Part shown: piece by piece, positions 1 to 64,000 of the stretch | How positions within the stretch are numbered: the first letter of the stretch is position 1 | How the letters are laid out: each line of letters begins with the position of its first letter | Origin: a virus | IMG/VR virus record: IMGVR_UViG_3300027749_000089 | Coordinates: 10,799 to 74,798 of that record | Length of the DNA stretch: 64,000 bases | Direction: 5' to 3' (one strand) | Notes under the pieces: model-generated | The model's input: only the letters and a program-made list of their open reading frames with translations | Told to the model about the DNA's origin: nothing | Database searches by the model: none | Program-made: the position numbers and the translations under genes

Positions 1-1
1 G

Positions 2-505
2 CGTACGTATATAACACGTAATGGTCAAATAGCTAATATAACAAAAGCAACCAGTGATATAGGCTTTTATAGATATGAGTACCGTACGCCTAATGGTTGT
101 AAGTTTGGTGTAAGTAAATATGGTGAAATATTTGAAAATGAACAGACTGATTATGACATAGTTGATGTATATAAGCTAGAGGACAAAAAACTTTATGTTG
201 ATGACAAAGATCATGTATATAGAGCTGAATTAGGGGTTGTAACTAAGTTGACAGGACTTCTCAGAGGCCAACAATTTACTGTTTCAGATATGAATCTTGT
301 AAAAGAATTCAATGGACTTTGCCTGGAAGTTGGTGGCATTTATGTAAATGAACGTAATGACAAATATGAGATAATACACATTAGGAATGATGAACATGTT
401 GTCGCAATGGACGTAAATGATGATTCCTTACGTACATATACACGTGGGGGTTATTACAATGACTGTGGCGTTTACAGTAATGAAGACTTAATAATGAGGG
501 TTTAA
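2..505 (+). CDS. 5'-truncated protein with tandem copies of a small phage domain (EVG.xY.TR.G...DL family)
   Basis: Frame 2 is open from the window start (RTYITRNGQ...) into the listed 248..505 ORF; contains LEVGGIYVNERND...EDL, similar to ORFs at 1016, 1468, 4545, 4830 and 5374. Confidence 0.7.
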   Translation, partial: RTYITRNGQIANITKATSDIGFYRYEYRTPNGCKFGVSKYGEIFENEQTDYDIVDVYKLEDKKLYVDDKDHVYRAELGVVTKLTGLLRGQQFTVSDMNLVKEFNGLCLEVGGIYVNERNDKYEIIHIRNDEHVVAMDVNDDSLRTYTRGGYYNDCGVYSNEDLIMRV

Positions 506-507
506 TA

Positions 508-612
508 ATGGAACTTGATACAAATTGGGATACATCAAACAGTGAAGATGATGACTGGATTGACGATGATGAAGAAGAACTTGATACAGATTGGGATGAG
601 GAGGAAGAATGA
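508..612 (+). CDS. 34-aa highly acidic peptide
   Basis: MELDTNWDTSNSEDDDWIDDDEEELDTDWDEEEE; fills the gap between neighbours, stop overlaps next ATG (ATGA). Confidence 0.55.
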   Translation: MELDTNWDTSNSEDDDWIDDDEEELDTDWDEEEE

Positions 613-866
613 GTGATTATGTAGAAATGCTTAAAGAAGGCGTACACATTTCAGATTTATTGAACGCCAATTCGGGCAATGTAGGTGATATAGGGGAGCT
701 ACTGCAATTGGCTGCTATTCATATTGAGAACCTAGAGGCTGATTTAAAAGATACAAAAGAGTATTTTGCAAAGTTTGATAAAATTGCTAAAACTATTAAT
801 TATAATAGTACTGCACTTGAGGAAACATTAAGTATAGCCAAAACATTTCGGAGAGTTAAATTATGA
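609..866 (+). CDS. hypothetical protein
   Basis: ORF with GGAGG upstream; ATGA overlaps with both neighbours. Confidence 0.65.
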   Translation: MSDYVEMLKEGVHISDLLNANSGNVGDIGELLQLAAIHIENLEADLKDTKEYFAKFDKIAKTINYNSTALEETLSIAKTFRRVKL

Positions 867-1015
867 TTTTAGGCAGATTAACTGAAGCACAAGAATTAGA
901 CTATTCACCCGAACCAGAAGAAGAAAACTGGGAAGAAGACGGTGATCGTATCTTAGGGGCGCATGGCTATAATAGAAACTGCATGTGCTATTCATGCAAT
1001 CCACCGGGGTAGGTT

Positions 1016-1225
1016 ATGAAAGTCGAAATTCAAAAAAAGTACAAAACGCGATGTGGCTTCAAAACTGAAGTACATCAAATCATCACATCAGTTAAGACCG
1101 ATTATCCAGTGTTAGGGCGTTATTATGACACCGATTATGCAGAATGGATTGATGAAAGATGGATGTTAGATGGGCGATGCGATGAAAGTATTGTAGATAA
1201 TGATTTAGATTTAGTTGCGCAATAA
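1016..1225 (+). CDS. small phage protein, EVG.xY.TR.G repeat family
   Basis: MKVEIQKKYKTRCG...YPVLG...W.LDG...DLDLV. Confidence 0.7.
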   Translation: MKVEIQKKYKTRCGFKTEVHQIITSVKTDYPVLGRYYDTDYAEWIDERWMLDGRCDESIVDNDLDLVAQ

Positions 1226-1241
1226 GGGATATCTTATATGA
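1217..1241 (+). promoter_or_regulatory. motif class II copy (putative phage promoter)
   Basis: GCGCAATAAGGGATATCTTATATGA aligns without gaps to copies at 55254 and 55792. Confidence 0.4.
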
Positions 1242-1471
1242 AATCGTTAACAAACCAAGAGGTTAAGAACATGTTACACAAATTTGATTTAATATCTGCT
1301 ATTATTGGAATGATGATAGCAATAGCTGTATCGGTAGTGGTAGTTGATATGAAGTACGAAGACTATCGTCAAGTCCACCAAACTAATATTGGTGGTGTTG
1401 TAATTGAAGGCAAGCACATTTATGAGCTTGTTGAATTAAGTGATCCAAGCCAAGGGGTAGTAAGAAAATGA
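1238..1471 (+). CDS. hypothetical membrane protein
   Basis: Hydrophobic segment LISAIIGMMIAIAVSVVVV. Confidence 0.6.
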   Translation: MKSLTNQEVKNMLHKFDLISAIIGMMIAIAVSVVVVDMKYEDYRQVHQTNIGGVVIEGKHIYELVELSDPSQGVVRK

Positions 1472-1812
1472 TAAATATCAATAAGCAATATAAAACCTGT
1501 TGTGGATTCCCTGTCGTGCTATTAGCAATGGTAGACAAGCAGTATACGGTAAGTCCGTATACTGTAATTGGTCTCTACAAGGATGAAGATAGAGGTTGGG
1601 AGCTTGGGACGTGGTCTGATAAAGGATATTTCAATATTGATGATGCAGATATTGGCAGCCCGCTGAATTTGGTTGAAATCAGCGATGAATCGCCTGTCGT
1701 GCCAGCAGGCGTGCAGGTGCCCAAATTTGGGCCAGAAACTGGGGCAGAGCTGGCAACCGCGTCTGAGGCATGCCTGCAGGGATGGGCCAGATTTATCGTG
1801 CCACCTGCGTAG
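1468..1812 (+). CDS. small phage protein, repeat family; C-terminus runs into GC-rich island
   Basis: NKQYKTCCG...YTVIG...W.DKG...LNLVE. Confidence 0.6.
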   Translation: MININKQYKTCCGFPVVLLAMVDKQYTVSPYTVIGLYKDEDRGWELGTWSDKGYFNIDDADIGSPLNLVEISDESPVVPAGVQVPKFGPETGAELATASEACLQGWARFIVPPA

Positions 1813-1859
1813 CAAAAGCAGGCCATTAACGGGTTCGGGTTGTAATGCGAGTGTGCCAA

Positions 1860-1877
1860 CCCCGTTAAATTAACCCT
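1860..1877 (+). promoter_or_regulatory. motif class I (CCCCGTTAAATTAACCCT), putative phage RNAP promoter
   Basis: Exact 17-18 nt repeat found 7 times, always at gene boundaries and in the same orientation. Confidence 0.65.
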
Positions 1878-1999
1878 AATTTCAAAAAATAAAAAAGTTG
1901 AAGTTAGAAATCCCATCTCGTATTATTAATGGCAAAAGCGCACCATAATGGAACCGCACGATACATACTTTATATTAATTTATTATTAAGGAATTTATC

Positions 2000-2614
2000 A
2001 TGTCAGTTCAAATCCAACAAGCATTCGTAGTAAACGGTCAAACATTTGCAACTAAAGCAGAAGCATTAAACTTTGTTAGACGTCCATTGATTTTAGCAGC
2101 TATGTTAACAGCTGTAAGTAATCAAACAGACGTTGCAGAATGGTTAGTTGATAACCAAGACACAGTTGAATCTGCTTTCGAAAGTGGTACTATTCGTCGT
2201 GTGACTAAATCTGATTATAACAAATTGGAAAAAGCACTTGCAGAAATCACTTCAGGTTTCTTATTTGACAATGCAAAATCTGTCTTAGATTCGTTCAGAT
2301 GGCCTGCTGTAAAACGTTTAACTGCTGAAGAAAAAGTAGAAGCCGCTAAAACAGAAATCTTACAAGCATCAGGTAATCCTGAACTTGCTGATTATGTTGT
2401 TAGTAACTCTACTGCTATCTTGGAAGCTTATAGCGCTGGTGTTGAAAAACGCGAAGTGTCACCTAAAGCTGCTGCTGGTTTAGCAGAATACCAAGCTAAG
2501 AAACGTGCTGAAGAAGATGCAGAAGCTGAGTCTAAAGGCCCAGAAGCTGTAGCTGAATTGGCTGCAAAACGTGAAGCTAATCGTTTAAAACGTGAAGCAA
2601 AAGCTGGTAAGTAA
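2000..2614 (+). CDS. hypothetical protein, probably highly expressed
   Basis: AAGGA RBS, biased codon use (GCT/CGT/GAA), class I motif upstream and terminator downstream. Confidence 0.8.
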   Translation: MSVQIQQAFVVNGQTFATKAEALNFVRRPLILAAMLTAVSNQTDVAEWLVDNQDTVESAFESGTIRRVTKSDYNKLEKALAEITSGFLFDNAKSVLDSFRWPAVKRLTAEEKVEAAKTEILQASGNPELADYVVSNSTAILEAYSAGVEKREVSPKAAAGLAEYQAKKRAEEDAEAESKGPEAVAELAAKREANRLKREAKAGK

Positions 2615-2627
2615 TTTTTAACAAACA

Positions 2628-2656
2628 CCCCTTGACCTTAATGGTTGAGGGGTTTT
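2628..2656 (+). terminator. intrinsic terminator
   Basis: CCCCTTGACC-ttaat-GGTTGAGGGG followed by TTTT. Confidence 0.7.
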
Positions 2657-2679
2657 AATCAAAAACTGGAGATAAAGAA

Positions 2680-3357
2680 ATGATGAGATATTTAACAGCA
2701 TATACAAACAACAGCGTGCGTCTTCAAGTTGAAGATATTGCTCGTAAGGAATTTAAAACATTAGTACAAGTAGCGAATGAACTGATAATCCAGGGCATTG
2801 AACTAGTCACTATTCAAGACCTTATGGTAACATCTCGTGAAGCAACAATACGTGGTCAAATGCCATTAAAAACTTACATTGAATTAGTTGATAAAATACC
2901 TTTTGTTTCTTATAAACAAAAAGGAAAATGCAACGAGTATCTTGGCTTGGCAATAGAAAAAGCTTTAAAAGCACGCCCTAGAAATGCTATTGTAGATCTT
3001 GAATATAAAACTTTAAAATGTTCTCTTAACTCTCACATAGACCTGCTAAAGCTTTTATACCCTAATTGTAAAGTCGATGGGATGGAAGTTAAAGTTTCTA
3101 TTGGTAGTGATCAAGCATTCTTGCGTTTAAAAGAAATTATCTCTACTCAACCAGGTATTAAACTTAACACTGATCCTACATCTGGTACATTTAGTATTAT
3201 AAGTTCAGAAGGTAGGGTTGCTAAGTTTAGAAGAAATGATTATGAATTCTTATTAGAGATTAAAGAGGGGTCTATATTGATTCTAGCTGATAACATCTCT
3301 GAAAATGAGTTAATTGCATTAGGACGCGATGTGTTGGACTTTATTAATCGAGGTTAA
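2680..3357 (+). CDS. hypothetical protein
   Basis: 225-aa ORF with GGAG RBS. Confidence 0.7.
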   Translation: MMRYLTAYTNNSVRLQVEDIARKEFKTLVQVANELIIQGIELVTIQDLMVTSREATIRGQMPLKTYIELVDKIPFVSYKQKGKCNEYLGLAIEKALKARPRNAIVDLEYKTLKCSLNSHIDLLKLLYPNCKVDGMEVKVSIGSDQAFLRLKEIISTQPGIKLNTDPTSGTFSIISSEGRVAKFRRNDYEFLLEIKEGSILILADNISENELIALGRDVLDFINRG

Positions 3358-3359
3358 TT

Positions 3360-3713
3360 ATGAAAGAATTTGAAGTTTTGATTAAAGAAAGGTATTTTAT
3401 TTATAATGCTATTAATGGCACAATTACAAGGCATAATGGCGCTAATGCATGTCTTACACAAAGCGTTGGTAAAAATAGAGGTGTGCGCCATGTAGTTCGT
3501 GTACCAGGTTCTGCGAAAAAACAAACATCTGCAGCGCGTGTTGCGTGGAGATTGTATTACGGGGAATGGCCTAATGAGCCTATAGCGTTTAAAGACAAAG
3601 ACTCATTTAACATCAGAATCACTAACATGTATACTTTAAACAGCCCATTACCAATCATGGGCAAATTTTCAACACTACTAAATGGTATTTCAAATGAATC
3701 AAAAAGAAGCTAG
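3360..3713 (+). CDS. degenerate HNH endonuclease-like protein
   Basis: AARVAWRLYYGEWP...IAFKDKD..NIRITNM matches the HNH_3 pattern but lacks the DH histidine. Confidence 0.6.
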   Translation: MKEFEVLIKERYFIYNAINGTITRHNGANACLTQSVGKNRGVRHVVRVPGSAKKQTSAARVAWRLYYGEWPNEPIAFKDKDSFNIRITNMYTLNSPLPIMGKFSTLLNGISNESKRS

Positions 3714-4155
3714 AAAATTATTCGATTATGACGCGATAACAGGTTGTTTATATTGGAGAGATTCAAAATTTAAGCAAAGCCATAATGCTGTAAGATTCGA
3801 TCCTGATAGAAATCGAATCATTCAGGTAAACCATAGGATGTATGTTGCGGCACGACTTGTGTGGACATATCATCATGGCGATGAACTTACACAATTAGAT
3901 TATCTGGGCTATGTTGACAATAATAAACAAAACACTAGAATTGAAAATCTATATCTGAAAGATGGCACAAGCTTTAAAAGTGTTTATAGAAATATTAAAC
4001 CAACAGTATCAGCTGAGAGGGTTGTGTATGATGTCGCTATCAATCACAAAGGTAAAGTTATTTCAAAAAGATGTAGAACACTAACAGAGGCATTAGAGTA
4101 TAGAAATGCCCAACGAAGTGAACTTGGTATGAAATTTATTGGGATGGACGTATGA
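3694..4155 (+). CDS. degenerate HNH endonuclease-like protein with possible AP2-like C-terminus
   Basis: LFDYDAITGCLYW...AARLVWTYHHG...YVDNNKQNTRIENL...TLTEALEYRN. Confidence 0.6.
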   Translation: MNQKEARKLFDYDAITGCLYWRDSKFKQSHNAVRFDPDRNRIIQVNHRMYVAARLVWTYHHGDELTQLDYLGYVDNNKQNTRIENLYLKDGTSFKSVYRNIKPTVSAERVVYDVAINHKGKVISKRCRTLTEALEYRNAQRSELGMKFIGMDV

Positions 4156-4364
4156 ACATTATAGTAATTAAGAGTACAGAAGATGAGTTAGTTGTACTCA
4201 ATATTGACCATATAGAGAGTATACGGCTGTATGTTGAAGATACGACTCATCTTTTAAAGGTTAAAGAGGCAGGCTCAATAAGTTTCAAAACCTACACGAT
4301 AAGTTACGAAACATGGCATGAGGTAGCACGTATGCTACGATTCCAATGGTCAAAGTTACAGTAA
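4152..4364 (+). CDS. hypothetical protein
   Basis: ORF coupled to upstream gene; VLNIDHIESI resembles LINLDRISEV in 5195..5377. Confidence 0.55.
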   Translation: MNIIVIKSTEDELVVLNIDHIESIRLYVEDTTHLLKVKEAGSISFKTYTISYETWHEVARMLRFQWSKLQ

Positions 4365-4544
4365 TAACGCTCTTATTACTGTCTAATAGTGTTAACGCCT
4401 TCACGGGCGTTGACATTGATGGTGATAAGTTTGAGTACAAACACAATATGATGTATTCTGAGAAACCTATTGTCATGGCATGGGTTGGAGATATACTTGG
4501 TGGACATCATATTCATACATTTATTGCAAAAGTGGAGAAGCACA

Positions 4545-4664
4545 ATGTTAAAATTAGAAGTGGGCAAAAAGTACAAAAGCATAGACGGACAGATTTGGGA
4601 AGTCGTGTACATCGGTGATAAAGATATTACGTATCCTGTTATTTTAGTAGAGGAAGTGAAATGA
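4545..4664 (+). CDS. short member of the EVG repeat family
   Basis: MLKLEVGKKYKSIDG...YPVIL; GGAG RBS. Confidence 0.55.
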   Translation: MLKLEVGKKYKSIDGQIWEVVYIGDKDITYPVILVEEVK

Positions 4665-4829
4665 GTTACTGTGCATTATATTTTATTAGCTTAATTGGTA
4701 CACCATATGTTATCTATGATAACGCTGTGTACTCAAATCAACCAATTCCAGGTATGACAACTATTGTTGCCACCCAAGAGATTCTGGATCACTTCATTGA
4801 ACAAAATGAAGCGACCTGTGGAGAATAAG

Positions 4830-5198
4830 ATGCTTGAAGTAGATAAAGAGTATAACAATCTTAATGGTCAACGTATTCGGATATTATTTAAAGAATACGA
4901 TCAGTTTGTAGGCGAGAACATGTTTAATGAAGATCTTGAATGGTACAGTAAAGAAGGTCATGGATATGTTGATTTAGTCTTAGAACAACCACTAGATCTT
5001 AAAGTAGGAGATACATGGTTAGATCACTGGAATAACCACGTGTTTATCGCTAGTATTAGCCCTACAGCACAAAGTGGAAGCTATCCTGTTATCGGCATCA
5101 TGTACCCTAACACCATCGGGCACAAAGCAGCATGCTATGCTATAGATGGTAAAGCAGCATGCGCTAGTCACTATCCTTTAAAGGAGAAAATAAAATGA
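4830..5198 (+). CDS. two-domain member of the EVG repeat family
   Basis: MLEVDKEY...DLV / LKVGDTW...YPVIG...DG. Confidence 0.65.
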   Translation: MLEVDKEYNNLNGQRIRILFKEYDQFVGENMFNEDLEWYSKEGHGYVDLVLEQPLDLKVGDTWLDHWNNHVFIASISPTAQSGSYPVIGIMYPNTIGHKAACYAIDGKAACASHYPLKEKIK

Positions 5199-5377
5199 AT
5201 TTTGTAAAAGTCACAGGTGTATTGATTAACCTTGATAGGATCTCAGAAGTGTGCATATCAAAGGTTGGAGAAAACTTTGATGTACGGATATCATATGGTG
5301 ATGTTAATGACTGGTCGAGATATTTTTTAAATGAAGAAGAGCTAGCTAAAATTGAAATTGCAATGGGAGTAAGATGA
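5195..5377 (+). CDS. hypothetical protein
   Basis: AAGGAG RBS, overlapping start/stop. Confidence 0.6.
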   Translation: MNFVKVTGVLINLDRISEVCISKVGENFDVRISYGDVNDWSRYFLNEEELAKIEIAMGVR

Positions 5378-5742
5378 TGATAGAAGTTGGCAAAGAGTAT
5401 AGAAATGGGGACAATCATCGTATTTATATAGTATTTGAAAAAGATGATAAATTTGTTGGTGTTGATTTATTCAATGAAGATCTTGATTGGTATTTTGGGA
5501 ATGGTGTATGTACATCTGTTAATGAATCTAGGTTTAATCTAGTGATGCCTATGAAACTAGAAATCGATCACATATATAGTAACACAGACGATGATCGGTA
5601 TATTGTTAAACATTATGATGGTTATGGTAATTATTGGGCCGCTAGACTTGGTCAAGCGTGTAATGGTTCTTGGTTCTATGAGGATGGTAGATATTATAAA
5701 CACGAAGAAACAAGTCATGATTTAATTAAAGAGGTATTCTGA
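5374..5742 (+). CDS. two-domain member of the EVG repeat family
   Basis: IEVGKEY...FVGVDLFNEDLDWY closely paralogous to 4830 (FVGENMFNEDLEWY). Confidence 0.7.
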   Translation: MMIEVGKEYRNGDNHRIYIVFEKDDKFVGVDLFNEDLDWYFGNGVCTSVNESRFNLVMPMKLEIDHIYSNTDDDRYIVKHYDGYGNYWAARLGQACNGSWFYEDGRYYKHEETSHDLIKEVF

Positions 5743-5755
5743 ATTAACCTTTCCC

Positions 5756-5803
5756 CCTCCTACTGCCCTTCGGGGTGGTAGGAGGCCCCTTATTTTTTTT
5801 TTT
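5756..5803 (+). terminator. TTCG-loop terminator
   Basis: CCTCCTACTGCCC-TTCG-GGGTGGTAGGAGG then long T tract. Confidence 0.75.
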
Positions 5804-5806
5804 CTT

Positions 5807-6001
5807 ATGAATGATATAATAATAGGCTCCACAATAACAGATACTATCGGTAGAACATTACAGGTAGCATATAAATCACCAACAGTAGTAATAACAGGGC
5901 AAGATACTACAATACAACCATTAGAAACAGAATTTAATTGGTATATGAGTGATGGTTCATATTGTCGATCTTCACGATCAACTTTCTATATTGTCGTATA
6001 G
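5807..6001 (+). CDS. divergent member of the small repeat family
   Basis: IIIGSTITDTIGR...WYMSDGSY. Confidence 0.45.
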   Translation: MNDIIIGSTITDTIGRTLQVAYKSPTVVITGQDTTIQPLETEFNWYMSDGSYCRSSRSTFYIVV

Positions 6002-6007
6002 ACTTAA

Positions 6008-6025
6008 CCCCGTTAAATTAACCCT
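6008..6025 (+). promoter_or_regulatory. motif class I copy
   Basis: CCCCGTTAAATTAACCCT upstream of terminase. Confidence 0.65.
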
Positions 6026-6163
6026 AAAGCCGCTCCCCCTGAATTGTAATCCATTAGTTGTTAATCCTTAGTTATTAATTAATAATAATTAATCTAATAA
6101 ATATATCCTTTAGGGGATCCCTGACTTTTTCCTAAAGGGCAGAGCGCTGAGACATATAGAAAA

Positions 6164-6181
6164 CCCCGTTAAATTAACCCT
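6164..6181 (+). promoter_or_regulatory. motif class I copy
   Basis: CCCCGTTAAATTAACCCT about 90 nt before terS. Confidence 0.65.
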
Positions 6182-6269
6182 AAGATTAATAATAAATAAT
6201 TGTTAATTTTTAAAATAGAGGGCTACGGAGACGTAACTCATTGAATGCAAACTGAAATGTGAGTAAACT

Positions 6270-6707
6270 ATGGACACACAGACAAAGCCACTAAAGAGAG
6301 AAGATGGTGTCAAGATACAACGTCTGAGTAATTTAAGTGCTGGTGGACGTTTGAGTGTAGCTAAGCTTAAAGATTTAGGGTTTGACCCTATTGAAGCATT
6401 AGTACATCAGTATAGATTCTTAGAAGAACAATTACAATACTATAATGATTGGCGTGATAACAAAATAGTACCATTAACATCTACAGGTAAGACTAAATGG
6501 TATAATGAACAGACACATATGAATCTAATAGATAAGATGACAGCTGTATCAGATAAATTGTTGCGTTATAAATATGGACGTGTTCCAGAGACTAATATTA
6601 TAGAAGATAAAATGAGATCCCCATTAGTTATTAACTTAACTAGAGAAGGTGATACACACATCATAGGAGAATACAATGATAGTGACGACAATATTGACTA
6701 CGATTAA
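6270..6707 (+). CDS. terS: putative terminase small subunit
   Basis: Upstream of TerL; LGFDPIEAL...LLRYKYGRVP pattern of helical TerS-like proteins. Confidence 0.55.
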   Translation: MDTQTKPLKREDGVKIQRLSNLSAGGRLSVAKLKDLGFDPIEALVHQYRFLEEQLQYYNDWRDNKIVPLTSTGKTKWYNEQTHMNLIDKMTAVSDKLLRYKYGRVPETNIIEDKMRSPLVINLTREGDTHIIGEYNDSDDNIDYD

Positions 6708-7125
6708 CATATGTGCTTATTTCATGTTAGCATTAACAATGATTGTAGCTATAGTTAAAAAGAAAGTTCCCCAAATGATTATTGATGTATTATTATTTAT
6801 ATCATTATGTAATATTTTAACGTTCCTAACAGGACTCTATTATGAGTGATTATCAACAATTATTATTTGTATTTAGTCAATTAACGTTAATGATGATTAC
6901 AATTTATTTCATTTGTAAAAACGAACAACTAGCATTTAAGGCCCTACTATGTCAGACAGCAGTAGCGATATTATTATTGATTTGGATTACATCATAATGT
7001 TTACTAATTTAATTATGTTTGCATCGTATGCTTTTTTAGAAACATCAACATGGGTTATTGTTGTATTGGTGTATTTAGGTATATGCGTTTTAAATGACCT
7101 CATTGACTTAGTATTATATGATTAG
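6676..7125 (+). CDS. three small overlapping hydrophobic ORFs (6676-6849, 6842-6997, 6997-7125)
   Basis: Manually translated; each 42-57 aa with hydrophobic stretches and coupled start/stop codons. Confidence 0.5.
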
Positions 7126-8443
7126 CCTTCATCCAGCACAATCTCAAATATATAAAGATTTATTTGTAGATCAAAAATTAAGATATGCTGTAGTATGTTG
7201 TGCTAGGGGTTGGGGTAAATCATATATGGCCGCTGTATGTGCAGTTACAGCTGTATTTGAATTACTCGAACTAGCAGCTAAGGTGCCTAATAAGACAGTG
7301 TACATCATTGCTCCTACTTATGATCAAGTAAAGGATATTTATTTTCCATTAATTAATTATGATTTAGGAATGGAAGATTATGCTTTAAAATCATCTCGTG
7401 ATCTAGGGCGTTTCTGGTTCGCTAATAATGTTGAATTAAGATTATTATCATATGAATCAGTAGAACGTATGCGTGGCAAGGGTTCTTATTTTGTCGTATG
7501 GGATGAGATATCATCATGTACCAAAGGTCTTGGTGCTGAAGATGCATGGATGTCTGTAATACAGCCTACTATTGCCACTAGATGGTCTAATAAAAGAGCA
7601 TTAAGTTATGGCGCTAGAAGTCCTGGACGTTCATTAGTTATTAGTACACCCAAAGGATATAATTTCTTTCATACACTATCTACATATCATGAATCAGACT
7701 CTGATTGGGGATTTTATCAATATGATTATTTACAATCGCCATTCTTAGATCAACAAGAAATAGAAAAGATTAAAGATAAGATTGACCCAGTAACATGGGC
7801 ATCAGAATACTTAGCACAATTTGCTGAATCAGGCAACAGTGTATTCTACTGTTTTGATCGTAAGAAACATGTTGATGCTACATTAGAAGACCTTATGGAA
7901 GGTGAAGATGTTCATATATGTATTGACTTTAACGTCATGCGTCAGTGTTCTAGTGTCTTCACACTTAGAGGGCATCAAATGCAATTTATTGATGAGTTCC
8001 AAGGGCATCCTGATACAGAATCACTGGCTATTGCTATTAAAGAAAAATATAAAGGCCATAAGATATATGCATATCCAGATCCTTCTGGTCGTGCTAGAAA
8101 GACTTCAGCTCCAATAGGTCGTACTGACTTTAGTATACTAGAGACATATGGCATTATATGTAGAGCGCACAGGGCTGCACCACCTATTATCGATAGTGTA
8201 GCTGCAGTAAATCGTAAACTATTAACAGCTTCAGGTAAAATAGACCTGTATGTACATCCTAGATGTTCCGGTACTATTTTATCTCTTGAAAGAACAAAAT
8301 GGACAGACCGCAACTTAGATATCGCGACTATTGATAAGTCCGAAAATATAGAGCATTTTTCTGATGGTATTAGATATGCCACAGAATATCTCTATCCAAT
8401 ACAAACGGGCGGGAAACGGGTTTCTCGTGGTTTCAACTTTTAA
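7118..8443 (+). CDS. terL: terminase large subunit
   Basis: LHPAQ Q-motif, Walker A (ARGWGKS), Walker B (VVWDE), ISTPKG coupling motif, RNase H-like nuclease (IDFN...DPSG...HFSDGIRY). Confidence 0.95.
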   Translation: MISLHPAQSQIYKDLFVDQKLRYAVVCCARGWGKSYMAAVCAVTAVFELLELAAKVPNKTVYIIAPTYDQVKDIYFPLINYDLGMEDYALKSSRDLGRFWFANNVELRLLSYESVERMRGKGSYFVVWDEISSCTKGLGAEDAWMSVIQPTIATRWSNKRALSYGARSPGRSLVISTPKGYNFFHTLSTYHESDSDWGFYQYDYLQSPFLDQQEIEKIKDKIDPVTWASEYLAQFAESGNSVFYCFDRKKHVDATLEDLMEGEDVHICIDFNVMRQCSSVFTLRGHQMQFIDEFQGHPDTESLAIAIKEKYKGHKIYAYPDPSGRARKTSAPIGRTDFSILETYGIICRAHRAAPPIIDSVAAVNRKLLTASGKIDLYVHPRCSGTILSLERTKWTDRNLDIATIDKSENIEHFSDGIRYATEYLYPIQTGGKRVSRGFNF

Positions 8444-8453
8444 GGATAATAAA

Positions 8454-8822
8454 ATGGAAGCACAAGATTGGGTAAATATCGTATTGAGTGCTGGAGGCAC
8501 GATTGCCACAGCCGCATTGGGACTACTCATGTCTAAGTTTAATAAGTTAGAAGCAGATAATGATTCTGTTGCAAAGGCTATTAGTGATGTTAAAATCCTT
8601 ATTGCTAACGATTATGTGAAGAAAGTCGAACTTAATCAACAGCTACAAGATATCTCTAGAAAGTTAGATAAGTTAGAAGATTTAGAAACTCAAATGGCTA
8701 CGCAATATGCTCGTAAAGAAGATCTTAAAACTCTAGGTGAAAGCCTGGGAAAGAAATTAGATCAAATACTCGATAAACTAGAAAGAAAAGCTGATAAGAC
8801 AGATTGGAGGGGCAATGGCTAG
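8454..8822 (+). CDS. N-terminal TM plus coiled-coil protein
   Basis: Hydrophobic N-terminus; duplicated Y.KK/RK..L.....KLD motif. Confidence 0.6.
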   Translation: MEAQDWVNIVLSAGGTIATAALGLLMSKFNKLEADNDSVAKAISDVKILIANDYVKKVELNQQLQDISRKLDKLEDLETQMATQYARKEDLKTLGESLGKKLDQILDKLERKADKTDWRGNG

Positions 8823-9396
8823 AAGCAAAATTAATGCACCAACAACTGATTTAGTTACAGATACAGGTAGTGTATTATGGTCATTTATTAAGGGTGAGCA
8901 ATTAGAATTTCCTATTACACTTAAATTTTTAGATGATGCTACTGCTGGTTATACATATGAAGCTGTAGTAATTGAAGCAGATAATGCTAATAATAAAGGA
9001 TTACCTACAGCAGCATTAACTAGTGGTGTACAAACAACAATCGCTACTAGAATACCTACTAATCGCGGTACATGGGGTGCAGCACAAGCTTATAACAGAG
9101 AAGATGTAGTGTTATACAATGGTGTATATTATCGATTATATGATGGCTTGATTCGTGTTAGCGCATTAACGCCTGATTTAGATGCTACGTGGATTACTAC
9201 TCAATTAAATAAAATATATATTAGATTTCCTAGTACATTAGGCTATACATGGGTTACACAGCCGATAGTTGCTAAGTCGTCTTATGGATTCTTTGAGTTA
9301 AGAGTCACTGAGAACAGTGCTACATTTCCTCGTACATGGAAACCTGTTCGTGGCTTAGTTGAAATTCAATTCAGTCCAACGGATCTAGTGCCATGA
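8815..9396 (+). CDS. putative virion structural protein
   Basis: Contains RGTW.AAQAYNREDVVLYNG (carbohydrate-binding-like repeat seen in fibre proteins). Confidence 0.55.
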   Translation: MARSKINAPTTDLVTDTGSVLWSFIKGEQLEFPITLKFLDDATAGYTYEAVVIEADNANNKGLPTAALTSGVQTTIATRIPTNRGTWGAAQAYNREDVVLYNGVYYRLYDGLIRVSALTPDLDATWITTQLNKIYIRFPSTLGYTWVTQPIVAKSSYGFFELRVTENSATFPRTWKPVRGLVEIQFSPTDLVP

Positions 9397-10295
9397 GTGA
9401 ACAACTAGATACTGATTTAGTATTCAGTGAAATAATTACTGATGCTATAATAAATGAAATAACTGCTAATGATGTAGTGACAGATATTGTTACAGATACA
9501 TCATCAATAGAGTTAGAGGCTCTATATGCTACTTTAGAATTACTTTCTACAGTTATTACTCCAGAATTAGTATCTAGTGTGTCCACTAATGAAATAACTG
9601 CTATAGAAGTTATAAATGAAAGTATAGCCAATTTAGTTGATAAAGACATTATTGGCAATAAAGCTAACTTAGCTGAAAACACAGCAATGTTAGTAGGTGC
9701 CTTTCAATATTTTCCAGAAAAATTATCATCAACTGAATCATTAGTAAAAATACTGCAATACAATAGAGAGTTATTTGAAGAATTCCAAATACCTGAAGAA
9801 ATATCTTTACAGCTTACTTCTAAGACACTTGATGAATTTTTTAAACGTGAAGAAATAACTTTAAATCCTACCGCCAATAAAGAAGATATTGTAATGATAT
9901 CGGAACTGGTCACTGAAGAACTAATTAAAACATTAGTAAAATTCTTTAATGATGAAGTTCGTGCTATTGAATTTATCGATTATTATGCAGGTAATTCTCG
10001 TGGCGGTCACGATGGTAAAAGAAGTGTAGATGATGTTTCTATGCAACCTGTACTTAATCGTGCAGATTCTAAAAATAGTGTAGACTCATTTCTAAAGACT
10101 ATTTATAAAAATATACAAGAATCTATACATGTGCTTGATAATATAATAGCTATTGGCGATGTTTCCGAAATCACCTCTGGAGTGGACGACTCTAAACAAA
10201 TTAGGGGTACATTGCAAATATTCCTACAAAATTACTTTGCTGAAGATTATGTCAGTTTTGACTATGTTGCAAGCGACTACACAATTCAAGGATAA
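9393..10295 (+). CDS. acidic putative structural protein
   Basis: Long ORF ending in NYFAEDYV-type motif within fibre block. Confidence 0.55.
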   Translation: MSEQLDTDLVFSEIITDAIINEITANDVVTDIVTDTSSIELEALYATLELLSTVITPELVSSVSTNEITAIEVINESIANLVDKDIIGNKANLAENTAMLVGAFQYFPEKLSSTESLVKILQYNRELFEEFQIPEEISLQLTSKTLDEFFKREEITLNPTANKEDIVMISELVTEELIKTLVKFFNDEVRAIEFIDYYAGNSRGGHDGKRSVDDVSMQPVLNRADSKNSVDSFLKTIYKNIQESIHVLDNIIAIGDVSEITSGVDDSKQIRGTLQIFLQNYFAEDYVSFDYVASDYTIQG

Positions 10296-10297
10296 AA

Positions 10298-10753
10298 ATG
10301 TTAACTGAAGAAATTAAGGCTTTAGGGACAGTGTCCTTTGAGCTTACAGATGAATTCGGTAATGTGAAAGACTCTGGTTCTAATAACTTAATTGTTAACA
10401 CAGGCCTTAGTTATATTACTAATCGAATTTTACAAAATAGCACAGCACCCGTTGCTTATATGGCTTTGGGCACAGGCACAACAGCTGCACAATTAACTAA
10501 TACAGGATTGGAAATACCACTAGGCGCTCGTATGCCAATTACAGCAAATACACAAGTTACTACTAATGTATTAAATGATTCTGTACAATATACATGTGCA
10601 TTTCCTGCTGGTATTGCTACAGGTGGTATTACAGAAGCAGCTTTATTTAATGCTGAAGCAGGAGGCATAATGGTAGCTAGAACAGTATTCCCTGTCATCA
10701 ACAAAGGCCCGCTAGATGTATTAGCGATTGTTTGGAAAATTACAATTTACTAA
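10298..10753 (+). CDS. putative tail fibre-associated structural protein (paralog 1)
   Basis: NLIVNTG...MALGTG...TEAALFNA..GG.M.ART.F..I.KGP.D.L.I.WK. Confidence 0.7.
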   Translation: MLTEEIKALGTVSFELTDEFGNVKDSGSNNLIVNTGLSYITNRILQNSTAPVAYMALGTGTTAAQLTNTGLEIPLGARMPITANTQVTTNVLNDSVQYTCAFPAGIATGGITEAALFNAEAGGIMVARTVFPVINKGPLDVLAIVWKITIY

Positions 10754-10762
10754 GGATTAAAA

Positions 10763-11221
10763 ATGATTAATGATTCGTTAGAGGCCAAAGGATATGTGGA
10801 GCTTGTTGTTACAGACCCTAATGGCAATGTTAAAGAAAAGAAAGTTTCAAATACTGTCGTCAATACTGGTAAGCTATTTATGGTAAATAGATTATTACCA
10901 ATAACATCTGACACTGTTGCATATAGTATTGGTGTAGGTAGTGATGACACAGCTGTGGCACCAAATCAAGTAGGTTTAATAGCCGCGTTAGGTGCTAGAA
11001 TCGCTTCTGTAACCCCTGTCTTGGCCATGACTACAATAGCTAATGATAGTGTTCAATTAGAAGCCAATATCGGAGTAGGCGCAACGACTCTTCTTATTAA
11101 AGAAGCGGGTCTATTCTCTGCGTTAACAGGTGGTGTAATGTTAGCTCGTACCACATTTGGGTTAATAACAAAAGGGCCTGAAGATACATTGACTATTACT
11201 TGGAAACTCCAACAAGCCTAA
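10763..11221 (+). CDS. putative tail fibre-associated structural protein (paralog 2)
   Basis: Same motif series as 10298..10753. Confidence 0.7.
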   Translation: MINDSLEAKGYVELVVTDPNGNVKEKKVSNTVVNTGKLFMVNRLLPITSDTVAYSIGVGSDDTAVAPNQVGLIAALGARIASVTPVLAMTTIANDSVQLEANIGVGATTLLIKEAGLFSALTGGVMLARTTFGLITKGPEDTLTITWKLQQA

Positions 11222-11230
11222 GGAATAGCT

Positions 11231-11998
11231 ATGTCTTCACTCATCACAAGAGCTGGCAAAGGCAGTCCCTTAACCAATGATGAGATGGACGCCAATCTTA
11301 CATATCTTGAGAATAAATCAGCTAAAGCTAATTTAGGGTTTAAATCAGAACGCCTTATTGTCATTGACGGTAAAATAAAGCCTTTCTCAAAACCTAAAAA
11401 TAATATATCATGGAATTGGCTTTTAACTGATACAATGACACCATTATTACCTGGTGAATATCAAAATACTTATCTATTAACTAATAGTAGTTATAATGGT
11501 AGAGAAATCCTCATTACCTATGCGTATGATTTTACTCCGATTAATATTAAAGATACTATAACATGTTATGACAATATTGCAGTTGAAGTCCGAACTCAAA
11601 GACCTCTCTATGATTCGAGTACTTTATCTGAAAAATCAACTTTCAATTTAAATAAAAGACTATTAAGTACTTATTCGATTGTTGATAATTCTTTTAGAGA
11701 TATACAGTCTAACGTAAAAGATACTGCACTGAGTTCAGACTCTGTCAATAAAGATATAAGCCTTATTTCGAAATCGCAAGGCATCGCCTATGACATTATG
11801 CAAAGTCAATCTGCAGATCATACTTTACCTCAAGATATTGCATATTTAAGTGATACAATTACATACGTATTAGTTGCAGGCGAGTTTGCTATTATAACAG
11901 ATTTAGGTTATGTATATTTAACTCCAGATATCACACGAGATTATGGCTTTATTACTGAAGCCTCTACAAAAACATTTGACTATGGTACCCTATTATGA
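11231..11998 (+). CDS. fibre-type structural protein
   Basis: N-terminal TRAGKGSPLTNDEMDANLTYL motif common at the start of phage fibre proteins. Confidence 0.6.
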   Translation: MSSLITRAGKGSPLTNDEMDANLTYLENKSAKANLGFKSERLIVIDGKIKPFSKPKNNISWNWLLTDTMTPLLPGEYQNTYLLTNSSYNGREILITYAYDFTPINIKDTITCYDNIAVEVRTQRPLYDSSTLSEKSTFNLNKRLLSTYSIVDNSFRDIQSNVKDTALSSDSVNKDISLISKSQGIAYDIMQSQSADHTLPQDIAYLSDTITYVLVAGEFAIITDLGYVYLTPDITRDYGFITEASTKTFDYGTLL

Positions 11999-13521
11999 CA
12001 ACCGTCGCAGTTCAATCTAGACGCGGTACTACAACTGAACATACAACATTTACAGGTCTTATAGGTGAGTCTACCATAGACACAACAAAGCACACAGTTG
12101 TGGTACACGATGGCAGTACACCGGGTGGTTTCCCTTTACAAAAAGAGTTATCATCTGGACAAAATATAAAAACAATTAACGGAACAACCATCCTTGGTTC
12201 TGGAAATATCACCTTACTTGCAGCAATCCCTGCAGCGACAACTTCTATTCTTGGTGGTGTTAAGGTTGATGGTACAACCATTACAATAAATGGAGCTGGT
12301 ACTATAACAGCTATTGGTGGTGGTGGAGGTCTTTCACCTACAGGCATTAAGACTGCTGCATATACAGCGGCTAAAAACGAATTAGTTAGATGTAATACTA
12401 CAGCTGGAGCTTTTTCAGTTAGTATGCCATCGACACCAACAGACGGAGATATTGTAGGTGTTGTGGATATTTATAACACTTTTACAGCTAATAAACTTAC
12501 TGTATTGCCAAATGGCGGTACTATTGAAGGCGATGCAACTTCATTAATTTTAGACATTAGCGGTGCTTCTGTTTCTTTTGTGTATAATCAAGCAACAACT
12601 AATTGGAGATTGTTAGAAACACCAACAGCTGCCGTAAGTCCTCCTGCTGCGGTTACGTCTGTTGCGGCACCAACTATTACTGCAACAGGGACCGATATTA
12701 CAACTTCGGTAGTTACAAGTACATCGACTCCAGTAATTACGATTAATATACCTAGCGCTAGCGCAACGGCTAGAGGTGTCTTAACAGCCGCTGATTGGAG
12801 TACTTTTAATAGCAAACAGGTTGCTTTAGTTAGCGGCACTAATGTAAAAACAGTCAATGGTAGTTCTATACTAGGCTCAGGTGATTTAACAATTGCTGGT
12901 GTAACTTCAGTAGCTGCATTAACAATCGGTAATACAGGTACGGATATAACATCTAGTGTAGCCACAAGCACATCGACTCCAGTAATTACGATTAATATAC
13001 CTAGCGCTAGCGCAACGGCTAGAGGTCTTTTAACTTCTACTGATTGGGGTACTTTTAACTCTAAACAAGCAGCTATTACTTTTGGCACTAATGTTTTAAC
13101 CTTTATTGGAACTCCATCTAGTGCTAATTTATCAGCCGCTATTACGGATGAAACTGGTTCTGGCTCTTTAGTATTTGCCACAAGTCCATCTTTAACAACG
13201 CCAACAACTATAGGATTGAAAGGTACTAAAATAGCTATGCCAGCTAATGATATTAATTTAGCTACTGGTGATTATTTTACTAAAACTATTTCCTCAGCCG
13301 TTACACTTACAGTATCTAATGTTCCTACTGCCGGAACTGTAGCTAGTTTTATCTTAGATTTAATAAATGGTGGAGCAGCAACTATTACTTGGTGGACTAC
13401 TAAATGGGCTGGGGGGATAGCTCCTACATTGACTGCTGCGGGTAGAGATAGTTTAGGGTTCTTTACCCATGATGGTGGAACTACTTGGACAGGGTTAGTT
13501 CTTGGAAAGGATATTAAGTAA
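11995..13521 (+). CDS. tail fibre protein with Mtd-like N-terminal domain
   Basis: QSRRGTTTEHTTFTGLIGE.TIDT.K...VVHDG.T.GG.PL; Thr/Gly-rich internal repeats. Confidence 0.8.
   Translation: MTTVAVQSRRGTTTEHTTFTGLIGESTIDTTKHTVVVHDGSTPGGFPLQKELSSGQNIKTINGTTILGSGNITLLAAIPAATTSILGGVKVDGTTITINGAGTITAIGGGGGLSPTGIKTAAYTAAKNELVRCNTTAGAFSVSMPSTPTDGDIVGVVDIYNTFTANKLTVLPNGGTIEGDATSLILDISGASVSFVYNQATTNWRLLETPTAAVSPPAAVTSVAAPTITATGTDITTSVVTSTSTPVITINIPSASATARGVLTAADWSTFNSKQVALVSGTNVKTVNGSSILGSGDLTIAGVTSVAALTIGNTGTDITSSVATSTSTPVITINIPSASATARGLLTSTDWGTFNSKQAAITFGTNVLTFIGTPSSANLSAAITDETGSGSLVFATSPSLTTPTTIGLKGTKIAMPANDINLATGDYFTKTISSAVTLTVSNVPTAGTVASFILDLINGGAATITWWTTKWAGGIAPTLTAAGRDSLGFFTHDGGTTWTGLVLGKDIK
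12721..13026 (+). repeat. 57-nt perfect direct repeat (12721-12777 and 12970-13026) in fibre gene
   Basis: ACATCGACTCCAGTAATTACGATTAATATACCTAGCGCTAGCGCAACGGCTAGAGGT occurs twice. Confidence 0.9.
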
Positions 13522-16055
13522 TGAGTGCTACTAAAGATATAATCATGGCGGGATATACACCATTATCTGATAATTTTTGGCACACTACTTTAGATACAGC
13601 TAGTGTAAATGATGTTATTTATGCTAGTGCGTATGATAGTAGCGGTAATGTCTATATTACAGGACAAGCTGGAACTGCTGATACTACTACACCTGCTTTT
13701 ATAGCTAAAGTAAACTCTTTAGGGATTCTACAATGGCAAAGAAAATTAGATTGGTCTCCTTATGTAGATACAGGAACCTCTATTAATTTAGATAGCTCTG
13801 GTAATATTTATATAATCGGTAATACAGCTAATGTAGGAGCTTTTATTGCTAAATATAGCAATAGTGGTACTATCCAATGGCAGCGTACAATTACTAAGGC
13901 TCCTGGAGTATATACAGTATATGATATTATTATTACAAATACAGATATTTATATTGCAGGGCAAGGTTACAACACTGTAACTTCTAAAAATTCAGCAGTT
14001 TTAATCAAATATAATACTAGCGGTACTTTACAATGGTCTAAAGGTCTTTCAGGGTTTTCTGATGTGTCAATAGGAAGGTCAATATCTATAGATACTACTG
14101 GAAATATTTACCTAGCTGGCGACTATTTTATGAGTAGTTCTGTGTATGGGGTATTTTTAAGTAAATTTAACGCAGAAGGAACTTTATTAGCTCTTATTAA
14201 ATTTTCAGTACCTACTTCAGATTGTGTTGTAGGTAAAATACAAGTTAATAGTATTGATAACTCTATTTATCTAGTTATGACCGAATCACTAGTATCAGGG
14301 TACTCTTCAACTTATATAATTAAAACAGATTCTTCATTAATTTTACAATGGCAACGTAAATTAACTAAAACAAATTCTACGTTTAATTTAAAAAGTGTTT
14401 CTACCGATTCTGCAGGTAATGTCTATGCTGCTGGAAATTTGAGTAGTAATTCTTTAGGTTATATTTATAAGTACTCGCCTAGTGGTACTATAATTTGGGT
14501 TAGAAATTGGTATTGGTCTGGAGATTATCAACCAGAACTTTACGATATAAATTGTGCTAATGATACCGCTATGTATATAACGGGTTCTATGAAAGTAGGA
14601 ACTATAGCAGTTATTTCTAAATTACCCCAAGATGGTTCACTACAAGGAGTTGCAACTGTAGGTACTTTACCTATTACTTATAATAGCACGGTAACTTTAA
14701 CTGATAGTGCTGGCAATGCTAGCGTAAGCAATAATATCAGTGCGTGGTTAGCTAAATCATTAACACCTTCTGGGCTAGCAACTCCTAATAAATTTAAAAT
14801 AATTGGGGATACTGGATGTATTCTTGGAGGTTATAGCCCTACGTATGCCACTAGTGCCTGCTCTCGTTTTAATTCAAATGGTAGCATTTTAAATTCTTTT
14901 ACAATGGCAAGTCCTCCTTCTGTATTTACAGAATCTACAACAGATAGTTCTGGTAATATTTATATTAGTGGTACTGGGACTGCAAAATTTATAGCTAAAT
15001 ATACTTCTGCTGGTATAGTTGTATTTATTAGAAATATGACAGCTATAGGTACTGTCAGATGTATGGGAATGGTTACAGATTCGTCTAATAATGTATATTC
15101 TTTAATTTCTTCTGCTTATGGTGCTAGCACAGCAGATACAACTATTTTAATTAAATATGATTCTACAGGAACTATTTTATGGAAACGTACCTTATACCTA
15201 ACAGATAGAAACGTATCCTCTTTAAAACTTTGTATTGCAAATAATAATTTATATATTGGTAGCAATATTTATACAACTGGTACTCAGGCACCATCTATAG
15301 GCTTACTTACTAAATATAATAGTAGTGGGGTACTGCAATGGAAAGTTAACTTTACTACAGTCATGATTTTATCTGATATTATAGTAGATTCTTTTGAAAA
15401 TATTTATGTTGCAGGTTCAAGTAGTGGTTATTTGCAATCCTATCTTATAAAATTTGATAATACAGGAGCAATTATATCTACTGTTACAACCGTTAGTTAT
15501 AATAATTATCTTACTATAGATTCTTTAGGTAATATCTATATTACTGGGGTGGATTTAAATAATTATAATTATATAGCTATTTCTAAATTTAACTCTACAG
15601 GAACTTTACAATTTGTTAGAAATTTATATGTACCATCTAAAACTTGTACGTCTCTTGGAATTGGTATGACTTCTACGAATGATATTATGATAGGAGGTAC
15701 TTTAAATAATGATTTTCCTGGGCAAGTTGGTTTTGTAGCTAAATTGCCTTCCGATGGTAGTTTAATGGGAACACTATCAGCGGGCACACCTAATATTATA
15801 TATGCGTCAGAAACTGCAACATCTACAGCTGTTGCAGGATTAGCTACTACTAGTTCTTCCGTTTTAGAAGCTGCTGATACAAGTTACTCTGAATCAACTT
15901 ATACCGGAGGTGCTATAACCTATGCTTCTTCTGGAACTTTTAGTGTAATTTCAGTAAATGATAATATAACAGTATCAACATTAACCACCACAGAAGCTGC
16001 AGGTTCCTTAACTGAGTCTGCTGGAAATATGACAACCGCTAATTTAAAACTTTAA
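13521..16055 (+). CDS. beta-propeller repeat protein (SBBP-like), putative receptor-binding protein
   Basis: Many DSSGNIY..G / KY.S.G.LQW repeats; two halves each ending KLP.DGSL.G. Confidence 0.75.
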   Translation: MSATKDIIMAGYTPLSDNFWHTTLDTASVNDVIYASAYDSSGNVYITGQAGTADTTTPAFIAKVNSLGILQWQRKLDWSPYVDTGTSINLDSSGNIYIIGNTANVGAFIAKYSNSGTIQWQRTITKAPGVYTVYDIIITNTDIYIAGQGYNTVTSKNSAVLIKYNTSGTLQWSKGLSGFSDVSIGRSISIDTTGNIYLAGDYFMSSSVYGVFLSKFNAEGTLLALIKFSVPTSDCVVGKIQVNSIDNSIYLVMTESLVSGYSSTYIIKTDSSLILQWQRKLTKTNSTFNLKSVSTDSAGNVYAAGNLSSNSLGYIYKYSPSGTIIWVRNWYWSGDYQPELYDINCANDTAMYITGSMKVGTIAVISKLPQDGSLQGVATVGTLPITYNSTVTLTDSAGNASVSNNISAWLAKSLTPSGLATPNKFKIIGDTGCILGGYSPTYATSACSRFNSNGSILNSFTMASPPSVFTESTTDSSGNIYISGTGTAKFIAKYTSAGIVVFIRNMTAIGTVRCMGMVTDSSNNVYSLISSAYGASTADTTILIKYDSTGTILWKRTLYLTDRNVSSLKLCIANNNLYIGSNIYTTGTQAPSIGLLTKYNSSGVLQWKVNFTTVMILSDIIVDSFENIYVAGSSSGYLQSYLIKFDNTGAIISTVTTVSYNNYLTIDSLGNIYITGVDLNNYNYIAISKFNSTGTLQFVRNLYVPSKTCTSLGIGMTSTNDIMIGGTLNNDFPGQVGFVAKLPSDGSLMGTLSAGTPNIIYASETATSTAVAGLATTSSSVLEAADTSYSESTYTGGAITYASSGTFSVISVNDNITVSTLTTTEAAGSLTESAGNMTTANLKL

Positions 16056-16064
16056 GGCAATAAA

Positions 16065-16517
16065 ATGCAAGTAGCTATTGTAAATAATAATGAAATATCT
16101 AGTATAGATTCAATTTATACTTTATTCCCAAATGTATCTTTTCCGGTAACAGGAGTTGATAATGCTTTTTTAACTGACCATTCTTTATTACCTCTTCAAG
16201 TTTGGGAAGTTTTTGATAGTACTACTGAAAAATTAGTAAATTGTCAACCCTATATTAAGGATGGTAAAGTTTTTACTTATATAAAAGAGACAAAAACTCA
16301 AGAAGAACTTATAGCTGATTTAGAGCTTACTAGTCTAAGAACTGTAGATGATATTAGATTTAAACGTAACCAATTACTTAAAGATTCAGACTGGACTCAA
16401 GTAGCTGACGCTCCTGTGGATAAAGAAGCATGGGCTACTTATAGACAAGAACTTAGAGATATAACATCTCAAACAGGATTTCCTGACAACATTATATTTC
16501 CTTCACCACCTAACTAG
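16065..16517 (+). CDS. tail fibre assembly chaperone
   Basis: [17 protein letters not shown]...[15 protein letters not shown] motif. Confidence 0.8.
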
Positions 16518-16525
16518 GAGAAATC

Positions 16526-17257
16526 ATGGCTAAAAATTTATCAGATATTCTCCGTGGTGCTAATTATGGGACATTGCCTATAATTAATGGGGGTACAGGG
16601 GTAACTACTTCTACTGGTAGTGGAAATCTAGTATTTTCTATATCACCAACTTTAGTAACTCCTATTTTAGGAACACCTGCAAGTGGGATTTTAACTAGTT
16701 GTACAGGATTACCTTTAACTACAGGTATAACTGGTATATTACCTATAGCTAATGGAGGTACAGGGGCAACAACTTTAGCTGGTGCAAACTTACCAGTAAC
16801 AAATGTAGCAAATACCTTTACAGGTACACAGACTTTTAGTGGAACATCAACTACACTAGCGGCTATATTAACTAATGCGGCTGAAACTACTACGGTGTCT
16901 GCTACTGCGGCTACTGGAACGATTGCATACTATACTGCGTCACAGTCTGTAATGTACTATACAACTAATGCTTCGGCTAACTGGACTTTAAATATTAGGC
17001 ATTCAGTAGGAACTACTTTAAATACTGTAATGGCTATAGGTCAAACTGTTACAGCTACTTTTATGGTAACTCAAGGCACTACAGCATTTTATAATAACGT
17101 AGTACAAGTAGATGGAACAACGGTAACACCTAAATGGCAAGGGGGTTCAGCACCAACAACCGGCAATGGAAGTTCTATTGATGTTTATACCTATGCTATT
17201 ACAAAAACTGCTGCTGCGACATTTACTGTCTTAGCTGCTGTTACTAAATTTGCTTAA
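16526..17257 (+). CDS. tail fibre-like protein
   Basis: GTLPI.NGGTG repeats; C-terminal KWQGG.AP...D.Y domain. Confidence 0.7.
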
Positions 17258-17266
17258 GGATTATTT

Positions 17267-18331
17267 ATGCCTTTAATTTCAAGTTTAGGTTTAATGAATG
17301 CTATAGGATTTTGGTTTAGTAGTTTAAAATACCCACCGTCGATAGCGATGAGTTCTATGAATGCACCATACCAAGATATTTACCCTTGGGTAACAGGCGT
17401 AGGTTTTGGTGTAAGGTTTACAAATCCAACAACCACAATGGCTATAGGTGCTAAAGGGTTTTCATTTAACACTAACTCATCTGTTGTTTCGTTTGGTATG
17501 AATGGTTCTCCTTTTATAACTACTTATAAGTGGAGTCCTTTAGGGTATGGGACAAAATATATTGACCCGTCACCTTCTTTTACTGGAGGGTCAAATGGTC
17601 CTGTATTTAACCCTGTAGGTGATACTATTGCTATAGGGCAAACAGCAACACCTTTTATTGGCGCATACCCTTGGAATGATACTACAGGTTATGGTACAAA
17701 ATATGCTGACCCTTCTATATTGCCAGCCAGCACAGGGAACGCCATTGCTTTTTCTCCCAATGGAAATGATATATTTCTTGGGCATACTACTACCCCAAAT
17801 ATGACTGCTTATGCTTGGAGTTCTGGGTTTGGTACAAAATACGCTAACCCCGCATCTGCGCTTTCCGGAAGAGGTCTTGCAGTAGCTATTAACACAGCAG
17901 AGAATGTATTAACAGTTGGTACAAATGGTACACCGTATGTTAATGCCTATATTTGGACAAGTGGAGTAGGGTTTGGAACTAAATATGCTGACCCTTCAAC
18001 ATTACCTACAGGAAATATCAATTCCGCAACATTTAATCCTACAGGGACGGTAGTTTCTTACGCATCAAATGCGTCTCCATATGTAATATCGTACCCTTGG
18101 AGCGCAGGTTATGGGACAAAATATACTGACCCTAGCGTATTGCCGGTAATTAGCACAGGAGCAAGCGGTGTAAGTTTTAATTCAACAGGGTCAGATATAG
18201 CAGTAGCTTCAGATGGGACAACTGCTTTAACGGTCTATCCTTGGAGCGCAGGATATGGGACTAAATATACTGACCCAACTACACTTCCAACAGGCAGCAA
18301 CGCATCCAAAGTAAGTTTTTCATCAAAGTAA
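17267..18331 (+). CDS. beta-propeller repeat protein
   Basis: About 7 repeats of Y.W..G.GTKY.DP..LP. Confidence 0.75.
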   Translation: MPLISSLGLMNAIGFWFSSLKYPPSIAMSSMNAPYQDIYPWVTGVGFGVRFTNPTTTMAIGAKGFSFNTNSSVVSFGMNGSPFITTYKWSPLGYGTKYIDPSPSFTGGSNGPVFNPVGDTIAIGQTATPFIGAYPWNDTTGYGTKYADPSILPASTGNAIAFSPNGNDIFLGHTTTPNMTAYAWSSGFGTKYANPASALSGRGLAVAINTAENVLTVGTNGTPYVNAYIWTSGVGFGTKYADPSTLPTGNINSATFNPTGTVVSYASNASPYVISYPWSAGYGTKYTDPSVLPVISTGASGVSFNSTGSDIAVASDGTTALTVYPWSAGYGTKYTDPTTLPTGSNASKVSFSSK

Positions 18332-18344
18332 TTAGGAATATAAA

Positions 18345-18761
18345 ATGTATTTAACAATAACAAACCAAGACACACTTAATATGCTTGCATTTAACATCGT
18401 GCATAGAGAAAGAGAAGTAAACGGATACCAAATTAACATTGATAATTTTACTCAAATGTTAACGGTACTTCCACAAGGTGATGTCCCTTCTGATATTGCA
18501 CAATATGTAGGCGCAAAACCGGATAATCATACAAAAATAGACGATTTACCTTTATCTTTTAGTGACGAACAAATTGATTTAATCAGTAAGTATCAATATA
18601 GAGTTGATTTAACGTTAAGGGTACGAACTGAAAAAGCCGAGCAAAATAAAGCTAAAGCGGTTTTAAATGCTTTGAAAGCTCAAATCCCTACTGACCAACT
18701 AGATGCTTTAGTTGCTGATGCTTTAGTTAAAGTTAATGCTCAATCTGCCCCTTCAGCTTAG
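18345..18761 (+). CDS. hypothetical protein (fibre block)
   Basis: AGGA RBS, 138-aa ORF. Confidence 0.65.
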   Translation: MYLTITNQDTLNMLAFNIVHREREVNGYQINIDNFTQMLTVLPQGDVPSDIAQYVGAKPDNHTKIDDLPLSFSDEQIDLISKYQYRVDLTLRVRTEKAEQNKAKAVLNALKAQIPTDQLDALVADALVKVNAQSAPSA

Positions 18762-18853
18762 CTTATAGCTGAAGTAAGATTTTAATGGAAGTATTACGCA
18801 AGGACTTTGTAAAGCCAAAGAAAACCAACTTTTAATTAATTAAGGAGTACAGT

Positions 18854-19756
18854 ATGGCTGACATGACAACACCAAATATTTTTACAATGCCACAAACTGG
18901 TGGTAACAGCGACATGGGTATGGGCGCAATTACACCTTTAATCTTAGGTGCGGCTCTTTTCGGTGGGAAAGGCGGATTGTTCGGTAACAACAGTGGCGTG
19001 GATGCAGCGGCAGCTGCAGCAGTTCATGGCGCCACCACAACAGAAGTCCAAGGTATCATAAACGGTATTAATACTATTCAAGATATTGGTTCAGTAAGAC
19101 GCGAAATCGGTGAAGTTCAAAGAGAAATCTGGAAAGCTGAAGGCGATGTACAAAATGCAGTTACGGCAAGTGCTGGAAATCTTAATAATACGATTTTACA
19201 ATCGCAAATTGCATCAATGCAAGGTCAAGCAGCTATTATGGCTTCTGTTGATATGCATGCAAGTGATTTGTCAGGTGAAATTAGCACTTCATTAGCAGCA
19301 ACTAATGCAGCTTTCGCAGTGACCAATGCAGCTATTGCGGCGGGTACAGCAGCGGCAGCATTAGCAGCTAAAGATGGTGAGATTGCAGGTTTACGTAATA
19401 CACAAATTATTACAGCAACTATTTCTGCTGATGGTAGTTTAACACGTGCCGCTATTGCAGATCTTAAAGATCAATTACCGAATGCTCGCGAATTACAATT
19501 ACAACGTGAAGTTGGTGTGTTAGAAGTTCAATTATCACGTCAATTAGCAGCTGAAAATGTTCGTTCAGGTAATGTTGATGTTATCACTAATGTTAACCAA
19601 ACAGCTACCCAAACTAACCAACAAGTCCAGATTCAAGCAATCTTGGGTGCGATTCAAGGATTGAGTCATAATCAAAGTGCAATGGCTACAAACTTGAATA
19701 TCGGAGGCTACCAACGTGGTGTTAATCAAACACCAACTAACGTTGCCGGGTTTTAA
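18854..19756 (+). CDS. Gly/Ala/Gln-rich protein with hydrophobic N-terminal segment and coiled coil
   Basis: TAAGGAG RBS; PLILGAALFGGKGGLFG. Confidence 0.7.
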   Translation: MADMTTPNIFTMPQTGGNSDMGMGAITPLILGAALFGGKGGLFGNNSGVDAAAAAAVHGATTTEVQGIINGINTIQDIGSVRREIGEVQREIWKAEGDVQNAVTASAGNLNNTILQSQIASMQGQAAIMASVDMHASDLSGEISTSLAATNAAFAVTNAAIAAGTAAAALAAKDGEIAGLRNTQIITATISADGSLTRAAIADLKDQLPNARELQLQREVGVLEVQLSRQLAAENVRSGNVDVITNVNQTATQTNQQVQIQAILGAIQGLSHNQSAMATNLNIGGYQRGVNQTPTNVAGF

Positions 19757-19770
19757 AGAGAAATCAAAAT

Positions 19771-20118
19771 ATGGACTCGTCAGTAATCCAAAGACAGATC
19801 GAGCTTCTCCAAGCACAAATGATACCCGTGAGAGCACAAGCGATGAAACGAGTAGAATCGGTGGAAGAGACGGTGAAGAGAGTTCTTCAGACAGAGATGG
19901 CGAAGTTACAACCACCTAGTTTACAAGCAGAACCTATAGTAAGTGAAGAAGGCGTTAATATGCTTTCTGCTATAGGCTCTGCCTTGACTGAAGAACAACA
20001 ACAATGGTTATCATTGCCAGAAAATCAATCCTGTATTATCGAATTCTTTTCTACAATGGAAGGGCAAGCTATAACAAGACGATTCTTTACGGCATATAAG
20101 GAATACAAATGCAAGTAG
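19771..20118 (+). CDS. hypothetical protein
   Basis: ORF in operon context. Confidence 0.6.
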   Translation: MDSSVIQRQIELLQAQMIPVRAQAMKRVESVEETVKRVLQTEMAKLQPPSLQAEPIVSEEGVNMLSAIGSALTEEQQQWLSLPENQSCIIEFFSTMEGQAITRRFFTAYKEYKCK

Positions 20119-20363
20119 TACACACAGTAAAACTCTCTACTGAAGAGAAGGATGAATTGCTAAAGTTAGCAGTTAAGGTTGGTACGGTTCAAGAAAGTAC
20201 AGCTTATACACCTGAAGAAAAGACTAAGTTAATTAAAGATAATATGGATTGGTTTAATTCATTATTATGTGATTACATTCATGATGCTTTCACATACGGT
20301 TATAATGAAGGTAAAAATTTAGCCGATATTAAAGATACAGAAATGTATAAACCTACAGTTTAA
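20109..20363 (+). CDS. hypothetical protein
   Basis: AAGGA RBS, overlapping upstream gene. Confidence 0.6.
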   Translation: MQVVHTVKLSTEEKDELLKLAVKVGTVQESTAYTPEEKTKLIKDNMDWFNSLLCDYIHDAFTYGYNEGKNLADIKDTEMYKPTV

Positions 20364-20375
20364 TTGGAGACAATT

Positions 20376-20662
20376 ATGTCATTTATAGATGATTTGAAAG
20401 ACGCAGTAGAAACAGTTGTAGAAGTAGCAGTACCTGTATTACCTCATGAAGTAGTAGAAACAGTTGTTGATGTAACAATCGACACTATTGCGGATGCTGT
20501 ATCATGAAGAATACTTTAGAAAAAGCGTTTAAAGATGCAGGAAAAGCTATTAATCACACTGTACACGAAGCAGCGGATGTTGCAGAAAAAGTTGTGATTA
20601 ATCCTGATGTACAAGAAGTAGCAAAAGAAGTTGCTATTGGCGTTATTGTTGCAGCGGTATAA
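20376..20662 (+). CDS. two small Val/Ala-rich ORFs (20376-20507, 20504-20662) before endolysin
   Basis: Manually translated; GGAG RBS and ATGA overlap. Confidence 0.5.
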
Positions 20663-20664
20663 TT

Positions 20665-21114
20665 ATGGAACTTAGCGATAAAGGCGCAGAAGACTTAAAA
20701 GGTTCTGAAGGGTTTAGATCGCAACCGTATCCAGATGGTGAGGGCGTCCCTACTATTGGCTTTGGTAGTACTCTCTATGAGAATGGTACTAGAGTCACAT
20801 TAAAGGACGCTCCCATTACTAAGGAGCGAGCGTTACAAATCTTCAAAGTTACCCTTAAGCAATACACAAGTGCAGTTGATAAAAACGTAACTGTACCGTT
20901 AACACAAAACGAATTTGATGCATTAGTAGAGTTTACATATAACGTAGGTGTAGCCGCTTTTAAAGGTTCTACATTATTGAAACTACTTAATGCAGGGGCG
21001 CCTAAAGATCAAGTGGCTGCTCAATTCCTTAGATGGAATAAAGATGAAGGTAAAGTCGTTCCAGGCTTAACCAATAGACGTAAACATGAATCAACTAAAT
21101 TTTTAGGAAAATAA
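20665..21114 (+). CDS. endolysin, GH24 phage lysozyme
   Basis: EG....Y.D..GV.TIGFG catalytic region; FDALV.F.YNVG; GL.NRR..E. Confidence 0.92.
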   Translation: MELSDKGAEDLKGSEGFRSQPYPDGEGVPTIGFGSTLYENGTRVTLKDAPITKERALQIFKVTLKQYTSAVDKNVTVPLTQNEFDALVEFTYNVGVAAFKGSTLLKLLNAGAPKDQVAAQFLRWNKDEGKVVPGLTNRRKHESTKFLGK

Positions 21115-21115
21115 A

Positions 21116-21319
21116 ATGGCAGACCAGCAAGAAACACCAGTCGTAGTGGCACCTAAAGTTATGGCTAAGGTACAACCAAAAGAATTTGTAAATAAAATTA
21201 CATCTAACTGGAATATTACATCTACTGAAGTTGAAGAAGAAATCACAGCTTTGAATAGCGTGACAAATGAATATTTTGAAGGCACTATTGTTGAATTTAA
21301 TAGACTATTAGAGGCTTAG
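21116..21319 (+). CDS. hypothetical protein
   Basis: Fills gap between lysin and portal. Confidence 0.6.
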   Translation: MADQQETPVVVAPKVMAKVQPKEFVNKITSNWNITSTEVEEEITALNSVTNEYFEGTIVEFNRLLEA

Positions 21320-21320
21320 T

Positions 21321-22904
21321 ATGACATACGGCCCTACTAAGACAGTTGCGGATCCTTGTCAAGCGTATGAGTATCTTAAACCTTCGTGGAATAAGGCACG
21401 TGCTGTATGCAATGGGGAACGTACTGTAAAAGAGCTGGATCAGTATATTGATCTAATTAGATTTAGCAATTTGCTGATACCCTTCTCTACAACAATGAGC
21501 CAAGCTCAATATGACTTTTATAAGTCAGAAGCTGAATTACCAGGCATTACTGCACAATTTGCTAAGATGCTTGTTGGGGGTTTATTAAGAAAAGCTCCTA
21601 TATTAACATTACCGGATGAAGTTCCTGAAGAAGCTAAGGATTGGCTTATCAATAATATCGGACGTGATGACTCTACACTAGTAGCATTTCTTGATGAATT
21701 ATTGTGGGAAGAGATCAATACATCCCGTGCATGGGTATTTGTAGACCACCCATCCGTTAATAATGTTGAAAACTTAGATAAAGAAACTAGAGATATGATT
21801 AAACCATATCCTATTTTGCAAAAAGCTGAAACAATTGTTAACTGGGCAACAGCTGTAGATATATTTGGTAAAACAGTTTTAAAATATGTAATTGTTAAAG
21901 GTTACTCAGACGATTATACTATTAATGAATTCCATGCTATGAGAGTCCCTACGGTCTGGGTACATGAATTAAACGAAGAAGGTAATTACCAAATTCGTAA
22001 GTTCATGGGCACAACTAAAGACAATGGCGATCAAACTCTTAAAATAGGAGGTATTGGTGAGAAAGCTCAGCAATTACTACCTTCAGGCCATTTCGAGTTA
22101 ATAGAAACATTTGACAATATACTTAATAGCGGGGAACCACTAAGGCATATTCCTGCATGGCCTGTTAATGGTAGTATAGAACCTATTATGCCATTATTAA
22201 TGCCTATCGTAGATAAAGAGATTAGCCTATATAATAAAATTAGTAGACGAAATCATTTACTATACGGTGCAGCTACTTATACACCTGTTATTATGTCAGA
22301 TATGCCTGATGAACAATTTGATGAAATTGTAGACGCTGGATTAGGGTCTTGGATAAGATTACGCCAAGATGATAAAGCAGATGTCTTAAAAACACCCACA
22401 GACGCATTACAAGACATGCAAAAAGCTATTGAAGCATCTATCGATGAAATGGCTAAACTTGGCATTAGAATGCTTACAACTGAAAATGAACAATCAGGTA
22501 TTGCATTAGAAATTCGTAATGCTGCTCAAACGGCACAATTAAGTGTGTTGAGTACAAAAATCTCCAGTACATTAAAGCAAGTAATATGCTTAATGGTTAA
22601 TTGGAGATATGGATTAAAAATTAATGCATGTGATATTGTGTTTAATTTATCCGCAGATTTTGATCCAGTGCCTTTAGGTGCTGAGTGGTTGAATCTTGTT
22701 ACTCAATGGTATCAATCAGGGTTATTACCTAGAACTGTGTGGCTGCAGATGCTAAAGGCAAATGATATTCTTAATTCTGAATATGATGATGAAGCCGCAT
22801 TACAAGAAGTAAACGCAGATCCTCAGATCATACCTGCAGCAACTAAATATAATGATCAGTATGCAATGCAAACATCATCACAACAAGGAGTTAATAATGG
22901 CTAA
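21321..22904 (+). CDS. portal protein (DUF4055-like)
   Basis: 527 aa, GLLRKAP, WVFVDHP, ETIVNW, IPAWPV, PLLMPI motifs; precedes MuF head gene. Confidence 0.8.
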   Translation: MTYGPTKTVADPCQAYEYLKPSWNKARAVCNGERTVKELDQYIDLIRFSNLLIPFSTTMSQAQYDFYKSEAELPGITAQFAKMLVGGLLRKAPILTLPDEVPEEAKDWLINNIGRDDSTLVAFLDELLWEEINTSRAWVFVDHPSVNNVENLDKETRDMIKPYPILQKAETIVNWATAVDIFGKTVLKYVIVKGYSDDYTINEFHAMRVPTVWVHELNEEGNYQIRKFMGTTKDNGDQTLKIGGIGEKAQQLLPSGHFELIETFDNILNSGEPLRHIPAWPVNGSIEPIMPLLMPIVDKEISLYNKISRRNHLLYGAATYTPVIMSDMPDEQFDEIVDAGLGSWIRLRQDDKADVLKTPTDALQDMQKAIEASIDEMAKLGIRMLTTENEQSGIALEIRNAAQTAQLSVLSTKISSTLKQVICLMVNWRYGLKINACDIVFNLSADFDPVPLGAEWLNLVTQWYQSGLLPRTVWLQMLKANDILNSEYDDEAALQEVNADPQIIPAATKYNDQYAMQTSSQQGVNNG

Positions 22905-23205
22905 GAGTGTAAAAAGAAGTATGGCGTTAAAAGGCAATAATAATGCGGCTAAACATGGATTAGGTGCAGGATTTGGTGCAACAATGGGTGCAGGCTTAGC
23001 AATGCCTTTTGCAAAACCTGCTGCAATGTTTATGGCTAAAAGTGCTGGTCCAATGGTAATTGCACATGCTGCAGGATTAGGTGCATCTAAAGGATTATTG
23101 TTTGGCGGTACTGGGGCGTTAGTGGGGGCAGCTATTGGTGGCGGCTTAAGTTATTTAGCGTATAGTAAATTGCCAATTCAAAATCATGCAAGACACACTA
23201 ATTAA
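22897..23205 (+). CDS. Gly/Ala-rich glycine-zipper protein
   Basis: AAGGAG RBS; GxxxG repeats; GNNNAAKHG motif. Confidence 0.6.
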   Translation: MAKSVKRSMALKGNNNAAKHGLGAGFGATMGAGLAMPFAKPAAMFMAKSAGPMVIAHAAGLGASKGLLFGGTGALVGAAIGGGLSYLAYSKLPIQNHARHTN

Positions 23206-23218
23206 TTAAAGGCTACAC

Positions 23219-26200
23219 ATGATTATTAATAGTAATACACAAATTTATGACAAAACGCTAGATCGCGCAGCGATGATCCGTCTATATGAGAGAAGAGTCT
23301 CTGGTAAAGTTGATTTAGTAATTGATGGTCATGTTGTTAGACTAGATAAATTAATTAAAGATGCAGAATTATCAGGACGAGGTTTCGAAAAATTTAGAGA
23401 AGCTATTGACCAAGAATTAAGAAAGACATATAAATCAATTAATAATTCTGTTCAAAAAGATCTATCATCTCTTGTATCTGATCAACTCTCATATGCTTAT
23501 CAAAAAGTAGAAGTGGCAATGGGTAAAATATGGCGTACTGAAAGACCTAAGAATAGAATCTCTGAAGAAATTGTACTTAAAAACCCATTAAGTGAAAACG
23601 GTACAATGGAGCAGGGATGGTCAGGTATTGCCAAGAATGAAAAAATTAGATTAGAAGCAGTTATACGCAAAGGTATAGCTGACGGAAAAAGCGTAGATGA
23701 AATAGCTCTACAAATACGTTCAGGAAACGTACATAATATAACTCGCATGCAGTCGAAAGGTCTGGTAATAACAGCCATTACAGCTGTATCCTCTCAGGCT
23801 GATCATGCTATTTATAAAGCAAATGAAAAAGCGTTACAAGGATGGCAATATGTTGCTGTCCTTGACGCACGAACAACTCCGCTATGTGCTCATAGAGATG
23901 GTGAAATTTATCCGATAAGCGATACAATACATCTTCCACCGGCACACTGGCATTGCAGATCTACTACAGTTCCTGTATTTAAATCATGGAGCGATATAGC
24001 AGATCTGGAAAGTGTAGCACAAGTAAGACGTAGGAATATTGAGAACTTAACTGATGCTCAAAAAGCTTTTTATGACGGTAACACACCTCTTAGAGAGTCA
24101 TACAACGATTGGCTAAAGCGGCAACCACAAGATGTACAATTAAGGCATCTTGGTGATTATAAAAAAGTTAACATGTTTCAATCAGGACAACTTACTGTTG
24201 ATCAATTTACTAACCCAGAAGGTAACACTATTGGAATTAAAGAATTGAGACGTATGACTGATCCTACATATACACTTCCTAATGATACACAGAAATTTGC
24301 TAATGCAAAAGCTAAATTAGATGCGATGCAATTACCTATTATGACACCAGATGATTTAATAGGAGATCCTAAATTAATTCAAACATTAAAAGATTATTAT
24401 TTATTACAGGCAGGTGAATTAGATGGTACCTTATCTCTTACCAATTATCGAGGCGCACTTATCCATACAAAGAAAGCTGCCAAGACAAGAGTGCTTAACA
24501 GTCTTCCAACGGAGGACCAACTCATCTTTAACCCCGTTACCGGTAGGTACGAAGATACAAGATTATATCAACCTAATCCATCCGTACTCAATAATAACTT
24601 AAGACTTGCAAAACAAAGTGATGTTTTGAAACCAAAAGATAAAGAGTTTATTAATTCATTTAATACTGCGCTTAGTGAAAAGATGAGTGTTAATGAGCGT
24701 GCCGTTGTGGTAGATAACCTTCGTATTCTATTTACCAGATTTAGAAATAATGGTGAACAGTGGAATAACTTTAAAGCTGTGGTACAGGGTCAAATTAAAT
24801 TTGATGTAATGAATGTTTCTGATGCTATTGAAACTCAGATACGTAGTGATATCAACGTATTGAAGAAACTCAAACAAGATAATTATATTGATCCAGTATT
24901 AGGTCCAACTCAATTACAAGACTTGCATGATAATTTCATTGATAATATTCGTGCTAAGAATAACTGGGAAGATACTATATCTCCTAAGATAGCTAGAGAG
25001 TTACGTAATACATTTGATTACAAGATACCCTTAGTATTAAAAAGAATGCCTAATGGTAAAGAGCGTTTAACTGAATCTGCATTACAACAATTTTATCTAA
25101 AGTTTGCGCACAGATTAAGCATGGCAGATATGCCTGATAGAGATCAATTTGCTATTGCATTAGGAAGAGATTTATACAATCTTGCTAATATGAACGGCAC
25201 TAGACGTAAATGGTACGAAACAGGTATGAAGCTTCTTGAAGCTAAAAATGTTAGTAACTTCTTTGAAGTTGAAACATATGGTGTTCAAAAGCGAAGAATG
25301 AAAAGTAGACTTAGTGGTTCCTTGTTTGGCCCTTATTATGACACTCTGTCATATAATATAAGAGTTGTAGACCCTCGAATACAAGAATATTCACAGCTCA
25401 CACGGAAAGTGGACGTTGGCCTACGTGTTGGCGTAACAACAGAAAAGAACAAACTGGTTTTTCGCGAGGGATATAAAACTTATTTTATTGACAGAGGTCT
25501 CCTAGGTTTAGAAGATACAAGAATACCTATTACGTCAACAAATAGTTTTTCAGATTTTCCTGAAGAACTTGTTGATAAAAATATGGCAGATGCGTTAAAT
25601 TGGGCATCTAAGTCTAAGTATAAAATTGATAATGACTTTTACGACTTTACACAAAAATTATTATACTTTGAAGATGATCGAGGTAACGCTAAAAAGTATA
25701 ATGATCTAAATGAATACAAACACTATATTTCATCTCGTGGTGATGCATATGAACGATTTAAATCTATGGATTGGCTTAGAAATAATGATTACGCTTTCAG
25801 TAATCATGCTTTTGTCGATCATCGGGCTAGGATCTATGATCGTGGCCTTATTAGTCCGCAATCGGGAGAATCATTTAGACCTTTCTTAAATACTGAAGTA
25901 GAAAAAGTTCTTGGCGAAGATGGATATAGAAACTTCAGAGATCAGATAGGTGCCTTTATGGGTGGTCTAAATGATGTATTTGAAGGTAGATATAATTCAT
26001 TGTCATTTACTGGACGCCAAAAGATTGCTGATAAATTGTGGCCAGATATGGTAGACCTTGGTAATAAAATGTTAAGAGCCAAACCTGCAGATTTACGTGC
26101 TATTCTGGAATCAGATACGGTGCAATTAATTGAAGGTGAGGAACTTGGTAAGTTCATGAGATTTGCCATGGAAGCTGCTAAGATAGATAATCATCTTAAA

Positions 26201-27856
26201 GCCGGTGGCTCTATGAATGCATACAAAACAGCCTTAGCCTTGGAACAAGATGCATCGTCTTCAGGTGCTCAGATTATTGCATTAACTACAAAGAATAAGC
26301 AATTAGCTTCATTATCTAATGTTATACCAACAAATCAGAAACGCAGACTATATGATGAAATTGCTGCTGCAACATTTAATGATCCTCGGTTTAAGGTGCT
26401 TAACGAAAGATTATGCCTCAATGAAAAAGATTTACGTAAAGCTGCAAAAGCTCAAAATATGGTTACGTTTTATGGTGCTGGTGAGAGAACGGGAATTTTA
26501 AATGTAGAAGGAAAGTTAGCTAAAGTACTTGGGAAGGACTCTTCTACACTAGTAGTAAAAGCTAGTGATCGTGATAAAGTATTAAATGAAATTTCAGCTC
26601 GTGCGGCTAGATATGAAAAGTTTGATCCAGAGACAACTGCAGAGCTTAAACAGCTTAGAGAAAACGTTAAAGATATATTTAACAAAGGCTTAGATCCTGG
26701 TGATGACATTATGGAACAGTTATATTTCCTGGATCCTGCTACTAAAGACTTAGTAGAAAAAATGACACACACCTATGATATGGTGGTTACACCTAAAGAC
26801 TTCCAAGCTATTGCTAAATTAATGTCTGAACATTTAGGTGAGCAGGTTCCTATTCTTAAAGATTTTACTAAATTCTTTGGTAGACTAGCTGAAGATTATT
26901 TAACTAATGCTAAGCCTTCACAAGCTGCATTAGATTGGAGATCTATAGGCGCTACTAGTATATTAGGTGCCCGTAAAAAAGGTTATGTATTACCTGATAG
27001 AGTTAGTGAAATATTAGGATTGAAGCCTGGAGAAGCTTTGTCTGAAAAGTTTTTAAAGAGATTTGATGGTTGGAAACCTGACGGAACCTTGGCTGATCTT
27101 ATTTATGGTGTAAAAGGCCCAAAAGATCGTAGAACTGGATTTAAAGTATTTAAAGTAGAGCCTATAGAAAAATTAAATATCTCTAAAGGTTTTGAAATAT
27201 TTTATGCTAATAAGCTGCCCAAGTCTTGGACTAATGTCCCATGGGTTAATTTTGATGGAAAAGTTATTGAGCAAAACTTTACCCAGTCATTTGAAGAAAG
27301 ATTAGTCTATAAAGACAAAGATGGTAATTGGGTTAATAATTTGGTTCAGGTGCAGCAGAAAACAGAAGCCACTTGGTGGGAACAGGTAGTTAATGCAGAC
27401 GGTAAAATAAATGACATTGCAGACGCAACTAAAGCACGAACAGCATATGCAGTTAACGGCAATCACTCAAATGATGCCACGTTGGTTAAGAATTTCCATA
27501 TCTGGGGACGAGACAATAAGATTGCCACAAGCACCATTCACGATGCGTTTTTCGCCAATGCAGCCGATATGCTGGAGGCCCGGAAGGGTATAAGAAAACT
27601 ATATGCTAACGTACTAGATAAGAACCCTGTCAAGGTTACTTTAGATGAAATGTTAGCTAGAGGTTTTCCAAAAGAATTATATGATAAATATTTAGAAGAA
27701 GCTATTGACAAAGGATTAATTCCAGTTGCTGGTAAATCAGTTGTCGGTGGTAAAACATTAACAGAAGCTGACATCTTAACAAAGAAAGATGTAATGAGCG
27801 ATATCCCCGATCCTACTAAATTTGAGGATGATTGGGGTTTTTACGGCATAGGCTGA
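23219..27856 (+). CDS. MuF/SPP1 gp7-like head morphogenesis domain fused to T7-like single-subunit RNA polymerase
   Basis: N-terminal YVAVLDARTTPLC...PPAHWHCRST (Phage_Mu_F); C-terminal DHRARIY, SPQSGE, motif A QDASSSGAQ, motif B RKAAKAQNMVTFYG, NHSNDA, motif C IHDAF. Confidence 0.9.
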   Translation: MIINSNTQIYDKTLDRAAMIRLYERRVSGKVDLVIDGHVVRLDKLIKDAELSGRGFEKFREAIDQELRKTYKSINNSVQKDLSSLVSDQLSYAYQKVEVAMGKIWRTERPKNRISEEIVLKNPLSENGTMEQGWSGIAKNEKIRLEAVIRKGIADGKSVDEIALQIRSGNVHNITRMQSKGLVITAITAVSSQADHAIYKANEKALQGWQYVAVLDARTTPLCAHRDGEIYPISDTIHLPPAHWHCRSTTVPVFKSWSDIADLESVAQVRRRNIENLTDAQKAFYDGNTPLRESYNDWLKRQPQDVQLRHLGDYKKVNMFQSGQLTVDQFTNPEGNTIGIKELRRMTDPTYTLPNDTQKFANAKAKLDAMQLPIMTPDDLIGDPKLIQTLKDYYLLQAGELDGTLSLTNYRGALIHTKKAAKTRVLNSLPTEDQLIFNPVTGRYEDTRLYQPNPSVLNNNLRLAKQSDVLKPKDKEFINSFNTALSEKMSVNERAVVVDNLRILFTRFRNNGEQWNNFKAVVQGQIKFDVMNVSDAIETQIRSDINVLKKLKQDNYIDPVLGPTQLQDLHDNFIDNIRAKNNWEDTISPKIARELRNTFDYKIPLVLKRMPNGKERLTESALQQFYLKFAHRLSMADMPDRDQFAIALGRDLYNLANMNGTRRKWYETGMKLLEAKNVSNFFEVETYGVQKRRMKSRLSGSLFGPYYDTLSYNIRVVDPRIQEYSQLTRKVDVGLRVGVTTEKNKLVFREGYKTYFIDRGLLGLEDTRIPITSTNSFSDFPEELVDKNMADALNWASKSKYKIDNDFYDFTQKLLYFEDDRGNAKKYNDLNEYKHYISSRGDAYERFKSMDWLRNNDYAFSNHAFVDHRARIYDRGLISPQSGESFRPFLNTEVEKVLGEDGYRNFRDQIGAFMGGLNDVFEGRYNSLSFTGRQKIADKLWPDMVDLGNKMLRAKPADLRAILESDTVQLIEGEELGKFMRFAMEAAKIDNHLKAGGSMNAYKTALALEQDASSSGAQIIALTTKNKQLASLSNVIPTNQKRRLYDEIAAATFNDPRFKVLNERLCLNEKDLRKAAKAQNMVTFYGAGERTGILNVEGKLAKVLGKDSSTLVVKASDRDKVLNEISARAARYEKFDPETTAELKQLRENVKDIFNKGLDPGDDIMEQLYFLDPATKDLVEKMTHTYDMVVTPKDFQAIAKLMSEHLGEQVPILKDFTKFFGRLAEDYLTNAKPSQAALDWRSIGATSILGARKKGYVLPDRVSEILGLKPGEALSEKFLKRFDGWKPDGTLADLIYGVKGPKDRRTGFKVFKVEPIEKLNISKGFEIFYANKLPKSWTNVPWVNFDGKVIEQNFTQSFEERLVYKDKDGNWVNNLVQVQQKTEATWWEQVVNADGKINDIADATKARTAYAVNGNHSNDATLVKNFHIWGRDNKIATSTIHDAFFANAADMLEARKGIRKLYANVLDKNPVKVTLDEMLARGFPKELYDKYLEEAIDKGLIPVAGKSVVGGKTLTEADILTKKDVMSDIPDPTKFEDDWGFYGIG

Positions 27857-27859
27857 AAT

Positions 27860-27994
27860 ATGAACGCAGAAATTAAAAGATGTACATGTCAACATCCTAA
27901 TCAGGATAAACTCCATGGCAATGGAATGAGAGTGATGAATCCAGATCAGAAGAAAGGGTTCACATGCACTGTATGTGGAGCAAAACACAAATGA
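27860..27994 (+). CDS. 44-aa putative Zn-binding protein
   Basis: MNAEIKRCTCQH.NQD..HG.GMRV.N...CTVCG; manually translated. Confidence 0.55.
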   Translation: MNAEIKRCTCQHPNQDKLHGNGMRVMNPDQKKGFTCTVCGAKHK

Positions 27995-28212
27995 GATTTA
28001 GTCACGCATTAGATTTAATAATTGCAAACCACAAACTAGCACGTACAGGTTGGAACGGTAAAAACATGTATGTCAGTATTGTTAGAAATTTTGGTTCAGT
28101 TGAGCCATTTTTCATATTAACACAACCTACTAAGACGAACACATGGGTTCCTTCAATGTCTGATTTATTATCGGATGATTGGGTTATCTTTCCAGAGACC
28201 CCGTTAAATTAA
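27991..28212 (+). CDS. DUF2829 / Tad2-like (Thoeris anti-defence sponge family) protein
   Basis: F..AL......ARTGWNGKNMYV...WVPSMSDLLSDDW signature. Confidence 0.75.
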   Translation: MRFSHALDLIIANHKLARTGWNGKNMYVSIVRNFGSVEPFFILTQPTKTNTWVPSMSDLLSDDWVIFPETPLN

Positions 28213-28216
28213 CCCT
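28199..28216 (+). promoter_or_regulatory. motif class I copy
   Basis: CCCCGTTAAATTAACCCT overlapping the DUF2829 stop codon. Confidence 0.65.
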
Positions 28217-28312
28217 TAAGCGGTCCCCCCTTTAATGAGTCTATTAGTTAATTAGTCCTTTATTTATTCTTTAATAAAATAATAATAAATAAATATATTA
28301 ATGATTAATAGA

Positions 28313-28330
28313 CCCCGTTAAATTAACCCT
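28313..28330 (+). promoter_or_regulatory. motif class I copy
   Basis: CCCCGTTAAATTAACCCT about 80 nt before scaffold/capsid operon. Confidence 0.65.
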
Positions 28331-28408
28331 AAATACTAAAAACAAATATCCTATAGGGTGAATTGTATTCACTTTATAACACTGAGTTGTACTCAAAGGA
28401 AACATAAA

Positions 28409-29047
28409 ATGACCGAAAATGTCGAAGAAAAAGAAACTGATAATATTACTCCGGATACTACTGCTACCAATTCTCCTGTGGATGATATGGACACGAAGAT
28501 CCAAGAAGCTCTTAAACCAATCAAAGAAAAACTCGATAAAGCGTACAGCGAAAGAGACAATGCGTTAAAGAAAGCTGCTGAGTATGAACAAAAAGAGAAA
28601 GAAGCTGAAATAAAAAGACTTCAAGAAGAAGGAAAACATAAAGAAGTTTATGAACTTCAGTTAGCGGAAGCCAATGCTAAATTGGAAACGATAACAAAAC
28701 GTAACATAGAACTCGCTAGAGATTTAGAAGTAAAATCTGCTCTTAGTGGATATACGTTTAGAAGTGATAAAGCTGCGGATATGGCATATATGGATGTGGC
28801 ATCGCAACTTGTACAAAATGAAAATGGAGTATGGGTGCATAAATCAGGAACTGATCTAAGAACCTTTATAAAACAATTTTCTGAAGACGATAACAATTCT
28901 TTCTTATTCAAACCAAAAGTTTCGACAGGGGCCGGTCAGACAAGTTCTAGCAGTACTTCTCAAGATACTTCGAATAAATCTTTATTCCAGTTATCACAAG
29001 ATGAAGTGCTTAAACGTGCTGCTGAAGGATCACTTCGCAGGAAATAA
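28409..29047 (+). CDS. capsid scaffold protein
   Basis: Coiled coil, FLFKP..STGAG C-terminal motif, directly before capsid gene. Confidence 0.75.
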   Translation: MTENVEEKETDNITPDTTATNSPVDDMDTKIQEALKPIKEKLDKAYSERDNALKKAAEYEQKEKEAEIKRLQEEGKHKEVYELQLAEANAKLETITKRNIELARDLEVKSALSGYTFRSDKAADMAYMDVASQLVQNENGVWVHKSGTDLRTFIKQFSEDDNNSFLFKPKVSTGAGQTSSSSTSQDTSNKSLFQLSQDEVLKRAAEGSLRRK

Positions 29048-29069
29048 ATACTTTAAGGAAAAATGAAAA

Positions 29070-30308
29070 ATGGGCGCTACAACTTTAAGCCTTACTAATG
29101 GGCCATCGGGATTATCTACTAATTATGTATTACAAGAAGCTATTGGCGCATACAGCGACGAAGCTTACACTAATGCTAGAAAATTATCAGGTACAGGAAT
29201 TACTTCTTCTAACCCACAAATTGATACCAGCACAGAAACCTTTATTGGCCAAATGCGTTGGATGAAACCGTTAAACCCAACTATTAACGTTGCGTCATTA
29301 ACTGATTCTACAGATGGTACTAAAACCAGTTACGACACTGACTACAGCACATATATTAAAACTGTGCGTACACACGGTGCCGAAAAAGTTAACATGCAAC
29401 AAATTGTTACACAACAAGACGGTCTAGCTAAAATTGGTCGTGACTTCGGTGAAACTCGTGCTCAAGACGAACACAATGCTATTCTTTCTGTATTGAAAGG
29501 TGTTGCTGTAGCTGAAGCATTAAACGGTGCTGCTACAGGCTCTGGTTCAACTGGTCTTGGTGGTCAAACATTCTCTAACGATCCTACAGATAAGAAATAT
29601 GGTTTCTACGTAGATCTTGGTTCTGAGAAAATCGTTACTGCTAATGGTGTTGCTCCTGGTGCCGTTGTTAACTATGCATATCAAGGTGCTTCACGTGCTG
29701 AAGGTTTCTTAAATGCATTCGGCATGGCATTTAAAGATTATGAACCAGAATGGGCATACTTAGTTGTATCTCCTGAAACTATGGCTTCATTCCGTTCAGC
29801 TAATTTTGTTGATGAAACAACTATTGTTGATGGTAACATTAATTTTAACACAATCTTCAATGGTAAATTCCGTTTAATCACTACACGTGCTGCTCAGTCG
29901 CTTTCTGCTGCTGAATTAACAATGTTACGTACTGGTGCTGGCGTTGGTGCTACAACTACTTTTGCTGCTAATAAGAAAACTTCATTCATTGTATTGCCAG
30001 GTGCAATTGCAATGGAACAGTTGATGGTTCCTGATTCAGTTGAAGTTTACCGTGACGCTAACAAATACAAAGGTGGCGGTACAACTTCTATTTGGAATCG
30101 TTGGGGTTATGTATTATCTCCTGCTGGTTACGATTGGAATGGTGCTAAAACTGCATTCCCATCTGACGCTGATTACATGGGTGTTGTTGAAAGCGGTACT
30201 TCTAAAGCTCTTACAGCTACAACTACTATTGCTAGCGCACGTGGTACATGGACACGTAAAACACAATCAGCATTATCATTAGGTATCTTACCTGTATTCC
30301 ATTCTTAA
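29070..30308 (+). CDS. major capsid protein
   Basis: 412 aa, strong codon bias, position after scaffold, EVYRD...GGG...W.RWGYVL.P.GYDW C-terminal pattern. Confidence 0.8.
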   Translation: MGATTLSLTNGPSGLSTNYVLQEAIGAYSDEAYTNARKLSGTGITSSNPQIDTSTETFIGQMRWMKPLNPTINVASLTDSTDGTKTSYDTDYSTYIKTVRTHGAEKVNMQQIVTQQDGLAKIGRDFGETRAQDEHNAILSVLKGVAVAEALNGAATGSGSTGLGGQTFSNDPTDKKYGFYVDLGSEKIVTANGVAPGAVVNYAYQGASRAEGFLNAFGMAFKDYEPEWAYLVVSPETMASFRSANFVDETTIVDGNINFNTIFNGKFRLITTRAAQSLSAAELTMLRTGAGVGATTTFAANKKTSFIVLPGAIAMEQLMVPDSVEVYRDANKYKGGGTTSIWNRWGYVLSPAGYDWNGAKTAFPSDADYMGVVESGTSKALTATTTIASARGTWTRKTQSALSLGILPVFHS

Positions 30309-30318
30309 GGAGTAAGTT

Positions 30319-30801
30319 ATGGCACTAGTTAAAGGTGTTAATTCAAATGCTACCGTAACTGAGGCCGATACTTATTTTGAGAACAGACTAGATGTAGCGG
30401 CATGGACTGACGCTTCCGATACTCAGAAAGAACAATCTCTATGTACTGCTACATTTATGTTGGATGAATTGGATTGGATCGGAGTAGCTACAGATTCAAC
30501 TCAGTCACTTGCTCATCCTCGTAAAGATGGTGAATATTTTGATCCTAAGCTTGGCATACTTGTTCCATTAGTTTCCACTGTTGTTGATATAAGAGTCACT
30601 AAAGCTACTTATGAGTTAGCTTATCATTTATTAAATAATGATGGACTTTTAGACAACACAGGCTTAATCAAAGATTTAGAACTTAGTGGCATTAAACTTA
30701 GTGTTATTAGACCTGCGGATAAAATCCCTATGGTTGCAAAAACACTTATCAAACCATTACTCCGGAATAGTGGTAAGAGAACATGGTGGAGGGCTAATTA
30801 A
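30319..30801 (+). CDS. head-tail adaptor (DnaT-like phage family)
   Basis: NS.ATV.EAD.YF..R...W...L..AT..LD...G....Q.LA.PR. Confidence 0.75.
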   Translation: MALVKGVNSNATVTEADTYFENRLDVAAWTDASDTQKEQSLCTATFMLDELDWIGVATDSTQSLAHPRKDGEYFDPKLGILVPLVSTVVDIRVTKATYELAYHLLNNDGLLDNTGLIKDLELSGIKLSVIRPADKIPMVAKTLIKPLLRNSGKRTWWRAN

Positions 30802-31145
30802 TGGCATATAATTCATTAATTGGTAATTCATTAAATAAAGCATTTAATGCAGCTAAAGACTTAGCTATTGATGCAGTGTTTACAAAGACAACTAATTCTG
30901 AGTTTGATTTTAGCACTGGTGAAGTTAACGATACAACTATACCTTCGATAACGACAAAAATAATTATTACAAAAACGTCTAAAACTTCAGAAGCGAAAAC
31001 TATGACTATTATGTTTAAAACAAAAGAAGTCGGAGCGTTTTCAATGACAGACCATGTGTATATAGATAGTGCTAAATGGCATATTGGTAATGTGATTACT
31101 TCAAACAATCATATTTCAGTTGTTGAACTCTATCATGAGGTATAA
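30801..31145 (+). CDS. putative head closure protein
   Basis: Synteny; FDFSTG motif. Confidence 0.55.
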   Translation: MAYNSLIGNSLNKAFNAAKDLAIDAVFTKTTNSEFDFSTGEVNDTTIPSITTKIIITKTSKTSEAKTMTIMFKTKEVGAFSMTDHVYIDSAKWHIGNVITSNNHISVVELYHEV

Positions 31146-31147
31146 CT

Positions 31148-31558
31148 ATGGGTAAGTATACTGATTTAGAAAAAGACGTTTATTCAGTATTTTCATCTAA
31201 TGAATGGAAAGCTGAAGAAATAAAAACATTCCCGACAAATTTTGTAGTGATGAATACTACTAATGACGAATTTATACGCGTATCAGTGATACCTAGTGGA
31301 AACCCTATAGATAGATACTCATTAGCAGGAATTCTCATAATTGATATTTTTACAGCTGCAGGTTCAGGTACTAGACGTGCCTCAATAATAGCAGATACTT
31401 TAGATAGTTATTTAACTAACAAATCTAAAAATACAGGCTCTGGAATGACTCAATTCGGTATAAGTAGTCTAGCACATTTAGGTGCAGATAAAGCTTTGCC
31501 TGTGATTCATAAAAGTACCTATACAATCTCTTTCAACTTCTTCGGAAGTTCTACTTAA
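31148..31558 (+). CDS. putative tail terminator
   Basis: Synteny; GILIIDIFT..G.G pattern. Confidence 0.6.
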   Translation: MGKYTDLEKDVYSVFSSNEWKAEEIKTFPTNFVVMNTTNDEFIRVSVIPSGNPIDRYSLAGILIIDIFTAAGSGTRRASIIADTLDSYLTNKSKNTGSGMTQFGISSLAHLGADKALPVIHKSTYTISFNFFGSST

Positions 31559-31574
31559 ATTTAAAGGAATAAAA

Positions 31575-32270
31575 ATGGCTCACATTTCTTCTATTGCTGC
31601 GGCAATGTTTTCAGATTTATCTGTCTGCACTAAAGCACATGACTTGACAACATATAATTTAGAAACACTTATTAAAGAAATTCAGTCAGGTCAATTAACA
31701 TCAACAGGTGATGGCTTGTCAACTGCGGGTAAAGCAGTTGCGACACAAGGTTTGTTTCAAACATTAGATTCTGCTACTGATACAGGCGGTTTCTTACGTA
31801 TTACAAACATCAAAGAATTTCCTGCAGTTGGTACGCCTGCAAACGTTGTTAAAGTTCCTGAATATGGTGCTAAAACATCTAAACAAATCCAAGGACAAGC
31901 TGACTCACCAACGATGGAACTTACTCTGAACTTTGTTCCAGATAAATGGAAAGAAAACAAAGTTGCATACAGTACTGGCTCTTCATCTCCTATTGTTATT
32001 GGTGATGGTAATGTTTATTTGTTTAGATTCACATTATTAGCGCAAGAACCAGAAGGCTATAAAGCTATTACCGATACTGCATCAGTAGATACTGATGCGA
32101 TTGGCGGTTCAGGCACAACTTCTTCTGTAATTGGTGCTGTTAAAAACTCTTCTTATTACTTCTTAGGTAAATTTGAAGCGTTAGAAGTAACACCCAGCTT
32201 GACAGATGCTATGTCAGCGAAATTAACTATTACTGTACAATCAGATATTCGTGGTGCATTCACTGTGTAA
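31575..32270 (+). CDS. major tail tube protein
   Basis: IKEFP.VG.PAN.V.VP.YG..TS.QI.GQAD.P..E.TLN.VP. Confidence 0.8.
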   Translation: MAHISSIAAAMFSDLSVCTKAHDLTTYNLETLIKEIQSGQLTSTGDGLSTAGKAVATQGLFQTLDSATDTGGFLRITNIKEFPAVGTPANVVKVPEYGAKTSKQIQGQADSPTMELTLNFVPDKWKENKVAYSTGSSSPIVIGDGNVYLFRFTLLAQEPEGYKAITDTASVDTDAIGGSGTTSSVIGAVKNSSYYFLGKFEALEVTPSLTDAMSAKLTITVQSDIRGAFTV

Positions 32271-32281
32271 ATGATGTACTT

Positions 32282-32306
32282 GGAGGGGATTCGTCCCCTC
32301 CTTCTT
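32282..32306 (+). terminator. hairpin after tail tube gene
   Basis: GGAGGGGA-TTCG-TCCCCTCC then TTCTT. Confidence 0.6.
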
Positions 32307-32320
32307 ATTATGGATAGTAT

Positions 32321-32536
32321 ATGTCTCAAAATAAACCATTTAGCTTAGAGTATGTTGTTGGCATTACTGTTAAACATATGCTTAAAAGTATTGATATTAG
32401 TATTAATAAAACATTCGAACGAACGAAAGATGACACATTGACTCCAGATAAAAAATCTGAAGCTTTCGAAACACTCTCAATTTTACATCAAATGCGAGCA
32501 CAACTAGATGAACGCAAGATTAATCAAGGTAAGTAA
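32321..32536 (+). CDS. hypothetical protein
   Basis: ORF between tail tube and chaperone. Confidence 0.6.
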   Translation: MSQNKPFSLEYVVGITVKHMLKSIDISINKTFERTKDDTLTPDKKSEAFETLSILHQMRAQLDERKINQGK

Positions 32537-32537
32537 C

Positions 32538-32855
32538 ATGTCAGAAGCAAAAGGTATTAAAGCTCTAGTCGGCCAACGTATGACTAAAACAGTTAAATTC
32601 TTAACAGGTGATGTTAAGATTTCTAAGTTAACTGTATCTGAAGTTTTAGAAATTCAAAACAAAGCAAAAGACGCTGATAAAGACGAAAATGCAGGTTTAG
32701 AATTACTTAAAACGGTTATTCGTATGGGTGTTGAAGGTGGTCAAGAATTAGATGATACAGATTTTGATAACTTCCCTATGGAAGAATTATCTAAACTATC
32801 AAATGAAATTATGAAATATTCAGGCTTAGGTCAAGATTCGGGAAAGTCTGCTTAG
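32538..32855 (+). CDS. tail assembly chaperone (gpG-like)
   Basis: Upstream of tape measure; ends at slippery G GGA AAG. Confidence 0.8.
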   Translation: MSEAKGIKALVGQRMTKTVKFLTGDVKISKLTVSEVLEIQNKAKDADKDENAGLELLKTVIRMGVEGGQELDDTDFDNFPMEELSKLSNEIMKYSGLGQDSGKSA

Positions 32856-33193
32856 ACTCGGAGACACTTCCAATATTTGAATTAGCATTTCATCTTAAGA
32901 TGCCTGTGTATAAAATATACGAAGAGATGACTTATGAGGAATTGCTAGGTTGGTTTAGTTATTTAGAACAAAGACCAATCGAATGGCGTTCCGATGATCG
33001 CGCAGCTAAATTAATTCAAGTACAGGGTGTCAAAGAGAAGCCTTGGCAACTTTTTACTTCATTAGATGCTATTTACAATCCAAAATCTAATAATAATAAT
33101 GATGGTCTTTTTGATCAAAGTAATTTTAAACGCTCAGGCTTCTTCCTAAAATTAGCTGGAGCCAAAGACGGTGACAACATTTTTGGAGAATAA
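32840..33193 (+). CDS. -1 frameshift extension of the chaperone (gpGT-like)
   Basis: GGGAAAG at 32840-32846; the -1 frame is open from there through the 32900..33193 ORF. Confidence 0.8.
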   Translation, partial: GKVCLDSETLPIFELAFHLKMPVYKIYEEMTYEELLGWFSYLEQRPIEWRSDDRAAKLIQVQGVKEKPWQLFTSLDAIYNPKSNNNNDGLFDQSNFKRSGFFLKLAGAKDGDNIFGE

Positions 33194-33499
33194 ATGTCTG
33201 TTAAAATAAATATAGATATTAATGCTGAATTTAAAAAACGTGTTGATAGAATAAAAGACAATAAACTCGAAAACATTTTAACTGCACTAAAAGAAGCAAC
33301 ACCAGTTGACACGGGTAGAGCGCGAGACGGTTGGGAATTAAAACCTGGCAAAATAATTAATAATGTCGAATATATCGATGACTTAAATGCCGGTCACAGT
33401 AAACAAGCACCATCGCATTTTATTGAAAAAACTTTACTATCATTTAAAGATGTAAAGTCAAATGGTGTTATTGTAACACATACCCCTGAAGAATCTTAA
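33194..33499 (+). CDS. HK97 gp10-like tail completion protein
   Basis: TPVDTGRARDGW...NNVEYI..LN.GHSKQAP. Confidence 0.75.
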   Translation: MSVKINIDINAEFKKRVDRIKDNKLENILTALKEATPVDTGRARDGWELKPGKIINNVEYIDDLNAGHSKQAPSHFIEKTLLSFKDVKSNGVIVTHTPEES

Positions 33500-33535
33500 A
33501 GATTCCTTAGGGGTTTTTTATAGGAGAGTAAAAAG

Positions 33536-36500
33536 ATGTCAGGCATTGTCATTGATGTCGAAGCTAAGATTGATAAAGCGCAGCGTGATCTAAATACATT
33601 AAATAATTCAGTTAAAAATATTGAAAAAAGTACTAGCTCGGTGGCTAATGCCTTTGATGGTCTTATAGCTTCAGTCGGTAGTTTAACAGCGTTAGGTAGT
33701 TCGTTATATTTTATGCAAGATATAGCCACTTCTTATCGCAATATGGAAAACCAAATAAAATTGGTTACAAATAGTACAGAGGCTTTCACTAAAACGCAAG
33801 AAGAGCTCTACAACATAACCAAAGAAACACATAGCGAATTGAAAAATAGTGTTTCTATTTACTCAACATTAGGCAAGTCGCTAAGCCAAGCTGGAATTTC
33901 ATCTGAAAGATTAGTCAGTGCTACTAAAACTATACAACAGTCTATGAGTATTTCAGGTGCATCTGCTGAGTCGGCTAATGCAGCTATTATGCAGTTAGGC
34001 CAAGGGCTGTCTTCAGGTGCATTACGTGGTGAAGAATTAAACTCAGTGATGGAACAAGCTCCACGATTAGCACAAGCGTTGGCTGACGAATTACACGCCA
34101 GCTTAGGGGAAATGCGTACTCTTGCTGCAGAAGGCAAGCTCACTACCAATGTTGTATTTAAAGCATTAGAAAACCAAGCAGGAAAAATTAATGATCAATT
34201 TTCTAAATTAAAACCTACATTAGCGCAAGGCACACAAGCTTTGAGTCAGAGCCTTAAAAATTATTTTTATGAATTTGACAAAGGATTAGGCTTAACAGAT
34301 CTAATGGGTGTGAGAAATGCCAAACTTGCTGATAAAATTGATGAAGCTGCTAAAAAAGCCTTTATATTAGGTAATAATATCGCTATAGTTGCATTAAAGT
34401 ATAAGAATATTTTTGATTATGCACAGAGACCTCTTAGATTACAAGCTGAAATAAATTTTGAAAAATTTAAAATAAGCTTAGAGCAATTAGGCATAACAGC
34501 CGCATTTGAGCATCTTGGAAAAAATCTTGAAGTTTTATTAAATAATATTTTCAATGGGCTACTTGATAGATTTCAAGCACGTAATAAGGGGATAGGCAGT
34601 ATAATTAGTGCATCCGTTTTAGATACTTTTCATGATGCAATGAATTTACAAGCATTAGAAATGGATAGTATCCTTAATAAGCTAACTAGAAGTATTTTTA
34701 ATTTTGTTAGAAATATTAATGCTACCGTCACTGAGTTGAAGTTAAAACCTCTTTTATTTATTGATGACCTTTTTAATAATATCCTTCGAGGTTCACAAAA
34801 TTTAGATTTTGCATTAACAGCTATAACTCGATTCGGTAAAGATGTTATTCATGTATTCTTTAATATTTACGATAAAGTGATTGGAAATTCGTGGTGGACA
34901 GACACTATTAATACAGTTATAAATACGTCTGATTCATTATGGTCTAATGCTAAAAATGGCTTAACTAAGTTTTCAAAAGGCGTCCAAAATATTTTTGAAG
35001 GTTTATATAATGATGTAGTAGACATTGTTGACAGCTTTGGTAGTTTTGATATTAAAACAATAAAAATAGCTATAGTAGTAAGCCGTGTTGAAGAGTTTGG
35101 AAGAGATATTTATACAAGTTTAGTTTCAGGCATTACTAAATTTAGTAAAGAATCGCCTATGCTATTTCAATCAATAGCAGCAGGGTTAGGCGCAATTCTA
35201 GTTAGTATGATGTTTCCTGTATCACGTATCACCCTTGCATTAGAAGCTGCTTTAACAACTTCTGCTTTAAAATCAGGTGCCATTTTTAGTGAATCAATAG
35301 GAAAAGATTTTTTAGATGAAAGTTTATTTTTATCAATAGGTAAGAAACTTGGAGAACTTACTGGCAAGCTAGTTGATAACTTTATAAAACAAATACCAAA
35401 CTTGATATCAGCTCTCTTAGGTGTAATAAGCGGGTTTACACGAGGTTTTTTAGAACAAATACCAATAATTGGATTAGCTTTTAAAGCATTATTTAAAATT
35501 GGTGATTTAACTGAAACCAGCGGGCCATTAGGCCTAGTTGGGGGTTTGTTACTAGGGACTATGGGCCTGAAACTTCTTTCCTCTATAGGTATATTTAGCG
35601 ACCAAATTGAAGGTATTTTTGTAGTTGCTAGAAGAGTAGCTATGTTCTTTGCCGGGCGCGGTGGCCTAATGTCGATGTTGCTCTTTGGAGGTAATAGAGC
35701 ATTCTTTACAATTGGTTGGGCAGGTCTTATATTAGATCAGATGGGCGCATTTGACAGTCTTTTTGAAAATTCAGGGCTAATGCACTTAGCCATAAAAGGT
35801 GGATTGCTTGCAATGGCTTTGTTTGGAATTAATGGTCTTCGCGCTATTCGTGCTGAAATCATTATTCCAATATTACAAAGTTTTCGTGCGTTAATAACAA
35901 GCTTTAGTTGGGGCACATCATTACTTTCTGGCCTAGAAGCGGCTATTGCGGGGAGTGGCAGAGGGTTATTAATGCGATTTGTTGGAATGTTAGCAGCTAT
36001 GCGTCGAGGTATGACTGATAGACTATTTGCTATGACATCTGGACAATCTATTATTGAAGCATTAATTTTTGGATCAGCTGGGCCAATAGGTCTTATTGGA
36101 AGTTGGTATTCAAGTATTGTAGGTTTCTTTTCGCGTATAGGCGGCTTAAGTATATTTAACGGAATTGGACCGGCACTTGCTTCAGTTAGCGCATCTATGG
36201 CAACATTACGCGCATCTGCAGGCGCTACAGGAATCCTCAGTAGATTTCTATTTGGCCCAGCAGGTATTGCAGTCGTATTAGCCGCTATTAGTATGTTTGT
36301 AAGCTCTGTTAATGCAGCTGAAATTGAACTTGGTGGTGATAAACGACAAAAGAAATCCTGGTTTGAAGAATTAAAAGATTCTATATCTTCATTCAATATT
36401 TCTAAATTATTCACTGGAAATCCTTTTCAACCATTAGTTGATTTTTGGAATGATATAGATATTGTAAACACCATATCACAGAATGTTGGGACAGTGATAA

Positions 36501-39500
36501 GCACTACAACTGCTTCTGTAGGCTTCTTCCTATTTGTATTTAAATCGCAAGTAGCTCAGCTGCTTTCTGTACTATTTTCAGCTGTCAATTTGTCAAGGGT
36601 AGCTATAGCAACTTCACAAGCCGTATCTCTTATTGGAATTGCTGCTTCACAAATTAAAGGTTTTATATATTCCATTGGCGCTGCAATTACCAGTCTTAAT
36701 TATGTAGCAATGTTTTCTTCTTTATCAGGAGGACTAGCTACATTTATTCTTAGCATGCGAGGTATTCTTCTTAGCGGCATGGGAGCTATGGCAGGCGCAA
36801 TGGCTGCAAATCTTGTAGGCGGCTCTGATTGGGCAGCTTTAGGTGCAATGATCGGTGCGATGATTGGCTTGAAAATTTCAGAAGCAATTGGAAGAGCAAT
36901 ATTAACACAAGCCGGCTTAATAATTGCAAGAGCAATTGCAGTAGTTATAGGTGGCTTGATTGCACTTGCTATTCCTATAGGTCTTATAGGTCTTTGGTTG
37001 TTTGGCGATAAACAGGATTTGGGCAAAGATTTAGATGATGTAATTGACAAAGTTAAAGAACTGATGGGCATGGGTTCGCCCACTAAGAATCTAACTACAG
37101 GCTTATCTAAAGAAGCGCAAGCAACAGCAGAAAAAATCGGTTTAAGCATTACGTATGATTTAAAAAAGATAAATCCTGATTTATTAAGTAAAACTGATAA
37201 AGATCGATTAGATGAGTCTATTAAGAGTTTAGATGAAGTTTTAGTAAATGGTGGAAAAGATCTTGAAGCGGGGATAGCATTAAGTGGTTCTCAACTTGGT
37301 GAAATACAATTAAAACAATTACGTACATCCAACATTGCTAATAAAGATGCTGCCAAAACAACATTTGAATTAAAGGATTTTGCTGACAGCGTATTAAGCG
37401 CTAATACAAGTAAGCCGCAAGATCGTTTTGATGTTGGGTTAAATTGGATTAAACAAGCTAGTTTAGATCTTAAATATAATATTGAGCATGCAATCCTTTC
37501 GGCTAAGGTGAAGTATCCTGTGTTCAAATCAGAGGATCCACTTAAAAATAGATTAATGCTAAATAATCTAGAAGAATCTAGAAAATATAAGTATACTGCA
37601 GGCGCTAAAGAACTGACAGATAGAGAGTTTTATATGGGGCGAGGCATTCAAAGCCTTGCATTGAATGGACCAGAAGGCCCAAAAATTAAAGAGCAGATGA
37701 CTCTTGAAGCAGCAAAGTATACTGAAATTATTAAAAAGTTAAATGACGAGTCTTCAGCTTATACTGCAGCTGACCGTACAATGATGGAAGAGTATAGAAA
37801 TTCATCAATGACACGTATGGAAACTTTATTAAAACAACAACAATACTTTCAAAAAGAATCTGCATCTATTGCTAAGTTTAATGCAGAATTAGGAAATCTT
37901 GCAAGTAACTTTAATACTAAAAACTTTGAATTCAAATTAGATACAAATAAATTATTTGCGCAAGATCAAGAAGCATACGATAGACTATTTTCTTTGAGCA
38001 AAGAAGCTAAGAAGCTGGGTGAAGAGTTAGAGAAAACTTCTGATATAAGCAAACGTAATTCTATTATATTGCGTATTGAAGAAATTAGAACAGTCACTAC
38101 ACGTCAAGTAGAACAAGCAAATAACCTTAGAAACAGAGCACAATTTGAATTAAAATCGATTGGTGAAAAAGCTGGTGTTAAAGTCCCTAGCGCGTCTGAA
38201 TACTTGCCGACCACTGCTGCAGAAGAATTTAGAACTCGTCTGCAATCCTTACAAGCTAGACGTGAAAATATTAAGACCAAGCCTGCTGCTCCAGCAATGT
38301 ATGCCTTGGGAGATATTCCTAAAGATAGTAAGGAATACACTGCATACATAGACGATTTCAATAAACGTAATGAAGCGTTTAAGAAAGCGGAAATAAATTT
38401 TAAAACAGAATCTGATGCAATTAATACCGAAAGTATTAAAATTCAAAATGATATTATTGAATCTTTAAAGACAAATTCAGATACTAAAGCACAATTCTTA
38501 AAAGATGCTGCTGAATCAGTTAATATAGACTTATTGCAATCTATTTCAGATTTCGGACTAGAGCAGGCTACTGATGCTATTATAAAGATTGCTGCTAAAT
38601 CAAATGAAGTATCCGATGCATTAGCTAATAAAGATTGGGGACTGGCGGCTAAGCTTAATGAAGAAATGAAATCAATGAAGTTAAGTATTGATCATATCGA
38701 TCCTAAACCTCTTGAAGATCTTTTATCCGTTCTTAATGTTACGGCTTCTAAGCGTGATATTTTAGGCTTTAGTAAAACATCTTTTGATCTATTCAAAGAA
38801 GCTGGAAAGAGCGTTCAAGAATTTGATAGAGCAATTAAAGCAGGTCAAGATACATTATCTCAAGATAGTCTTAATGATTTATTGTCAAAAAGGTTAATGG
38901 CTACTGAAGCGGCATTTAATGAAATGCTTAAGTATGCTAATACTACTGGCGAAAAAATGTCTCAATCATTTGCTGATATCGGTGTACAAGATGTCGGAGG
39001 TTTAAGTAATGTTTCAGAAGGCGCTTTAAAACGCTTATTAAGTTTACAAACTATGTTGGCTAAATTAAAGCATGATGCTGAAAAACCAATGAATTTATCT
39101 GAGTATAAGGAATATCTTAAAAACCTTAATTTAGTAAATGCTGCATTAATAAAAGCTAAGAGTGTTTTGGCAACGTTTAGTGAAAAAGCTAATACATTTA
39201 GAGAAATATTTAAAGTTGATTTAACAGATTTAGATATTGCGTCAATGGCTGATGGATTAGGCATGCGTCTTGTTGAAGTTGCACAAACTGCAAAAGCAGC
39301 ATTAGAATCAGCAATGAAATCAGATGGTGGAATATTTAGTGATTCTACAAAACAATTAGCGGAAAATTTAAAAGATATTTCTGATATTGGTCCATATATA
39401 AAGTTTTTTAATGATTTTAAAAACAATACTGAAGACTCTTTAACAGACGGCATTAAAACATCATTTGAAAAAGTAAAAGCTGCATTACCTAATTTTGGAT

Positions 39501-42500
39501 TGGACTTTAAACAATTTGGAATGTTAAATAAAGCTGATCGTACAACATACACTAAGCAAGCATTAGAGTCGAGTACATTAGATGCTATTTTTACACTTAA
39601 TAATTTAACACAAGATCAAGCTGATATTATTAATAAGCTAGGTTCTGGAATGCCTTTTGACGCTATGATGACCGATTTAGAAAAGTCATTTAGTGAAACT
39701 CAAACAAAAGCTTTTGATAAATTTAAATCTACGCCAATTGATAGTTTAAACACCAATCTTGTAGATTTAAAAGATACTATTATAGCGGATATTGCTTCTA
39801 GAACAATTAAAACAAATGAGGTTGTTAAAACAGTTGAAGAATCTAAACCTAATACTAATTCGGTATTACGGACAGATTATAAACCGTTGGCTAGTTTTTC
39901 AAAAGATACTCCTGATCTGTTAAATACATTAGTTAGCCAAACAGTGGCTAAATATCCTACAATTAATCCTAATTTGATTAAAGGAGTTATTGCGCATGAG
40001 TCAGCAGGCAGAAATGTTCCTACAGGTATCTTAAATAAAGAAGGTAAACCGGCTAGTACAGCATTCGGTGTAGGTCAGTTCTTAAAAGGTACAGCTGCAG
40101 ACTTAGGTATTGACAGAACCAATATAGAGTCTTCTATAATGGGAATTGGTAAATATTTATCTATATTAGGAAAAGCTTTTGGTGGTAACGAATTCAAAAT
40201 GCTAGCAGGATATGCAGCAGGAGAAGGTGGTGCTAAGAAAGGCAAAGGGCAACAATCAGCTAAAGAAGTATTGGCATTAGTTGAAAAGATCAAACAAGAC
40301 CCTAATATTGAAAAACAAATTAATGCCAACTTATTAGGCACTAGAGATGTTAGCGATACTATAAAGGCAGCTGCGGCTAACAATGCAAAGATAATTGTTG
40401 ATGCTGTTGCAGCGCCTGTAACATATGAAAAACCTAAGAGCGGTGAAATAGATCCAAGAGCGAAAGCTGAAGCGTTTTATACTCAGAAAATAAGAGGCAT
40501 AGATAAGCCATTTGATACTTATAAGCAAATCTTAGAAGGTAATCAATATGGCAGAATGCTTAGTACTCCTAAAGAGATGTTAGGTAAAAGTCTATCACCT
40601 GAAACTTTAGGAATGCTATCTGATATTCAGACTAAATTTGCTACGGGGATTAATGAAGCATTATTACAAGCACAGCAAGAGTTTAATATTGCGCTAGCTA
40701 CTGGCACTGATACAACAACTGCACAAGAGAATATTACTAAGTATTCTGAAGCGTTAAAATCATTTTCAGATGGTGTAGCAGCTGATGCTAAATCTATTGA
40801 ATTGTCAAATATGCAGGCATTTAGTTCAGCTAACCAAAATGATATTACAGCATTTGCTGAAAAGTTTGGTGGGTTAGGTAGTGATGTATCTGCAGCAATG
40901 ACTGAAATGGAAAAGAAAACATTCAATTCTATGCTTATTATGAAAGCTTCTTTGAATGCTGAATTAATAGAAAAGAAAAAGAATAGCGAAACTACTACAG
41001 AAGTTGCTAGGAAAATAGCAGATCTTACTGATGCTGAAAATGAACTTAAAGATAAAACTGTAGAAATGGCAAATGCCGCACGAGAAGCTGGTAAAACTTT
41101 TGCATCAAGCATTACATCATCATTTAAAGATGCATTTAAAGGTTTATTAAATCAGAATAAAGATCAACGTAAATCTGTACTTGGTACCTTTGGTAGCAAA
41201 TTAATGGTTGATATTAAAGACCAAGTAGTTAATATGTTTACTGATTCATTTACTAATACTATTGGTCTAGGCAAGGGTGGTGTATTATCTAAAGTATTTA
41301 ATAATGCAGGTAAAGGTATCTCATCTATGTTTAGCGGTATCGGTTCTGGTGTTAAAAATATCTTCACAGGTAATATGACTTGGGATAAAATGACTACTGG
41401 CATTAGTAGTTGGTGGAATGGTATGACCAGTTCTACTGATATTTCTAATATGTCACCTGAAGAAATTCAAATGTCTGCCGCTGAGAAGTTCTCTGCAGCT
41501 GTTGATAAATTTGCTGGTGGCGGTGGTGTTGTAGGCAATGTGGCAAAAGCAGCTACCAGTGGAGGCATTGGTGATATGATATCAAGCGCTCTACCGTGGC
41601 TAGCAGGCGGTGCAGGCGTAGTTGGTCTTGGTGCGTTATTATCAGGTAGCGGAAAAGGCAGCTGGACAGAAGGCATATCAAGTCTTGGCTCTAACTTTGG
41701 AGCTAAATTTGGAGGAGGGACTTCTGATAATGGCAACCCTACTGAATTATTAAATCCAGTTACGGGAGCATTTGACAAAGTAGGCTCATCTATAGCAGAT
41801 GCAACAGCTGGCATCAGACAAATGACTTCTCCAGATACTACTACAGCGCTAGGAGATGTCTCTACAAAATCTATTACTCAATTAGGACAGTCTATGCAAA
41901 ATAGTTTGCCTGCAGCTGAAGTAACTGGATTATGGAATATATTATTATTACCAATCACAGGCCTTTTTAAATTGATTTCCGCTGGAATAACGGGCCTTAT
42001 GAGTTTATTTGGAGGTAATCCAGGTGATTCGGGAGCAGCCAATGGAACTAATGTAAGTTCAAATAACGATTTTGTTGGTCCAGTAAAGGCCGCTACTGGC
42101 GGTAAGATTACAGGTGCAGGTACTGGTACATCTGATTCTATACCAACTATGTTATCTAATGGTGAATTCATTATTAATGCCAAAGATGCTAAAGAAAATA
42201 TGGCGTTATTAGAATCAGTTAATAATGGAAAAGTTATCAGAAGAGCTGCCGGTGGTATTATTGGCGGTGCAATAGGTGTTGGATCTTCTGTCAACTCTAT
42301 GATGGGCGGTTCGCCTGATCTTTCTAAAGCTATGAATATTGCGGGCGCATTAGGTAATTTATTAAACTTATTTAAAACAGATCCCAATGATAAACTATTA
42401 GCTGCAGCAGAACACTTAGAAGCGGCTGCAACAGCATTAGAAGCTGCAGTAGCCGCAGGAGGATTAGGCGGTGGTGTAGGCGGTGGTGCAAATGCAATTA

Positions 42501-43648
42501 ATTCTAATTTAACGGGCGGTATACCTGAAGGTATGACTAATTTCTCTAGACAAATAGGAATGGATAATGCAACTACTCAAGGTATTGCTGATACGAGTGG
42601 TTATGGTGCTACACCTGGGTTAACACCATTACCAGGTGCAGGCACTATGGGTGGCGGTCCAGCTCCTTTAGCTGATAAGATAGGTCTTCCAGGTGAAGGT
42701 GGCGGATTCTTTGGTGGTATAATGGATTGGTTTAAGAACCTTGACTTCTCTAAAATGTTCGGATCTCTTGGCTTCGCTACGGGCGGTCAAATCACAGGTA
42801 CAGGATCAGCAACTTCAGATTCTATTCCAGCAATGTTATCTAATGGTGAATTCATTGTTAACGCTGCGGCCACCGCAAAGAACTTACCTATGTTACATGG
42901 AATTAATAATGGCAAAGTTGAGCATCACTTCTTAGGCGAATTAGCAGGTATTATATCTATTGCAAGCTCAGGTATGAGCGTTGGGCAACAAGCTGCGTCT
43001 CTGGCAGACGGTGGCGGAGGTGGCGGTGCAGGTGGCATTATGGGTATACTTTCAAAGATACTTGGTCCACTGTTCAAAATGATTGGACCATTAGCTAAAA
43101 TATTCCCCGCAATCGGAAACTTATTCGGTAATGGCGGTATGCTTGGAAGTCTATTTAGTAGTAGTGGAGCGAGTCCATTAGGTGCCGCAGGTGATGCATC
43201 AATGGGCAGTATGTTCTCAGGTTCAAACCTTGGATTATCATTCGCTAAAAATGGTGGGTTATTCTTAGCAGGCGGTGGACATGTAAGTGGTCCAGGGACT
43301 AGTACATCTGATTCTATTCCAGCTATGTTATCTAGCGGTGAATTCGTAGTACGTGCATCAGCTGTAAGCCAACATCGTGATTTGCTACATCAAATCAATA
43401 GTGGACAAGTGCCAACATTTGCCACAGGCGGTGTAGTAGATGCAGCTGCTCCAGTGATGTCAACGCCAACAGCCAGTAATTTTAAATCAGTAACAACTAA
43501 ACCAGGCGCTAATAAAGGTCAACAAGTAATAAATCTCAATATAACTGGAGATATCTCTAGACAAACTAAATCAGAGATTTATAAAATGATGCCTTCTATT
43601 GCAGATGGTGTTAATTCTCAAAATAAAGAAACAGGATATAAAAGATAA
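33536..43648 (+). CDS. tape measure protein with internal lytic transglycosylase-like domain
   Basis: QLGQGLSSGALRGEELNSVMEQAP tape-measure motif; hydrophobic middle; IAHESAG...GVGQF...AGYAAGEG; three GG...G.GT.TSDSIP.MLS.GEF repeats. Confidence 0.92.
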   Translation: MSGIVIDVEAKIDKAQRDLNTLNNSVKNIEKSTSSVANAFDGLIASVGSLTALGSSLYFMQDIATSYRNMENQIKLVTNSTEAFTKTQEELYNITKETHSELKNSVSIYSTLGKSLSQAGISSERLVSATKTIQQSMSISGASAESANAAIMQLGQGLSSGALRGEELNSVMEQAPRLAQALADELHASLGEMRTLAAEGKLTTNVVFKALENQAGKINDQFSKLKPTLAQGTQALSQSLKNYFYEFDKGLGLTDLMGVRNAKLADKIDEAAKKAFILGNNIAIVALKYKNIFDYAQRPLRLQAEINFEKFKISLEQLGITAAFEHLGKNLEVLLNNIFNGLLDRFQARNKGIGSIISASVLDTFHDAMNLQALEMDSILNKLTRSIFNFVRNINATVTELKLKPLLFIDDLFNNILRGSQNLDFALTAITRFGKDVIHVFFNIYDKVIGNSWWTDTINTVINTSDSLWSNAKNGLTKFSKGVQNIFEGLYNDVVDIVDSFGSFDIKTIKIAIVVSRVEEFGRDIYTSLVSGITKFSKESPMLFQSIAAGLGAILVSMMFPVSRITLALEAALTTSALKSGAIFSESIGKDFLDESLFLSIGKKLGELTGKLVDNFIKQIPNLISALLGVISGFTRGFLEQIPIIGLAFKALFKIGDLTETSGPLGLVGGLLLGTMGLKLLSSIGIFSDQIEGIFVVARRVAMFFAGRGGLMSMLLFGGNRAFFTIGWAGLILDQMGAFDSLFENSGLMHLAIKGGLLAMALFGINGLRAIRAEIIIPILQSFRALITSFSWGTSLLSGLEAAIAGSGRGLLMRFVGMLAAMRRGMTDRLFAMTSGQSIIEALIFGSAGPIGLIGSWYSSIVGFFSRIGGLSIFNGIGPALASVSASMATLRASAGATGILSRFLFGPAGIAVVLAAISMFVSSVNAAEIELGGDKRQKKSWFEELKDSISSFNISKLFTGNPFQPLVDFWNDIDIVNTISQNVGTVISTTTASVGFFLFVFKSQVAQLLSVLFSAVNLSRVAIATSQAVSLIGIAASQIKGFIYSIGAAITSLNYVAMFSSLSGGLATFILSMRGILLSGMGAMAGAMAANLVGGSDWAALGAMIGAMIGLKISEAIGRAILTQAGLIIARAIAVVIGGLIALAIPIGLIGLWLFGDKQDLGKDLDDVIDKVKELMGMGSPTKNLTTGLSKEAQATAEKIGLSITYDLKKINPDLLSKTDKDRLDESIKSLDEVLVNGGKDLEAGIALSGSQLGEIQLKQLRTSNIANKDAAKTTFELKDFADSVLSANTSKPQDRFDVGLNWIKQASLDLKYNIEHAILSAKVKYPVFKSEDPLKNRLMLNNLEESRKYKYTAGAKELTDREFYMGRGIQSLALNGPEGPKIKEQMTLEAAKYTEIIKKLNDESSAYTAADRTMMEEYRNSSMTRMETLLKQQQYFQKESASIAKFNAELGNLASNFNTKNFEFKLDTNKLFAQDQEAYDRLFSLSKEAKKLGEELEKTSDISKRNSIILRIEEIRTVTTRQVEQANNLRNRAQFELKSIGEKAGVKVPSASEYLPTTAAEEFRTRLQSLQARRENIKTKPAAPAMYALGDIPKDSKEYTAYIDDFNKRNEAFKKAEINFKTESDAINTESIKIQNDIIESLKTNSDTKAQFLKDAAESVNIDLLQSISDFGLEQATDAIIKIAAKSNEVSDALANKDWGLAAKLNEEMKSMKLSIDHIDPKPLEDLLSVLNVTASKRDILGFSKTSFDLFKEAGKSVQEFDRAIKAGQDTLSQDSLNDLLSKRLMATEAAFNEMLKYANTTGEKMSQSFADIGVQDVGGLSNVSEGALKRLLSLQTMLAKLKHDAEKPMNLSEYKEYLKNLNLVNAALIKAKSVLATFSEKANTFREIFKVDLTDLDIASMADGLGMRLVEVAQTAKAALESAMKSDGGIFSDSTKQLAENLKDISDIGPYIKFFNDFKNNTEDSLTDGIKTSFEKVKAALPNFGLDFKQFGMLNKADRTTYTKQALESSTLDAIFTLNNLTQDQADIINKLGSGMPFDAMMTDLEKSFSETQTKAFDKFKSTPIDSLNTNLVDLKDTIIADIASRTIKTNEVVKTVEESKPNTNSVLRTDYKPLASFSKDTPDLLNTLVSQTVAKYPTINPNLIKGVIAHESAGRNVPTGILNKEGKPASTAFGVGQFLKGTAADLGIDRTNIESSIMGIGKYLSILGKAFGGNEFKMLAGYAAGEGGAKKGKGQQSAKEVLALVEKIKQDPNIEKQINANLLGTRDVSDTIKAAAANNAKIIVDAVAAPVTYEKPKSGEIDPRAKAEAFYTQKIRGIDKPFDTYKQILEGNQYGRMLSTPKEMLGKSLSPETLGMLSDIQTKFATGINEALLQAQQEFNIALATGTDTTTAQENITKYSEALKSFSDGVAADAKSIELSNMQAFSSANQNDITAFAEKFGGLGSDVSAAMTEMEKKTFNSMLIMKASLNAELIEKKKNSETTTEVARKIADLTDAENELKDKTVEMANAAREAGKTFASSITSSFKDAFKGLLNQNKDQRKSVLGTFGSKLMVDIKDQVVNMFTDSFTNTIGLGKGGVLSKVFNNAGKGISSMFSGIGSGVKNIFTGNMTWDKMTTGISSWWNGMTSSTDISNMSPEEIQMSAAEKFSAAVDKFAGGGGVVGNVAKAATSGGIGDMISSALPWLAGGAGVVGLGALLSGSGKGSWTEGISSLGSNFGAKFGGGTSDNGNPTELLNPVTGAFDKVGSSIADATAGIRQMTSPDTTTALGDVSTKSITQLGQSMQNSLPAAEVTGLWNILLLPITGLFKLISAGITGLMSLFGGNPGDSGAANGTNVSSNNDFVGPVKAATGGKITGAGTGTSDSIPTMLSNGEFIINAKDAKENMALLESVNNGKVIRRAAGGIIGGAIGVGSSVNSMMGGSPDLSKAMNIAGALGNLLNLFKTDPNDKLLAAAEHLEAAATALEAAVAAGGLGGGVGGGANAINSNLTGGIPEGMTNFSRQIGMDNATTQGIADTSGYGATPGLTPLPGAGTMGGGPAPLADKIGLPGEGGGFFGGIMDWFKNLDFSKMFGSLGFATGGQITGTGSATSDSIPAMLSNGEFIVNAAATAKNLPMLHGINNGKVEHHFLGELAGIISIASSGMSVGQQAASLADGGGGGGAGGIMGILSKILGPLFKMIGPLAKIFPAIGNLFGNGGMLGSLFSSSGASPLGAAGDASMGSMFSGSNLGLSFAKNGGLFLAGGGHVSGPGTSTSDSIPAMLSSGEFVVRASAVSQHRDLLHQINSGQVPTFATGGVVDAAAPVMSTPTASNFKSVTTKPGANKGQQVINLNITGDISRQTKSEIYKMMPSIADGVNSQNKETGYKR

Positions 43649-44280
43649 TGATATATGGTATCTGGGACGGGACTAAAGTTATTGCTTCTTTTGTTGTACC
43701 AACGATAGTAAGAAGTAATCAACCAACGTTTTCATCAGATACCCTTTCATTAAAAAGAGTAACCTATAGACGCACAGCACAGAGATGGGAAATAGACTCG
43801 AAGCTATTTCCCCTTCATATGACCGCGCAAGACTTAATGGTTAGTTTTATAGTGAACGGGCACGGTGAAATAGTTCAAGCGGTAATGCCGCAAAATGTAG
43901 GTGCAAAAGCAGCAAAGACAATGACATTTCAAATAGGGACATCGTCAGCTGCTAGTGCATATGATTCAACAGTAACAATTGGAGCTGTAAGTAGCGGTAA
44001 CGGAAAAGTAATACCTAAAGGTACATTTATTAGGTTTGCAGATCCATTACATACTAAGGTGTATATGTTGACTGCTAATGCTATTATTTCAGGCACGGCA
44101 CCGACTACATTATATGTGTATCCACAATTAAGAAAAGCTGTACCTTCAGGTACAATTATAAACTATCAAGATGATGTTATCATCAATTTAAAATATGATA
44201 CAGATACGGTTATTGGAATGGTATATGAAAATGGTATACTAATGGATAACGGTACAATTAAACTTATAGAGGCAGTATAA
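43648..44280 (+). CDS. putative distal tail protein
   Basis: Directly after TMP; AQRWEI, KVYM, YPQLR patterns. Confidence 0.6.
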   Translation: MIYGIWDGTKVIASFVVPTIVRSNQPTFSSDTLSLKRVTYRRTAQRWEIDSKLFPLHMTAQDLMVSFIVNGHGEIVQAVMPQNVGAKAAKTMTFQIGTSSAASAYDSTVTIGAVSSGNGKVIPKGTFIRFADPLHTKVYMLTANAIISGTAPTTLYVYPQLRKAVPSGTIINYQDDVIINLKYDTDTVIGMVYENGILMDNGTIKLIEAV

Positions 44281-44918
44281 TGATCTCATTCACCCCTAAT
44301 ATAACAAAAGCATTAAATAGTGATGCAATCGAGTTTTTCTCATTAGTGCGAATAGAAAGAACCGCAAATGAAGTAGACCCAATACCTATCAATTTATATG
44401 CAACTACTAGCCATTACAATGATATTCAATTATTAGTAAATGGAAGTCCTTCAAGTAAATATAACTATATTGCTGATGGTACATTATATGCAGTAGATCC
44501 TCCTCAAAACTCTTCAGTAGTTGACAGAGAGCAATATAAGATTGCATTTGCAGACCCTGACTTTTCAAAGCGAGGTGCAACAGAAGATAGCCTTATAGGT
44601 AGAGTTGTTGAGTGTAGATTAGGCTTTGTTGATTCAGACCCTAGTTCTCCTACTCACGGTAAACCTTTTTTAAATATAGACGACACTATTGTAGTGTACA
44701 GAGGAAGAGTAGATGGCGTCTCAGCTAGTATAAAGGTGGGAAGCTTAGGTGAAAGCATATTACAAATAACAGGCTCAAGCCCAATGCGTAATTTAGACAT
44801 GAAAAAGCCATTCTTCTTGAGCCGTGAAAAGACTAAACAAAGGGAACCTCTTGATACTTCATGCGATCAAATTTATGAAGGTTCTACCGGTATCATTGTC
44901 AAGTGGGGGAGAAAATAA
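44280..44918 (+). CDS. tail tip protein (gpL-like position)
   Basis: Synteny; YRGRVD, WGRK C-terminus. Confidence 0.6.
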   Translation: MISFTPNITKALNSDAIEFFSLVRIERTANEVDPIPINLYATTSHYNDIQLLVNGSPSSKYNYIADGTLYAVDPPQNSSVVDREQYKIAFADPDFSKRGATEDSLIGRVVECRLGFVDSDPSSPTHGKPFLNIDDTIVVYRGRVDGVSASIKVGSLGESILQITGSSPMRNLDMKKPFFLSREKTKQREPLDTSCDQIYEGSTGIIVKWGRK

Positions 44919-47900
44919 TGGGACTTGCATTAGCAGCCGTAATAATAGGCGCAATTTCCTTGATCTTGTCTGTTGTACAGATGATCATGGTTAAGAAGCC
45001 AAAAGGCCCAGATATGTCCGGAGTAGAAGCTCGTAAGGGTTACGAAATGGTTGTAGAGGGTAAACCAGATAATTTAGCGGTAGTATACGGCAGGGCAAAA
45101 GTAGGCGGAGTTAGAACTTATCATGCTACATCTGCGGTGTTCGAATATGTACCGTCTAACGCTGATAAATCATTTGTATCAGGTGTAGAAGGTAATTATA
45201 GTGGTAGTATAACAGAAGAAGTTTATAGCCCCCTCACAGGAGGTAAGGTAACTGTACTCAAAAGTTGGGAATCAGTAATTAATACACAACTAGATGAAAC
45301 GCTTGAAGGTCAAAGAAATGAATTTTTATTCTTTGAACAAGCTATTTGTGTTGGTGAAATTAATGAAATTTATGATGTAATTGTAGATGAGTCTAAATAC
45401 TTAACAGATCCAAGTCTAGGAACATACGGCAAACCTCAATATAGCTCTACCTATGACGATAACAATTCGCCTGAAGCATATAAATGGCATGATGTGACAA
45501 AACCACGAGCAGCCTTTAGAATAGACTTGCATTACAGTTCAGATTTTCATCAAGAGCGAAGTGGCGGCTATGGCCAAGCAAATTCTATATTTACAGCCAA
45601 TTTTGCTGATAGAAGAACAGCTACATTTACAGGAATGACATATGCAGCGTGCGTAATTAGAGTTGATAAAGATAATCCACAATTTAATCAAACTCCTAAT
45701 TTGCAATTCTTAATAGAAGGTAGAAAAGTATACACTATAGATAAAGTCAATGATACGTATTCGCTATCAACTATTAGAACATACAAAAATAATCCATCAT
45801 ATTGTTTATTAGATTATTTAATGAATGAAACTTTTGGTGGAAAGATACCTATAGATGAACTGGATTTAGAATCTTTTTATCAATCTGCCCAAATATGTGA
45901 TACTGTTGTATTCCCTAATGCAATTGCTGGTGGACGTATTTGGAATCCTTCAGAACCTGGTTCTCGTAATGGTGAAGATGGTAATGGTAAACGTAATGTA
46001 CGACTATACGAGTGTAATATTCTTATTGATACAAATAAAGCACTTCGTGATAATGTTGAAGAAATATTAGCAACAATGTCTGATGCTCGTCTTGTTTGGT
46101 CTCGAGGTCAATATAGACTATTATTGCAATACACAAATACAGCTGATGACCTTTTGACTGTTGCTGCTACTTTAACAGATGAAGACCTTGTATTAGACCA
46201 AGATATTGAGATAACATATCCTTCAGCAAGCGATAGATATAATTGTTGTACAATTAAATTCCATAATGAAGCTAATGATTTTAAAGAAGATGCTGTAAAC
46301 TGGCCTCATAAAGTTGTTGATAATACATTAAGAGGTTTTAGCGGAATTAAATATCCTTTAGCAGATTTCACATGGAAAGATGAAGGCAGTGGCCGTAGAC
46401 TTTTAAATAAATATGGTGTATGGAATAGTACTACTAATCAACTTAATCAAGCAAATGGTTACGGACTCGTATATCATTTAATTGTTAACCCACATAATGA
46501 TGGTGATGATTGGACATTAAAGTGCTATGGCGATGATATTATAGAAGTAAGAATTTACAATGTTGATGAAGTTACTGGAGTTAAAGAATTAATAAATGGC
46601 TTTCCAAAAACTGCAACATATGGACATTCAATGGGTATAGTAGAAAATGTACATTTACCTTCTTGGCACTGGTCTGGACCTAATTTAGATGTTAGAATAG
46701 ATAATGGTAGATATTATCGAATTGAAATAGATGGCGGAAGTATCAAAAGTGAAAAAGGTGTGGCAGCAGTAATTTATAATAGTACACGAATACTTTGGTC
46801 TACGCGAGAAATAGCTTATCAAGGTGTGCAAAGACTTGATTATACAACTGCTATATACAATCAAATGAAAGAAGAAGATAATGGTCTTGAATTAGACTTA
46901 GAAACATCTTTTGCAGGTATTGTAGACTATTATCACGCTATATCTAAAGCAGAGGAATTAGTCAAGACTAGTCGAACAGCATATACAATTAAATTTAAAT
47001 ATGTTATTAGAAATAAATATTTAGAACCTGGTGACTATATTATATTGGATAGTGAAACGTTAAATATTCGTTCATTAGCTAATAATGTTGCAAGCGAAGA
47101 GCGTCATACTTATTTTAGAATTAACTCTGTAAAAATATCTGAAGGCAATACGTGTGAAGTTGTAGCGCAACGATTCCATTGGACACAATTAGCATGGACT
47201 GCTAAAGACGGTGAGTATATTAGACCAACTAATAATTACTTAACAAAAATAGCAGCACCATCTGAGGTAGCTTTATTTAGAGACGCTTATAGTCAAAATA
47301 CATCAGGTACTTTACGATGGTCAGATGCTAATGAACCTGATTTTCTTAATTATATTATTTACATGTATGAGGGGGGTTCAGTAAGTGGCGTAGGTGTACC
47401 AGAATTCCATGAGATTGGAAGATCGACTATAAATGAATTTAAATTACCTAAGCTAAGTGTTAGTAGTGCTATCTTTGCTGTTCGTACTCAATCAAGAACA
47501 GGTTTTTCTAATTATGCTTATACTAGTACAACAGAAGCTGAAGTATTTACTACAGATACTTATGGATTTCTTGGATTGTTGCTTTCTAATATTTCTAATC
47601 AACTTTCTTGGACTGCATTTAGTGTTTATAAAAATGGTGCTAAAGTTATTGATATTAGCGCAGGTTCATATACAGCCGAGATAAACTATAATAAGACACT
47701 TTATATATATTTTGATACAGACCTAAGATTTTCATATGATATTAACAGCTTTAGAAATAAGCAATTATTAGGTACGTATGTATTTGGTTTAGTTGTACAA
47801 ATGCAATTAAGTTCTGTATATGCCCCTACTTCTATAAATATCTTAGGAAGAACAGATACAACTTTTAATACAAGAGATGCTGAAATTGTATGGAGCAACA

Positions 47901-50900
47901 AAGCTGAAGAGCCTATTCAACCTAGCCGTTATTTAGTTCAAATTTCAAATATTGATAATGTAACTAAAAAGTCTTATACAGTAGATACGCCTTCATTTAA
48001 ATTTACATATGACATGAATAAGGAACTGTTTGTAACAGCTTCCAGAATATTCAAAGTGAGAGTTTATAGTATTGATGCGTTAGGTAATATGACTCAAGGT
48101 TATATTGAAGCTACTGTTGAGAATGCTGCACCATCTGTTACACAATTTAGTGTATCACCTAGCTTCAGAACAGCATTGGCTAAGGCAACCTTGGTATCAG
48201 ACAGTGATATTACAAAGTATGTATTTAAAAAATTCAGTGAAGCTAACCCTGGTGGAACGGCTGTAATTGTAGAGACACTAAACAACTATGCTAATATTGA
48301 AGCAACAGAAGGTATTGATTATTGGTATACGGTTACTGTGCATGATGAATATGGCGCAGGCACAGAGAGTGCTCGTGTAACAACACAATCAGTTAGTTTC
48401 TCTGGAACAATGAACACTGGTTCTATCTTTATCTATACACGTTCAGCTACTACACCATCTGTACCTAGTGTAAATGTTACATATACATTTTCTACTAAAG
48501 CTGTAACAGGGTTAAATAATAATTGGGCATTAACAGCTCCTACTGGTACTGATCAATTATATATGAGCATGGCGTCTGCATTATCTTCAGAGCTTACAGA
48601 TACTATTTTACCTACAGAATGGTCTGTTCCAGTTAAATATGAAATTAATGCTGTCAATTACCGTAGTGCAATGGTATATGCGTATCAAAGATCAGCTACA
48701 GTATTGACAACCAACCCTGGAGATGTTACATATGATTTTACTAGTAATGCTATTACTACAGCTAATCTTTCTAATGGATGGTTGAAAGCTATTCCTAGTG
48801 GTTCAGATCCGTTATATATTATAACAGCTATTGCTAATAGTCAAACCAATACAGACACCATATCTGCAAATGAATGGTCTACACCGGTAATATTGGCTAA
48901 AGATGGTGCTAAAGGTGAAAGTGGTTTAAACGCTGCTGTATTTGGTATTAATAATGCATCTTCTACATTTAATAAAAATGCTGCAGGAGTTCTTAATCCA
49001 GCAACTGGTATCGTATTAACTACTAGTTATCAAAACATAACTGGAACTATTACATATCAATGGCAAAAGAATGGTACAAATATTAGTGGTGCTACAAGTA
49101 GTTCATATACTGTACCTACAACCGATTATGCTAGTGTAACAACTAATGCGTACAAATGTATAATTACAGGAACTATAAATGGTATAGCTAGTTCATTAAA
49201 TGACACAATAACAATCCCACTATTAGTTGATGGTTCATCTTCACCTGTAGTTGTTTTGTCTAATGATAATATTACAGTACCTGCCCCTAATACTGGCTAT
49301 GCCGGAATTAACTTTAGCAGTGCTGGATGTTCTGTACAAGCGTATATTGGTACTAATGCATTGGCTTATAGCGCAACAGGTGGTGCAAATACATTTAAAG
49401 TAACATTGGCTACAACTGGTGTTACAGTTGCCGCTAATACAAATGCAAGCATCCCTGCTCCAACAGCTATGTCGGCTGATGTAGCATACACAGATGTCAC
49501 TGTAACAATATATGATTCAAGCAATACTGCTCTGACGCCAATAGTGCAGAGAATTACGTATTCCGTTAGTAGAACAGGCAATACTGGTTCAGCTGGCGAT
49601 GCCGTTGATATCATATTCATTCGCAGTGCTTCACAGCCGTTAGTTCCAACAGCGTCTACAAGTACTCCAACTAATTGGTATTCTGACGTAGCGTCTGTAC
49701 CAGCTAGTGCAAATGCTTTATGGTCAAGTGTAGGGATTAAATCAACAGGCTCTACTACATACACATGGGATACTCCATCAAGAATCGAAGGAGCAAGTGT
49801 AGCAGAGGTTACAGTATACACTCGTGGTGTGCCAACTACAACACCTACAGGTGGTAGTTATACATTTGGTGCTGCAAGTCCTTTGACAACTGTACCTACT
49901 TCAACAGGTGCTACATGGTCAGCTTCAATACCGACAGGTACTGCCGCTGTGTATACATCTCGTGCTGTGGTAAACACTGCTGCAGGAAATACGAGTGCTG
50001 TAACAATTACTGGATGGTCAATACCTGTTATTAGTTTACAGAATGGTGTAGATGCTATTATTGTTGATTTATTATCTGAGTCGGATATAACTCCAGCTAA
50101 TAATGATGGAACAGATTACAACTTACCTCCTAGCAATAATTTAAAGCTCTATTCAGGCGGTACAGTTGTCACAAGCGGTGTTACATACTCTGGTGGTGGT
50201 GCTAAAAACGGATTGACAGCTTCTATTGATACTGCTGGCGTAATTACATTCACGGGAGCCTCTTGGACAACTGATAGTGAATCCTTTACATTTACAGCTA
50301 CATATAATAGTGTTGCGTATTCAGCTATTTATACATATGTTAAATCTAAAAAGGGTGCTGCAGGTGTTGTAATAGATCTTAAATCAGAAACAGATGCTGT
50401 ATTTGCAGCCAATGACGGAACAGTTTCTACGTTACCAAGTGGCAATGCTGTATTAGTATATGAAGGTGGTACATTAGTAACTACTGGAATTACTTATGGT
50501 GTAACTGCTGCAACTCTTAATGGATTAACTTTAAGTGTAAATACATCTGGTATAATATCATTAACTCAGACAACTTGGACAAGTGATAGAGAAGTATTTA
50601 ACATTACTGTTACATATAAAAGTACTACTTATAATGCTTTATATAGTATTGTTAAATCTAAAACAGGTGCAAAAGGTGCTGATGCTGTACGCGCAGATTT
50701 ATTATCAGAATCAGATGTAACTCCAGCAGATAGCGATGGGAAAAATTATTCATTACCTCCTGCAAATAATTTGAAATTATATGTAGGTGCTGCTGTTCAA
50801 ACTACTGGTGTCACGTATTCAGTTAGTGCGGCAGTATCAGGATTAACTGCAGCTATTGATACAAGTGGCACTATAACATTCAGTGGTACATCTTGGGCTA

Positions 50901-53107
50901 GTGACTTAGCTACATTTGTATTTAGCGCTGTATATAATAGTATCACATATCAAGCTACTTACACATATGCTAAATCTAAGAAAGGCGTTAGTACAGTATT
51001 AGTAGATATTAAATCTGATGCTGATGTTGTAGCTGCAACTAATTCGGGTAGTGTAACAACACTTCCTAGTGGAAATGCTATTGCAGTATATGAAGCAGGA
51101 GCATTAGTTACAACAGGTATTACATATGCCGGTGGAGTTACTAAAAGTGGTCTTACATTAGCTATTGACGCAAGTGGAAATATTTCCTTAAATCAATCAT
51201 TAGGACCATGGTCTAGTGATGCCGAATCGTTTACAATTACTACTACATATAAAGGTGTATCATATACTAATATTTATAGTATTGCAAAAGCTAAAGCAGG
51301 TGCTGAAGGTAAGAGTACATTTGCTGCTAAAATATATTCTCAAACTAATAGCACAGCCCCAACGGGCGGTAGTTATAATTTTAGTAATAAAACATTAACA
51401 GCACCTGCTGGATGGTCTGCAACTCAGCCTGCATCAAGCACAAGCGCAACATATGCATGTGATTTTATTTTTGAAGCAACTAATTCAACAGCAAATATTA
51501 CAGCAACAACGTGGTCTGCTCCGTATATATTTACTAAGAATGGTATTGATGGTAATCCAGGTGGACCAGGGGCTTCAGGCACATCTGTATATACAGCTAC
51601 TGTATATGCACAGCAAACAAGCACCCCGTCAGCGCCAACAGGTGGTAGCTATAATTTTAATAATAGTACATTAACAGCGCCTTCTGGTTGGACTATAACT
51701 CAGCCTGCAACAACAACTACTCCGACATGGAGTTGTAATTATTTATTTAATACAACAACACCTACTACAGCTGTACCAGCTGGAACATGGGCAAATGTTA
51801 AAATAGAAGCTCAAAAAGGTGCAGATGGTGTTAGTGTACAAGGAACTGCAGGTAAATCGGCAACACGTGCATTTACTGTGAAAAATATTGGTACTACACC
51901 TACTATTTCTAATTATACCACTACTAATTCTGTACAGACAGTTCCATCATCTATTGATAGTACTTGGTATACTACAACACAAACAGTAGGTAATGGACAA
52001 GCTCAATGGCAAACAGATGGAATTATTGATGCTACAACAACTACATGGAGTGCTCCATACCTAACTGTATTCAAAGCCGATACATTAGAGGCATTTACTA
52101 CCAACACAGGCAATTTATTTGCTACAGGTGATATTGTATTAAATACTAATAATAAGGCAGTTAAGTCTTCAGGTACTGCATTTGGTGGTAGTGGTTTTTA
52201 TCTAGGATTGAATGCTAGTGGACAGGGCATATTTTCAGTAGGAAGCTCTACAACAGGTATTTCATGGAATGGTTCTGTGTTTACTATAACAGGCCCCGTT
52301 ATACAAACTTCTAACTTTACTACAACAACAGCAAATGCTATTACTAATTCAAAAGTAACTTGGACAGACGTAAAAGGTAATGTAGTAACAGGCCTGCCTG
52401 AAGATGGTGCTAATAAAGTGACTACATATCGTCAAAGTACTGCTCCCACAGGCAAGGATAACGATTTATGGATTGATACAACAACTGCTGCATATCCTGT
52501 AACGAAAACGTGGACCGGTAGTGCATGGGAAGTGGCAACAGGCTTTACAGCTACTCAAGGAAGTAAACTCACAAATATACAAGATGGCGCTACTGTCGGA
52601 GCTACGTGGGGGACTAATATTGCTAATGTAGATACAGCTTATATCAATGCTGAAGCAGTTACAGCCCTTCCTAAGCAAGGCTATATGCTTGCACAATCTC
52701 AGCAATTGGGCACTCAAACAAAAGTAACTAAATCTTTTACAGCGTTTACAGCACCTGCCGCTGGAAAATATCAAATATTTATAACGGCTATATTTCATAA
52801 TGTTAGTACAGGAACTAATACGAGAGTACAATGTAGAAGTAGAGTAAATGATGTAGATACTCAAGATTTTTACCCAAGTTACTATGTAAATACAGGAAGT
52901 GGTGGTACACCAATAGACCCTTTTAATCAGTCGGGTATTGGGAATAGTACAACTGCTGGGTCTTCTGTTAAAGTAGATATGCGACAAGATGTATCAGTTA
53001 CGCTTGGACAATCAGTTACAGTATCTATAGAAATGACAGCATGGGCAACTAATTCAAGTTTATTCTTCTTAGCTGCTTATTATACAGCTATTCTTTTTAA
53101 GAGATAA
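44918..53107 (+). CDS. central tail tip / host-specificity protein (gpJ-like) with extended repeat domains
   Basis: VVYGRAKVGG, NPSYCLLDYL, YECN..IDT, LEPGD motifs followed by FN3/Ig-like and Thr-rich repeats. Confidence 0.85.
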   Translation: MGLALAAVIIGAISLILSVVQMIMVKKPKGPDMSGVEARKGYEMVVEGKPDNLAVVYGRAKVGGVRTYHATSAVFEYVPSNADKSFVSGVEGNYSGSITEEVYSPLTGGKVTVLKSWESVINTQLDETLEGQRNEFLFFEQAICVGEINEIYDVIVDESKYLTDPSLGTYGKPQYSSTYDDNNSPEAYKWHDVTKPRAAFRIDLHYSSDFHQERSGGYGQANSIFTANFADRRTATFTGMTYAACVIRVDKDNPQFNQTPNLQFLIEGRKVYTIDKVNDTYSLSTIRTYKNNPSYCLLDYLMNETFGGKIPIDELDLESFYQSAQICDTVVFPNAIAGGRIWNPSEPGSRNGEDGNGKRNVRLYECNILIDTNKALRDNVEEILATMSDARLVWSRGQYRLLLQYTNTADDLLTVAATLTDEDLVLDQDIEITYPSASDRYNCCTIKFHNEANDFKEDAVNWPHKVVDNTLRGFSGIKYPLADFTWKDEGSGRRLLNKYGVWNSTTNQLNQANGYGLVYHLIVNPHNDGDDWTLKCYGDDIIEVRIYNVDEVTGVKELINGFPKTATYGHSMGIVENVHLPSWHWSGPNLDVRIDNGRYYRIEIDGGSIKSEKGVAAVIYNSTRILWSTREIAYQGVQRLDYTTAIYNQMKEEDNGLELDLETSFAGIVDYYHAISKAEELVKTSRTAYTIKFKYVIRNKYLEPGDYIILDSETLNIRSLANNVASEERHTYFRINSVKISEGNTCEVVAQRFHWTQLAWTAKDGEYIRPTNNYLTKIAAPSEVALFRDAYSQNTSGTLRWSDANEPDFLNYIIYMYEGGSVSGVGVPEFHEIGRSTINEFKLPKLSVSSAIFAVRTQSRTGFSNYAYTSTTEAEVFTTDTYGFLGLLLSNISNQLSWTAFSVYKNGAKVIDISAGSYTAEINYNKTLYIYFDTDLRFSYDINSFRNKQLLGTYVFGLVVQMQLSSVYAPTSINILGRTDTTFNTRDAEIVWSNKAEEPIQPSRYLVQISNIDNVTKKSYTVDTPSFKFTYDMNKELFVTASRIFKVRVYSIDALGNMTQGYIEATVENAAPSVTQFSVSPSFRTALAKATLVSDSDITKYVFKKFSEANPGGTAVIVETLNNYANIEATEGIDYWYTVTVHDEYGAGTESARVTTQSVSFSGTMNTGSIFIYTRSATTPSVPSVNVTYTFSTKAVTGLNNNWALTAPTGTDQLYMSMASALSSELTDTILPTEWSVPVKYEINAVNYRSAMVYAYQRSATVLTTNPGDVTYDFTSNAITTANLSNGWLKAIPSGSDPLYIITAIANSQTNTDTISANEWSTPVILAKDGAKGESGLNAAVFGINNASSTFNKNAAGVLNPATGIVLTTSYQNITGTITYQWQKNGTNISGATSSSYTVPTTDYASVTTNAYKCIITGTINGIASSLNDTITIPLLVDGSSSPVVVLSNDNITVPAPNTGYAGINFSSAGCSVQAYIGTNALAYSATGGANTFKVTLATTGVTVAANTNASIPAPTAMSADVAYTDVTVTIYDSSNTALTPIVQRITYSVSRTGNTGSAGDAVDIIFIRSASQPLVPTASTSTPTNWYSDVASVPASANALWSSVGIKSTGSTTYTWDTPSRIEGASVAEVTVYTRGVPTTTPTGGSYTFGAASPLTTVPTSTGATWSASIPTGTAAVYTSRAVVNTAAGNTSAVTITGWSIPVISLQNGVDAIIVDLLSESDITPANNDGTDYNLPPSNNLKLYSGGTVVTSGVTYSGGGAKNGLTASIDTAGVITFTGASWTTDSESFTFTATYNSVAYSAIYTYVKSKKGAAGVVIDLKSETDAVFAANDGTVSTLPSGNAVLVYEGGTLVTTGITYGVTAATLNGLTLSVNTSGIISLTQTTWTSDREVFNITVTYKSTTYNALYSIVKSKTGAKGADAVRADLLSESDVTPADSDGKNYSLPPANNLKLYVGAAVQTTGVTYSVSAAVSGLTAAIDTSGTITFSGTSWASDLATFVFSAVYNSITYQATYTYAKSKKGVSTVLVDIKSDADVVAATNSGSVTTLPSGNAIAVYEAGALVTTGITYAGGVTKSGLTLAIDASGNISLNQSLGPWSSDAESFTITTTYKGVSYTNIYSIAKAKAGAEGKSTFAAKIYSQTNSTAPTGGSYNFSNKTLTAPAGWSATQPASSTSATYACDFIFEATNSTANITATTWSAPYIFTKNGIDGNPGGPGASGTSVYTATVYAQQTSTPSAPTGGSYNFNNSTLTAPSGWTITQPATTTTPTWSCNYLFNTTTPTTAVPAGTWANVKIEAQKGADGVSVQGTAGKSATRAFTVKNIGTTPTISNYTTTNSVQTVPSSIDSTWYTTTQTVGNGQAQWQTDGIIDATTTTWSAPYLTVFKADTLEAFTTNTGNLFATGDIVLNTNNKAVKSSGTAFGGSGFYLGLNASGQGIFSVGSSTTGISWNGSVFTITGPVIQTSNFTTTTANAITNSKVTWTDVKGNVVTGLPEDGANKVTTYRQSTAPTGKDNDLWIDTTTAAYPVTKTWTGSAWEVATGFTATQGSKLTNIQDGATVGATWGTNIANVDTAYINAEAVTALPKQGYMLAQSQQLGTQTKVTKSFTAFTAPAAGKYQIFITAIFHNVSTGTNTRVQCRSRVNDVDTQDFYPSYYVNTGSGGTPIDPFNQSGIGNSTTAGSSVKVDMRQDVSVTLGQSVTVSIEMTAWATNSSLFFLAAYYTAILFKR

Positions 53108-53110
53108 TTT

Positions 53111-53605
53111 ATGTACTATATTAAAGTTAATACTATTGGCAAAATTGAAGAAGCTATGATTTCTTCGTCCTCAGAAGTTTTAGTAACCGATGACTATACT
53201 TTAATTGAAGTCACGGAAGAAATGTTTAATGAAATACGTACTTCTTTACATTATTGGGATTCTCAATTTATAAAGGTTCCAATAGCTCCGGATGTTTACC
53301 ATGAGTTTGACTACGTGTTTAGAGAGTGGCGTCCAATGGACGATTATCTTTCAAGAGCTAGAGTGCAAAACAAAGAAGCTATAAATAGTTTAAGTAGTGA
53401 TATAATTATTAAAAGGTATCCAATATATCGTCAAATAAACTATAATAGAGCGCCAGCAGCGCAGAGTACGATAGACATGAATTCATGGATAGATGAAATA
53501 AGAGGAAGTAGTAATATTGCTAATACGTCTATAGACTTAGTTACTGATTTAACAACTATGGAAAATATTGTAAATGCGTTCCAAACTGAAGTAGCTAATT
53601 TATAA
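53111..53605 (+). CDS. putative fibre assembly protein
   Basis: Follows tail tip gene; P...HEFDY...W and I..RYP.YRQ.N motifs. Confidence 0.55.
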   Translation: MYYIKVNTIGKIEEAMISSSSEVLVTDDYTLIEVTEEMFNEIRTSLHYWDSQFIKVPIAPDVYHEFDYVFREWRPMDDYLSRARVQNKEAINSLSSDIIIKRYPIYRQINYNRAPAAQSTIDMNSWIDEIRGSSNIANTSIDLVTDLTTMENIVNAFQTEVANL

Positions 53606-53625
53606 TTACAACCAGAGAGTTTAAA

Positions 53626-53808
53626 ATGAAATATTTATTTGCGCGTTTAAAAGAGCCATCTACTTGGTTCGGTATTATATCTTCTACTTTAGCATCATTA
53701 AGTGCTTTTAAAGTAGTAGAACTATCACCAGAACAAATGGACGGTGTATTAGCGTTATCTGTTGCTATCTTAGGTGGTGGACATGTAACATCAAAGGATC
53801 CTGAATAA
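53626..53808 (+). CDS. putative holin
   Basis: 60 aa, two hydrophobic segments, RLKEPSTW N-terminus. Confidence 0.55.
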   Translation: MKYLFARLKEPSTWFGIISSTLASLSAFKVVELSPEQMDGVLALSVAILGGGHVTSKDPE

Positions 53809-53809
53809 T

Positions 53810-54478
53810 ATGGCGAAAAAACCTAGACGTACTCAAGAAAACATTATTGAACCTACTGGTGAAAAAGCTTTAGAGCTTTTAACAGATGCACAAAAACGAT
53901 ATTTAAATTCCATCAAAGCAAATATAATAACATTTGGTGTTGGAGTTGCTGGTACTGGAAAGTCATATGTAGCATTATCATATGCTGCACAATTACTACA
54001 AAGTAAACGAATATCAAAAATAATTGTGACAAGACCTGCAGTAGAAGCTGGTGAATCGTTTGGATTCTTACCTGGGGAGCTAGAGGAAAAATATGCTCCC
54101 TACATTGATCCAATAAAAGATATATTGAATAAAAGACTAGGTCATTCGTTTACAGACTACCTGTTTAAACGTAAAGTAATTGAAGCAAAGCCCTTGGCAT
54201 TTATCAGGGGTAGTACATTTGAGAATGCATTCATAGTATTAGATGAAGCTCAGAATTGTACGCCTGCTCAAATGAAAATGTTCTTAACACGTATTGGTGA
54301 AAATACCAAGGTTGTTATTGATGGTGATATACAACAAAAAGATATCAAAGGTAACTCAGGATTAGCTGATGCTATTATTAGGTTACAGGGTATTAATAAG
54401 GTTGGTATTGTTACCTTTGATGTGGATGATATCGTACGTAGTGGTATCTGTAAAGATATTGTGAAAGCTTACTTATAA
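53810..54478 (+). CDS. phoH: PhoH-like ATPase
   Basis: GVAGTGKS, TRPAVEAGE..GFLPG, RGSTF, LDEAQN, GD..Q.D, DIVRS. Confidence 0.95.
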   Translation: MAKKPRRTQENIIEPTGEKALELLTDAQKRYLNSIKANIITFGVGVAGTGKSYVALSYAAQLLQSKRISKIIVTRPAVEAGESFGFLPGELEEKYAPYIDPIKDILNKRLGHSFTDYLFKRKVIEAKPLAFIRGSTFENAFIVLDEAQNCTPAQMKMFLTRIGENTKVVIDGDIQQKDIKGNSGLADAIIRLQGINKVGIVTFDVDDIVRSGICKDIVKAYL

Positions 54479-54487
54479 AAGGAGATT

Positions 54488-54514
54488 GGCCCTGACTTCG
54501 GTTGGGGTCTTTTT
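54488..54514 (+). terminator. TTCG-loop terminator
   Basis: GGCCCTGAC-TTCG-GTTGGGGTC then TTTTT. Confidence 0.65.
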
Positions 54515-54518
54515 ATAT

Positions 54519-54977
54519 ATGATTATACGAAAAATTAAAAATAAAGATGAATTACATGATTGTGTTAAGATCTATATGAAATTTGCACAACCTGATTTAA
54601 TTAGAGCAGACTATGATACATCATTATCTTCAATGAGAAAGATAATAGGTGTGCGAGGATTCTTAAGAGTTGTAGAAGTAGATGGTGAGATAAGGGCATG
54701 GTTACTGGCTGATGTAAGACGTAATGAATGTATCAAGGATCCACTACTACAACAATGTTTCTTTGCTTCTGATTTAACAGGAACTAAAGCTGTTAGAGCT
54801 GTAGTATTACTTCATGAAGAATTAATTGAAGAAGCGAAGCGTAGAAATATTAACTGTATTATTTCAAACGGAAGCAATGTGGACGAGAAAAACGTGTTCA
54901 CCAGAATTCTAGAAAAACAGGGCTGGAGTCGGATCGGATACCTAGCTACGTGGCATTTGGACGAGCATCCTTTATGA
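54519..54977 (+). CDS. GNAT-fold-like protein
   Basis: MIIRK...LRVVEVDGEI...LIEEAKRRNI...ILEKQGW pattern. Confidence 0.5.
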   Translation: MIIRKIKNKDELHDCVKIYMKFAQPDLIRADYDTSLSSMRKIIGVRGFLRVVEVDGEIRAWLLADVRRNECIKDPLLQQCFFASDLTGTKAVRAVVLLHEELIEEAKRRNINCIISNGSNVDEKNVFTRILEKQGWSRIGYLATWHLDEHPL

Positions 54978-54979
54978 TG

Positions 54980-55200
54980 GTGATGCCAAAATTTTCCGCG
55001 TCAAGACGGGGCATTTCTGCACAAATTTTGGGTAGCGTGAAATCTGGGCGTGTGTGGGCACGCGGTGTGGGCGCATCACTGAGGGATCAGCGTGGCACCC
55101 GCGTGCCGTGTGGGGCAATTTCTGGCGGCAGAACGGGCACTCTCAGCGTGTGGCGTGTGGCAGTTTTCAGCACCGAACCCGTTAAATTAACCCTTCAGAC
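54980..55200. other. GC-rich non-coding island with GTGTGG repeats and an inverted repeat
   Basis: Five GTGTGG copies; GGCACGCGG (55057-55065) pairs with CCGCGTGCC (55099-55107). Confidence 0.6.
55178..55194 (+). promoter_or_regulatory. motif class I copy
   Basis: CCCGTTAAATTAACCCT, plus a partial AATTAACCCT at 55211-55220. Confidence 0.6.
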
Positions 55201-55253
55201 GTTCCCCCTCAATTAACCCTTTGGTCATTATCCATTAATTGTTAATTCCTAAT

Positions 55254-55278
55254 ACGGAAATAATGGTATCTTATATGA
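55254..55278 (+). promoter_or_regulatory. motif class II copy
   Basis: ACGGAAATAATGGTATCTTATATGA. Confidence 0.5.
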
Positions 55279-55454
55279 TAATCAATATAGATTATTATAA
55301 CCAAGGAGTATACTATGAAACATAATAAAGTAACACCTATCCAACAATTGGCATTAATTAATAATAAAAATGTTCCTTTTCCTTTCCGTAAAAAGAAAGA
55401 GAAAAATACGGAAGCTTTTGATACCTTTCTTAAGGCAGCATTGAAGGAGCAAAA

Positions 55455-55757
55455 ATGAAAAGTACAGTATTATTTTTGATTAACGCAAACTTAGATTGTG
55501 ATATTAGACGTCATGTCCCATGGGATTATGAAGATGTCGATGCGGAAGATTACAACGCTGTAATCCAAATGTGGGATACAGCCAGCACAAGAATTAGAAT
55601 TGGTGACAATCTGCAGTATACGTGGGATAGCCTCACGTGGGTTGGGCGGGATGTAGACTGTCTAGCTGCAATTTTAGATAGATTAAATGAAGAAGATTTT
55701 AAATTGTGTGTCCTCACAGAAGGGCATATCTACCAGCAAGGGTTGCTGGTACTTTAA
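55455..55757 (+). CDS. hypothetical protein
   Basis: AAGGAG RBS. Confidence 0.65.
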   Translation: MKSTVLFLINANLDCDIRRHVPWDYEDVDAEDYNAVIQMWDTASTRIRIGDNLQYTWDSLTWVGRDVDCLAAILDRLNEEDFKLCVLTEGHIYQQGLLVL

Positions 55758-55760
55758 CAT

Positions 55761-55787
55761 AGGGATGGTCTTCGGACTATCCCTTTT
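55761..55787 (+). terminator. TTCG-loop terminator
   Basis: AGGGATGGTC-TTCG-GACTATCCCT-TTT. Confidence 0.7.
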
Positions 55788-55791
55788 AAAC

Positions 55792-55816
55792 GCGGAAAAA
55801 GAGGTATCTTATATGA
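55792..55816 (+). promoter_or_regulatory. motif class II copy
   Basis: GCGGAAAAAGAGGTATCTTATATGA immediately after terminator. Confidence 0.5.
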
Positions 55817-55867
55817 AGTACAATAAGGTACCTCAACTAACTTTAATATTCCAAAAGGAAACTAACA

Positions 55868-56034
55868 TGTTTAACGAAATTATAAACTATTTTACAGCTG
55901 ACAGAAAAGTAATTGATGAAGCTAGAGATTTATTAGTGGAATTAAGAGCTGAACAAGAAGCTGCTGATGCTTTAATGGCAAAACTTGAAGCAAGAGTTTT
56001 AGTAATGAAAACAATCAATTGCAAACAATCGTAG
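55868..56034 (+). CDS. small coiled-coil protein
   Basis: AAGGA RBS before MFNEII; likely true start of the listed 55687 ORF. Confidence 0.55.
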
Positions 56035-56263
56035 TAGACTTAACATTAATCAGTAATTCAAGTAAAGTATATGAAGTACATCACAATTTAATTAATCCAA
56101 GAGGAATTTCAAATGAACGCAGTAGAACACGCGCAACAAATAGTAGATTTAAAATTAGCAGAAATGCAAAAAGAACACGAAGCAAGAATTGCTGAATTGA
56201 ACAAAGAATTTAATATTGAAGAGCGCTTAGCAGCTCTCCTTAACATTCCAAGAGGAAACTAAA

Positions 56264-56509
56264 ATGCCAACTATGTATTTTGATGTAAACAATTTTGAAA
56301 CTGAATTTAACAATGCAAAAGATCCATCTTTCTGGAGTGATTTCTTTGATGATATTGGTAATTCATTTAATTACTATGCAGATATGATTACACCTGAATT
56401 CTTTAAAAAGCCATGGACTCAAGCTGATGTAGATGCTTACAATGCAGCATTAATGTGGTTCTTGATTGGCTACTACGTTGCTTTATTCATAATATTAATG
56501 ATATTATGA
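56264..56509 (+). CDS. membrane protein with C-terminal TM
   Basis: GAGGA RBS; hydrophobic C-terminus. Confidence 0.65.
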   Translation: MPTMYFDVNNFETEFNNAKDPSFWSDFFDDIGNSFNYYADMITPEFFKKPWTQADVDAYNAALMWFLIGYYVALFIILMIL

Positions 56510-56994
56510 TAAATCTAAATAAAGAGTTTGAAAAAGATCAAGTTAAACACGAACAAAAGCGTAAGGAAGAACATACGGAAGAATACTTGCTTCTTGAGGA
56601 GTTGTATGATACTATTGCCTATGTATTTGGGCGAAAGTATACAATGATTCCTCAGCGCAATGGAATGTATAGATTGAAACTTGTAAAAGATATCGATCAA
56701 TTTAAAAAAGGTTCTCTAGGCGGGTTGGTTTCTAATGAGGATAATGTTTCGCATAGTGGTAATTGCTGGGTTACATTTGATGCTAAAGTTCTTGACGATG
56801 CAAAGATTAAAGATAATGTTCTAATTACAGATAAAGCAGTTGTTAGGCAACAATCACTAATAACAGATAATGTTATGGTTGGTGGCCAAATGGCGGTCGC
56901 AGGTAATACCTACCTTGGCGGTGAAGGTATATATTGCGCTAGTGAGATTCTTTTTAACTTTTGCGAGATTGTTGAAAATGAAAATTCAAATTGA
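56506..56994 (+). CDS. phage hexapeptide-repeat (LpxA-like) protein
   Basis: YRLK..KD....KG.LGG....E.N.S..GNCWV..DAKV...A.I. Confidence 0.7.
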   Translation: MINLNKEFEKDQVKHEQKRKEEHTEEYLLLEELYDTIAYVFGRKYTMIPQRNGMYRLKLVKDIDQFKKGSLGGLVSNEDNVSHSGNCWVTFDAKVLDDAKIKDNVLITDKAVVRQQSLITDNVMVGGQMAVAGNTYLGGEGIYCASEILFNFCEIVENENSN

Positions 56995-57268
56995 AGCGTT
57001 ATACGTGTTAAATGAAAAAGCTTATTATGCAAAAACAGAGTCTAATCATTTAACAATAGATCCGACATTATATGTAAGAACGGTAAAAGTTCATGAGCTA
57101 CATGAATTAGCAGTAATGGAAACTTCAGTCTATTCTGAAGATTTTATCGATATGCAAGAATATGTACCAATAGCTTGTCTTAATGGGTCTCTCATCCCCT
57201 TTTTAATAGAAAAAGAAAAATCAAAAACTCTACAACGACTAATAGTTGAGCATAAAAGAAATAATTAG
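56978..57268 (+). CDS. hypothetical protein
   Basis: ORF ending before hairpins. Confidence 0.5.
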   Translation: MKIQIEALYVLNEKAYYAKTESNHLTIDPTLYVRTVKVHELHELAVMETSVYSEDFIDMQEYVPIACLNGSLIPFLIEKEKSKTLQRLIVEHKRNN

Positions 57269-57345
57269 TGCTTCGGCACTAGTATTGTAGGTACTCCCCT
57301 CTATCACCCTTCGGGGTGGTGGAGGGTTAACCTCTTTATTTTTTT
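57266..57345 (+). terminator. double TTCG hairpin / terminator upstream of RNAP2
   Basis: TAGTGC-TTCG-GCACTA and CCCTCTATCACCC-TTCG-GGGTGGTGGAGGG then T tract. Confidence 0.65.
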
Positions 57346-57476
57346 CTTCTAAATGAATAAATTATTATTACAATACGTAATTATTTTAGGCTCTACTAGT
57401 TTAATATTTGGTGTAAGTGCGGGAAATTCTTTTCTCTCATTTATTTTATTTCTATATTTGGTAAAAATTAAATGAC

Positions 57477-59696
57477 ATGCGAAATAGATTAAAGCAATCT
57501 TTAACACGTAGAATGCAGTTAGAAATTGCACCACAAAGTCCACTCAAATTTTTAAAAGAAATAGATGTAGAAAATATATTAGATATAATAATATCTAACG
57601 TATACTTATACACTCGTCCAAAGAGAGGTGCTATAAATAAACAAATACTAATGGTTGAAGTGATCAGTATTATTGGGCATTCGGTAAGACGCGGCTTAAA
57701 GAAAGACTCTTCTATTGCAGCTAAGACCGGTGCATTCATATTATATTCATTTGAAGAACTTGGAATGCTTAGGGCAATACTTGGTTCTGCTGGAAATGGA
57801 CATGCAACATATGTTGTAGAAGTTTTAGATGATGCAACAATACAATTACTATGGGAAGGTGTAAGCAGAGAAGGTGCCAAAGGTAAATTACCTTCAATAA
57901 CACCATATGAACCTTATACAGAGTTCAAACACCCTACTGGACAAGTATTAGTCAAGACGGGTAATAAAGATGTTCCAACAAAATTAACACCTGCAACACA
58001 TCCTATAGTATTTGATTCAGTAAATAAAAGCTTAAATACGGGTTGGCAAATAAACAAAGAAGTTTATAATGTTTCTAAATGGGCATTGAATAACCATACT
58101 GATGCATTTAGTGATATATGGGAGCAGCAAAATCCTCAAGCTAAGACTACTAAATTAAGGGAAACAAAAGCTATTCTATCTATAGCAGATAAGTTCATGG
58201 ATACTGTATTTTACCATATGTATTACCTTGATTTCCGTGGAAGGAAATATCCAACAACGGCATATCTCCATGAACAATCTAGTGATATTGCTAAAGGTCT
58301 TTTAATGCGTCAAGATAAGAAAGTAATTGGCGAAGAAGGTTTCTTTTGGCTATGTGTATCTATCTCCAGTAACTGGGCAGGTTCATCAGGACGTGAAGAT
58401 GGTGCAAAGACAGATAAGATTAATCTCAAAGACCGATATCAATGGGTATTAGATAACCAAGAGATCTTATTATCATATGCAGAAAGTCCAAAAGTAAATC
58501 AAGGATGGATGTCAGGAGATAAGCCATGGCAATTCTTAAGTGCATGTATTGAATTAAGAAATGCTTTAAAATTGGGACCAAGATATTTAGAGTATGAGTC
58601 ACATGTTGAATGTTTTATTGACGGATCAACGAACGGCTCACAACATTTATCTGCATTAACAAGAGATGAAATAACAGCTCCATATGTTAATTTAATTCCA
58701 TTAGAACTTCCAGGTGATTTATATGCATATGTTGCCGAACATGTATGGAATAAAATATCTAATGACATAGCAAGAATGCCAGCGGATTTAATCTTTCAAT
58801 GTGAAGATTTTATAGATGGCTTAATTAAATTAAAGAAAAAGATTACTGCATCCGAACCTAAGTCTGAAATTAGGAATCAACTAGTAGCTCAAATTAAAGC
58901 CTATAAACAACAATGGGCGGATATTGGCTCTGTTGCAGCACCTGTATTTTGGAATCGTATAAAAGATTTGAAACAAAGAAGGAAGATAGTTAAAAGAAAC
59001 ACTATGACTCTTCCCTATGGAGGTAGCAGTTATGGATTGGGAGAGCAACAAATCCTTGATGCAAAAAAGCATGGAATAGACTTGCTACTTCATATGGAGC
59101 ATAAATGGGGAGCTTGGCTGGGCAGATTAGTATTTGAAGATTGTAAAGCTTCATTAGAGAAGCCGATGAGACTGTTAAATATATTTGAGAATGCCGGAAG
59201 AAACTGTGAGAAAATTGAAGAATTTTTATCATGGAATGTTCCAATAGTAAACTTTCCTGTAGTACAAAATTATACAGAAGGTAAAGTTAAAAAGATTTAT
59301 GTACAGTATGGGCCACCAGTTGGGTCACGTAAATCTACAGGTTATTATGAAAACACTTTTCAATTAGCAATATGTTTTATTGAAGATGTGGTTCCTAGTA
59401 AAGGTAAACAGTCTCAAGGAGCAGCACCTAACGTTATTCATAGTTTAGATGCAGCGCACTTAGCACTTACTACACACCGTTGTGATTTTACAATTACAAC
59501 AATTCATGACAGCTATGGTTGTTTATTTGCTGACATGCCAAATCTCTTTAGAATAGTTCGCGAGACATTTGTAGAACTTTATAAAGATAATCCATTGTTT
59601 CCAATAATGGATGATATTGACGGAGATCTTACTTATCTTGAGATGGGTGATCTTGATATTAATTTAATTCTAGAAAGCGAATACGCTTTCGCATAG
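57477..59696 (+). CDS. T7-like single-subunit DNA-directed RNA polymerase (stand-alone, short N-terminus)
   Basis: DFRGRKYP, Q.SDIAKGLL, KPWQFL, motif A DGSTNGSQH, motif B RKIVKRNTMTLPYG, PNVIHSLDA, motif C IHDSYG. Confidence 0.95.
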   Translation: MRNRLKQSLTRRMQLEIAPQSPLKFLKEIDVENILDIIISNVYLYTRPKRGAINKQILMVEVISIIGHSVRRGLKKDSSIAAKTGAFILYSFEELGMLRAILGSAGNGHATYVVEVLDDATIQLLWEGVSREGAKGKLPSITPYEPYTEFKHPTGQVLVKTGNKDVPTKLTPATHPIVFDSVNKSLNTGWQINKEVYNVSKWALNNHTDAFSDIWEQQNPQAKTTKLRETKAILSIADKFMDTVFYHMYYLDFRGRKYPTTAYLHEQSSDIAKGLLMRQDKKVIGEEGFFWLCVSISSNWAGSSGREDGAKTDKINLKDRYQWVLDNQEILLSYAESPKVNQGWMSGDKPWQFLSACIELRNALKLGPRYLEYESHVECFIDGSTNGSQHLSALTRDEITAPYVNLIPLELPGDLYAYVAEHVWNKISNDIARMPADLIFQCEDFIDGLIKLKKKITASEPKSEIRNQLVAQIKAYKQQWADIGSVAAPVFWNRIKDLKQRRKIVKRNTMTLPYGGSSYGLGEQQILDAKKHGIDLLLHMEHKWGAWLGRLVFEDCKASLEKPMRLLNIFENAGRNCEKIEEFLSWNVPIVNFPVVQNYTEGKVKKIYVQYGPPVGSRKSTGYYENTFQLAICFIEDVVPSKGKQSQGAAPNVIHSLDAAHLALTTHRCDFTITTIHDSYGCLFADMPNLFRIVRETFVELYKDNPLFPIMDDIDGDLTYLEMGDLDINLILESEYAFA

Positions 59697-59704
59697 GAGT
59701 TTAT

Positions 59705-59989
59705 ATGACACAGCCACAAAGATTTACAATACATGAATACGCAGAATTGACTGGAACAACACCTAATACTGTCCGTACACATATCGTAAGAAGTCAAGCA
59801 GATCCAGTAGATGCTATACGTAATAGAAACGGTAGCATAACTTATGTTTATAGCGGTATTGATTTAAAGGCATGTATGCACAACTCAAGAAAGAAAGAGA
59901 GAGAAGTCATTGAGATCACAAATCCAATGTGCAAATTTCTTGCTAATCCGATAATGCCTGTTGGCAAATGGTATGGATTTGCGATATGA
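59705..59989 (+). CDS. putative HTH DNA-binding protein
   Basis: FTIHEYAELTGTTPNTVRTHI. Confidence 0.6.
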   Translation: MTQPQRFTIHEYAELTGTTPNTVRTHIVRSQADPVDAIRNRNGSITYVYSGIDLKACMHNSRKKEREVIEITNPMCKFLANPIMPVGKWYGFAI

Positions 59990-60188
59990 GCAACGTAACA
60001 ATGATTAAACGGTCTGATAAGAAGAACCATAATAGAGTATTGAAAATAGCTGAGAATTGTAAAGAAGATTACAAAGCTTTAGAAGATGCTTTAAACGATG
60101 ATTGGTTTCTAACAGATGTAATATGTGTTGTAGGAACACCTGGCTACCACAGTGCAGCCACAGTATTTATTTTGTATAAGGATTAATT

Positions 60189-60503
60189 ATGATGCGTGAT
60201 TTAATTATTGATGAAATCCTTGGTTCAAAATGGTACCAAGATCTTTCACGCAATGAAAAAGATAAGCTTGACGTACAGAGATTGAGTTATAAAGGTCTCT
60301 TGGAAGCTCTTAAAAAATCTTTAGACCCTACTAGTAGGGCTTTTTAGTTAAGGAAAGTTATGCGTGATGAAATGATTGATCAAATTCTGGGTTCAAAATG
60401 GTACCAAGATCTTGCAGACAATAAAAAGTTAGACTTTAACTTATATATATTAAGTCATAAAGATCTCTTGGAAGCTTATAAAAAGTCTTTACCTAATTGT
60501 TAA
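60189..60503 (+). CDS. tandem duplicated small genes (60189-60347, 60360-60503)
   Basis: Both encode MRD..ID.ILGSKWYQDL...LS.K.LLEA.KKSL. Confidence 0.7.
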
Positions 60504-60542
60504 TTTTAAAAGCCTGAGTATGCTTTAACTGCTCAAAACAAA

Positions 60543-60929
60543 ATGGAGGAAAGTATGTTAACATCAATAGGTTGTCTCGTAGCTGTAATGTATTTCGAGG
60601 CAAGAAACCAACCAGTTGATACGATGTTAGGTGTAGGTCAAGTATTGATTGAACACGCACAGCCAGGGGAGAATCTATGTCACGTTATTAAACGCGATCC
60701 GGGTTTATTTACATGGGCACGACATGGTATGAAAACACCTAACCCTAAGCGTAAAGCCGACAGAAATGTGTTGGATAAGCAATATGAATTGGCGCGAAAA
60801 ATGTTATTCAGAAATCTCAGAACTACTAAACTAACAGAAGGCTATACGCATTTTAATAATGTGCCTTTAGGCAAGCGCTTCAGAACAAATGTTAAAATGG
60901 TAAAAATTGGCGATTTATTATTTTTCTAA
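60543..60929 (+). CDS. SleB-like cell wall hydrolase (Hydrolase_2)
   Basis: CL...MYFEARNQ......V..V; C.V......F.W; KIG...F. Confidence 0.75.
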   Translation: MEESMLTSIGCLVAVMYFEARNQPVDTMLGVGQVLIEHAQPGENLCHVIKRDPGLFTWARHGMKTPNPKRKADRNVLDKQYELARKMLFRNLRTTKLTEGYTHFNNVPLGKRFRTNVKMVKIGDLLFF

Positions 60930-61492
60930 GGAGAACCAAATGGATAATATTCTGAGTACGATTAACTATGTTTTAAATTTAGAGATAGACGCATTTGAGG
61001 AATACGTCTGTGACCAGTGGAATGATGAAACATTCACACCACGAAATAAACATATGCTTGATAGAGCATTAATAGATAGTAATATTGATCATATGTATAA
61101 GACAGCTTACTTAGCTGGAGAAGAATATGTTACATTAGTAGCATTTGAGAATAAAGTCAGGAGTCTGACTTTGAATCAACAACAACAATCGGCAATGTGG
61201 AAATAATTATGTTTAAAGATATTTGGCAAGCTATGTTTTCATTAGCAGTAGTAATACCATTATTTGTATTGCTATTCATTCTTTATATTCCTCTTAGAAT
61301 CTTTGGAATTGATATATTAAAAATTATAGAGGTAAAAATAGATGATGTCTTACGGTGATATAGCACTATGGTGCTCATTACTTTTTGTAATGTATAAGAA
61401 TCTTCATTGGTATAAGGTTGCTCGTACACAATCTGAACTAAATGAAAAACTTCAAGATAAGATTGCTGAACTTGAAACGATTATAATTATTC

Positions 61493-61699
61493 ATGGAATC
61501 AAAAATGAGAGTAAGCACTAGAGCTGTAATGATTAGATTAGGTATCAACCAGATGCAACTAGGTATGGCATTGTACTCAGGACGATTACCTAATCATGGA
61601 GCAGATGCCACATGGGATAAAGAATCCATTGAACCATATTTGGTTAATTGGGAAAGACAACTTAAAGCTAAAGAAAGAACAGGTATAAGAAATGATTAG
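61493..61699 (+). CDS. small putative DNA-binding protein
   Basis: STRAVMIRLGI...SGRLP....W. Confidence 0.45.
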   Translation: MESKMRVSTRAVMIRLGINQMQLGMALYSGRLPNHGADATWDKESIEPYLVNWERQLKAKERTGIRND

Positions 61700-61859
61700 T
61701 CAATTATTAGAAGCTGTAAGCTGTAAAGTTTTAGAAAACATGGTAGTAGAGTTATTGCACCAAGGTTGGATGCCACTGGGCGGAGTTGCAGCATGCGCAC
61801 CTCCCGATGTTACTCCACTTTATGTTCAAGCTATGGTACGGGATAATGTTAGTGCTTAA
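61692..61859 (+). CDS. DUF1737-like small protein
   Basis: Manually translated: V.ELL.QGW.PLGGV...Y.QAMV. Confidence 0.55.
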   Translation: MISQLLEAVSCKVLENMVVELLHQGWMPLGGVAACAPPDVTPLYVQAMVRDNVSA

Positions 61860-61991
61860 AGAAGAAGTAATTGAAGTACTTAGCTTACTTAAGCTATTAA
61901 GAGCAATGCTAGGTGAAGGCAAAAGTGGATACGAGGATTCTGTAGCAACAGTTGATCGTTATATTAATTTATTTTCAGAATGGTTAAAAGC

Positions 61992-62390
61992 ATGATTACA
62001 TTTAGACAAAACTCAGACGTACGTAATTTCTTTTATGGAAAAGAAGATCATCCACATTGGGAGCCACTGTGGCAACACTTTTCAAACATCTTAAGAAATA
62101 CACATGATGCTGCAGGTTACATTCATGAATTTGGCGGTGATCTTCATATTCTAGAATCTTTTGGAGATTTCTTGCATGTAACATTTATGGGCATGGATGA
62201 TAATGGTGTATTTAGAGAAACTAATCTTGCGTTAGATCCTGGCTCATTTGATATTGCTCGAAAAATCAAAGATTCTGACTGGTATGAGTTTCATTTCATC
62301 ACTACAAATGCAGGCGGTCCAGTTTGGTTCATTCCAGAAGAGCTTGCTAAAGTAAATGAAAACGTGCAAGAATCAGTAAATATTTCCTAA
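61992..62390 (+). CDS. hypothetical protein
   Basis: ORF; ends before class I motif. Confidence 0.6.
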   Translation: MITFRQNSDVRNFFYGKEDHPHWEPLWQHFSNILRNTHDAAGYIHEFGGDLHILESFGDFLHVTFMGMDDNGVFRETNLALDPGSFDIARKIKDSDWYEFHFITTNAGGPVWFIPEELAKVNENVQESVNIS

Positions 62391-62420
62391 TAAATGTGGG
62401 TCTCTATAAATGCTTAGAGA

Positions 62421-62438
62421 CCCCGTTAAATTAACCCT
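62421..62438 (+). promoter_or_regulatory. motif class I copy before replication genes
   Basis: CCCCGTTAAATTAACCCT, overlapped by hairpin GGGTCTCT...AGAGACCC. Confidence 0.65.
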
Positions 62439-62466
62439 AATTCAAAAATCAAAAGAGAGAACAGCA

Positions 62467-62958
62467 ATGGCAAAGTTATATGACGTAGAAATTTATTTCG
62501 CTAAACTTGGTAAACCAAACGGCAAGTTTAATAAAGAAAATCCTACATGGGAACTCCAAATTCGGACTACCGACAAAGAGAAAAAGAAAGAATGGGAAGC
62601 TATTGGATTGACTGTCAAGCCTATCGTTCCAGATGATGGTGATACATATTTCAGAGCTAATCTGAAAAAGAAGTCTATTAAATCAGACGGTACACCAAAT
62701 GAACCTGTGAAACTGATTGATGGTAAATTAAGACCTATTGATCCCAACACGATTGGAAATGGATCTATCGGTAATATTCGTGTATTTGAATACGAATATA
62801 AAGATCCAATGGGGGTTACAAAGAAAGGCTTTACCCTTATGACAGTACAATTAACAAAGCATATAGTATATACTCCACGTACCAGCGAAGATGATTTCGG
62901 TGAGACAGAATATGAACGTGAATTCAGCAGTAATGAAACTGACGATGACGTATTCTAA
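62467..62958 (+). CDS. ssb: single-stranded DNA-binding protein (T7 gp2.5-like)
   Basis: IGNGS.G.I, VQL.K.I.Y motifs; acidic tail ending in Phe (ETDDDVF). Confidence 0.7.
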   Translation: MAKLYDVEIYFAKLGKPNGKFNKENPTWELQIRTTDKEKKKEWEAIGLTVKPIVPDDGDTYFRANLKKKSIKSDGTPNEPVKLIDGKLRPIDPNTIGNGSIGNIRVFEYEYKDPMGVTKKGFTLMTVQLTKHIVYTPRTSEDDFGETEYEREFSSNETDDDVF

Positions 62959-62962
62959 ATAT

Positions 62963-63661
62963 ATGATAAATTATACATACAAAATACTTAATAAAGATCA
63001 CCAATTTGTAGCTTTTATTAGAGAATGTGAATTAGATAGTATGATTTCTAATTTTAAAGACGGATATTTTATAAAAGCAGAAACAAATAATATGCCACTT
63101 CAAGGAATTTCTTTTATTAGAAATATTGATGAACTTGATGCGTGGTATGCACAGATAGATCGAAGACATTGGAAGAAAGAACGTACAATTTCATTTCTTT
63201 ATGATCTTCAAATAGTATATAAAGCAACTATCAATGAATATTTAACTGAGAATATTCGTGATGTTACTGAGTATAATTTAAATAATGACCATTTAACTGC
63301 AGTAATTAGAGAAAGTAATGGAAACGAAATTGTATTCCATGACGAAGAAGCTTTAGATAATTATCTCATGAATTATCGTAAACCCCAAGAAGTAAATAAT
63401 GCAGTAGACCCTAAGCATTATAAAGGATATGTAGATGAATTACAATGGTTAGACACAATGAGTAGAATACCTACTTTGCGTGATCCAGCGAAATTCGAAG
63501 CAGCAGTTGAATTACAAATAAGAAAATACCTTGACCGTAATGGTCAAAAGGATGATTCTCTACAAGAACTCCAAAAAGCTTTATGGTACTTAAAGTACTT
63601 AATCGCCTATAAAAAGGCCGGCAGACCGATAAAGGTTGGAGAAGTAGAAAGCATCCTATAA
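62963..63661 (+). CDS. DUF3310-domain protein (T7 gp1.7-like nucleotide kinase family) with N-terminal extension
   Basis: AVDPKHY...KYLDR.G.KD...QEL.KA.WYL. Confidence 0.7.
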   Translation: MINYTYKILNKDHQFVAFIRECELDSMISNFKDGYFIKAETNNMPLQGISFIRNIDELDAWYAQIDRRHWKKERTISFLYDLQIVYKATINEYLTENIRDVTEYNLNNDHLTAVIRESNGNEIVFHDEEALDNYLMNYRKPQEVNNAVDPKHYKGYVDELQWLDTMSRIPTLRDPAKFEAAVELQIRKYLDRNGQKDDSLQELQKALWYLKYLIAYKKAGRPIKVGEVESIL

Positions 63662-63668
63662 CAAAATC

Positions 63669-63697
63669 GGCACCTCACTAATACTGGGGTGCCTTTT
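63669..63697 (+). terminator. intrinsic terminator
   Basis: GGCACCTCA...TGGGGTGCC then TTTT. Confidence 0.6.
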
Positions 63698-63712
63698 ATT
63701 TGGAAATTATAT

Positions 63713-64000
63713 ATGAATTATGTATTCGACATTGAAACCGATGGACTATTAAAAGACGTAACACAAATGTGGATCATGGTTGTTCATGATGTAAGTGCTA
63801 ATAAGCGAATGCAATTTTTGCAAGGAGATATGAATTGGATACAACTATTCAATAATGCTAGACAAGTTATGGGTCATAATATTATTGGATATGACTTAGC
63901 TGTATTAAAGAAGCTATTCAACTATGAATTACCTAAGAGCGTAAAAGCTGTAGATACACTTATTCTTTCACAAGTATTAGACTATAGGAGGTTCGGTAAT
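63713..64000 (+). CDS. family A DNA polymerase, N-terminal 3'-5' exonuclease (3'-truncated)
   Basis: FDIETDGLL (ExoI), GHNIIGYDL (ExoII), DTLILS, as in T7 gp5. Confidence 0.85.
   Translation, partial: MNYVFDIETDGLLKDVTQMWIMVVHDVSANKRMQFLQGDMNWIQLFNNARQVMGHNIIGYDLAVLKKLFNYELPKSVKAVDTLILSQVLDYRRFGN

Follow-up and report, generated by a model that had tools for sequence, protein, structure and literature searches.

The T7 promoter is built of a binding part (−17 to −5) and an initiation part (−4 to +6) (PMC4496689). CCTCACTAA is common to all 14 T3 promoters annotated, 13 of which have ACCCTCACTAA; phi3.8 has ACACTCACTAA instead. The T3 record has phiOL ahead of the early promoters at the left end, phi2.5 ahead of the SSB gene (gp2.5) and phi9/phi10 ahead of scaffold and capsid. 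Phage N4 uses a relay in which the virion RNA polymerase (RNAP) gp50 is followed by RNAPII (gp15/16) and finally by the host RNAP, and its virion promoter is an inverted repeat that forms a stem of 5–7 bp with a 3-nt loop, the GC-rich heptamer having its centre at −11 (PMC4496689). The closest cultured relatives of the phage analysed here are the roseophages DSS3_VP1 and DSS3_PM1 (Naomviridae), whose RNAPs and promoters are not discussed in the paper describing them (PMC8323127). Identity to these relatives is 52% for TerL, 48% for the primase-helicase, 41% for the portal, 40% for the major head protein, 37% for DNA polymerase, 35% for the RNAP and 28% for the MuF-RNAP.

The source of the DNA is an uncultured freshwater long-tailed phage of 75 kb. 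The window, i.e. the whole stretch of 64,000 nucleotides that was analysed, covers positions 10799–74798 of its 74,798-bp genome. All genes of the phage lie on the + strand, and two of them encode RNAPs:

57477–59696, + strand: stand-alone T7-like RNA polymerase, 739 aa (Pfam RNA_pol 9.5e-65; phrog_414 3.3e-111; PDB T7 RNAP 3.7e-44)
23219–27856, + strand: 1545-aa fusion of a MuF (SPP1 gp7-like) head protein with a divergent RNAP domain (phrog_241 2.3e-62; phrog_414 2.2e-22)

Catalytic motifs A and C are present in both proteins. Judged from its sequence, the stand-alone enzyme belongs to the canonical T7-like RNAPs and provides the genome with the cognate polymerase expected for a T7-type promoter. 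Unlike the T7/T3 enzymes, to which it is only ~27% identical, it is shorter by ~145 N-terminal residues, and its AT-rich recognition loop cannot be aligned with that of T7 RNAP. A PDB search with the MuF-fused RNAP domain gave no sequence match to any solved structure.

A pattern search of the window found seven exact copies of CCCGTTAAATTAACCCT (class I), spanning 1861–1877, 6009–6025, 6165–6181, 28200–28216, 28314–28330, 55178–55194 and 62422–62438. All are on the + strand and none was found on the − strand, which bears out an earlier note on this DNA that had reported seven exact + strand copies; six of its seven coordinates were one too low and one was right. The genome-wide scan suggested in that note covered the entire 74,798 bp and returned these seven copies and no more. 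A single half-copy with three mismatches was found at 55204. With up to three mismatches the chance expectation is 0.13, and eight matches were reached in none of 100 shuffles. The full unit reads A[C/A]CCCGTTAAATTAACCCT followed by ~3 A/T-rich bases (19–21 bases). The copies and the features next to them are as follows:

1859–1879, + strand: class I copy 1 (ACCCCGTTAAATTAACCCTAA), 122 nt 5′ of the ATG at 2000 (204-aa gene)
2628–2652, + strand: terminator-like hairpin with TTTT, just 3′ of the 204-aa gene
5756–5785, + strand: strong terminator-like hairpin with T-run, ~220 nt 5′ of class I copy 2
6007–6027, + strand: class I copy 2, first of a tandem pair ahead of the terminase block, with a C-run tail behind
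6026–6052, + strand: tail of class I copy 2, AAAGCCGCTCCCCCT, then a TATAAT-like stretch
6050–6105, + strand: AT-rich spacer (86% A+T) inside the terminase pair
6163–6183, + strand: class I copy 3, 88 nt 5′ of the ATG at 6270, first gene of the terminase block
28198–28218, + strand: class I copy 4, first of a tandem pair ahead of scaffold/capsid, overlapping the stop codon of a 73-aa gene (27991–28212)
28217–28241, + strand: tail of class I copy 4, TAAGCGGTCCCCCCT, then TTAAT
28240–28305, + strand: AT-rich spacer (89% A+T) inside the capsid pair
28312–28332, + strand: class I copy 5, 78 nt 5′ of the scaffold ATG at 28409
55176–55196, + strand: class I copy 6, a variant (AACCCG...) opening the early region, immediately 3′ of a GC-rich island
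55195–55220, + strand: tail of class I copy 6, TCAGACGTTCCCCCT, then CAATTAACCCT (the 3-mismatch half-copy)
62398–62423, + strand: stable hairpin GGGTCTCTA-N8-TAGAGACCC (−8.8 kcal/mol, z −5.5), closing the upstream block, its 3′ arm adjoining class I copy 7
62420–62440, + strand: class I copy 7, 28 nt 5′ of the ATG at 62467 (gp2.5-like SSB)

Every copy lies at a gene-block boundary, 28–122 nt 5′ of the next good start codon or else ahead of a second copy, and is co-oriented with the genes. With 7/7 copies on the + strand at such boundaries, class I forms the near-identical repeated block of ~17–23 bp that is typical of T7-type promoters. The gene behind copy 1 is unnamed; the terminase block contains the large subunit (7118–8443), and the scaffold gene is accompanied by that of the major head protein (29070). 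Small early-type ORFs and then the RNAP gene follow the copy at 55178, and the SSB gene is followed by a nucleotide kinase and then DNA polymerase. These gene calls agree with the codon-biased gene, terminase, scaffold/capsid, early region and SSB/DNA polymerase named in the earlier note. Compared with ORFs of at least 40 aa, four copies are outside all of them, one overlaps the 73-aa gene by its last 13 nt only, stop codon included, and two are covered by doubtful short ORFs only; by a crude estimate, 6.6% of the genome is non-coding.

In IMG/VR the exact 17-mer was found in more than 116 stretches. Related IMG/VR phages provided 112 unique contexts, in which the flanks held less than 0.3 bit, giving a block with sharp edges at ~20 bp; exceptions were an A at −2 (111/112), a C or A at −1 and, on the 3′ side, three A/T-rich positions. 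Invariance of the 17-mer in this set is due to ascertainment, as the 17-mer was the search pattern, and the independent check is a scan allowing mismatches. In that scan (21-mer, ≤3 mismatches) the core was unchanged at 30 of 31 sites in five complete relatives, the single exception having one change at the last core base (CCCC for CCCT). Each of the five has 5–7 copies in one orientation, spaced in a way that matches the block order of the source phage, and strandedness is strict at all 38 sites of the six genomes. The stand-alone RNAP is encoded by all 23 motif-bearing genomes tested (57–98% identity), and class I stands at matching positions even where this enzyme is only 57–73% identical. 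Complete motif-bearing genomes also encode the MuF-RNAP fusion. Both RNAPs occur in 14/14 near-complete relatives, and their specificity-loop regions are conserved to about the same degree, so that the enzyme cannot be assigned from co-occurrence or from loop conservation. Distant relatives have variants within the 3′ CCT, not within ACCCCGTTAAATTAAC, and CCCT-GAAAGGG is the reading in many relatives. Analysis for a bipartite build showed a cluster of variants in the 3′ CCT, A/T-richness at three positions behind the motif and no purine-only position 3′ of it in the 112 contexts. By their sequence, the CCT variants and CCCT-GAAAGGG would be compatible with binding by a 5′ part and with melting and initiation at the 3′ part behind it. 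Class I appears to be a new sequence for an expected kind of element, and it is identical to the letter throughout a large family of environmental phages.

A second motif, GGTATCTTATATGA (class II), is found at other positions:

55265–55278, + strand: class II copy 1, in the early region, 5′ of the RNAP gene
55803–55816, + strand: class II copy 2, directly 3′ of a terminator-like hairpin
1228–1241, + strand: class II-like copy 3 (GATATCTTATATGA), one mismatch

In the source phage and four relatives (G004, G012, G019 and G002), class II is located within 1.5–4 kb 5′ of the stand-alone RNAP gene. In the same five genomes class I is located just 3′ of this gene and just 3′ of the MuF-RNAP gene, and it precedes the SSB, terminase and capsid blocks. 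DSS3_VP1 repeats the two-class layout with motifs of its own. There, ATAGG[GT][TG][GA]CGTTAAAG[AC]GGGG occurs 13 times on the + strand, including some tandem pairs ~90 nt apart; the early region is free of it, save one degenerate intragenic copy, and it resumes right behind the RNAP gene. Two class II-like copies, GGCATCTATAATGA, stand where the early region starts. The DSS3_VP1 motif shares CGTTAAA with class I, but the putative promoter sequence as a whole, ATAGGGTGCGTTAAAGAGGGG, differs. Additionally, DSS3_VP1 differs in having dU-DNA and Dcd/Dtm genes, homologues of which were looked for in the source phage and not found.

Class I very probably is a phage promoter, as the earlier note had proposed: position, co-orientation, the sharp ~20-bp block, the matching sites of relatives and the DSS3_VP1 analogue all fit this reading. 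Its use as a middle/late promoter by the stand-alone RNAP, the enzyme also favoured in that note, is probable and is supported by the logic of the wiring, class II lying 5′ and class I 3′ of the RNAP gene in five genomes and in DSS3_VP1. We infer that class I acts as a double-stranded T7-type promoter for the stand-alone single-subunit RNAP in a middle and late programme, with transcription starting ~3–5 nt past its final T. The copy at 62422 would then serve the block of SSB, kinase, DNA polymerase and replication genes, the copy at 1861 the strongly expressed gene of 204 aa together with its neighbours, the pair at 6009/6165 the terminase-to-portal-to-MuF-RNAP block and the pair at 28200/28314 the scaffold-capsid-tail block. 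The copy heading the early region (55178) would correspond to phiOL in T7/T3. Early genes, including that of the stand-alone RNAP, would be transcribed from class II, the likely reader being the MuF-RNAP fusion supplied by the capsid.

This arrangement resembles the class II/III promoters of the T7 group (T7, T3, SP6) in that a near-identical, co-oriented block of ~20 bp stands ahead of SSB, replication, scaffold/capsid and packaging genes, with a cognate T7-like RNAP gene 5′ of most copies. One copy is near the presumed genome start, as is phiOL, and the tandem copies beside an AT-rich tract recall phi1.05 and the origin of T3; the annotated T3 layout follows the same logic. In contrast to the T7 group, the class I block seems to end ~3–5 nt before the start, whereas conservation in the T7 group reaches +6, and it has no conserved GGGAGA. 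The source is moreover no autographivirus: it is long-tailed, has a genome of 75 kb and carries a second RNAP linked to the capsid. The sequences are unrelated except for the 10-mer AATTAACCCT, which occupies −17 to −8 of the T3 promoters phi10, phi13, phi6.5 and phi4.3. The identity of the motif core with the upstream part of the T3 promoter, put forward in the earlier note, is true for this 10-mer, but it is out of register and uninformative on specificity, because the CACTAA(A/C)G that is invariant in T3 is absent and the conservation of class I extends upstream instead. This resemblance is probably chance. We also considered a T3 promoter proper (ACCCTCACTAA(A/C)(G/A)GGAG core, start 8 nt after CCCT); CCTCACTAA was present in 0/7 class I copies, and the bases past CCCT are unconserved.

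With N4 the source phage shares two T7-family RNAPs, one of them virion-linked, and, as proposed here, separate early and later promoter classes. Unlike in N4, the later enzyme is a single full-length polypeptide and appears to serve also the virion genes, which in N4 are left to the host RNAP, and the virion enzyme is a fusion to the MuF head protein rather than a 3,500-aa giant. A hairpin promoter of the N4 type was rejected: single-stranded class I DNA has folding energies of −0.1 to −2.4 kcal/mol, not lower than those of shuffled sequences, and the only possible stem has four A-T-rich pairs.

That class I is read by the MuF-RNAP from the capsid, or by both phage enzymes, is unlikely. The copy at 55178 heads the early region 5′ of the stand-alone RNAP gene, both enzymes accompany class I in every complete relative with similar conservation, and a one-strand gene order with transcription-coupled DNA entry could allow one enzyme to read the promoters sequentially. 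However, six of the seven copies are ahead of replication or virion blocks, and bulk late transcription is hardly expected from few capsid-borne molecules, an argument also made for N4 (PMC4496689). Only class II, 5′ of the RNAP gene itself, would remain for the stand-alone enzyme, so that nothing would switch this enzyme on; class I lacks the type of hairpin needed by the virion enzyme of N4; and the 55178 copy is missing in some close relatives, where the RNAP is 92–98% identical. A promoter for the host multisubunit RNAP would agree with the A/T-rich centre and the location 5′ of genes, but we regard it as barely credible. Class I contains no −35/−10 pair, no consensus match overlaps it, and the 17-mer is invariant over motif-bearing phages of 36 to 47% G+C with very different flanks, unlike host promoters. 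Furthermore, 596 Gb of bacterial genomes yielded only 20 single copies, a number not above chance, and a part of the contigs are mis-binned phage. A search for sigma-70 promoters (−35/−10 hexamers 16–18 bp apart) likewise gave no consensus match on any class I copy, and such sites were not enriched regionally (47 vs 40.6 expected and 34 vs 45.4 expected).

The earlier note had offered as an alternative an operator for a dimeric protein at the palindrome GTTAA-A-TTAAC (GTTAAATTAAC); in such a reading a dimeric phage regulator bound there would gate each gene block. The perfect 11-nt dyad is real and placement at block boundaries is also typical of operators, yet this function is very improbable. 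The dyad covers 11 of ~21 conserved positions, its flanks are asymmetric (ACCC on the left, CCT, or CCTAA in the conserved block, on the right), and the block is one-stranded at 38/38 sites in six genomes; an operator would also leave the gene blocks without a visible promoter, sigma-70-like sites not being enriched. In view of the asymmetric flanks, the DSS3_VP1 counterpart, which has CGTTAAA but no dyad, and the variants of relatives (GTTgAATTAAC, GTTAtATTAAC, GTTAgATTAAC), which alter one side of the dyad with no matching change on the other, the palindrome is most likely a coincidence. Slightly less improbable, though still doubtful, is that class I is mainly an inter-operon signal for RNA processing or termination, or part of a replication origin. 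An origin would suit the two pairs flanking AT-rich spacers of 86–89% A+T, and the primary origin in the T3 record is an AT-rich stretch (77% A+T) directly behind phi1.05; against this, the single copies ahead of the SSB and 204-aa genes have no such spacer, and an origin role would add to promoter activity, as in T7 and T3, rather than supplant it. For processing or termination, class I lacks a stable RNA or DNA structure and a U-run, and an Rfam search found no family matching it. Contigs 98–99% identical to the phage in freshwater metatranscriptomes have a per-contig depth of 6–15 up to 62443 and of 144–257 from 62577, a roughly 17-fold step in assembled RNA contigs that are blind to transcript starts. 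This step at 62422 is a weak hint in favour of a class I promoter, and a processing site could also yield it.

The copy at 55178, being 5′ of the stand-alone RNAP gene, would be superfluous for a pure middle/late promoter, though it is absent in close relatives. Three class I copies bear a conserved C-run/TATAAT-like tail, the role of which falls outside the account given by the promoter model; among relatives its consensus is a C-run, a T and then TATTATAAT.

A pattern search of the window located seven exact copies of the class I motif, the 17-mer CCCGTTAAATTAACCCT, all on the + strand and starting at positions 1861, 6009, 6165, 28200, 28314, 55178 and 62422. A half-copy with three mismatches lies at 55204 (+ strand), and no copy was found on the - strand of the window. 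Even with up to three mismatches allowed, only 0.13 matches are expected in shuffled sequence. The virus record is a circularly assembled genome of 74,798 bp, of which the window represents bases 10799-74798; the remaining 10.8 kb contained no further copy. This genome-wide scan confirmed the number, strand and exactness of the copies reported in the earlier note, where six of seven coordinates are too low by one base. In a k-mer census (12-16-mers), CCCGTTAAATTAACCCT was by far the most repeated string of the genome.

Alignment of the seven copies showed that the match is confined to the motif, with no consistent similarity in the 60 bp on each side. Scanning IMG/VR with the exact 17-mer yielded at least 116 stretches. 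In 112 unique contexts among the matches listed, whose flanks range from very A/T-rich to very G+C-rich, flank conservation was below 0.3 bit per position, except for A at position -2 (111/112), C or A at position -1 and three A/T-rich positions 3' of the motif. Because conservation of the flanks is limited to these positions, the class I unit is A[C/A]CCCGTTAAATTAACCCT[A/T]A[A/T], approximately 20 bp with sharp edges. Invariance of the 17-mer in this context set is by construction, as it was the search pattern, and five complete relatives (74-81 kb) were therefore rescanned with a 21-mer, allowing three mismatches at most. In each of them, 5-7 class I sites were present in a single orientation. 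For 30 of the 31 sites all mismatches fell outside the 17-mer; the remaining site has one substitution in the 17-mer, at the final base (CCCC instead of CCCT). Relatives with an RNAP 57-61% identical carry rare variants at the 3' end (CCCa, CCtag, tCtact) or at single central bases, with ACCCCGTTAAATTAAC unchanged. The G+C content was 39-47% in the four relatives examined in full compared with 36% here. The 17-mer is found letter-perfect across RNAP drift to 57% identity and a genome G+C content from 36 to 47%, which makes it a handy marker to find and orient such genomes in metagenomes.

All credible genes of the genome are located on the + strand, including the following:

7118-8443, + strand, terminase large subunit
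21321-22904, + strand, portal protein
23219-27856, + strand, MuF-RNAP, 1,545 aa, MuF/SPP1-gp7-like head protein fused to a divergent RNAP domain (phrog_241, 2.3e-62; phrog_414, 2.2e-22)
28409-29047, + strand, scaffold protein
29070-30308, + strand, major head protein
33536-43648, + strand, tape measure protein, 3,370 aa (Pfam TMP_3, 1.2e-52), including an SLT lytic transglycosylase domain
57477-59696, + strand, stand-alone RNAP, 739 aa (Pfam RNA_pol, 9.5e-65; T7 RNAP in PDB, 3.7e-44)
62467-62958, + strand, T7 gp2.5-like SSB
+ strand, nucleotide kinase and DNA polymerase

Both RNAPs retain the catalytic aspartates in motifs A and C; MuF-RNAP gave no PDB match by sequence. No PHROG match was obtained for the 2,734-aa protein at 44903-53107, and a megablast search of GenBank phages with the first 25 kb returned no match. 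The spacing of class I sites in the relatives follows the order seen here, namely SSB block, 204-aa gene, terminase pair and capsid pair. Relatives G004 and G005 share the copy that opens the early region, whereas G001 and G003 lack it. The stop codon of a 73-aa gene (27991-28212) lies inside the fourth class I copy, and this gene has only PHROG matches of unknown function (phrog_872, 2.6e-14; phrog_1048, 1.9e-13).

A second motif, class II (GGTATCTTATATGA), occurs at three positions:

1228-1241, + strand, class II with one mismatch
55265-55278, + strand, class II
55803-55816, + strand, class II

In this genome and in relatives G002, G004, G012 and G019, class II always falls within the 1.5-4 kb that precede the stand-alone RNAP gene, and class I just downstream of this gene, before SSB, as well as between the MuF-RNAP gene, which it directly follows, and the scaffold and capsid genes. 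No polymerase can first transcribe its own gene. Moreover, a few capsid-borne RNAP molecules are ill suited to supplying late transcripts in bulk, an argument made for N4 (PMC4496689). On these two grounds, we infer from the layout, as the economical assignment, that class II, as a candidate early promoter, would be read by MuF-RNAP injected from the capsid and class I by the stand-alone RNAP. The earlier proposal that class I is a promoter of a phage RNAP, most plausibly of the stand-alone enzyme, fits this two-class layout, and it is from the layout that the enzyme is deduced. A homologue of the stand-alone RNAP was found in all 23 motif-bearing genomes tested (57-98% identity, some split by inserts) and MuF-RNAP in all 14 that were at least 90% complete (64-97% identity over the RNAP part). 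As both enzymes occur in all 14 near-complete relatives, their co-occurrence is uninformative on the reader of class I. The same applies to conservation of the specificity-loop region, which, aligned with T7 and T3 RNAP, showed similar, moderate variation in both enzyme sets; in this alignment the motif B region of MuF-RNAP did not align to T7.

Class II often has CGGAAA-N4-5 in front, and it contains an ATG, so that leaderless or very short-leader mRNAs are possible. Interruptions of both RNAP genes were seen in many relatives (G003, G006, G007, G009, G011, G017, G022 and G023, loci L128-L149; G001, G002, G005, G015 and G018, loci L159-L179). The break in the stand-alone gene is often at residue 514/515, and that in the MuF-RNAP gene near residue 1106/1108 of the whole protein. 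These recurring breaks, together with an HNH endonuclease gene that EBPR siphovirus 1 carries at this position, suggest introns or inteins with homing endonucleases.

Three class I copies are followed by a tail of 6-11 G+C-rich bases, 4-7 C, T and a TATTATAAT-like box:

6026-6052, + strand, tail behind the copy at 6009
28217-28241, + strand, tail behind the copy at 28200
55195-55220, + strand, tail behind the copy at 55178

Such a tail was also present in 32 of 101 contexts from relatives among the matches listed. At 6009 and 28200 it is followed by 56-66 bp of 86-89% A+T and then a second class I copy, and at 55178 by class II. A composite site could be a third promoter class, a polymerase handover point or a transcription-primed origin like those of T7 and T3. 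We regard it as rather improbable that the three sites are more than doubled promoters, namely transcription-primed origins or places of polymerase handover, where class I would serve the two phage RNAPs alike and the C-run/TATAAT box would form a third promoter class.

The copy before SSB ends closest to a start codon, at 28 nt, and GAGAG stands 8-12 nt ahead of that ATG; the matching distance in relatives is 28-42 nt. Transcription should therefore start no more than about 12 bases from the motif. A G follows the three A/T-rich positions in three local copies (AAAG, TAAG, TCAG), many distant relatives read CCCT-GAAAGGG, and no purine-only position was detected 3' of class I. By analogy with the T7 promoter, in which -17 to -5 serve binding and -4 to +6 initiation (PMC4496689), we predict a start 3-5 nt 3' of the last T of the motif.

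Parts of 55000-63000 were represented in three freshwater metatranscriptome runs of one study as assembled contigs, which cannot show starts. The RNA contigs, 98-99% identical to the phage, had a depth of 6-15 up to 62443 and of 144-257 from 62577 on, an approximately 17-fold step in per-contig depth across the class I copy at 62422. This step fits a strong promoter there but is a weak hint, since contigs cannot reveal starts and the contig break at 62443 coincides with a strain-variant branch. Several contig joints at the motif likewise resemble strain variants or assembly links. Over 44001-64000, RNA contigs gave no cover at 46.7-53.3 kb except for a trace (run X2, depth 0.68, 48670-50003), possibly because strains diverge in this tail region.

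Among cultured phages, the nearest relatives are the Naomviridae roseophages DSS3_VP1 and DSS3_PM1, with identities of 52% for TerL, 41% for portal, 40% for major head protein, 35% for RNAP and 28% for MuF-RNAP. The main motif of DSS3_VP1, ATAGG[GT][TG][GA]CGTTAAAG[AC]GGGG, has 13 + strand copies, including tandem pairs about 90 nt apart. It is missing from the early region save for one degenerate copy inside a gene at 38541 and resumes approximately 1.3 kb after the RNAP gene. A class II-like sequence, GGCATCTATAATGA, occurs twice (35808-35821 and 36255-36268), within a repeat of 43 nt where the early region begins. DSS3_VP1 (L117) hence displays the class I/class II pattern with different letters. 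The dCTP deaminase (Dcd) and dTMP phosphatase (Dtm) of DSS3_VP1 have no homologue in the present genome by tblastn, with core genes 31-52% identical, so that nothing suggests the dU-for-dT DNA of Naomviridae here. The partial EBPR siphovirus 1 has a MuF-RNAP 58% identical, and the 45 kb examined contained neither a class I copy nor a strong repeat.

Rival readings of class I were also considered. The palindrome within the motif had led to the suggestion of an operator for a dimeric protein. Its dyad spans only 11 of about 21 conserved positions with asymmetric flanks, class I orientation is strict, variants in relatives break one dyad half only, and the DSS3_VP1 counterpart retains CGTTAAA but no dyad, all of which makes an operator unlikely. 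An N4-type hairpin promoter was rejected, as the motif in single-stranded DNA gives folding energies of -0.1 to -2.4 kcal/mol, no better than those of shuffled sequence; the sole real hairpin nearby closes the block upstream of the seventh copy, and Rfam families had no match anywhere in the window. Host promoters were dismissed likewise: sigma-70-like sites show no enrichment, and no class I copy overlaps one. With regard to a bacterial repeat, the 17-mer occurs only 20 times, in single copies, in 596 Gb of bacterial and archaeal genomes, about chance level. At least one of these matches is a phage contig binned into a MAG, and they give no host call.

Identity to the T3 promoter, also raised in the earlier note, holds for the 10-mer AATTAACCCT, which in the annotated T3 record corresponds to -17 to -8 of phi10, phi13, phi6.5 and phi4.3, but not for the register, and the invariant T3 core is absent. 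T3 promoters keep ACCCTCACTAA(A/C)G invariant but differ from one another in the 5' AATT, whereas the class I block closes with the shared 10-mer at its 3' end, conservation is strongest upstream of the 10-mer and nothing like CACTAAAG follows. After comparison with annotated T3 promoters, a T3 register was rejected for class I; if GAAA-GGG in distant relatives marks the start, the registers differ by 3 nt. The stand-alone RNAP is approximately 27% identical to T7/T3 RNAP, and we take the shared 10-mer to reflect chance or mild convergence.

Phage single-subunit RNAP promoters are a familiar kind of signal, and class I is a real element that adds a new sequence to it, noteworthy for its extreme conservation, tidy two-class layout and composite sites. 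A literature search did not find the motif string in any paper. The Naomviridae description (PMC8323127) contains no RNAP or promoter analysis, and we found no published description of promoters of this two-polymerase clade. Class I provides a concrete promoter candidate for an uncharacterised, widespread clade of freshwater and marine long-tailed phages, which express their genes by means of two phage-encoded polymerases. The motif and its presumed RNAP form a candidate orthogonal pair for transcription in vitro, and together with class II the motif bears on the handover from capsid-borne to free polymerase.

The arrangement of sites resembles that of T3, where phiOL lies ahead of the early host promoters, phi1.05 is followed by the AT-rich primary origin (77% A+T), phi2.5 precedes the gp2.5 SSB and phi9/phi10 precede scaffold and capsid; all of these have counterparts in this genome. 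A GC-rich island with GTGTGG repeats (54980-55200) ends exactly at the sixth class I copy. It is possibly a genome end or packaging site, in which case this copy would occupy the place of T7/T3 phiOL. The scaffold/capsid leader (28345-28400) contains a hairpin with the conserved loop ATTGTAT, followed by a conserved GAGTTGT. Its stem shows compensating changes among relatives (tgaATTGTATtca, cggATTGTATccg, cagATTGTATctg, tatagATTGTATctata), and the hairpin is a possible RNA regulatory or processing element.

Follow-up and report, generated by a model that had tools for sequence, protein, structure and literature searches.

A single open reading frame in the window, by which we mean the whole 64,000-nucleotide stretch of viral DNA analysed here, encodes a phage head-morphogenesis domain joined to a T7-type RNA polymerase (RNAP). 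The gene, its parts and the surrounding features are listed below.

21321..22904, + strand: portal protein (phrog_145, E-value 1e-54)
22852-23205: small ORF belonging to no family
23219..27856, + strand: MuF-RNAP fusion gene, 1545 aa, ATG start, no internal stops
23219..24298, + strand: MuF/SPP1 gp7-like head-morphogenesis domain, aa 1-360 (Pfam, PHROG, motifs)
23861-23887: MuF motif LDARTTPLC, aa 215-223
23936-23965: MuF motif PPAHWHCRST, aa 240-249
24299..24907, + strand: helical linker, aa 361-563 (confident model, no specific solved relative)
24908..27853, + strand: complete T7-type single-subunit RNA polymerase module, aa 564-1545 (T7 RNAP alignment, fold)
aa 866-873 of the fusion: T/DxxGR-like motif VDHRARIY
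26243-26272, + strand: motif A EQDASSSGAQ with catalytic D1011
26435-26482, + strand: motif B RKAAKAQNMVTFYGAG with R1073, K1077, Y1085 and G1086, spaced as R627, K631, Y639 and G640 of T7 RNAP
aa 1412-1420 of the fusion: VNGNHSNDA
27533-27553, + strand: motif C TIHDAFF with catalytic D1442
27964..28212, + strand: Tad2-like small protein closing the fusion operon (PF11195, E-value 2e-17)
28358-29047, + strand: scaffold protein
29070-30308, + strand: major head protein
54488..54509, + strand: hairpin resembling an intrinsic terminator, which ends the tail/PhoH operon and precedes the early region
57477..59696, + strand: second, canonical T7-like RNAP, 739 aa, with the C-terminus YAFA (compare FAFA in T7)

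An earlier note on this DNA had described one uninterrupted 1545-aa frame with MuF motifs in its N-terminal part and with both catalytic aspartates and motif B in its polymerase part, all of which was confirmed at the positions given above. Its placement of the gene in the MuF slot between portal and scaffold stood for the fusion itself, with the two small ORFs lying there as well, and the T7-family motifs it had assigned to the last ~750 aa were all found, whereas the module that contains them turned out to extend over about 980 aa.

Both halves were recognized by profile searches. The N-terminal part matches Phage_Mu_F (PF04233; E-value 4e-14, 53.8 bits versus a gathering cut-off of 29.6, aa 146-250) and the head morphogenesis family phrog_241 (E-value 2e-62, aa 3-362), and the fusion is the sole MuF protein of the genome, which is 100% complete according to CheckV. 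For the model of aa 1-580 (pLDDT 85) the only structural matches were generic helical bundles, with a best Z-score of 11.3 and no solved MuF relative, and the predicted complex of aa 1-400 with the portal protein, both supplied as alignments, scored 0.00, a value that has no bearing on docking. SPP1 gp7 is known to bind the portal and to be present in one or two copies per capsid (PMC5576092), and effector domains borne by MuF proteins are thought to reach the host by delivery (PMC5512222).

The C-terminal part matches RNA_pol (PF00940; E-value 2e-10, 40.3 bits versus a gathering cut-off of 22) and an RNA polymerase PHROG (E-value 2e-22). As a single sequence the fusion found no match among PDB sequences, the profile of its family being needed to reach T7 RNAP (E-value 9e-25), and a Megablast search of phage records also returned no match. 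The module aligns to residues ~30-883 of T7 RNAP, an alignment that takes in both the N-terminal domain and the C-terminal end. The T/DxxGR motif reads DHRAR, with alanine in place of glycine and both arginines retained, R871 being invariant in 24 homologues. The AF2 model (pLDDT 84.6, pTM 0.82) superimposes on T7 RNAP with a Z-score of 30.4 and an rmsd of 3.3 Å over 523 residues (model residues 170-1145 versus T7 residues 38-882), other fold matches being mitochondrial RNAP (Z ~29-30) and N4 mini-vRNAP (Z ~22). As far as alignment and model can tell, the polymerase half represents a T7-type enzyme in full, retains every one of the catalytic residues and is apparently active.

The same architecture was found in at least 434 protein clusters, nearly all of them of ~1540 aa with both PF04233 and PF00940 and from contigs of up to 90 kb, in at least 515 IMG/VR loci, all of these being viral contigs, and in cultured phages of the marine Naomviridae, namely the roseophages DSS3_VP1 and PM1, as well as in EBPR siphovirus 1. 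Among 24 distant representatives, the MuF domain was detected in all and RNA_pol passed in 19, while the motifs LDxRTxxxC and PPxHxxCRS and residues D1011, K1077, Y1085, G1086 and D1442 show no or almost no variation. Hundreds of homologues, with identities down to ~20%, retain a single frame and every catalytic residue. These comparisons support the view that the fusion is real and conserved, with both halves under selection. Homing group I introns occupy six insertion sites in the relatives, all in the polymerase half and three within motif B. Inteins were considered for the longer homologues (1610-1775 aa) and rejected, as the inserts at aa ~994-1001 and aa 1107 lack the termini typical of inteins and resemble loop insertions of a variable kind. 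RNA-library contigs also cover relatives of the fusion gene and are uninformative on transcription, its starts or its timing.

The homologue in the Ruegeria phage DSS3_VP1 is 27.7% identical over an alignment that covers 97% of the fusion, and the order endolysin, portal, fusion, head, tail is common to both genomes; in the DSS3_VP1 annotation the gene is labeled "head morphogenesis" only. The window contains siphovirus-type tail genes coding for a major tail protein, a distal tail protein and a tape measure protein of 3370 aa with TMP and SLT domains only. Gene order and a head module homologous to that of DSS3_VP1 place this long-tailed freshwater phage in a Naomviridae-like lineage. Since the cultured relatives have dU genomes, dU-DNA was considered as a requirement and rejected: the genome of the window has no match to the dU-DNA genes (dCMP-deaminase-family Dcd, YfbR-like Dtm), nor do the relatives G001 and G004 to the deaminase or the YfbR-like family. 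Both families were matched in DSS3_VP1 (Dtm below the cut-off) and the deaminase only in the relative G005.

The second RNAP is a regular member of the T7 RNAP family (E-value 4e-44 to T7 RNAP) and is present in five of five near-complete relatives representing both deep clades, in DSS3_VP1 and in two partial contigs. Two classes of promoter-like motifs accompany the polymerases.

1229..1242, + strand: class B site with one mismatch
1861, 6009, 6165 and 62422, + strand: further class A sites
28200..28218, + strand: class A 19-mer (CCCGTTAAATTAACCCTWA) lying between the fusion operon and the scaffold gene
28314-28332, + strand: second class A copy at the same place
55178..55196, + strand: class A site shortly before the first class B site of the early region
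55266..55279, + strand: class B site (GGAAAtaatGGTATCTTATATGATA) opening the cluster of small genes that includes the second RNAP
55804..55817, + strand: class B site directly 3′ of a hairpin that resembles a terminator, T run included

Class A is found in seven copies in the window versus 0.03 expected, all on the + strand and some preceding capsid genes, and resembles T7 class II/III promoters in being ~19 nt long, near-identical between copies and confined to one strand. Class B is found in three copies versus 0.16 expected, with two to four copies across genomes, and lies 2-7 kb upstream of the second RNAP gene in nine genomes; in DSS3_VP1 it is the only class found in the interval that separates the tape-measure gene from the RNAP gene. 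It is conserved over ~30 nt in phages of 36-47% GC from marine and freshwater samples and contains a perfect TATAAT in clade 2 and TTATAT in the clade of the window, the -35 element being absent. The 132-nt repeats at 59.7-60.5 kb, considered as promoters, are paralogous small ORFs. Early promoters of N4 take the form of hairpins; nothing consistent of that style was found in the early region, and no such hairpin is shared at class A or class B sites.

In a sample of nine genomes comprising two deep clades and one intermediate, with the loops aligned to T7 at low identity, class B and the fused-enzyme loop preceding VNGNHSNDA, in the specificity-loop region, are conserved together within each clade, and class A and the corresponding region of the second RNAP shift in parallel from lineage to lineage. 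The relative G003 combines class B and a fused-enzyme loop of the clade-1 type with a different second-RNAP loop and does not have the 19-mer. The second RNAP, the two promoter classes and this co-variation fit a polymerase that would enter alongside the genome and start transcription, as the earlier note had proposed.

It is reasonable to suggest, with a probability of roughly 60%, that the fusion is a packaged polymerase which starts an N4-like relay leading to the second RNAP and then to the late genes; it is the presence of a second canonical RNAP, which the earlier note had overlooked, that makes the model a relay of two polymerases and not the work of a single one. The fusion would be produced late, alongside the head genes, docked to the portal by its MuF domain during procapsid assembly and packaged in a few copies that would exit the capsid alongside the DNA. 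Once in the next cell, these copies would transcribe from the few class B promoters heading the early gene cluster, which would yield the second, ordinary T7-like RNAP, and the latter would presumably use class A promoters for the remaining genome, including the fusion operon. Counting against the relay is the need for a 175-kDa protein to traverse a very long siphovirus tail, and, as a class A site lies upstream of the early cluster in the window, the map alone does not force the order of events.

Because of the TATAAT in clade-2 class B, the host sigma-70 RNAP is a possible reader of these sites, and it may be the host enzyme that transcribes the early genes and the second RNAP from class B in the T7 fashion. 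T7 packages no polymerase, and its early genes, the polymerase gene included, are transcribed by host RNAP; moreover, strong Shine-Dalgarno sites in the window make a sigma-70-type host plausible. The fused polymerase, packaged or not, would then have another job, possibly pulling in the genome by transcription, acting late near the portal or priming replication. We consider this explanation unlikely: class B is conserved over ~30 nt, has no -35 element and, in the clade of the window, makes a poor -10, its sites fail a sigma-70 scan in which sigma-70-like sites show no enrichment (38 found versus 49.8 expected), and its two variants track the two types of loop seen in the fused polymerase.

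The promoters may also be assigned the other way round, with the fused enzyme, injected and acting as the main late transcriptase, reading class A and the second RNAP reading only class B as a boost for the early cluster. Class B would resemble T7-group promoters (G at -11, TC at -8/-7, AT-rich from -4 to -1, G start) if the G that follows TATAAT is the first transcribed base; by our own reading of the alignment the second RNAP retains the equivalents of T7 R746 and Q758, and class A drives the operon containing the fusion gene itself. Such an assignment appears quite improbable, since the second RNAP gene of DSS3_VP1, preceded by class B only, would need another enzyme for its first expression, and since class A shifts with the second-RNAP loop while class B stays with the fused-enzyme loop, both of which are seen in G003. 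Finally, a chimeric assembly, read-through from one gene into the next or a polymerase relic devoid of activity is hardly credible on the sequence evidence: the Logan contigs of the probable source run do break at 24124-24589, but these breaks are strain bubbles with overlapping ends, contigs of relatives from independent lake runs span 23975-24903, and the junction recurs in more than 430 clusters, in hundreds of single-frame homologues with intact catalytic residues and in cultured isolates.

A packaged MuF-borne polymerase would differ from the systems described so far. To our knowledge, virion-packaged RNAPs are limited to a few phage groups (N4-like, phiKZ-like, crAss-like and P23-45). 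The fusion resembles N4 gp50 of the Schitoviridae in being a T7-family single-subunit polymerase encoded among virion genes, with matching core folds, and in having extra domains thought to take the enzyme into the capsid; the few early promoters and the takeover by a second, early-made phage RNAP are likewise shared, as proposed here. N4 gp50, however, is a giant of ~3500 aa whose own N-terminal and C-terminal regions serve injection and encapsidation, respectively (PMC5512222), and N4-type virion RNAP modules were found by Iyer et al. in 2017 to be confined to N4-like phages (PMC5512222). In contrast to N4, a podovirus, the phage of the window is long-tailed, its 1545-aa fusion carries a MuF/gp7 domain and a core closer to T7 and mitochondrial RNAP (Z ~30), and the podovirus gene neighborhood is replaced by siphovirus-type tail genes.

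According to a preprint on the Thermus phage P23-45 (bioRxiv 10.1101/2022.12.01.518664), its virion RNAP transcribes pre-early genes including that of a second, non-virion RNAP. As described there, that long-tailed phage also fuses a virion structural protein to an RNAP, but its enzyme is of the two-barrel type and fused to the tape measure protein, while that of the window is T7-type and fused to MuF. The layout of an N-terminal MuF domain and a C-terminal enzymatic cargo, with transport in the head presumed, is that of the MuF-toxin and MuF-effector fusions (PMC5576092, PMC5512222). The reported cargos are toxins or small effectors, mainly of temperate phages, and a polymerase is among them in neither Jamet 2017 nor Iyer 2017 (PMC5576092, PMC5512222); the cargo in the window is a polymerase of 980 aa, and the phage lineage is apparently lytic. 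In agreement with the earlier note, which knew of no characterization of the fusion, a search of openly accessible literature found no published description of a MuF-RNAP fusion.

Each known virion RNAP has changed the understanding of early infection. If the packaged-polymerase reading is true, the common MuF cargo slot would be able to hold a whole transcription enzyme, and a third, independently evolved route of polymerase packaging would join the N4 type and the fusion to the tape measure. With a pair of polymerases and a pair of conserved promoter-like motifs, each genome also offers candidate orthogonal expression tools, and the cultured DSS3_VP1 would gain easily testable biology. We put at even odds the broader proposition that a large and so far overlooked set of long-tailed phages from marine and fresh waters, the abundant Naomviridae included, dispenses with host RNAP from the very first minute by means of a portal-anchored MuF polymerase that reads the ~30-nt class B promoters and launches the second RNAP; if true, this would explain how infection starts in a widespread group of aquatic phages.

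The fusion gene (23219..27856, + strand) consists of 1545 codons without interruption and is the only MuF gene in this genome. Its product has a Pfam match to Phage_Mu_F at aa 146-250 (53.8 bits, cut-off 29.6) and another to RNA_pol (40.3 bits, cut-off 22), and in PHROGs it is assigned to head morphogenesis at aa 3-362 (E 2e-62) and also to RNA polymerase (E 2e-22). The MuF and polymerase motifs listed in the earlier note were all confirmed at their positions. Endolysin, portal and a 117-aa ORF precede the fusion, which is followed by a Tad2-like ORF of 82 aa and then by scaffold, major head protein, adaptor, tail terminator and major tail protein. The following genes are referred to below:

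27964-28212, +, Tad2-like (Thoeris anti-defence 2-like) 82-aa ORF, PF11195 E 2e-17, directly 3′ of the fusion gene
33536-43648, +, tape measure protein of 3370 aa with an SLT transglycosylase domain at aa 2138-2244
44903-53107, +, 2734-aa protein lacking any PHROG match, with only a short Phage-tail_3 match at aa 382-465
57477-59696, +, second RNAP, of the canonical T7-like type, PF00940 E 8e-66, T7 RNAP E 4e-44, C-terminal YAFA

As tails usually measure about 0.15 nm per tape-measure residue, the expected tail length is about half a micrometre. The 2734-aa protein is probably a central tail or host-recognition protein.

A search with the polymerase part returned at least 434 protein clusters, nearly all of about 1540 aa with both Pfam domains and encoded on contigs as long as 90 kb, and IMG/VR holds more than 515 fusion loci; of 1.84 billion cluster representatives, no more than 162 matched. 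Among deposited phages the full-length fusion is present in EBPR siphovirus 1 (58% identity) and in the roseophages DSS3_VP1 and DSS3_PM1 (27.7% over 97%). The DSS3_VP1 counterpart, gp108 (NC_055826.1 21242-25633), lies in the same gene order and bears no annotation beyond ‘head morphogenesis’ or ‘minor head protein-like’, with the polymerase half left unannotated. An assembly chimera at the junction was one of the refuting outcomes named in the earlier note. The MuF/linker boundary is bridged by contigs from independent lake runs, and in the probable source run the contig breaks fall at strain bubbles only; together with the clusters, the IMG/VR loci and the deposited relatives, this rules out a chimera. 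In an alignment of 24 full-length representatives with identities down to about 20%, MuF was detected in all 24 and RNA_pol passed in 19. Columns that are invariant or nearly so include, in the MuF half, LDxRTxxxC and PPxHxxCRS and, in the polymerase half, R871, D1011, K1077, Y1085, G1086 and D1442. The fusion goes unmentioned in papers on Naomviridae, MuF toxins and polyvalent proteins.

The claim that the polymerase is intact was borne out by an AlphaFold2 model of aa 400-1545 (pLDDT 84.6, pTM 0.82), in which the T7 RNAP fold was recovered (Z 30.4, rmsd 3.3 Å over 523 residues). Model residues 170-1145 align to T7 38-882, so the polymerase module spans aa ~564-1545. The Z values are about 29-30 for mitochondrial RNAPs and about 22 for the N4 mini-vRNAP. 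As modelled, the module is an entire T7-type enzyme including the N-terminal domain and the C-terminal end, and is nearer to T7 than to N4. The C-terminal end is conserved in the family as YGIG(P), the T7 equivalent being FAFA. The distance from the motif B Tyr to the motif C Asp is 357 residues, compared with 173 in T7, which implies large insertions in the fingers. Residues 361-563 are predicted to form a helical linker, and comparison of the N-terminal model with solved structures gave no specific relative. Several homologues (P0003, P0013, P0027, P0053, P0069 and others) carry variable insertions of 66-230 aa at positions corresponding to aa ~994-1001, just before motif A, and aa 1107, after motif B, of the fusion protein; their identification as inteins was rejected.

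In relatives, the fusion gene contains group I introns scoring at or above the Rfam gathering score. They lie in the polymerase half, by locus as follows:

L061, 12597-12839
L026, 4792-5037
L030, 13251-13489 and 15105-15368
L025, 3571-3770
L028, 6732-6972
L005, 9179-9405

The fusion gene of EBPR siphovirus 1 also has a group I intron (E 1.6e-8) with the HNH gene gp48 inside, so gp47 and gp49 are exons of one gene rather than two genes. Six break sites were mapped on the alignment, after residues 886, 1044, 1078, 1082, 1084 and 1414, all in the polymerase half and three within motif B. Most coincide directly with an Rfam intron match; 1044 and 1078 in L061, whose gene is broken at three sites, and 1078 in L028 are gaps with no intron match. 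Homing elements usually settle where a needed gene is conserved, and the intron positions are taken as a sign of selection on the polymerase half. The gene for the second RNAP is interrupted in the relatives G002 (46656-48425) and G003 (4226-5694, both in record coordinates), with split frames and one TGA, probably by another intron.

The fusion and the second RNAP occur together in all five near-complete relatives, which represent both deep clades, and on two partial contigs; in DSS3_VP1 the second enzyme is gp080, annotated as RNA polymerase. Downstream of the second RNAP gene there are tandem paralogous small ORFs (60192-60323 and 60360-60491) forming a 132-nt repeat with 79% identity.

The source record contains 74,798 bp, of which the window is the final 64 kb, and is 100% complete according to CheckV; its first 28 bases are seen again at 74644, so the assembly is self-closing. 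The replication module, in locus L004 (genome 1-10900) and at window 3360-3713, includes a family A DNA polymerase, a 5′-3′ exonuclease, a primase-helicase, both RNR subunits and an ATP-dependent ligase. The DNA polymerase gene is truncated by the start of the record. There are also free-standing endonuclease genes of the GIY-YIG and HNH types. No dU-DNA pathway genes were found in this genome; a deaminase is present in DSS3_VP1 and the relative G005.

Two classes of promoter-like motifs were distinguished. Class A, CCCGTTAAATTAACCCTWA, has seven copies (0.03 expected), and class B, GGAAAnnnnRGTATCTTATATGAW, three (0.16 expected):

1861, 6009, 6165, 28200, 28314, 55178, 62422, all +, class A, with 28200 and 28314 just ahead of the scaffold and head genes
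1229, 55266, 55804, class B, with 55804 preceded by a terminator-like hairpin

The class B sites at 55266 and 55804 mark the start of the small-gene cluster leading to the second RNAP. Neither class occurs close upstream of the fusion gene: the nearest site, of class A, is at 6165, so the fusion would be transcribed along with the terminase and portal genes. No enrichment of sigma-70-like sites was found in the early region, and the class B sites fail the same scan. GC-rich islands of about 200 nt (54983-55213, 1643-1863 and, in G001, 63191-63321), with 60-68% GC versus 36% for the genome, immediately precede class A sites. The island at 54983 is non-coding and dense in GTGTGG/GCGTG repeats; it may serve as a packaging site, mark a genome end or act as an origin.

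Both motifs are identical and matching in position in the close relatives G001 and G002. In the distant clade (DSS3_VP1, G004, G005, G008, G009), class B reads AAAAAGTGAGAAAA-N5-G(C/T)ATCTATAAT(G/A), with two to three copies located 2-7 kb ahead of the second RNAP, and each lineage has its own class A-like repeat, e.g. ATAGGGTGCGTTAAAGAGGGG in seven copies in DSS3_VP1. There the tape-measure gene is directly followed by two class B sites; 17 small genes come next, then the RNAP gene, and the first class A copies appear only beyond it.

In the second RNAP, the specificity-loop region is similar among G000 (apparently this phage), G001 and G002, identical in G005 and G009, and divergent in G003, G004, G008 and DSS3_VP1, a pattern matching that of class A wherever class A is readable. 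The corresponding loop in the fused enzyme takes a different form in each of the two clades, as does class B. The most telling genome is G003, which keeps the clade-1 form of this loop and clade-1 class B; its second-RNAP loop differs and the class A 19-mer is absent. This co-variation, based on nine genomes and a low-identity loop alignment, with TATAAT lying within class B of one clade, is suggestive of class B serving the fused enzyme and class A the second RNAP.

MuF domains bear effector domains thought to enter the host with the DNA (PMC5512222). The most economical reading of the arrangement is a five-step relay, for which we infer packaging, release and activity: the fusion would be produced late, attach to the portal and be packaged, be freed together with the DNA, and transcribe from class B to give the second RNAP, which would then transcribe the rest of the genome from class A. 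Although the fusion lies outside the protein families of both the N4 RNAP and the tape-measure-fused RNAP of P23-45, the proposed relay would follow the same logic as these two systems.

Follow-up and report, generated by a model that had tools for sequence, protein, structure and literature searches.

The gene at positions 57477–59696 (plus strand) of the window, the 64,000-nucleotide stretch of viral DNA analyzed here, encodes an intact T7-family RNA polymerase (RNAP) of 739 residues in an uninterrupted open reading frame (ORF), with all catalytic residues present. Exactly two ORFs with RNA_pol, this one included, occur in the whole genome, which is complete (74.8 kb, CheckV 100%) and belongs to a freshwater long-tailed phage; in the other ORF, a polymerase module is fused to a MuF head protein. 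The free 739-residue enzyme and the MuF-fused enzyme, as virion polymerase, probably form a self-contained two-polymerase relay. As a part of this reading, and judging from its sequence and predicted structure, the 739-residue product is likely to be active, compact, and promoter-specific and to represent the free, non-virion member of the program. The earlier note on this DNA had placed two RNAPs in one genome of siphovirus type, and this description stands: the enzymes are very different and both apparently active, one lying free in the early/replication region and the other MuF-fused in the head module.

The free RNA polymerase

The 739-residue ORF matches the Pfam family RNA_pol (PF00940) with an E-value of 9.5e-65 and 219.6 bits (cut-off 22) and the PHROG family phrog_414, "RNA polymerase," with an E-value of 3e-111. 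As had been proposed from the letters, it is a separate RNAP with complete motifs, and every catalytic residue aligns to T7 RNAP. The DFRGR motif at residues 252–256 corresponds to T7 D421–R425, the motif A residue D382 to D537, the motif B residues K506 and Y514 to K631 and Y639, H655 to H784, and the motif C residue D678 to D812. The enzyme ends in YAFA, the T7 counterpart of which is FAFA. The catalytic residues are invariant in 42 homologues with identities down to 24%, and D252 is nearly invariant. The enzyme belongs to a separate clade, the members of which have 690–775 residues and share an N terminus of their own. A megablast search of positions 55000–64000 against phage records returned no matches.

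The AF2 model of the enzyme (pLDDT 93) superimposes on the T7 RNAP–promoter complex (1cez) with a Z-score of 36.4 and an rmsd of 3.9 Å over 660 aligned residues, and comparisons with T7 RNAP structures (1cez and 1qln; VIA) give Z-scores of 36–44. Model residues 1–739 correspond to T7 residues 77–883, such that residue 1 matches T7 residue 77, inside the T7 N-terminal domain. A β-hairpin assigned by DSSP at residues 600–640 aligns with the T7 specificity loop. The predicted structure is a T7 fold over the whole enzyme, with the specificity-loop hairpin and some of the N-terminal domain. Similar to the T7 RNAP encoded by gene 1 of the Autographiviridae, the window enzyme is a single chain with the same fold and catalytic residues, an N-terminal domain, a specificity-loop hairpin, and a FAFA-type end. 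The main differences are that the window enzyme is 144 residues shorter, lacks an equivalent of T7 residues 1–76, has further deletions before DxRGR, and shares its siphovirus-type genome with a second RNAP that is linked to the capsid. The N terminus had been described in the earlier note as about 170 residues shorter than that of T7 RNAP. The shortening is real, but it is dispersed, and in the model the promoter-binding domain is not wholly lost. The large subunit of N4 RNAPII (6dt7_B) aligns with residues 286–739 only, with a Z-score of 19.7.

Immediately 3′ of the RNAP gene is an ORF of 94 codons (59705–59989, plus strand) that the earlier note had put forward as a helix-turn-helix (HTH) cofactor candidate. 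A requirement of the 739-residue enzyme for this protein in specificity or activation, like that of N4 RNAPII for gp2, would be in keeping with the directly adjoining genes, with the HTH-like sequence pattern of the protein, and with its only Atlas leads, which are weak (HTH_59 and Phage_Cox). The protein, however, has no family match in Pfam or PHROG. It is 73–95% identical where the RNAP is 88–98% identical and 36% identical in locus L020, and a homologue is undetectable beside RNAPs of 77, 63, 58, and 35% identity (L017, L018, L015, and DSS3_VP1); the ORFs 3′ of the RNAP gene in L015 and DSS3_VP1 are unrelated to it. Because it is detectable only beside closely related RNAPs, the 94-residue protein is not a convincing obligatory cofactor, and the model of the RNAP has a T7-like N-terminal domain and specificity-loop hairpin of its own. 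We therefore consider such a dependence highly improbable.

The MuF-fused polymerase and the relatives of the pair

The second polymerase gene (23219–27856, plus strand) encodes a protein of 1545 residues in which a MuF head protein is fused to a full T7-type RNAP module, making it a candidate virion RNAP. The Phage_Mu_F domain, residues 146–250, scores 53.8 bits against a cut-off of 29.6 (phrog_241, E-value 2e-62) and is the single MuF match in the whole genome. The polymerase module, approximately residues 568–1545 (24920–27853, plus strand), keeps all motifs: DHRAR at 867–871, QD1011ASSSG, K1077...Y1085G, H1416, and HD1442. In a model of medium confidence (pLDDT 67.7), model residues 189–1166 (protein residues 568–1545) superimpose on T7 RNAP residues 38–883 with a Z-score of 28.5 over 516 aligned residues, and the fit to N4 mini-vRNAP, with a Z-score of 18.7, is below that to T7 RNAP. 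A search of the PDB with the fusion sequence returned no matches. The fusion gene occupies the slot after the portal gene (21321–22904, identified with PHROG), between it and an ORF in the scaffold position; from this position and the MuF domain, the fusion would be expected to be packaged in the virion. The catalytic residues of the fused module are retained across hundreds of homologues and in the phage DSS3_VP1, which argues for a selected polymerase function that is tied to the capsid. The free enzyme had been called clearly divergent from the fused one, and the two are indeed only 23–25% identical in local BLASTP pieces. In-frame inserts of 231 and 101 residues in the MuF-RNAPs of two relatives were considered as inteins and rejected, having neither a Pfam match nor intein-type termini.

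Both RNAP genes are present in all four of the related IMG/VR records searched, and both have orthologues in the roseophages DSS3_VP1 and DSS3_PM1 (Naomviridae), the closest cultured relatives. DSS3_VP1 gp080 is 35% identical to the 739-residue enzyme, and gp108 is 28% identical to the fusion over its full length. The annotation of gp108 is "head morphogenesis" only, and the founding paper on DSS3_VP1 does not mention any RNA polymerase (PMC8323127). There are 26 ORF pairs between the window genome and DSS3_VP1, with identities of 21–61% and a gene order that is similar but rearranged. By these sequence comparisons, the window genome is a member of a Naomviridae-related group, with core genes, gene order, and both RNAPs in common with DSS3_VP1. 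The roseophages share with it about 26 ORFs, both RNAPs, and an analogous repeated plus-strand motif and differ in being marine, in having an alphaproteobacterial host, and in having dU-substituted DNA (PMC8323127). Homologues of the roseophage dCTP deaminase and phosphoesterase are absent from the window genome, in which DSS3_VP1 gp070 and the phosphoesterase gp041 have no BLASTP matches at an E-value of 1e-4. DSS3_VP1 gp041 may be the Dtm of PMC12697855.

Metagenomic homologues of the two enzymes number more than 400 and more than 360, and at least 12 "longest contig" values are common to both homologue lists. From its distribution and sequence relationships, the RNAP pair is old and co-inherited. 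The phylogeny of both RNAPs, which had been proposed as a check, puts each of the two window enzymes on a very long branch of its own. The MuF-fused enzyme and its DSS3_VP1 counterpart make up a distinct clade, apart from N4 (support 100/100), and the free enzyme groups with its DSS3_VP1 counterpart (support 88/80).

Gene order and promoter-like motifs

The free RNAP gene lies among small early-type genes and 5′ of genes for a single-stranded DNA-binding protein (SSB) and a DNA polymerase, as had been noticed earlier. The small genes 5′ of it are unannotated. The SSB gene (62467–62958, plus strand) encodes a T7 gp2.5-like protein with a weak match to phrog_112 (E-value 4.1e-6) that is homologous to DSS3_VP1 gp072; the 5′ part of the family-A DNA polymerase gene is at 63689–64000 (plus strand), and this gene spans the contig junction, with the rest at genome positions 24–1736. 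The same genome encodes a Toprim-DnaB primase-helicase. Upstream, a terminator-like hairpin with a T-run (54488–54509, plus strand) follows the PhoH gene and closes a long structural/PhoH gene block. A GC-rich hairpin with a T-run, read from the sequence, is located at 57296–57345 (plus strand), approximately 130 nucleotides 5′ of the RNAP start codon. Neither of the two motif classes described below occurs between this hairpin and the RNAP gene, such that RNAP expression would need read-through or an unrecognized promoter. An alignment of eight relatives has no conserved block in the region 5′ of the RNAP gene, and a dedicated promoter of this gene was therefore not found.

Sites of the sigma-70 type are not in excess in the 53–64 kb region (38 found, 49.8 expected, with a consensus that may not be that of the host), nor are Bacteroidota-type promoters in the whole genome (two found, one expected, for a type that may again not be that of the host). 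The sole hint to the host is the label "Flavobacterium sp." on two homologues. No tRNA genes were found, and the only Rfam matches are group I introns in relatives.

Two classes of short repeated motifs were identified. Class I, CCCGTTAAATTAACCCT, has a length of 17–19 nucleotides and occurs in seven exact plus-strand copies, against 0.13 expected, each ahead of an operon. One copy (55178–55194) marks the boundary between a GC-rich island and the early region, with a degenerate copy at 55204–55220, and another (62422–62438) precedes the gp2.5-like SSB, kinase-like, and DNA polymerase genes. Two copies (28200–28216 and 28314–28330) precede two ORFs, one in the scaffold position and homologous to DSS3_VP1 gp107 and one that matches the major head protein of DSS3_VP1; two more (6009–6025 and 6165–6181) precede the terminase operon, and one (1861–1877) precedes the ORF at 2000–2614. 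Class I is unchanged in relatives in which the RNAP is only 63% identical and the flanks diverge. DSS3_VP1 has a plus-strand motif of its own in seven copies, which has CGTTAAA in common with class I and one copy of which precedes the SSB homologue. In the 12 kb of L015 (58% RNAP identity), there are no class I copies and one similar stretch, GTGAATTAACCTAA, which does not suffice to test for covariation between specificity loop and motif.

Class II, CGGAAAnAnnGGTATCTTATATG, is found with an exact 13-nucleotide core where the early region begins (55255–55277, plus strand), and a second copy (55793–55815, plus strand) immediately follows a hairpin and T-run. A variant with one core mismatch is located at 1218–1240 (plus strand), and its own ATG starts the ORF at 1238–1471. 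Of 18 related RNAP loci, with RNAP identities as low as 58%, 17 have the 55255 copy in the corresponding place, and the remaining one includes too little upstream DNA to show it. Each genome has two to three exact copies, all of them in the interval that runs from the class I/GC-island boundary to the RNAP gene, and the motif is strictly conserved across lineages of 58–98% RNAP identity in which the surrounding sequence diverges. Most class II copies enclose the initiation codon of a small ORF together with an AG-rich run, and the motif might be not a promoter but a conserved element that acts in translation initiation or at the RNA level. In addition, the class I copy at 55178 is just 5′ of the class II copies, so the classes do not split cleanly into "early" and "later" regions. 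No N4-type hairpin is present in the copies of either class, with single-strand DNA folds at z-scores of −0.96 to +0.80 relative to shuffles. As a sequence pattern, the motif layout, with class II early and class I before the replication and structural operons, fits a polymerase relay.

RNA libraries are represented by assembled contigs, from which transcript ends, strand, and expression levels are unreadable. Contigs from one sample span positions 57795–59425 of the RNAP ORF at approximately 98% identity, with DNA carry-over possible. The contig depths of the SSB-like gene and the RNAP gene differ approximately 28-fold, the gene for a virion protein of 2734 residues (approximately 46.7–53.3 kb) is mostly almost uncovered in the X22/X23 contigs, and near 62440 contigs break at the repeated motif.

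A putative polymerase relay and its alternatives

In the proposed relay, a few copies of the MuF-RNAP fusion would be packaged at the portal, like the MuF/SPP1 gp7 proteins, and would enter the cell with the DNA. The fused enzyme would start at the class II motifs (55255 and 55793) and transcribe the early region, including the gene for the 739-residue RNAP. The free enzyme would then read from the class I copies that precede the operons of replication genes (62422) and structural genes (1861, 6009/6165, and 28200/28314), and it would also re-read the early region from 55178. Packaging and ejection, the timing, and the assignment of each enzyme to a motif are what we infer for this scheme. More tentatively, and falling somewhat short of what we would call probable, a large, global group of long-tailed phages, comprising a freshwater clade and the marine Naomviridae, may carry out its whole transcription without the host polymerase, using two T7-type enzymes of unrelated appearance, a portal-delivered MuF-cargo RNAP for one promoter class and a minimal 740-residue RNAP for the 17–19-nucleotide class at replication and structural genes.

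The genome could instead follow a T7/Xp10-style program, in which the early region, with the RNAP gene, is read by the host polymerase and everything else by the free RNAP, the fused RNAP serving in genome pulling, in priming, or in a late role or not being ejected. This is the known scheme of characterized phages with one T7-type RNAP, and Xp10 is itself a siphovirus; host promoters could have escaped the sigma-70- and Bacteroidota-type scans, and class II might act as a promoter for the host or as a signal in translation. We regard this program as unlikely, given that the fused module keeps its catalytic residues in hundreds of homologues and in DSS3_VP1, that host-type promoters are not in excess, and that class II is strictly conserved amid diverging surroundings. 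Use of class I by both polymerases, with the packaged one providing a jump-start and the free one amplifying, without a temporal cascade and with class II not a promoter, would account for the class I copy that heads the early region and for the overlap of class II with start codons. The low identity of the two enzymes and their separate long branches, however, make an identical promoter specificity unlikely, and this arrangement appears quite improbable. The free RNAP might also be mainly an origin-activating or priming enzyme for the adjoining replication genes rather than a general transcriptase. T7 and mitochondrial RNAPs also prime replication, and the RNAP gene is just 5′ of the SSB and DNA polymerase genes, but the genome has its own primase-helicase, and class I precedes structural operons that are far from the replication genes; such a role is hardly to be expected.

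The relay that we favor resembles that of N4 (Schitoviridae), in which the virion RNAP gp50 is followed by RNAPII, gp15/gp16 (PMC4496689), in its logic only: one T7-superfamily RNAP is virion-linked, and a second is early-encoded. The fusion has 1545 residues with an N-terminal MuF domain and is in a clade of its own, whereas N4 gp50 is a three-domain protein of 3500 residues. The free enzyme is one chain, and N4 RNAPII is a heterodimer without a promoter-recognition domain of its own. The early promoters of N4 are DNA hairpins, which the window motifs lack, and a phage-type motif precedes the window late genes, whereas N4 leaves its late genes to the host polymerase. The term "N4-like cascade" used in the earlier note is thus apt only as an analogy, neither enzyme being an N4 orthologue and the free enzyme being a T7-like single chain by the Z-scores above. 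In having an N-terminal MuF domain and C-terminal enzymatic cargo, the fusion is similar to the MuF/SPP1 gp7-anchored polyvalent proteins, for the cargo of which delivery together with the DNA has been proposed (Iyer et al. 2017, PMC5512222). That survey reports virion RNAP modules in N4-like phages only, fused to other domains, and a MuF-RNAP fusion was not found in it (PMC5512222). According to a preprint, the Thermus siphovirus P23-45 has a virion structural protein fused to an RNAP, which transcribes pre-early genes including that of a second phage RNAP (bioRxiv 10.1101/2022.12.01.518664); its RNAPs are of the two-barrel (multisubunit) type and tape-measure-fused, whereas the window enzymes are of the T7 type and the virion candidate is MuF-fused. 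Full-text searches of openly accessible papers returned neither a MuF-RNAP fusion nor a siphovirus with two single-subunit RNAPs.

To our knowledge, virion-delivered RNAPs are known from a few phage types only: N4-like, crAss-like, and phiKZ-like phages and P23-45. If the relay is real, a T7-type RNAP as MuF cargo together with a second, compact T7-type RNAP would be a new solution and a common one, with hundreds of metagenomic homologues per enzyme and the pair present in one cultured phage family; it would also explain the transcription of uracil-containing DNA in Naomviridae. A naturally minimal, putatively promoter-specific RNAP of approximately 740 residues, combined with a short candidate promoter, might find use in orthogonal expression. 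The relay can be tested directly, since both DSS3_VP1 and the host of this phage, Ruegeria pomeroyi, are cultured.

Architecture of the two T7-type polymerases

The open reading frame at 57477-59696 (+ strand) encodes a free, 739-residue RNA polymerase (RNAP) with complete motifs, exactly as claimed in the earlier note and as is now seen in the Pfam match, the alignment with T7 RNAP, and a structural model. The protein matches Pfam RNA_pol (E = 9.5e-65), and residues 225-739 align by HMMER with T7 RNAP 393-883: DFRGR at 252-256 corresponds to T7 421-425, D382 to D537, K506 and Y514 to K631 and Y639, H655 to H784, D678 to D812, and the C-terminal YAFA to FAFA. The catalytic residues are invariant (D252 nearly so) in an alignment of 42 homologues that extends down to 24% identity. 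The AlphaFold2 model built from this alignment has a mean pLDDT of 93, and its top VIA-align match is T7 RNAP (Z 36-44). With the promoter complex 1cez, 660 residues align and model residues 1-739 correspond to T7 77-883; therefore, the free RNAP retains part of the N-terminal domain in a reduced form. An equivalent of T7 residues 1-76 is missing, as are about 90 more residues before DxRGR, so that the ~170 residues by which this domain had been said to be shorter is the correct number. In an all-against-library search, many enzymes of 690-775 residues match the free RNAP end to end at 28-51% identity, and for typical 800-830-residue podovirus enzymes the alignment begins only at about residue 220. 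Judged from these alignments, the short N-terminus is a trait of the clade of 690-775-residue enzymes. RNA-library contigs of one sample, which carry no start or strand information and could be DNA carry-over, span 57795-59425 of the gene at ~98% identity.

Exactly two ORFs in the whole genome match RNA_pol. The other, at 23219-27856 (+ strand), encodes a 1545-residue fusion of a MuF head protein and a T7-type RNAP and contains the only MuF domain (residues 146-250 by Pfam, 3-362 by phrog_241). Its polymerase motifs are DHRAR (867-871), QD1011ASSSG, K1077...Y1085G, H1416, and HD1442. A medium-confidence model of residues 380-1545 (pLDDT 67.7) matches T7 RNAP 38-883 over protein residues 568-1545 (Z 28.5), with N4 mini-vRNAP at Z 18.7. 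The match to T7 RNAP indicates that the cargo, as modeled, is a complete T7-type polymerase of ~975 residues and not a fragment.

At the most conserved sites of the free RNAP gene, relatives carry interruptions: ahead of DFRGR (about residue 250), at Y514 of motif B, and at residue 522. The inserts lie, in the DNA loci of these relatives, at L018:1876-2106, L014:2547-2765, L010:4693-5446, and near L020:6760-7550. Two match the Rfam group I intron family (71.6 and 63.3 bits), and HNH (NUMOD4-HNH) endonuclease ORFs are found in two inserts examined. Many database "fragments" of 250-530 residues are probably exons of such split RNAP genes. The MuF-RNAP genes of two near-identical relatives carry in-frame insertions near motifs B and A, of 231 residues after residue 1106 (L022:823-1515, − strand) and of 101 residues after residue 993 (L023:1201-1503, − strand), neither with a Pfam match or intein-type termini.

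Genome organization

The virus is a single record of 74,798 bp (CheckV completeness 100%), of which the window spans 10799-74798. The ends of the record overlap by 155 bp (genome 1-155 and 74644-74798, the latter being window 63846-64000), so that the contig junction divides the DNA polymerase gene. Either the assembly is circular or the genome has a short terminal repeat; a 98%-identical relative is labelled "direct terminal repeats" in IMG/VR. Metagenomes from freshwater and lakes contain near-identical DNA.

The + strand carries nearly all long ORFs. From genome base 1, the order is family-A DNA polymerase, 5'-3' exonuclease, GIY-YIG endonuclease, Toprim-DnaB primase-helicase, ribonucleotide reductase small and large chains, ligase, small genes, large terminase (window 7118), tail-fibre genes, portal (21321), and then the fusion. 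Farther 3' are a scaffold-position ORF (28358), an ORF matching the major head protein of the cultured roseophage DSS3_VP1 (29070), a 3370-residue tape-measure homologue, a 2734-residue virion protein, and PhoH (53810). A terminator-like hairpin (54488) and a GC-rich island then separate PhoH from the small genes that precede the free RNAP. Behind it follow further small genes, a gp2.5-like SSB (62467), and a kinase-like protein, and the order closes with the beginning of the DNA polymerase gene. Structural gene names are based on homology to annotated DSS3_VP1 genes.

The GC-rich island (54980-55180), with repeated GTGTGG in a genome of otherwise 35% GC, lies between the post-PhoH terminator and the first class I motif (see below) and may be a genome end, packaging site, or origin. 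Downstream of the RNAP, two small ORFs are paralogues that arose by a tandem duplication (60192-60323/60360-60491; 132 nt at 79% identity). ORF 17267-18331 contains six copies of a 41-nt unit (17528-18276) at spacings alternating between 144 and 138 nt, which points to a module of roughly 47 residues repeated in a probable tail-fibre protein. The small genes that precede the terminase include two adjoining HNH_3 endonuclease genes (3360-3713 and 3682-4155). Both ribonucleotide reductase chains and the kinase-like DUF3310 protein (62891-63661) are phage-encoded. In the whole-genome comparison, the dCTP deaminase and phosphoesterase of DSS3_VP1 have no homologue here, and thus nothing suggests uracil-DNA in this phage.

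Promoter-like motifs and a proposed relay

Two conserved promoter-like motif classes are present. Class I, CCCGTTAAATTAACCCT, occurs on the + strand in seven exact copies (0.13 expected by chance) and one degenerate copy: one before ORF 2000, two each before the terminase and scaffold-position/major-head operons, one where the GC-rich island gives way to the early region (55178), and one before the SSB/kinase/DNA polymerase genes (62422). It is identical at matching positions in relatives with 63-98% RNAP identity, with differing flanks. Three copies (6009-6045, 28200-28236, and 55178-55214) have a common C-rich tail (about AGnCGnTCCCCC), and 26-156 nt after each lies a second copy of the motif, forming a duplicated control cassette. 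Class II, about CGGAAAnAnnGGTATCTTATATG, has exact copies at 55255 and 55793 and a variant at 1218. In 17 of 18 related RNAP loci, including one at 58% RNAP identity (L015), the interval from the class I boundary copy to the RNAP gene contains the class II core in one to three exact copies; the eighteenth has too little upstream DNA. Neither class folds into a hairpin. Among host-type promoters, sigma-70-type sites are not enriched at 53-64 kb (38 found, 49.8 expected), nor are Bacteroidota-type sites genome-wide (2 found, 1 expected). In DSS3_VP1, ATAGGGTGCGTTAAAG, which has CGTTAAA in common with class I, occurs seven times on the + strand (2333, 19202, 19237, 45926, 46393, 46551, and 59196), and the genes that it precedes include portal and SSB-like genes, with one copy before the SSB homologue; a related CGTTAAAGAGGGGG set is also present. 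These motifs, in a cultured phage, are candidate promoters for phage RNAP.

The reading that is most likely, and that fits this layout, is a two-polymerase relay. The fusion would join the capsid by way of its MuF part and enter the cell together with the DNA, its polymerase would initiate at the class II motifs, at the front of the region in which the free RNAP is encoded, and the free RNAP would next read the class I motifs to express replication and structural genes. Class II could instead be a translation or RNA element rather than a promoter, as the start codon of a small ORF usually falls within it. Less easily fitted to the relay are a class I copy directly upstream of the class II copies and a hairpin and T-run that precede the RNAP gene, with no motif between hairpin and gene and no conserved block upstream of the gene. 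The neighboring 94-residue ORF (59705-59989), proposed earlier as a cofactor of the free RNAP, has an HTH-like sequence pattern; it has no family match, has diverged much more quickly than the RNAP, and is undetectable beside RNAPs of ≤77% identity and in DSS3_VP1, which makes this role very improbable.

The cascade had been termed N4-like, which holds in logic only: neither enzyme is orthologous to the N4 polymerases, the free RNAP is not a heterodimer, the motifs are not hairpin promoters, and a phage-type motif lies ahead of the late genes. The closest analogue of the relay, again in logic, is P23-45, in which a tape-measure-fused two-barrel RNAP is reported to transcribe the gene of a second RNAP (bioRxiv 10.1101/2022.12.01.518664). 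A polyvalent-protein survey confines virion RNAP modules to N4-like phages (PMC5512222), the founding paper of the Naomviridae never mentions RNA polymerase (PMC8323127), and no description of a MuF-RNAP fusion or of a siphovirus with two single-subunit RNAPs was found in the literature searched as full text.

Age and spread of the polymerase pair

The best phage-record matches of both polymerases are in DSS3_VP1 and DSS3_PM1 (Naomviridae), at 35% identity for the free RNAP and 28% over 97% of the length for the fusion, which carries only a head-protein annotation in these records. BLASTP of all ORFs against DSS3_VP1 gives 26 common pairs in a similar but rearranged gene order. In EBPR siphovirus 1, a partial record that stops before the expected free-RNAP region, an HNH gene splits the fusion, which is 58% identical. 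In a maximum-likelihood tree of the polymerase core, four MuF-fused modules form one clade (support 100/100) on a very long stem, and the free RNAP falls within a clade of short enzymes that joins the clade of gp080, its DSS3_VP1 counterpart, and the lineage of Pelagibacter phage Kolga (88/80). This separation bears out the description of the two enzymes as clearly divergent, and thus they are not recent duplicates. By these comparisons, both polymerases are older than the split of the freshwater clade from the marine Naomviridae. In Kolga, a free RNAP is accompanied by an unfused MuF; therefore, the fusion is not universal among phages with short RNAPs. All four searchable IMG/VR records carrying the free RNAP also have the fusion, and the database homologues (>400 of the free RNAP and >360 of the fusion) have at least 12 "longest contig" lengths common to both lists.
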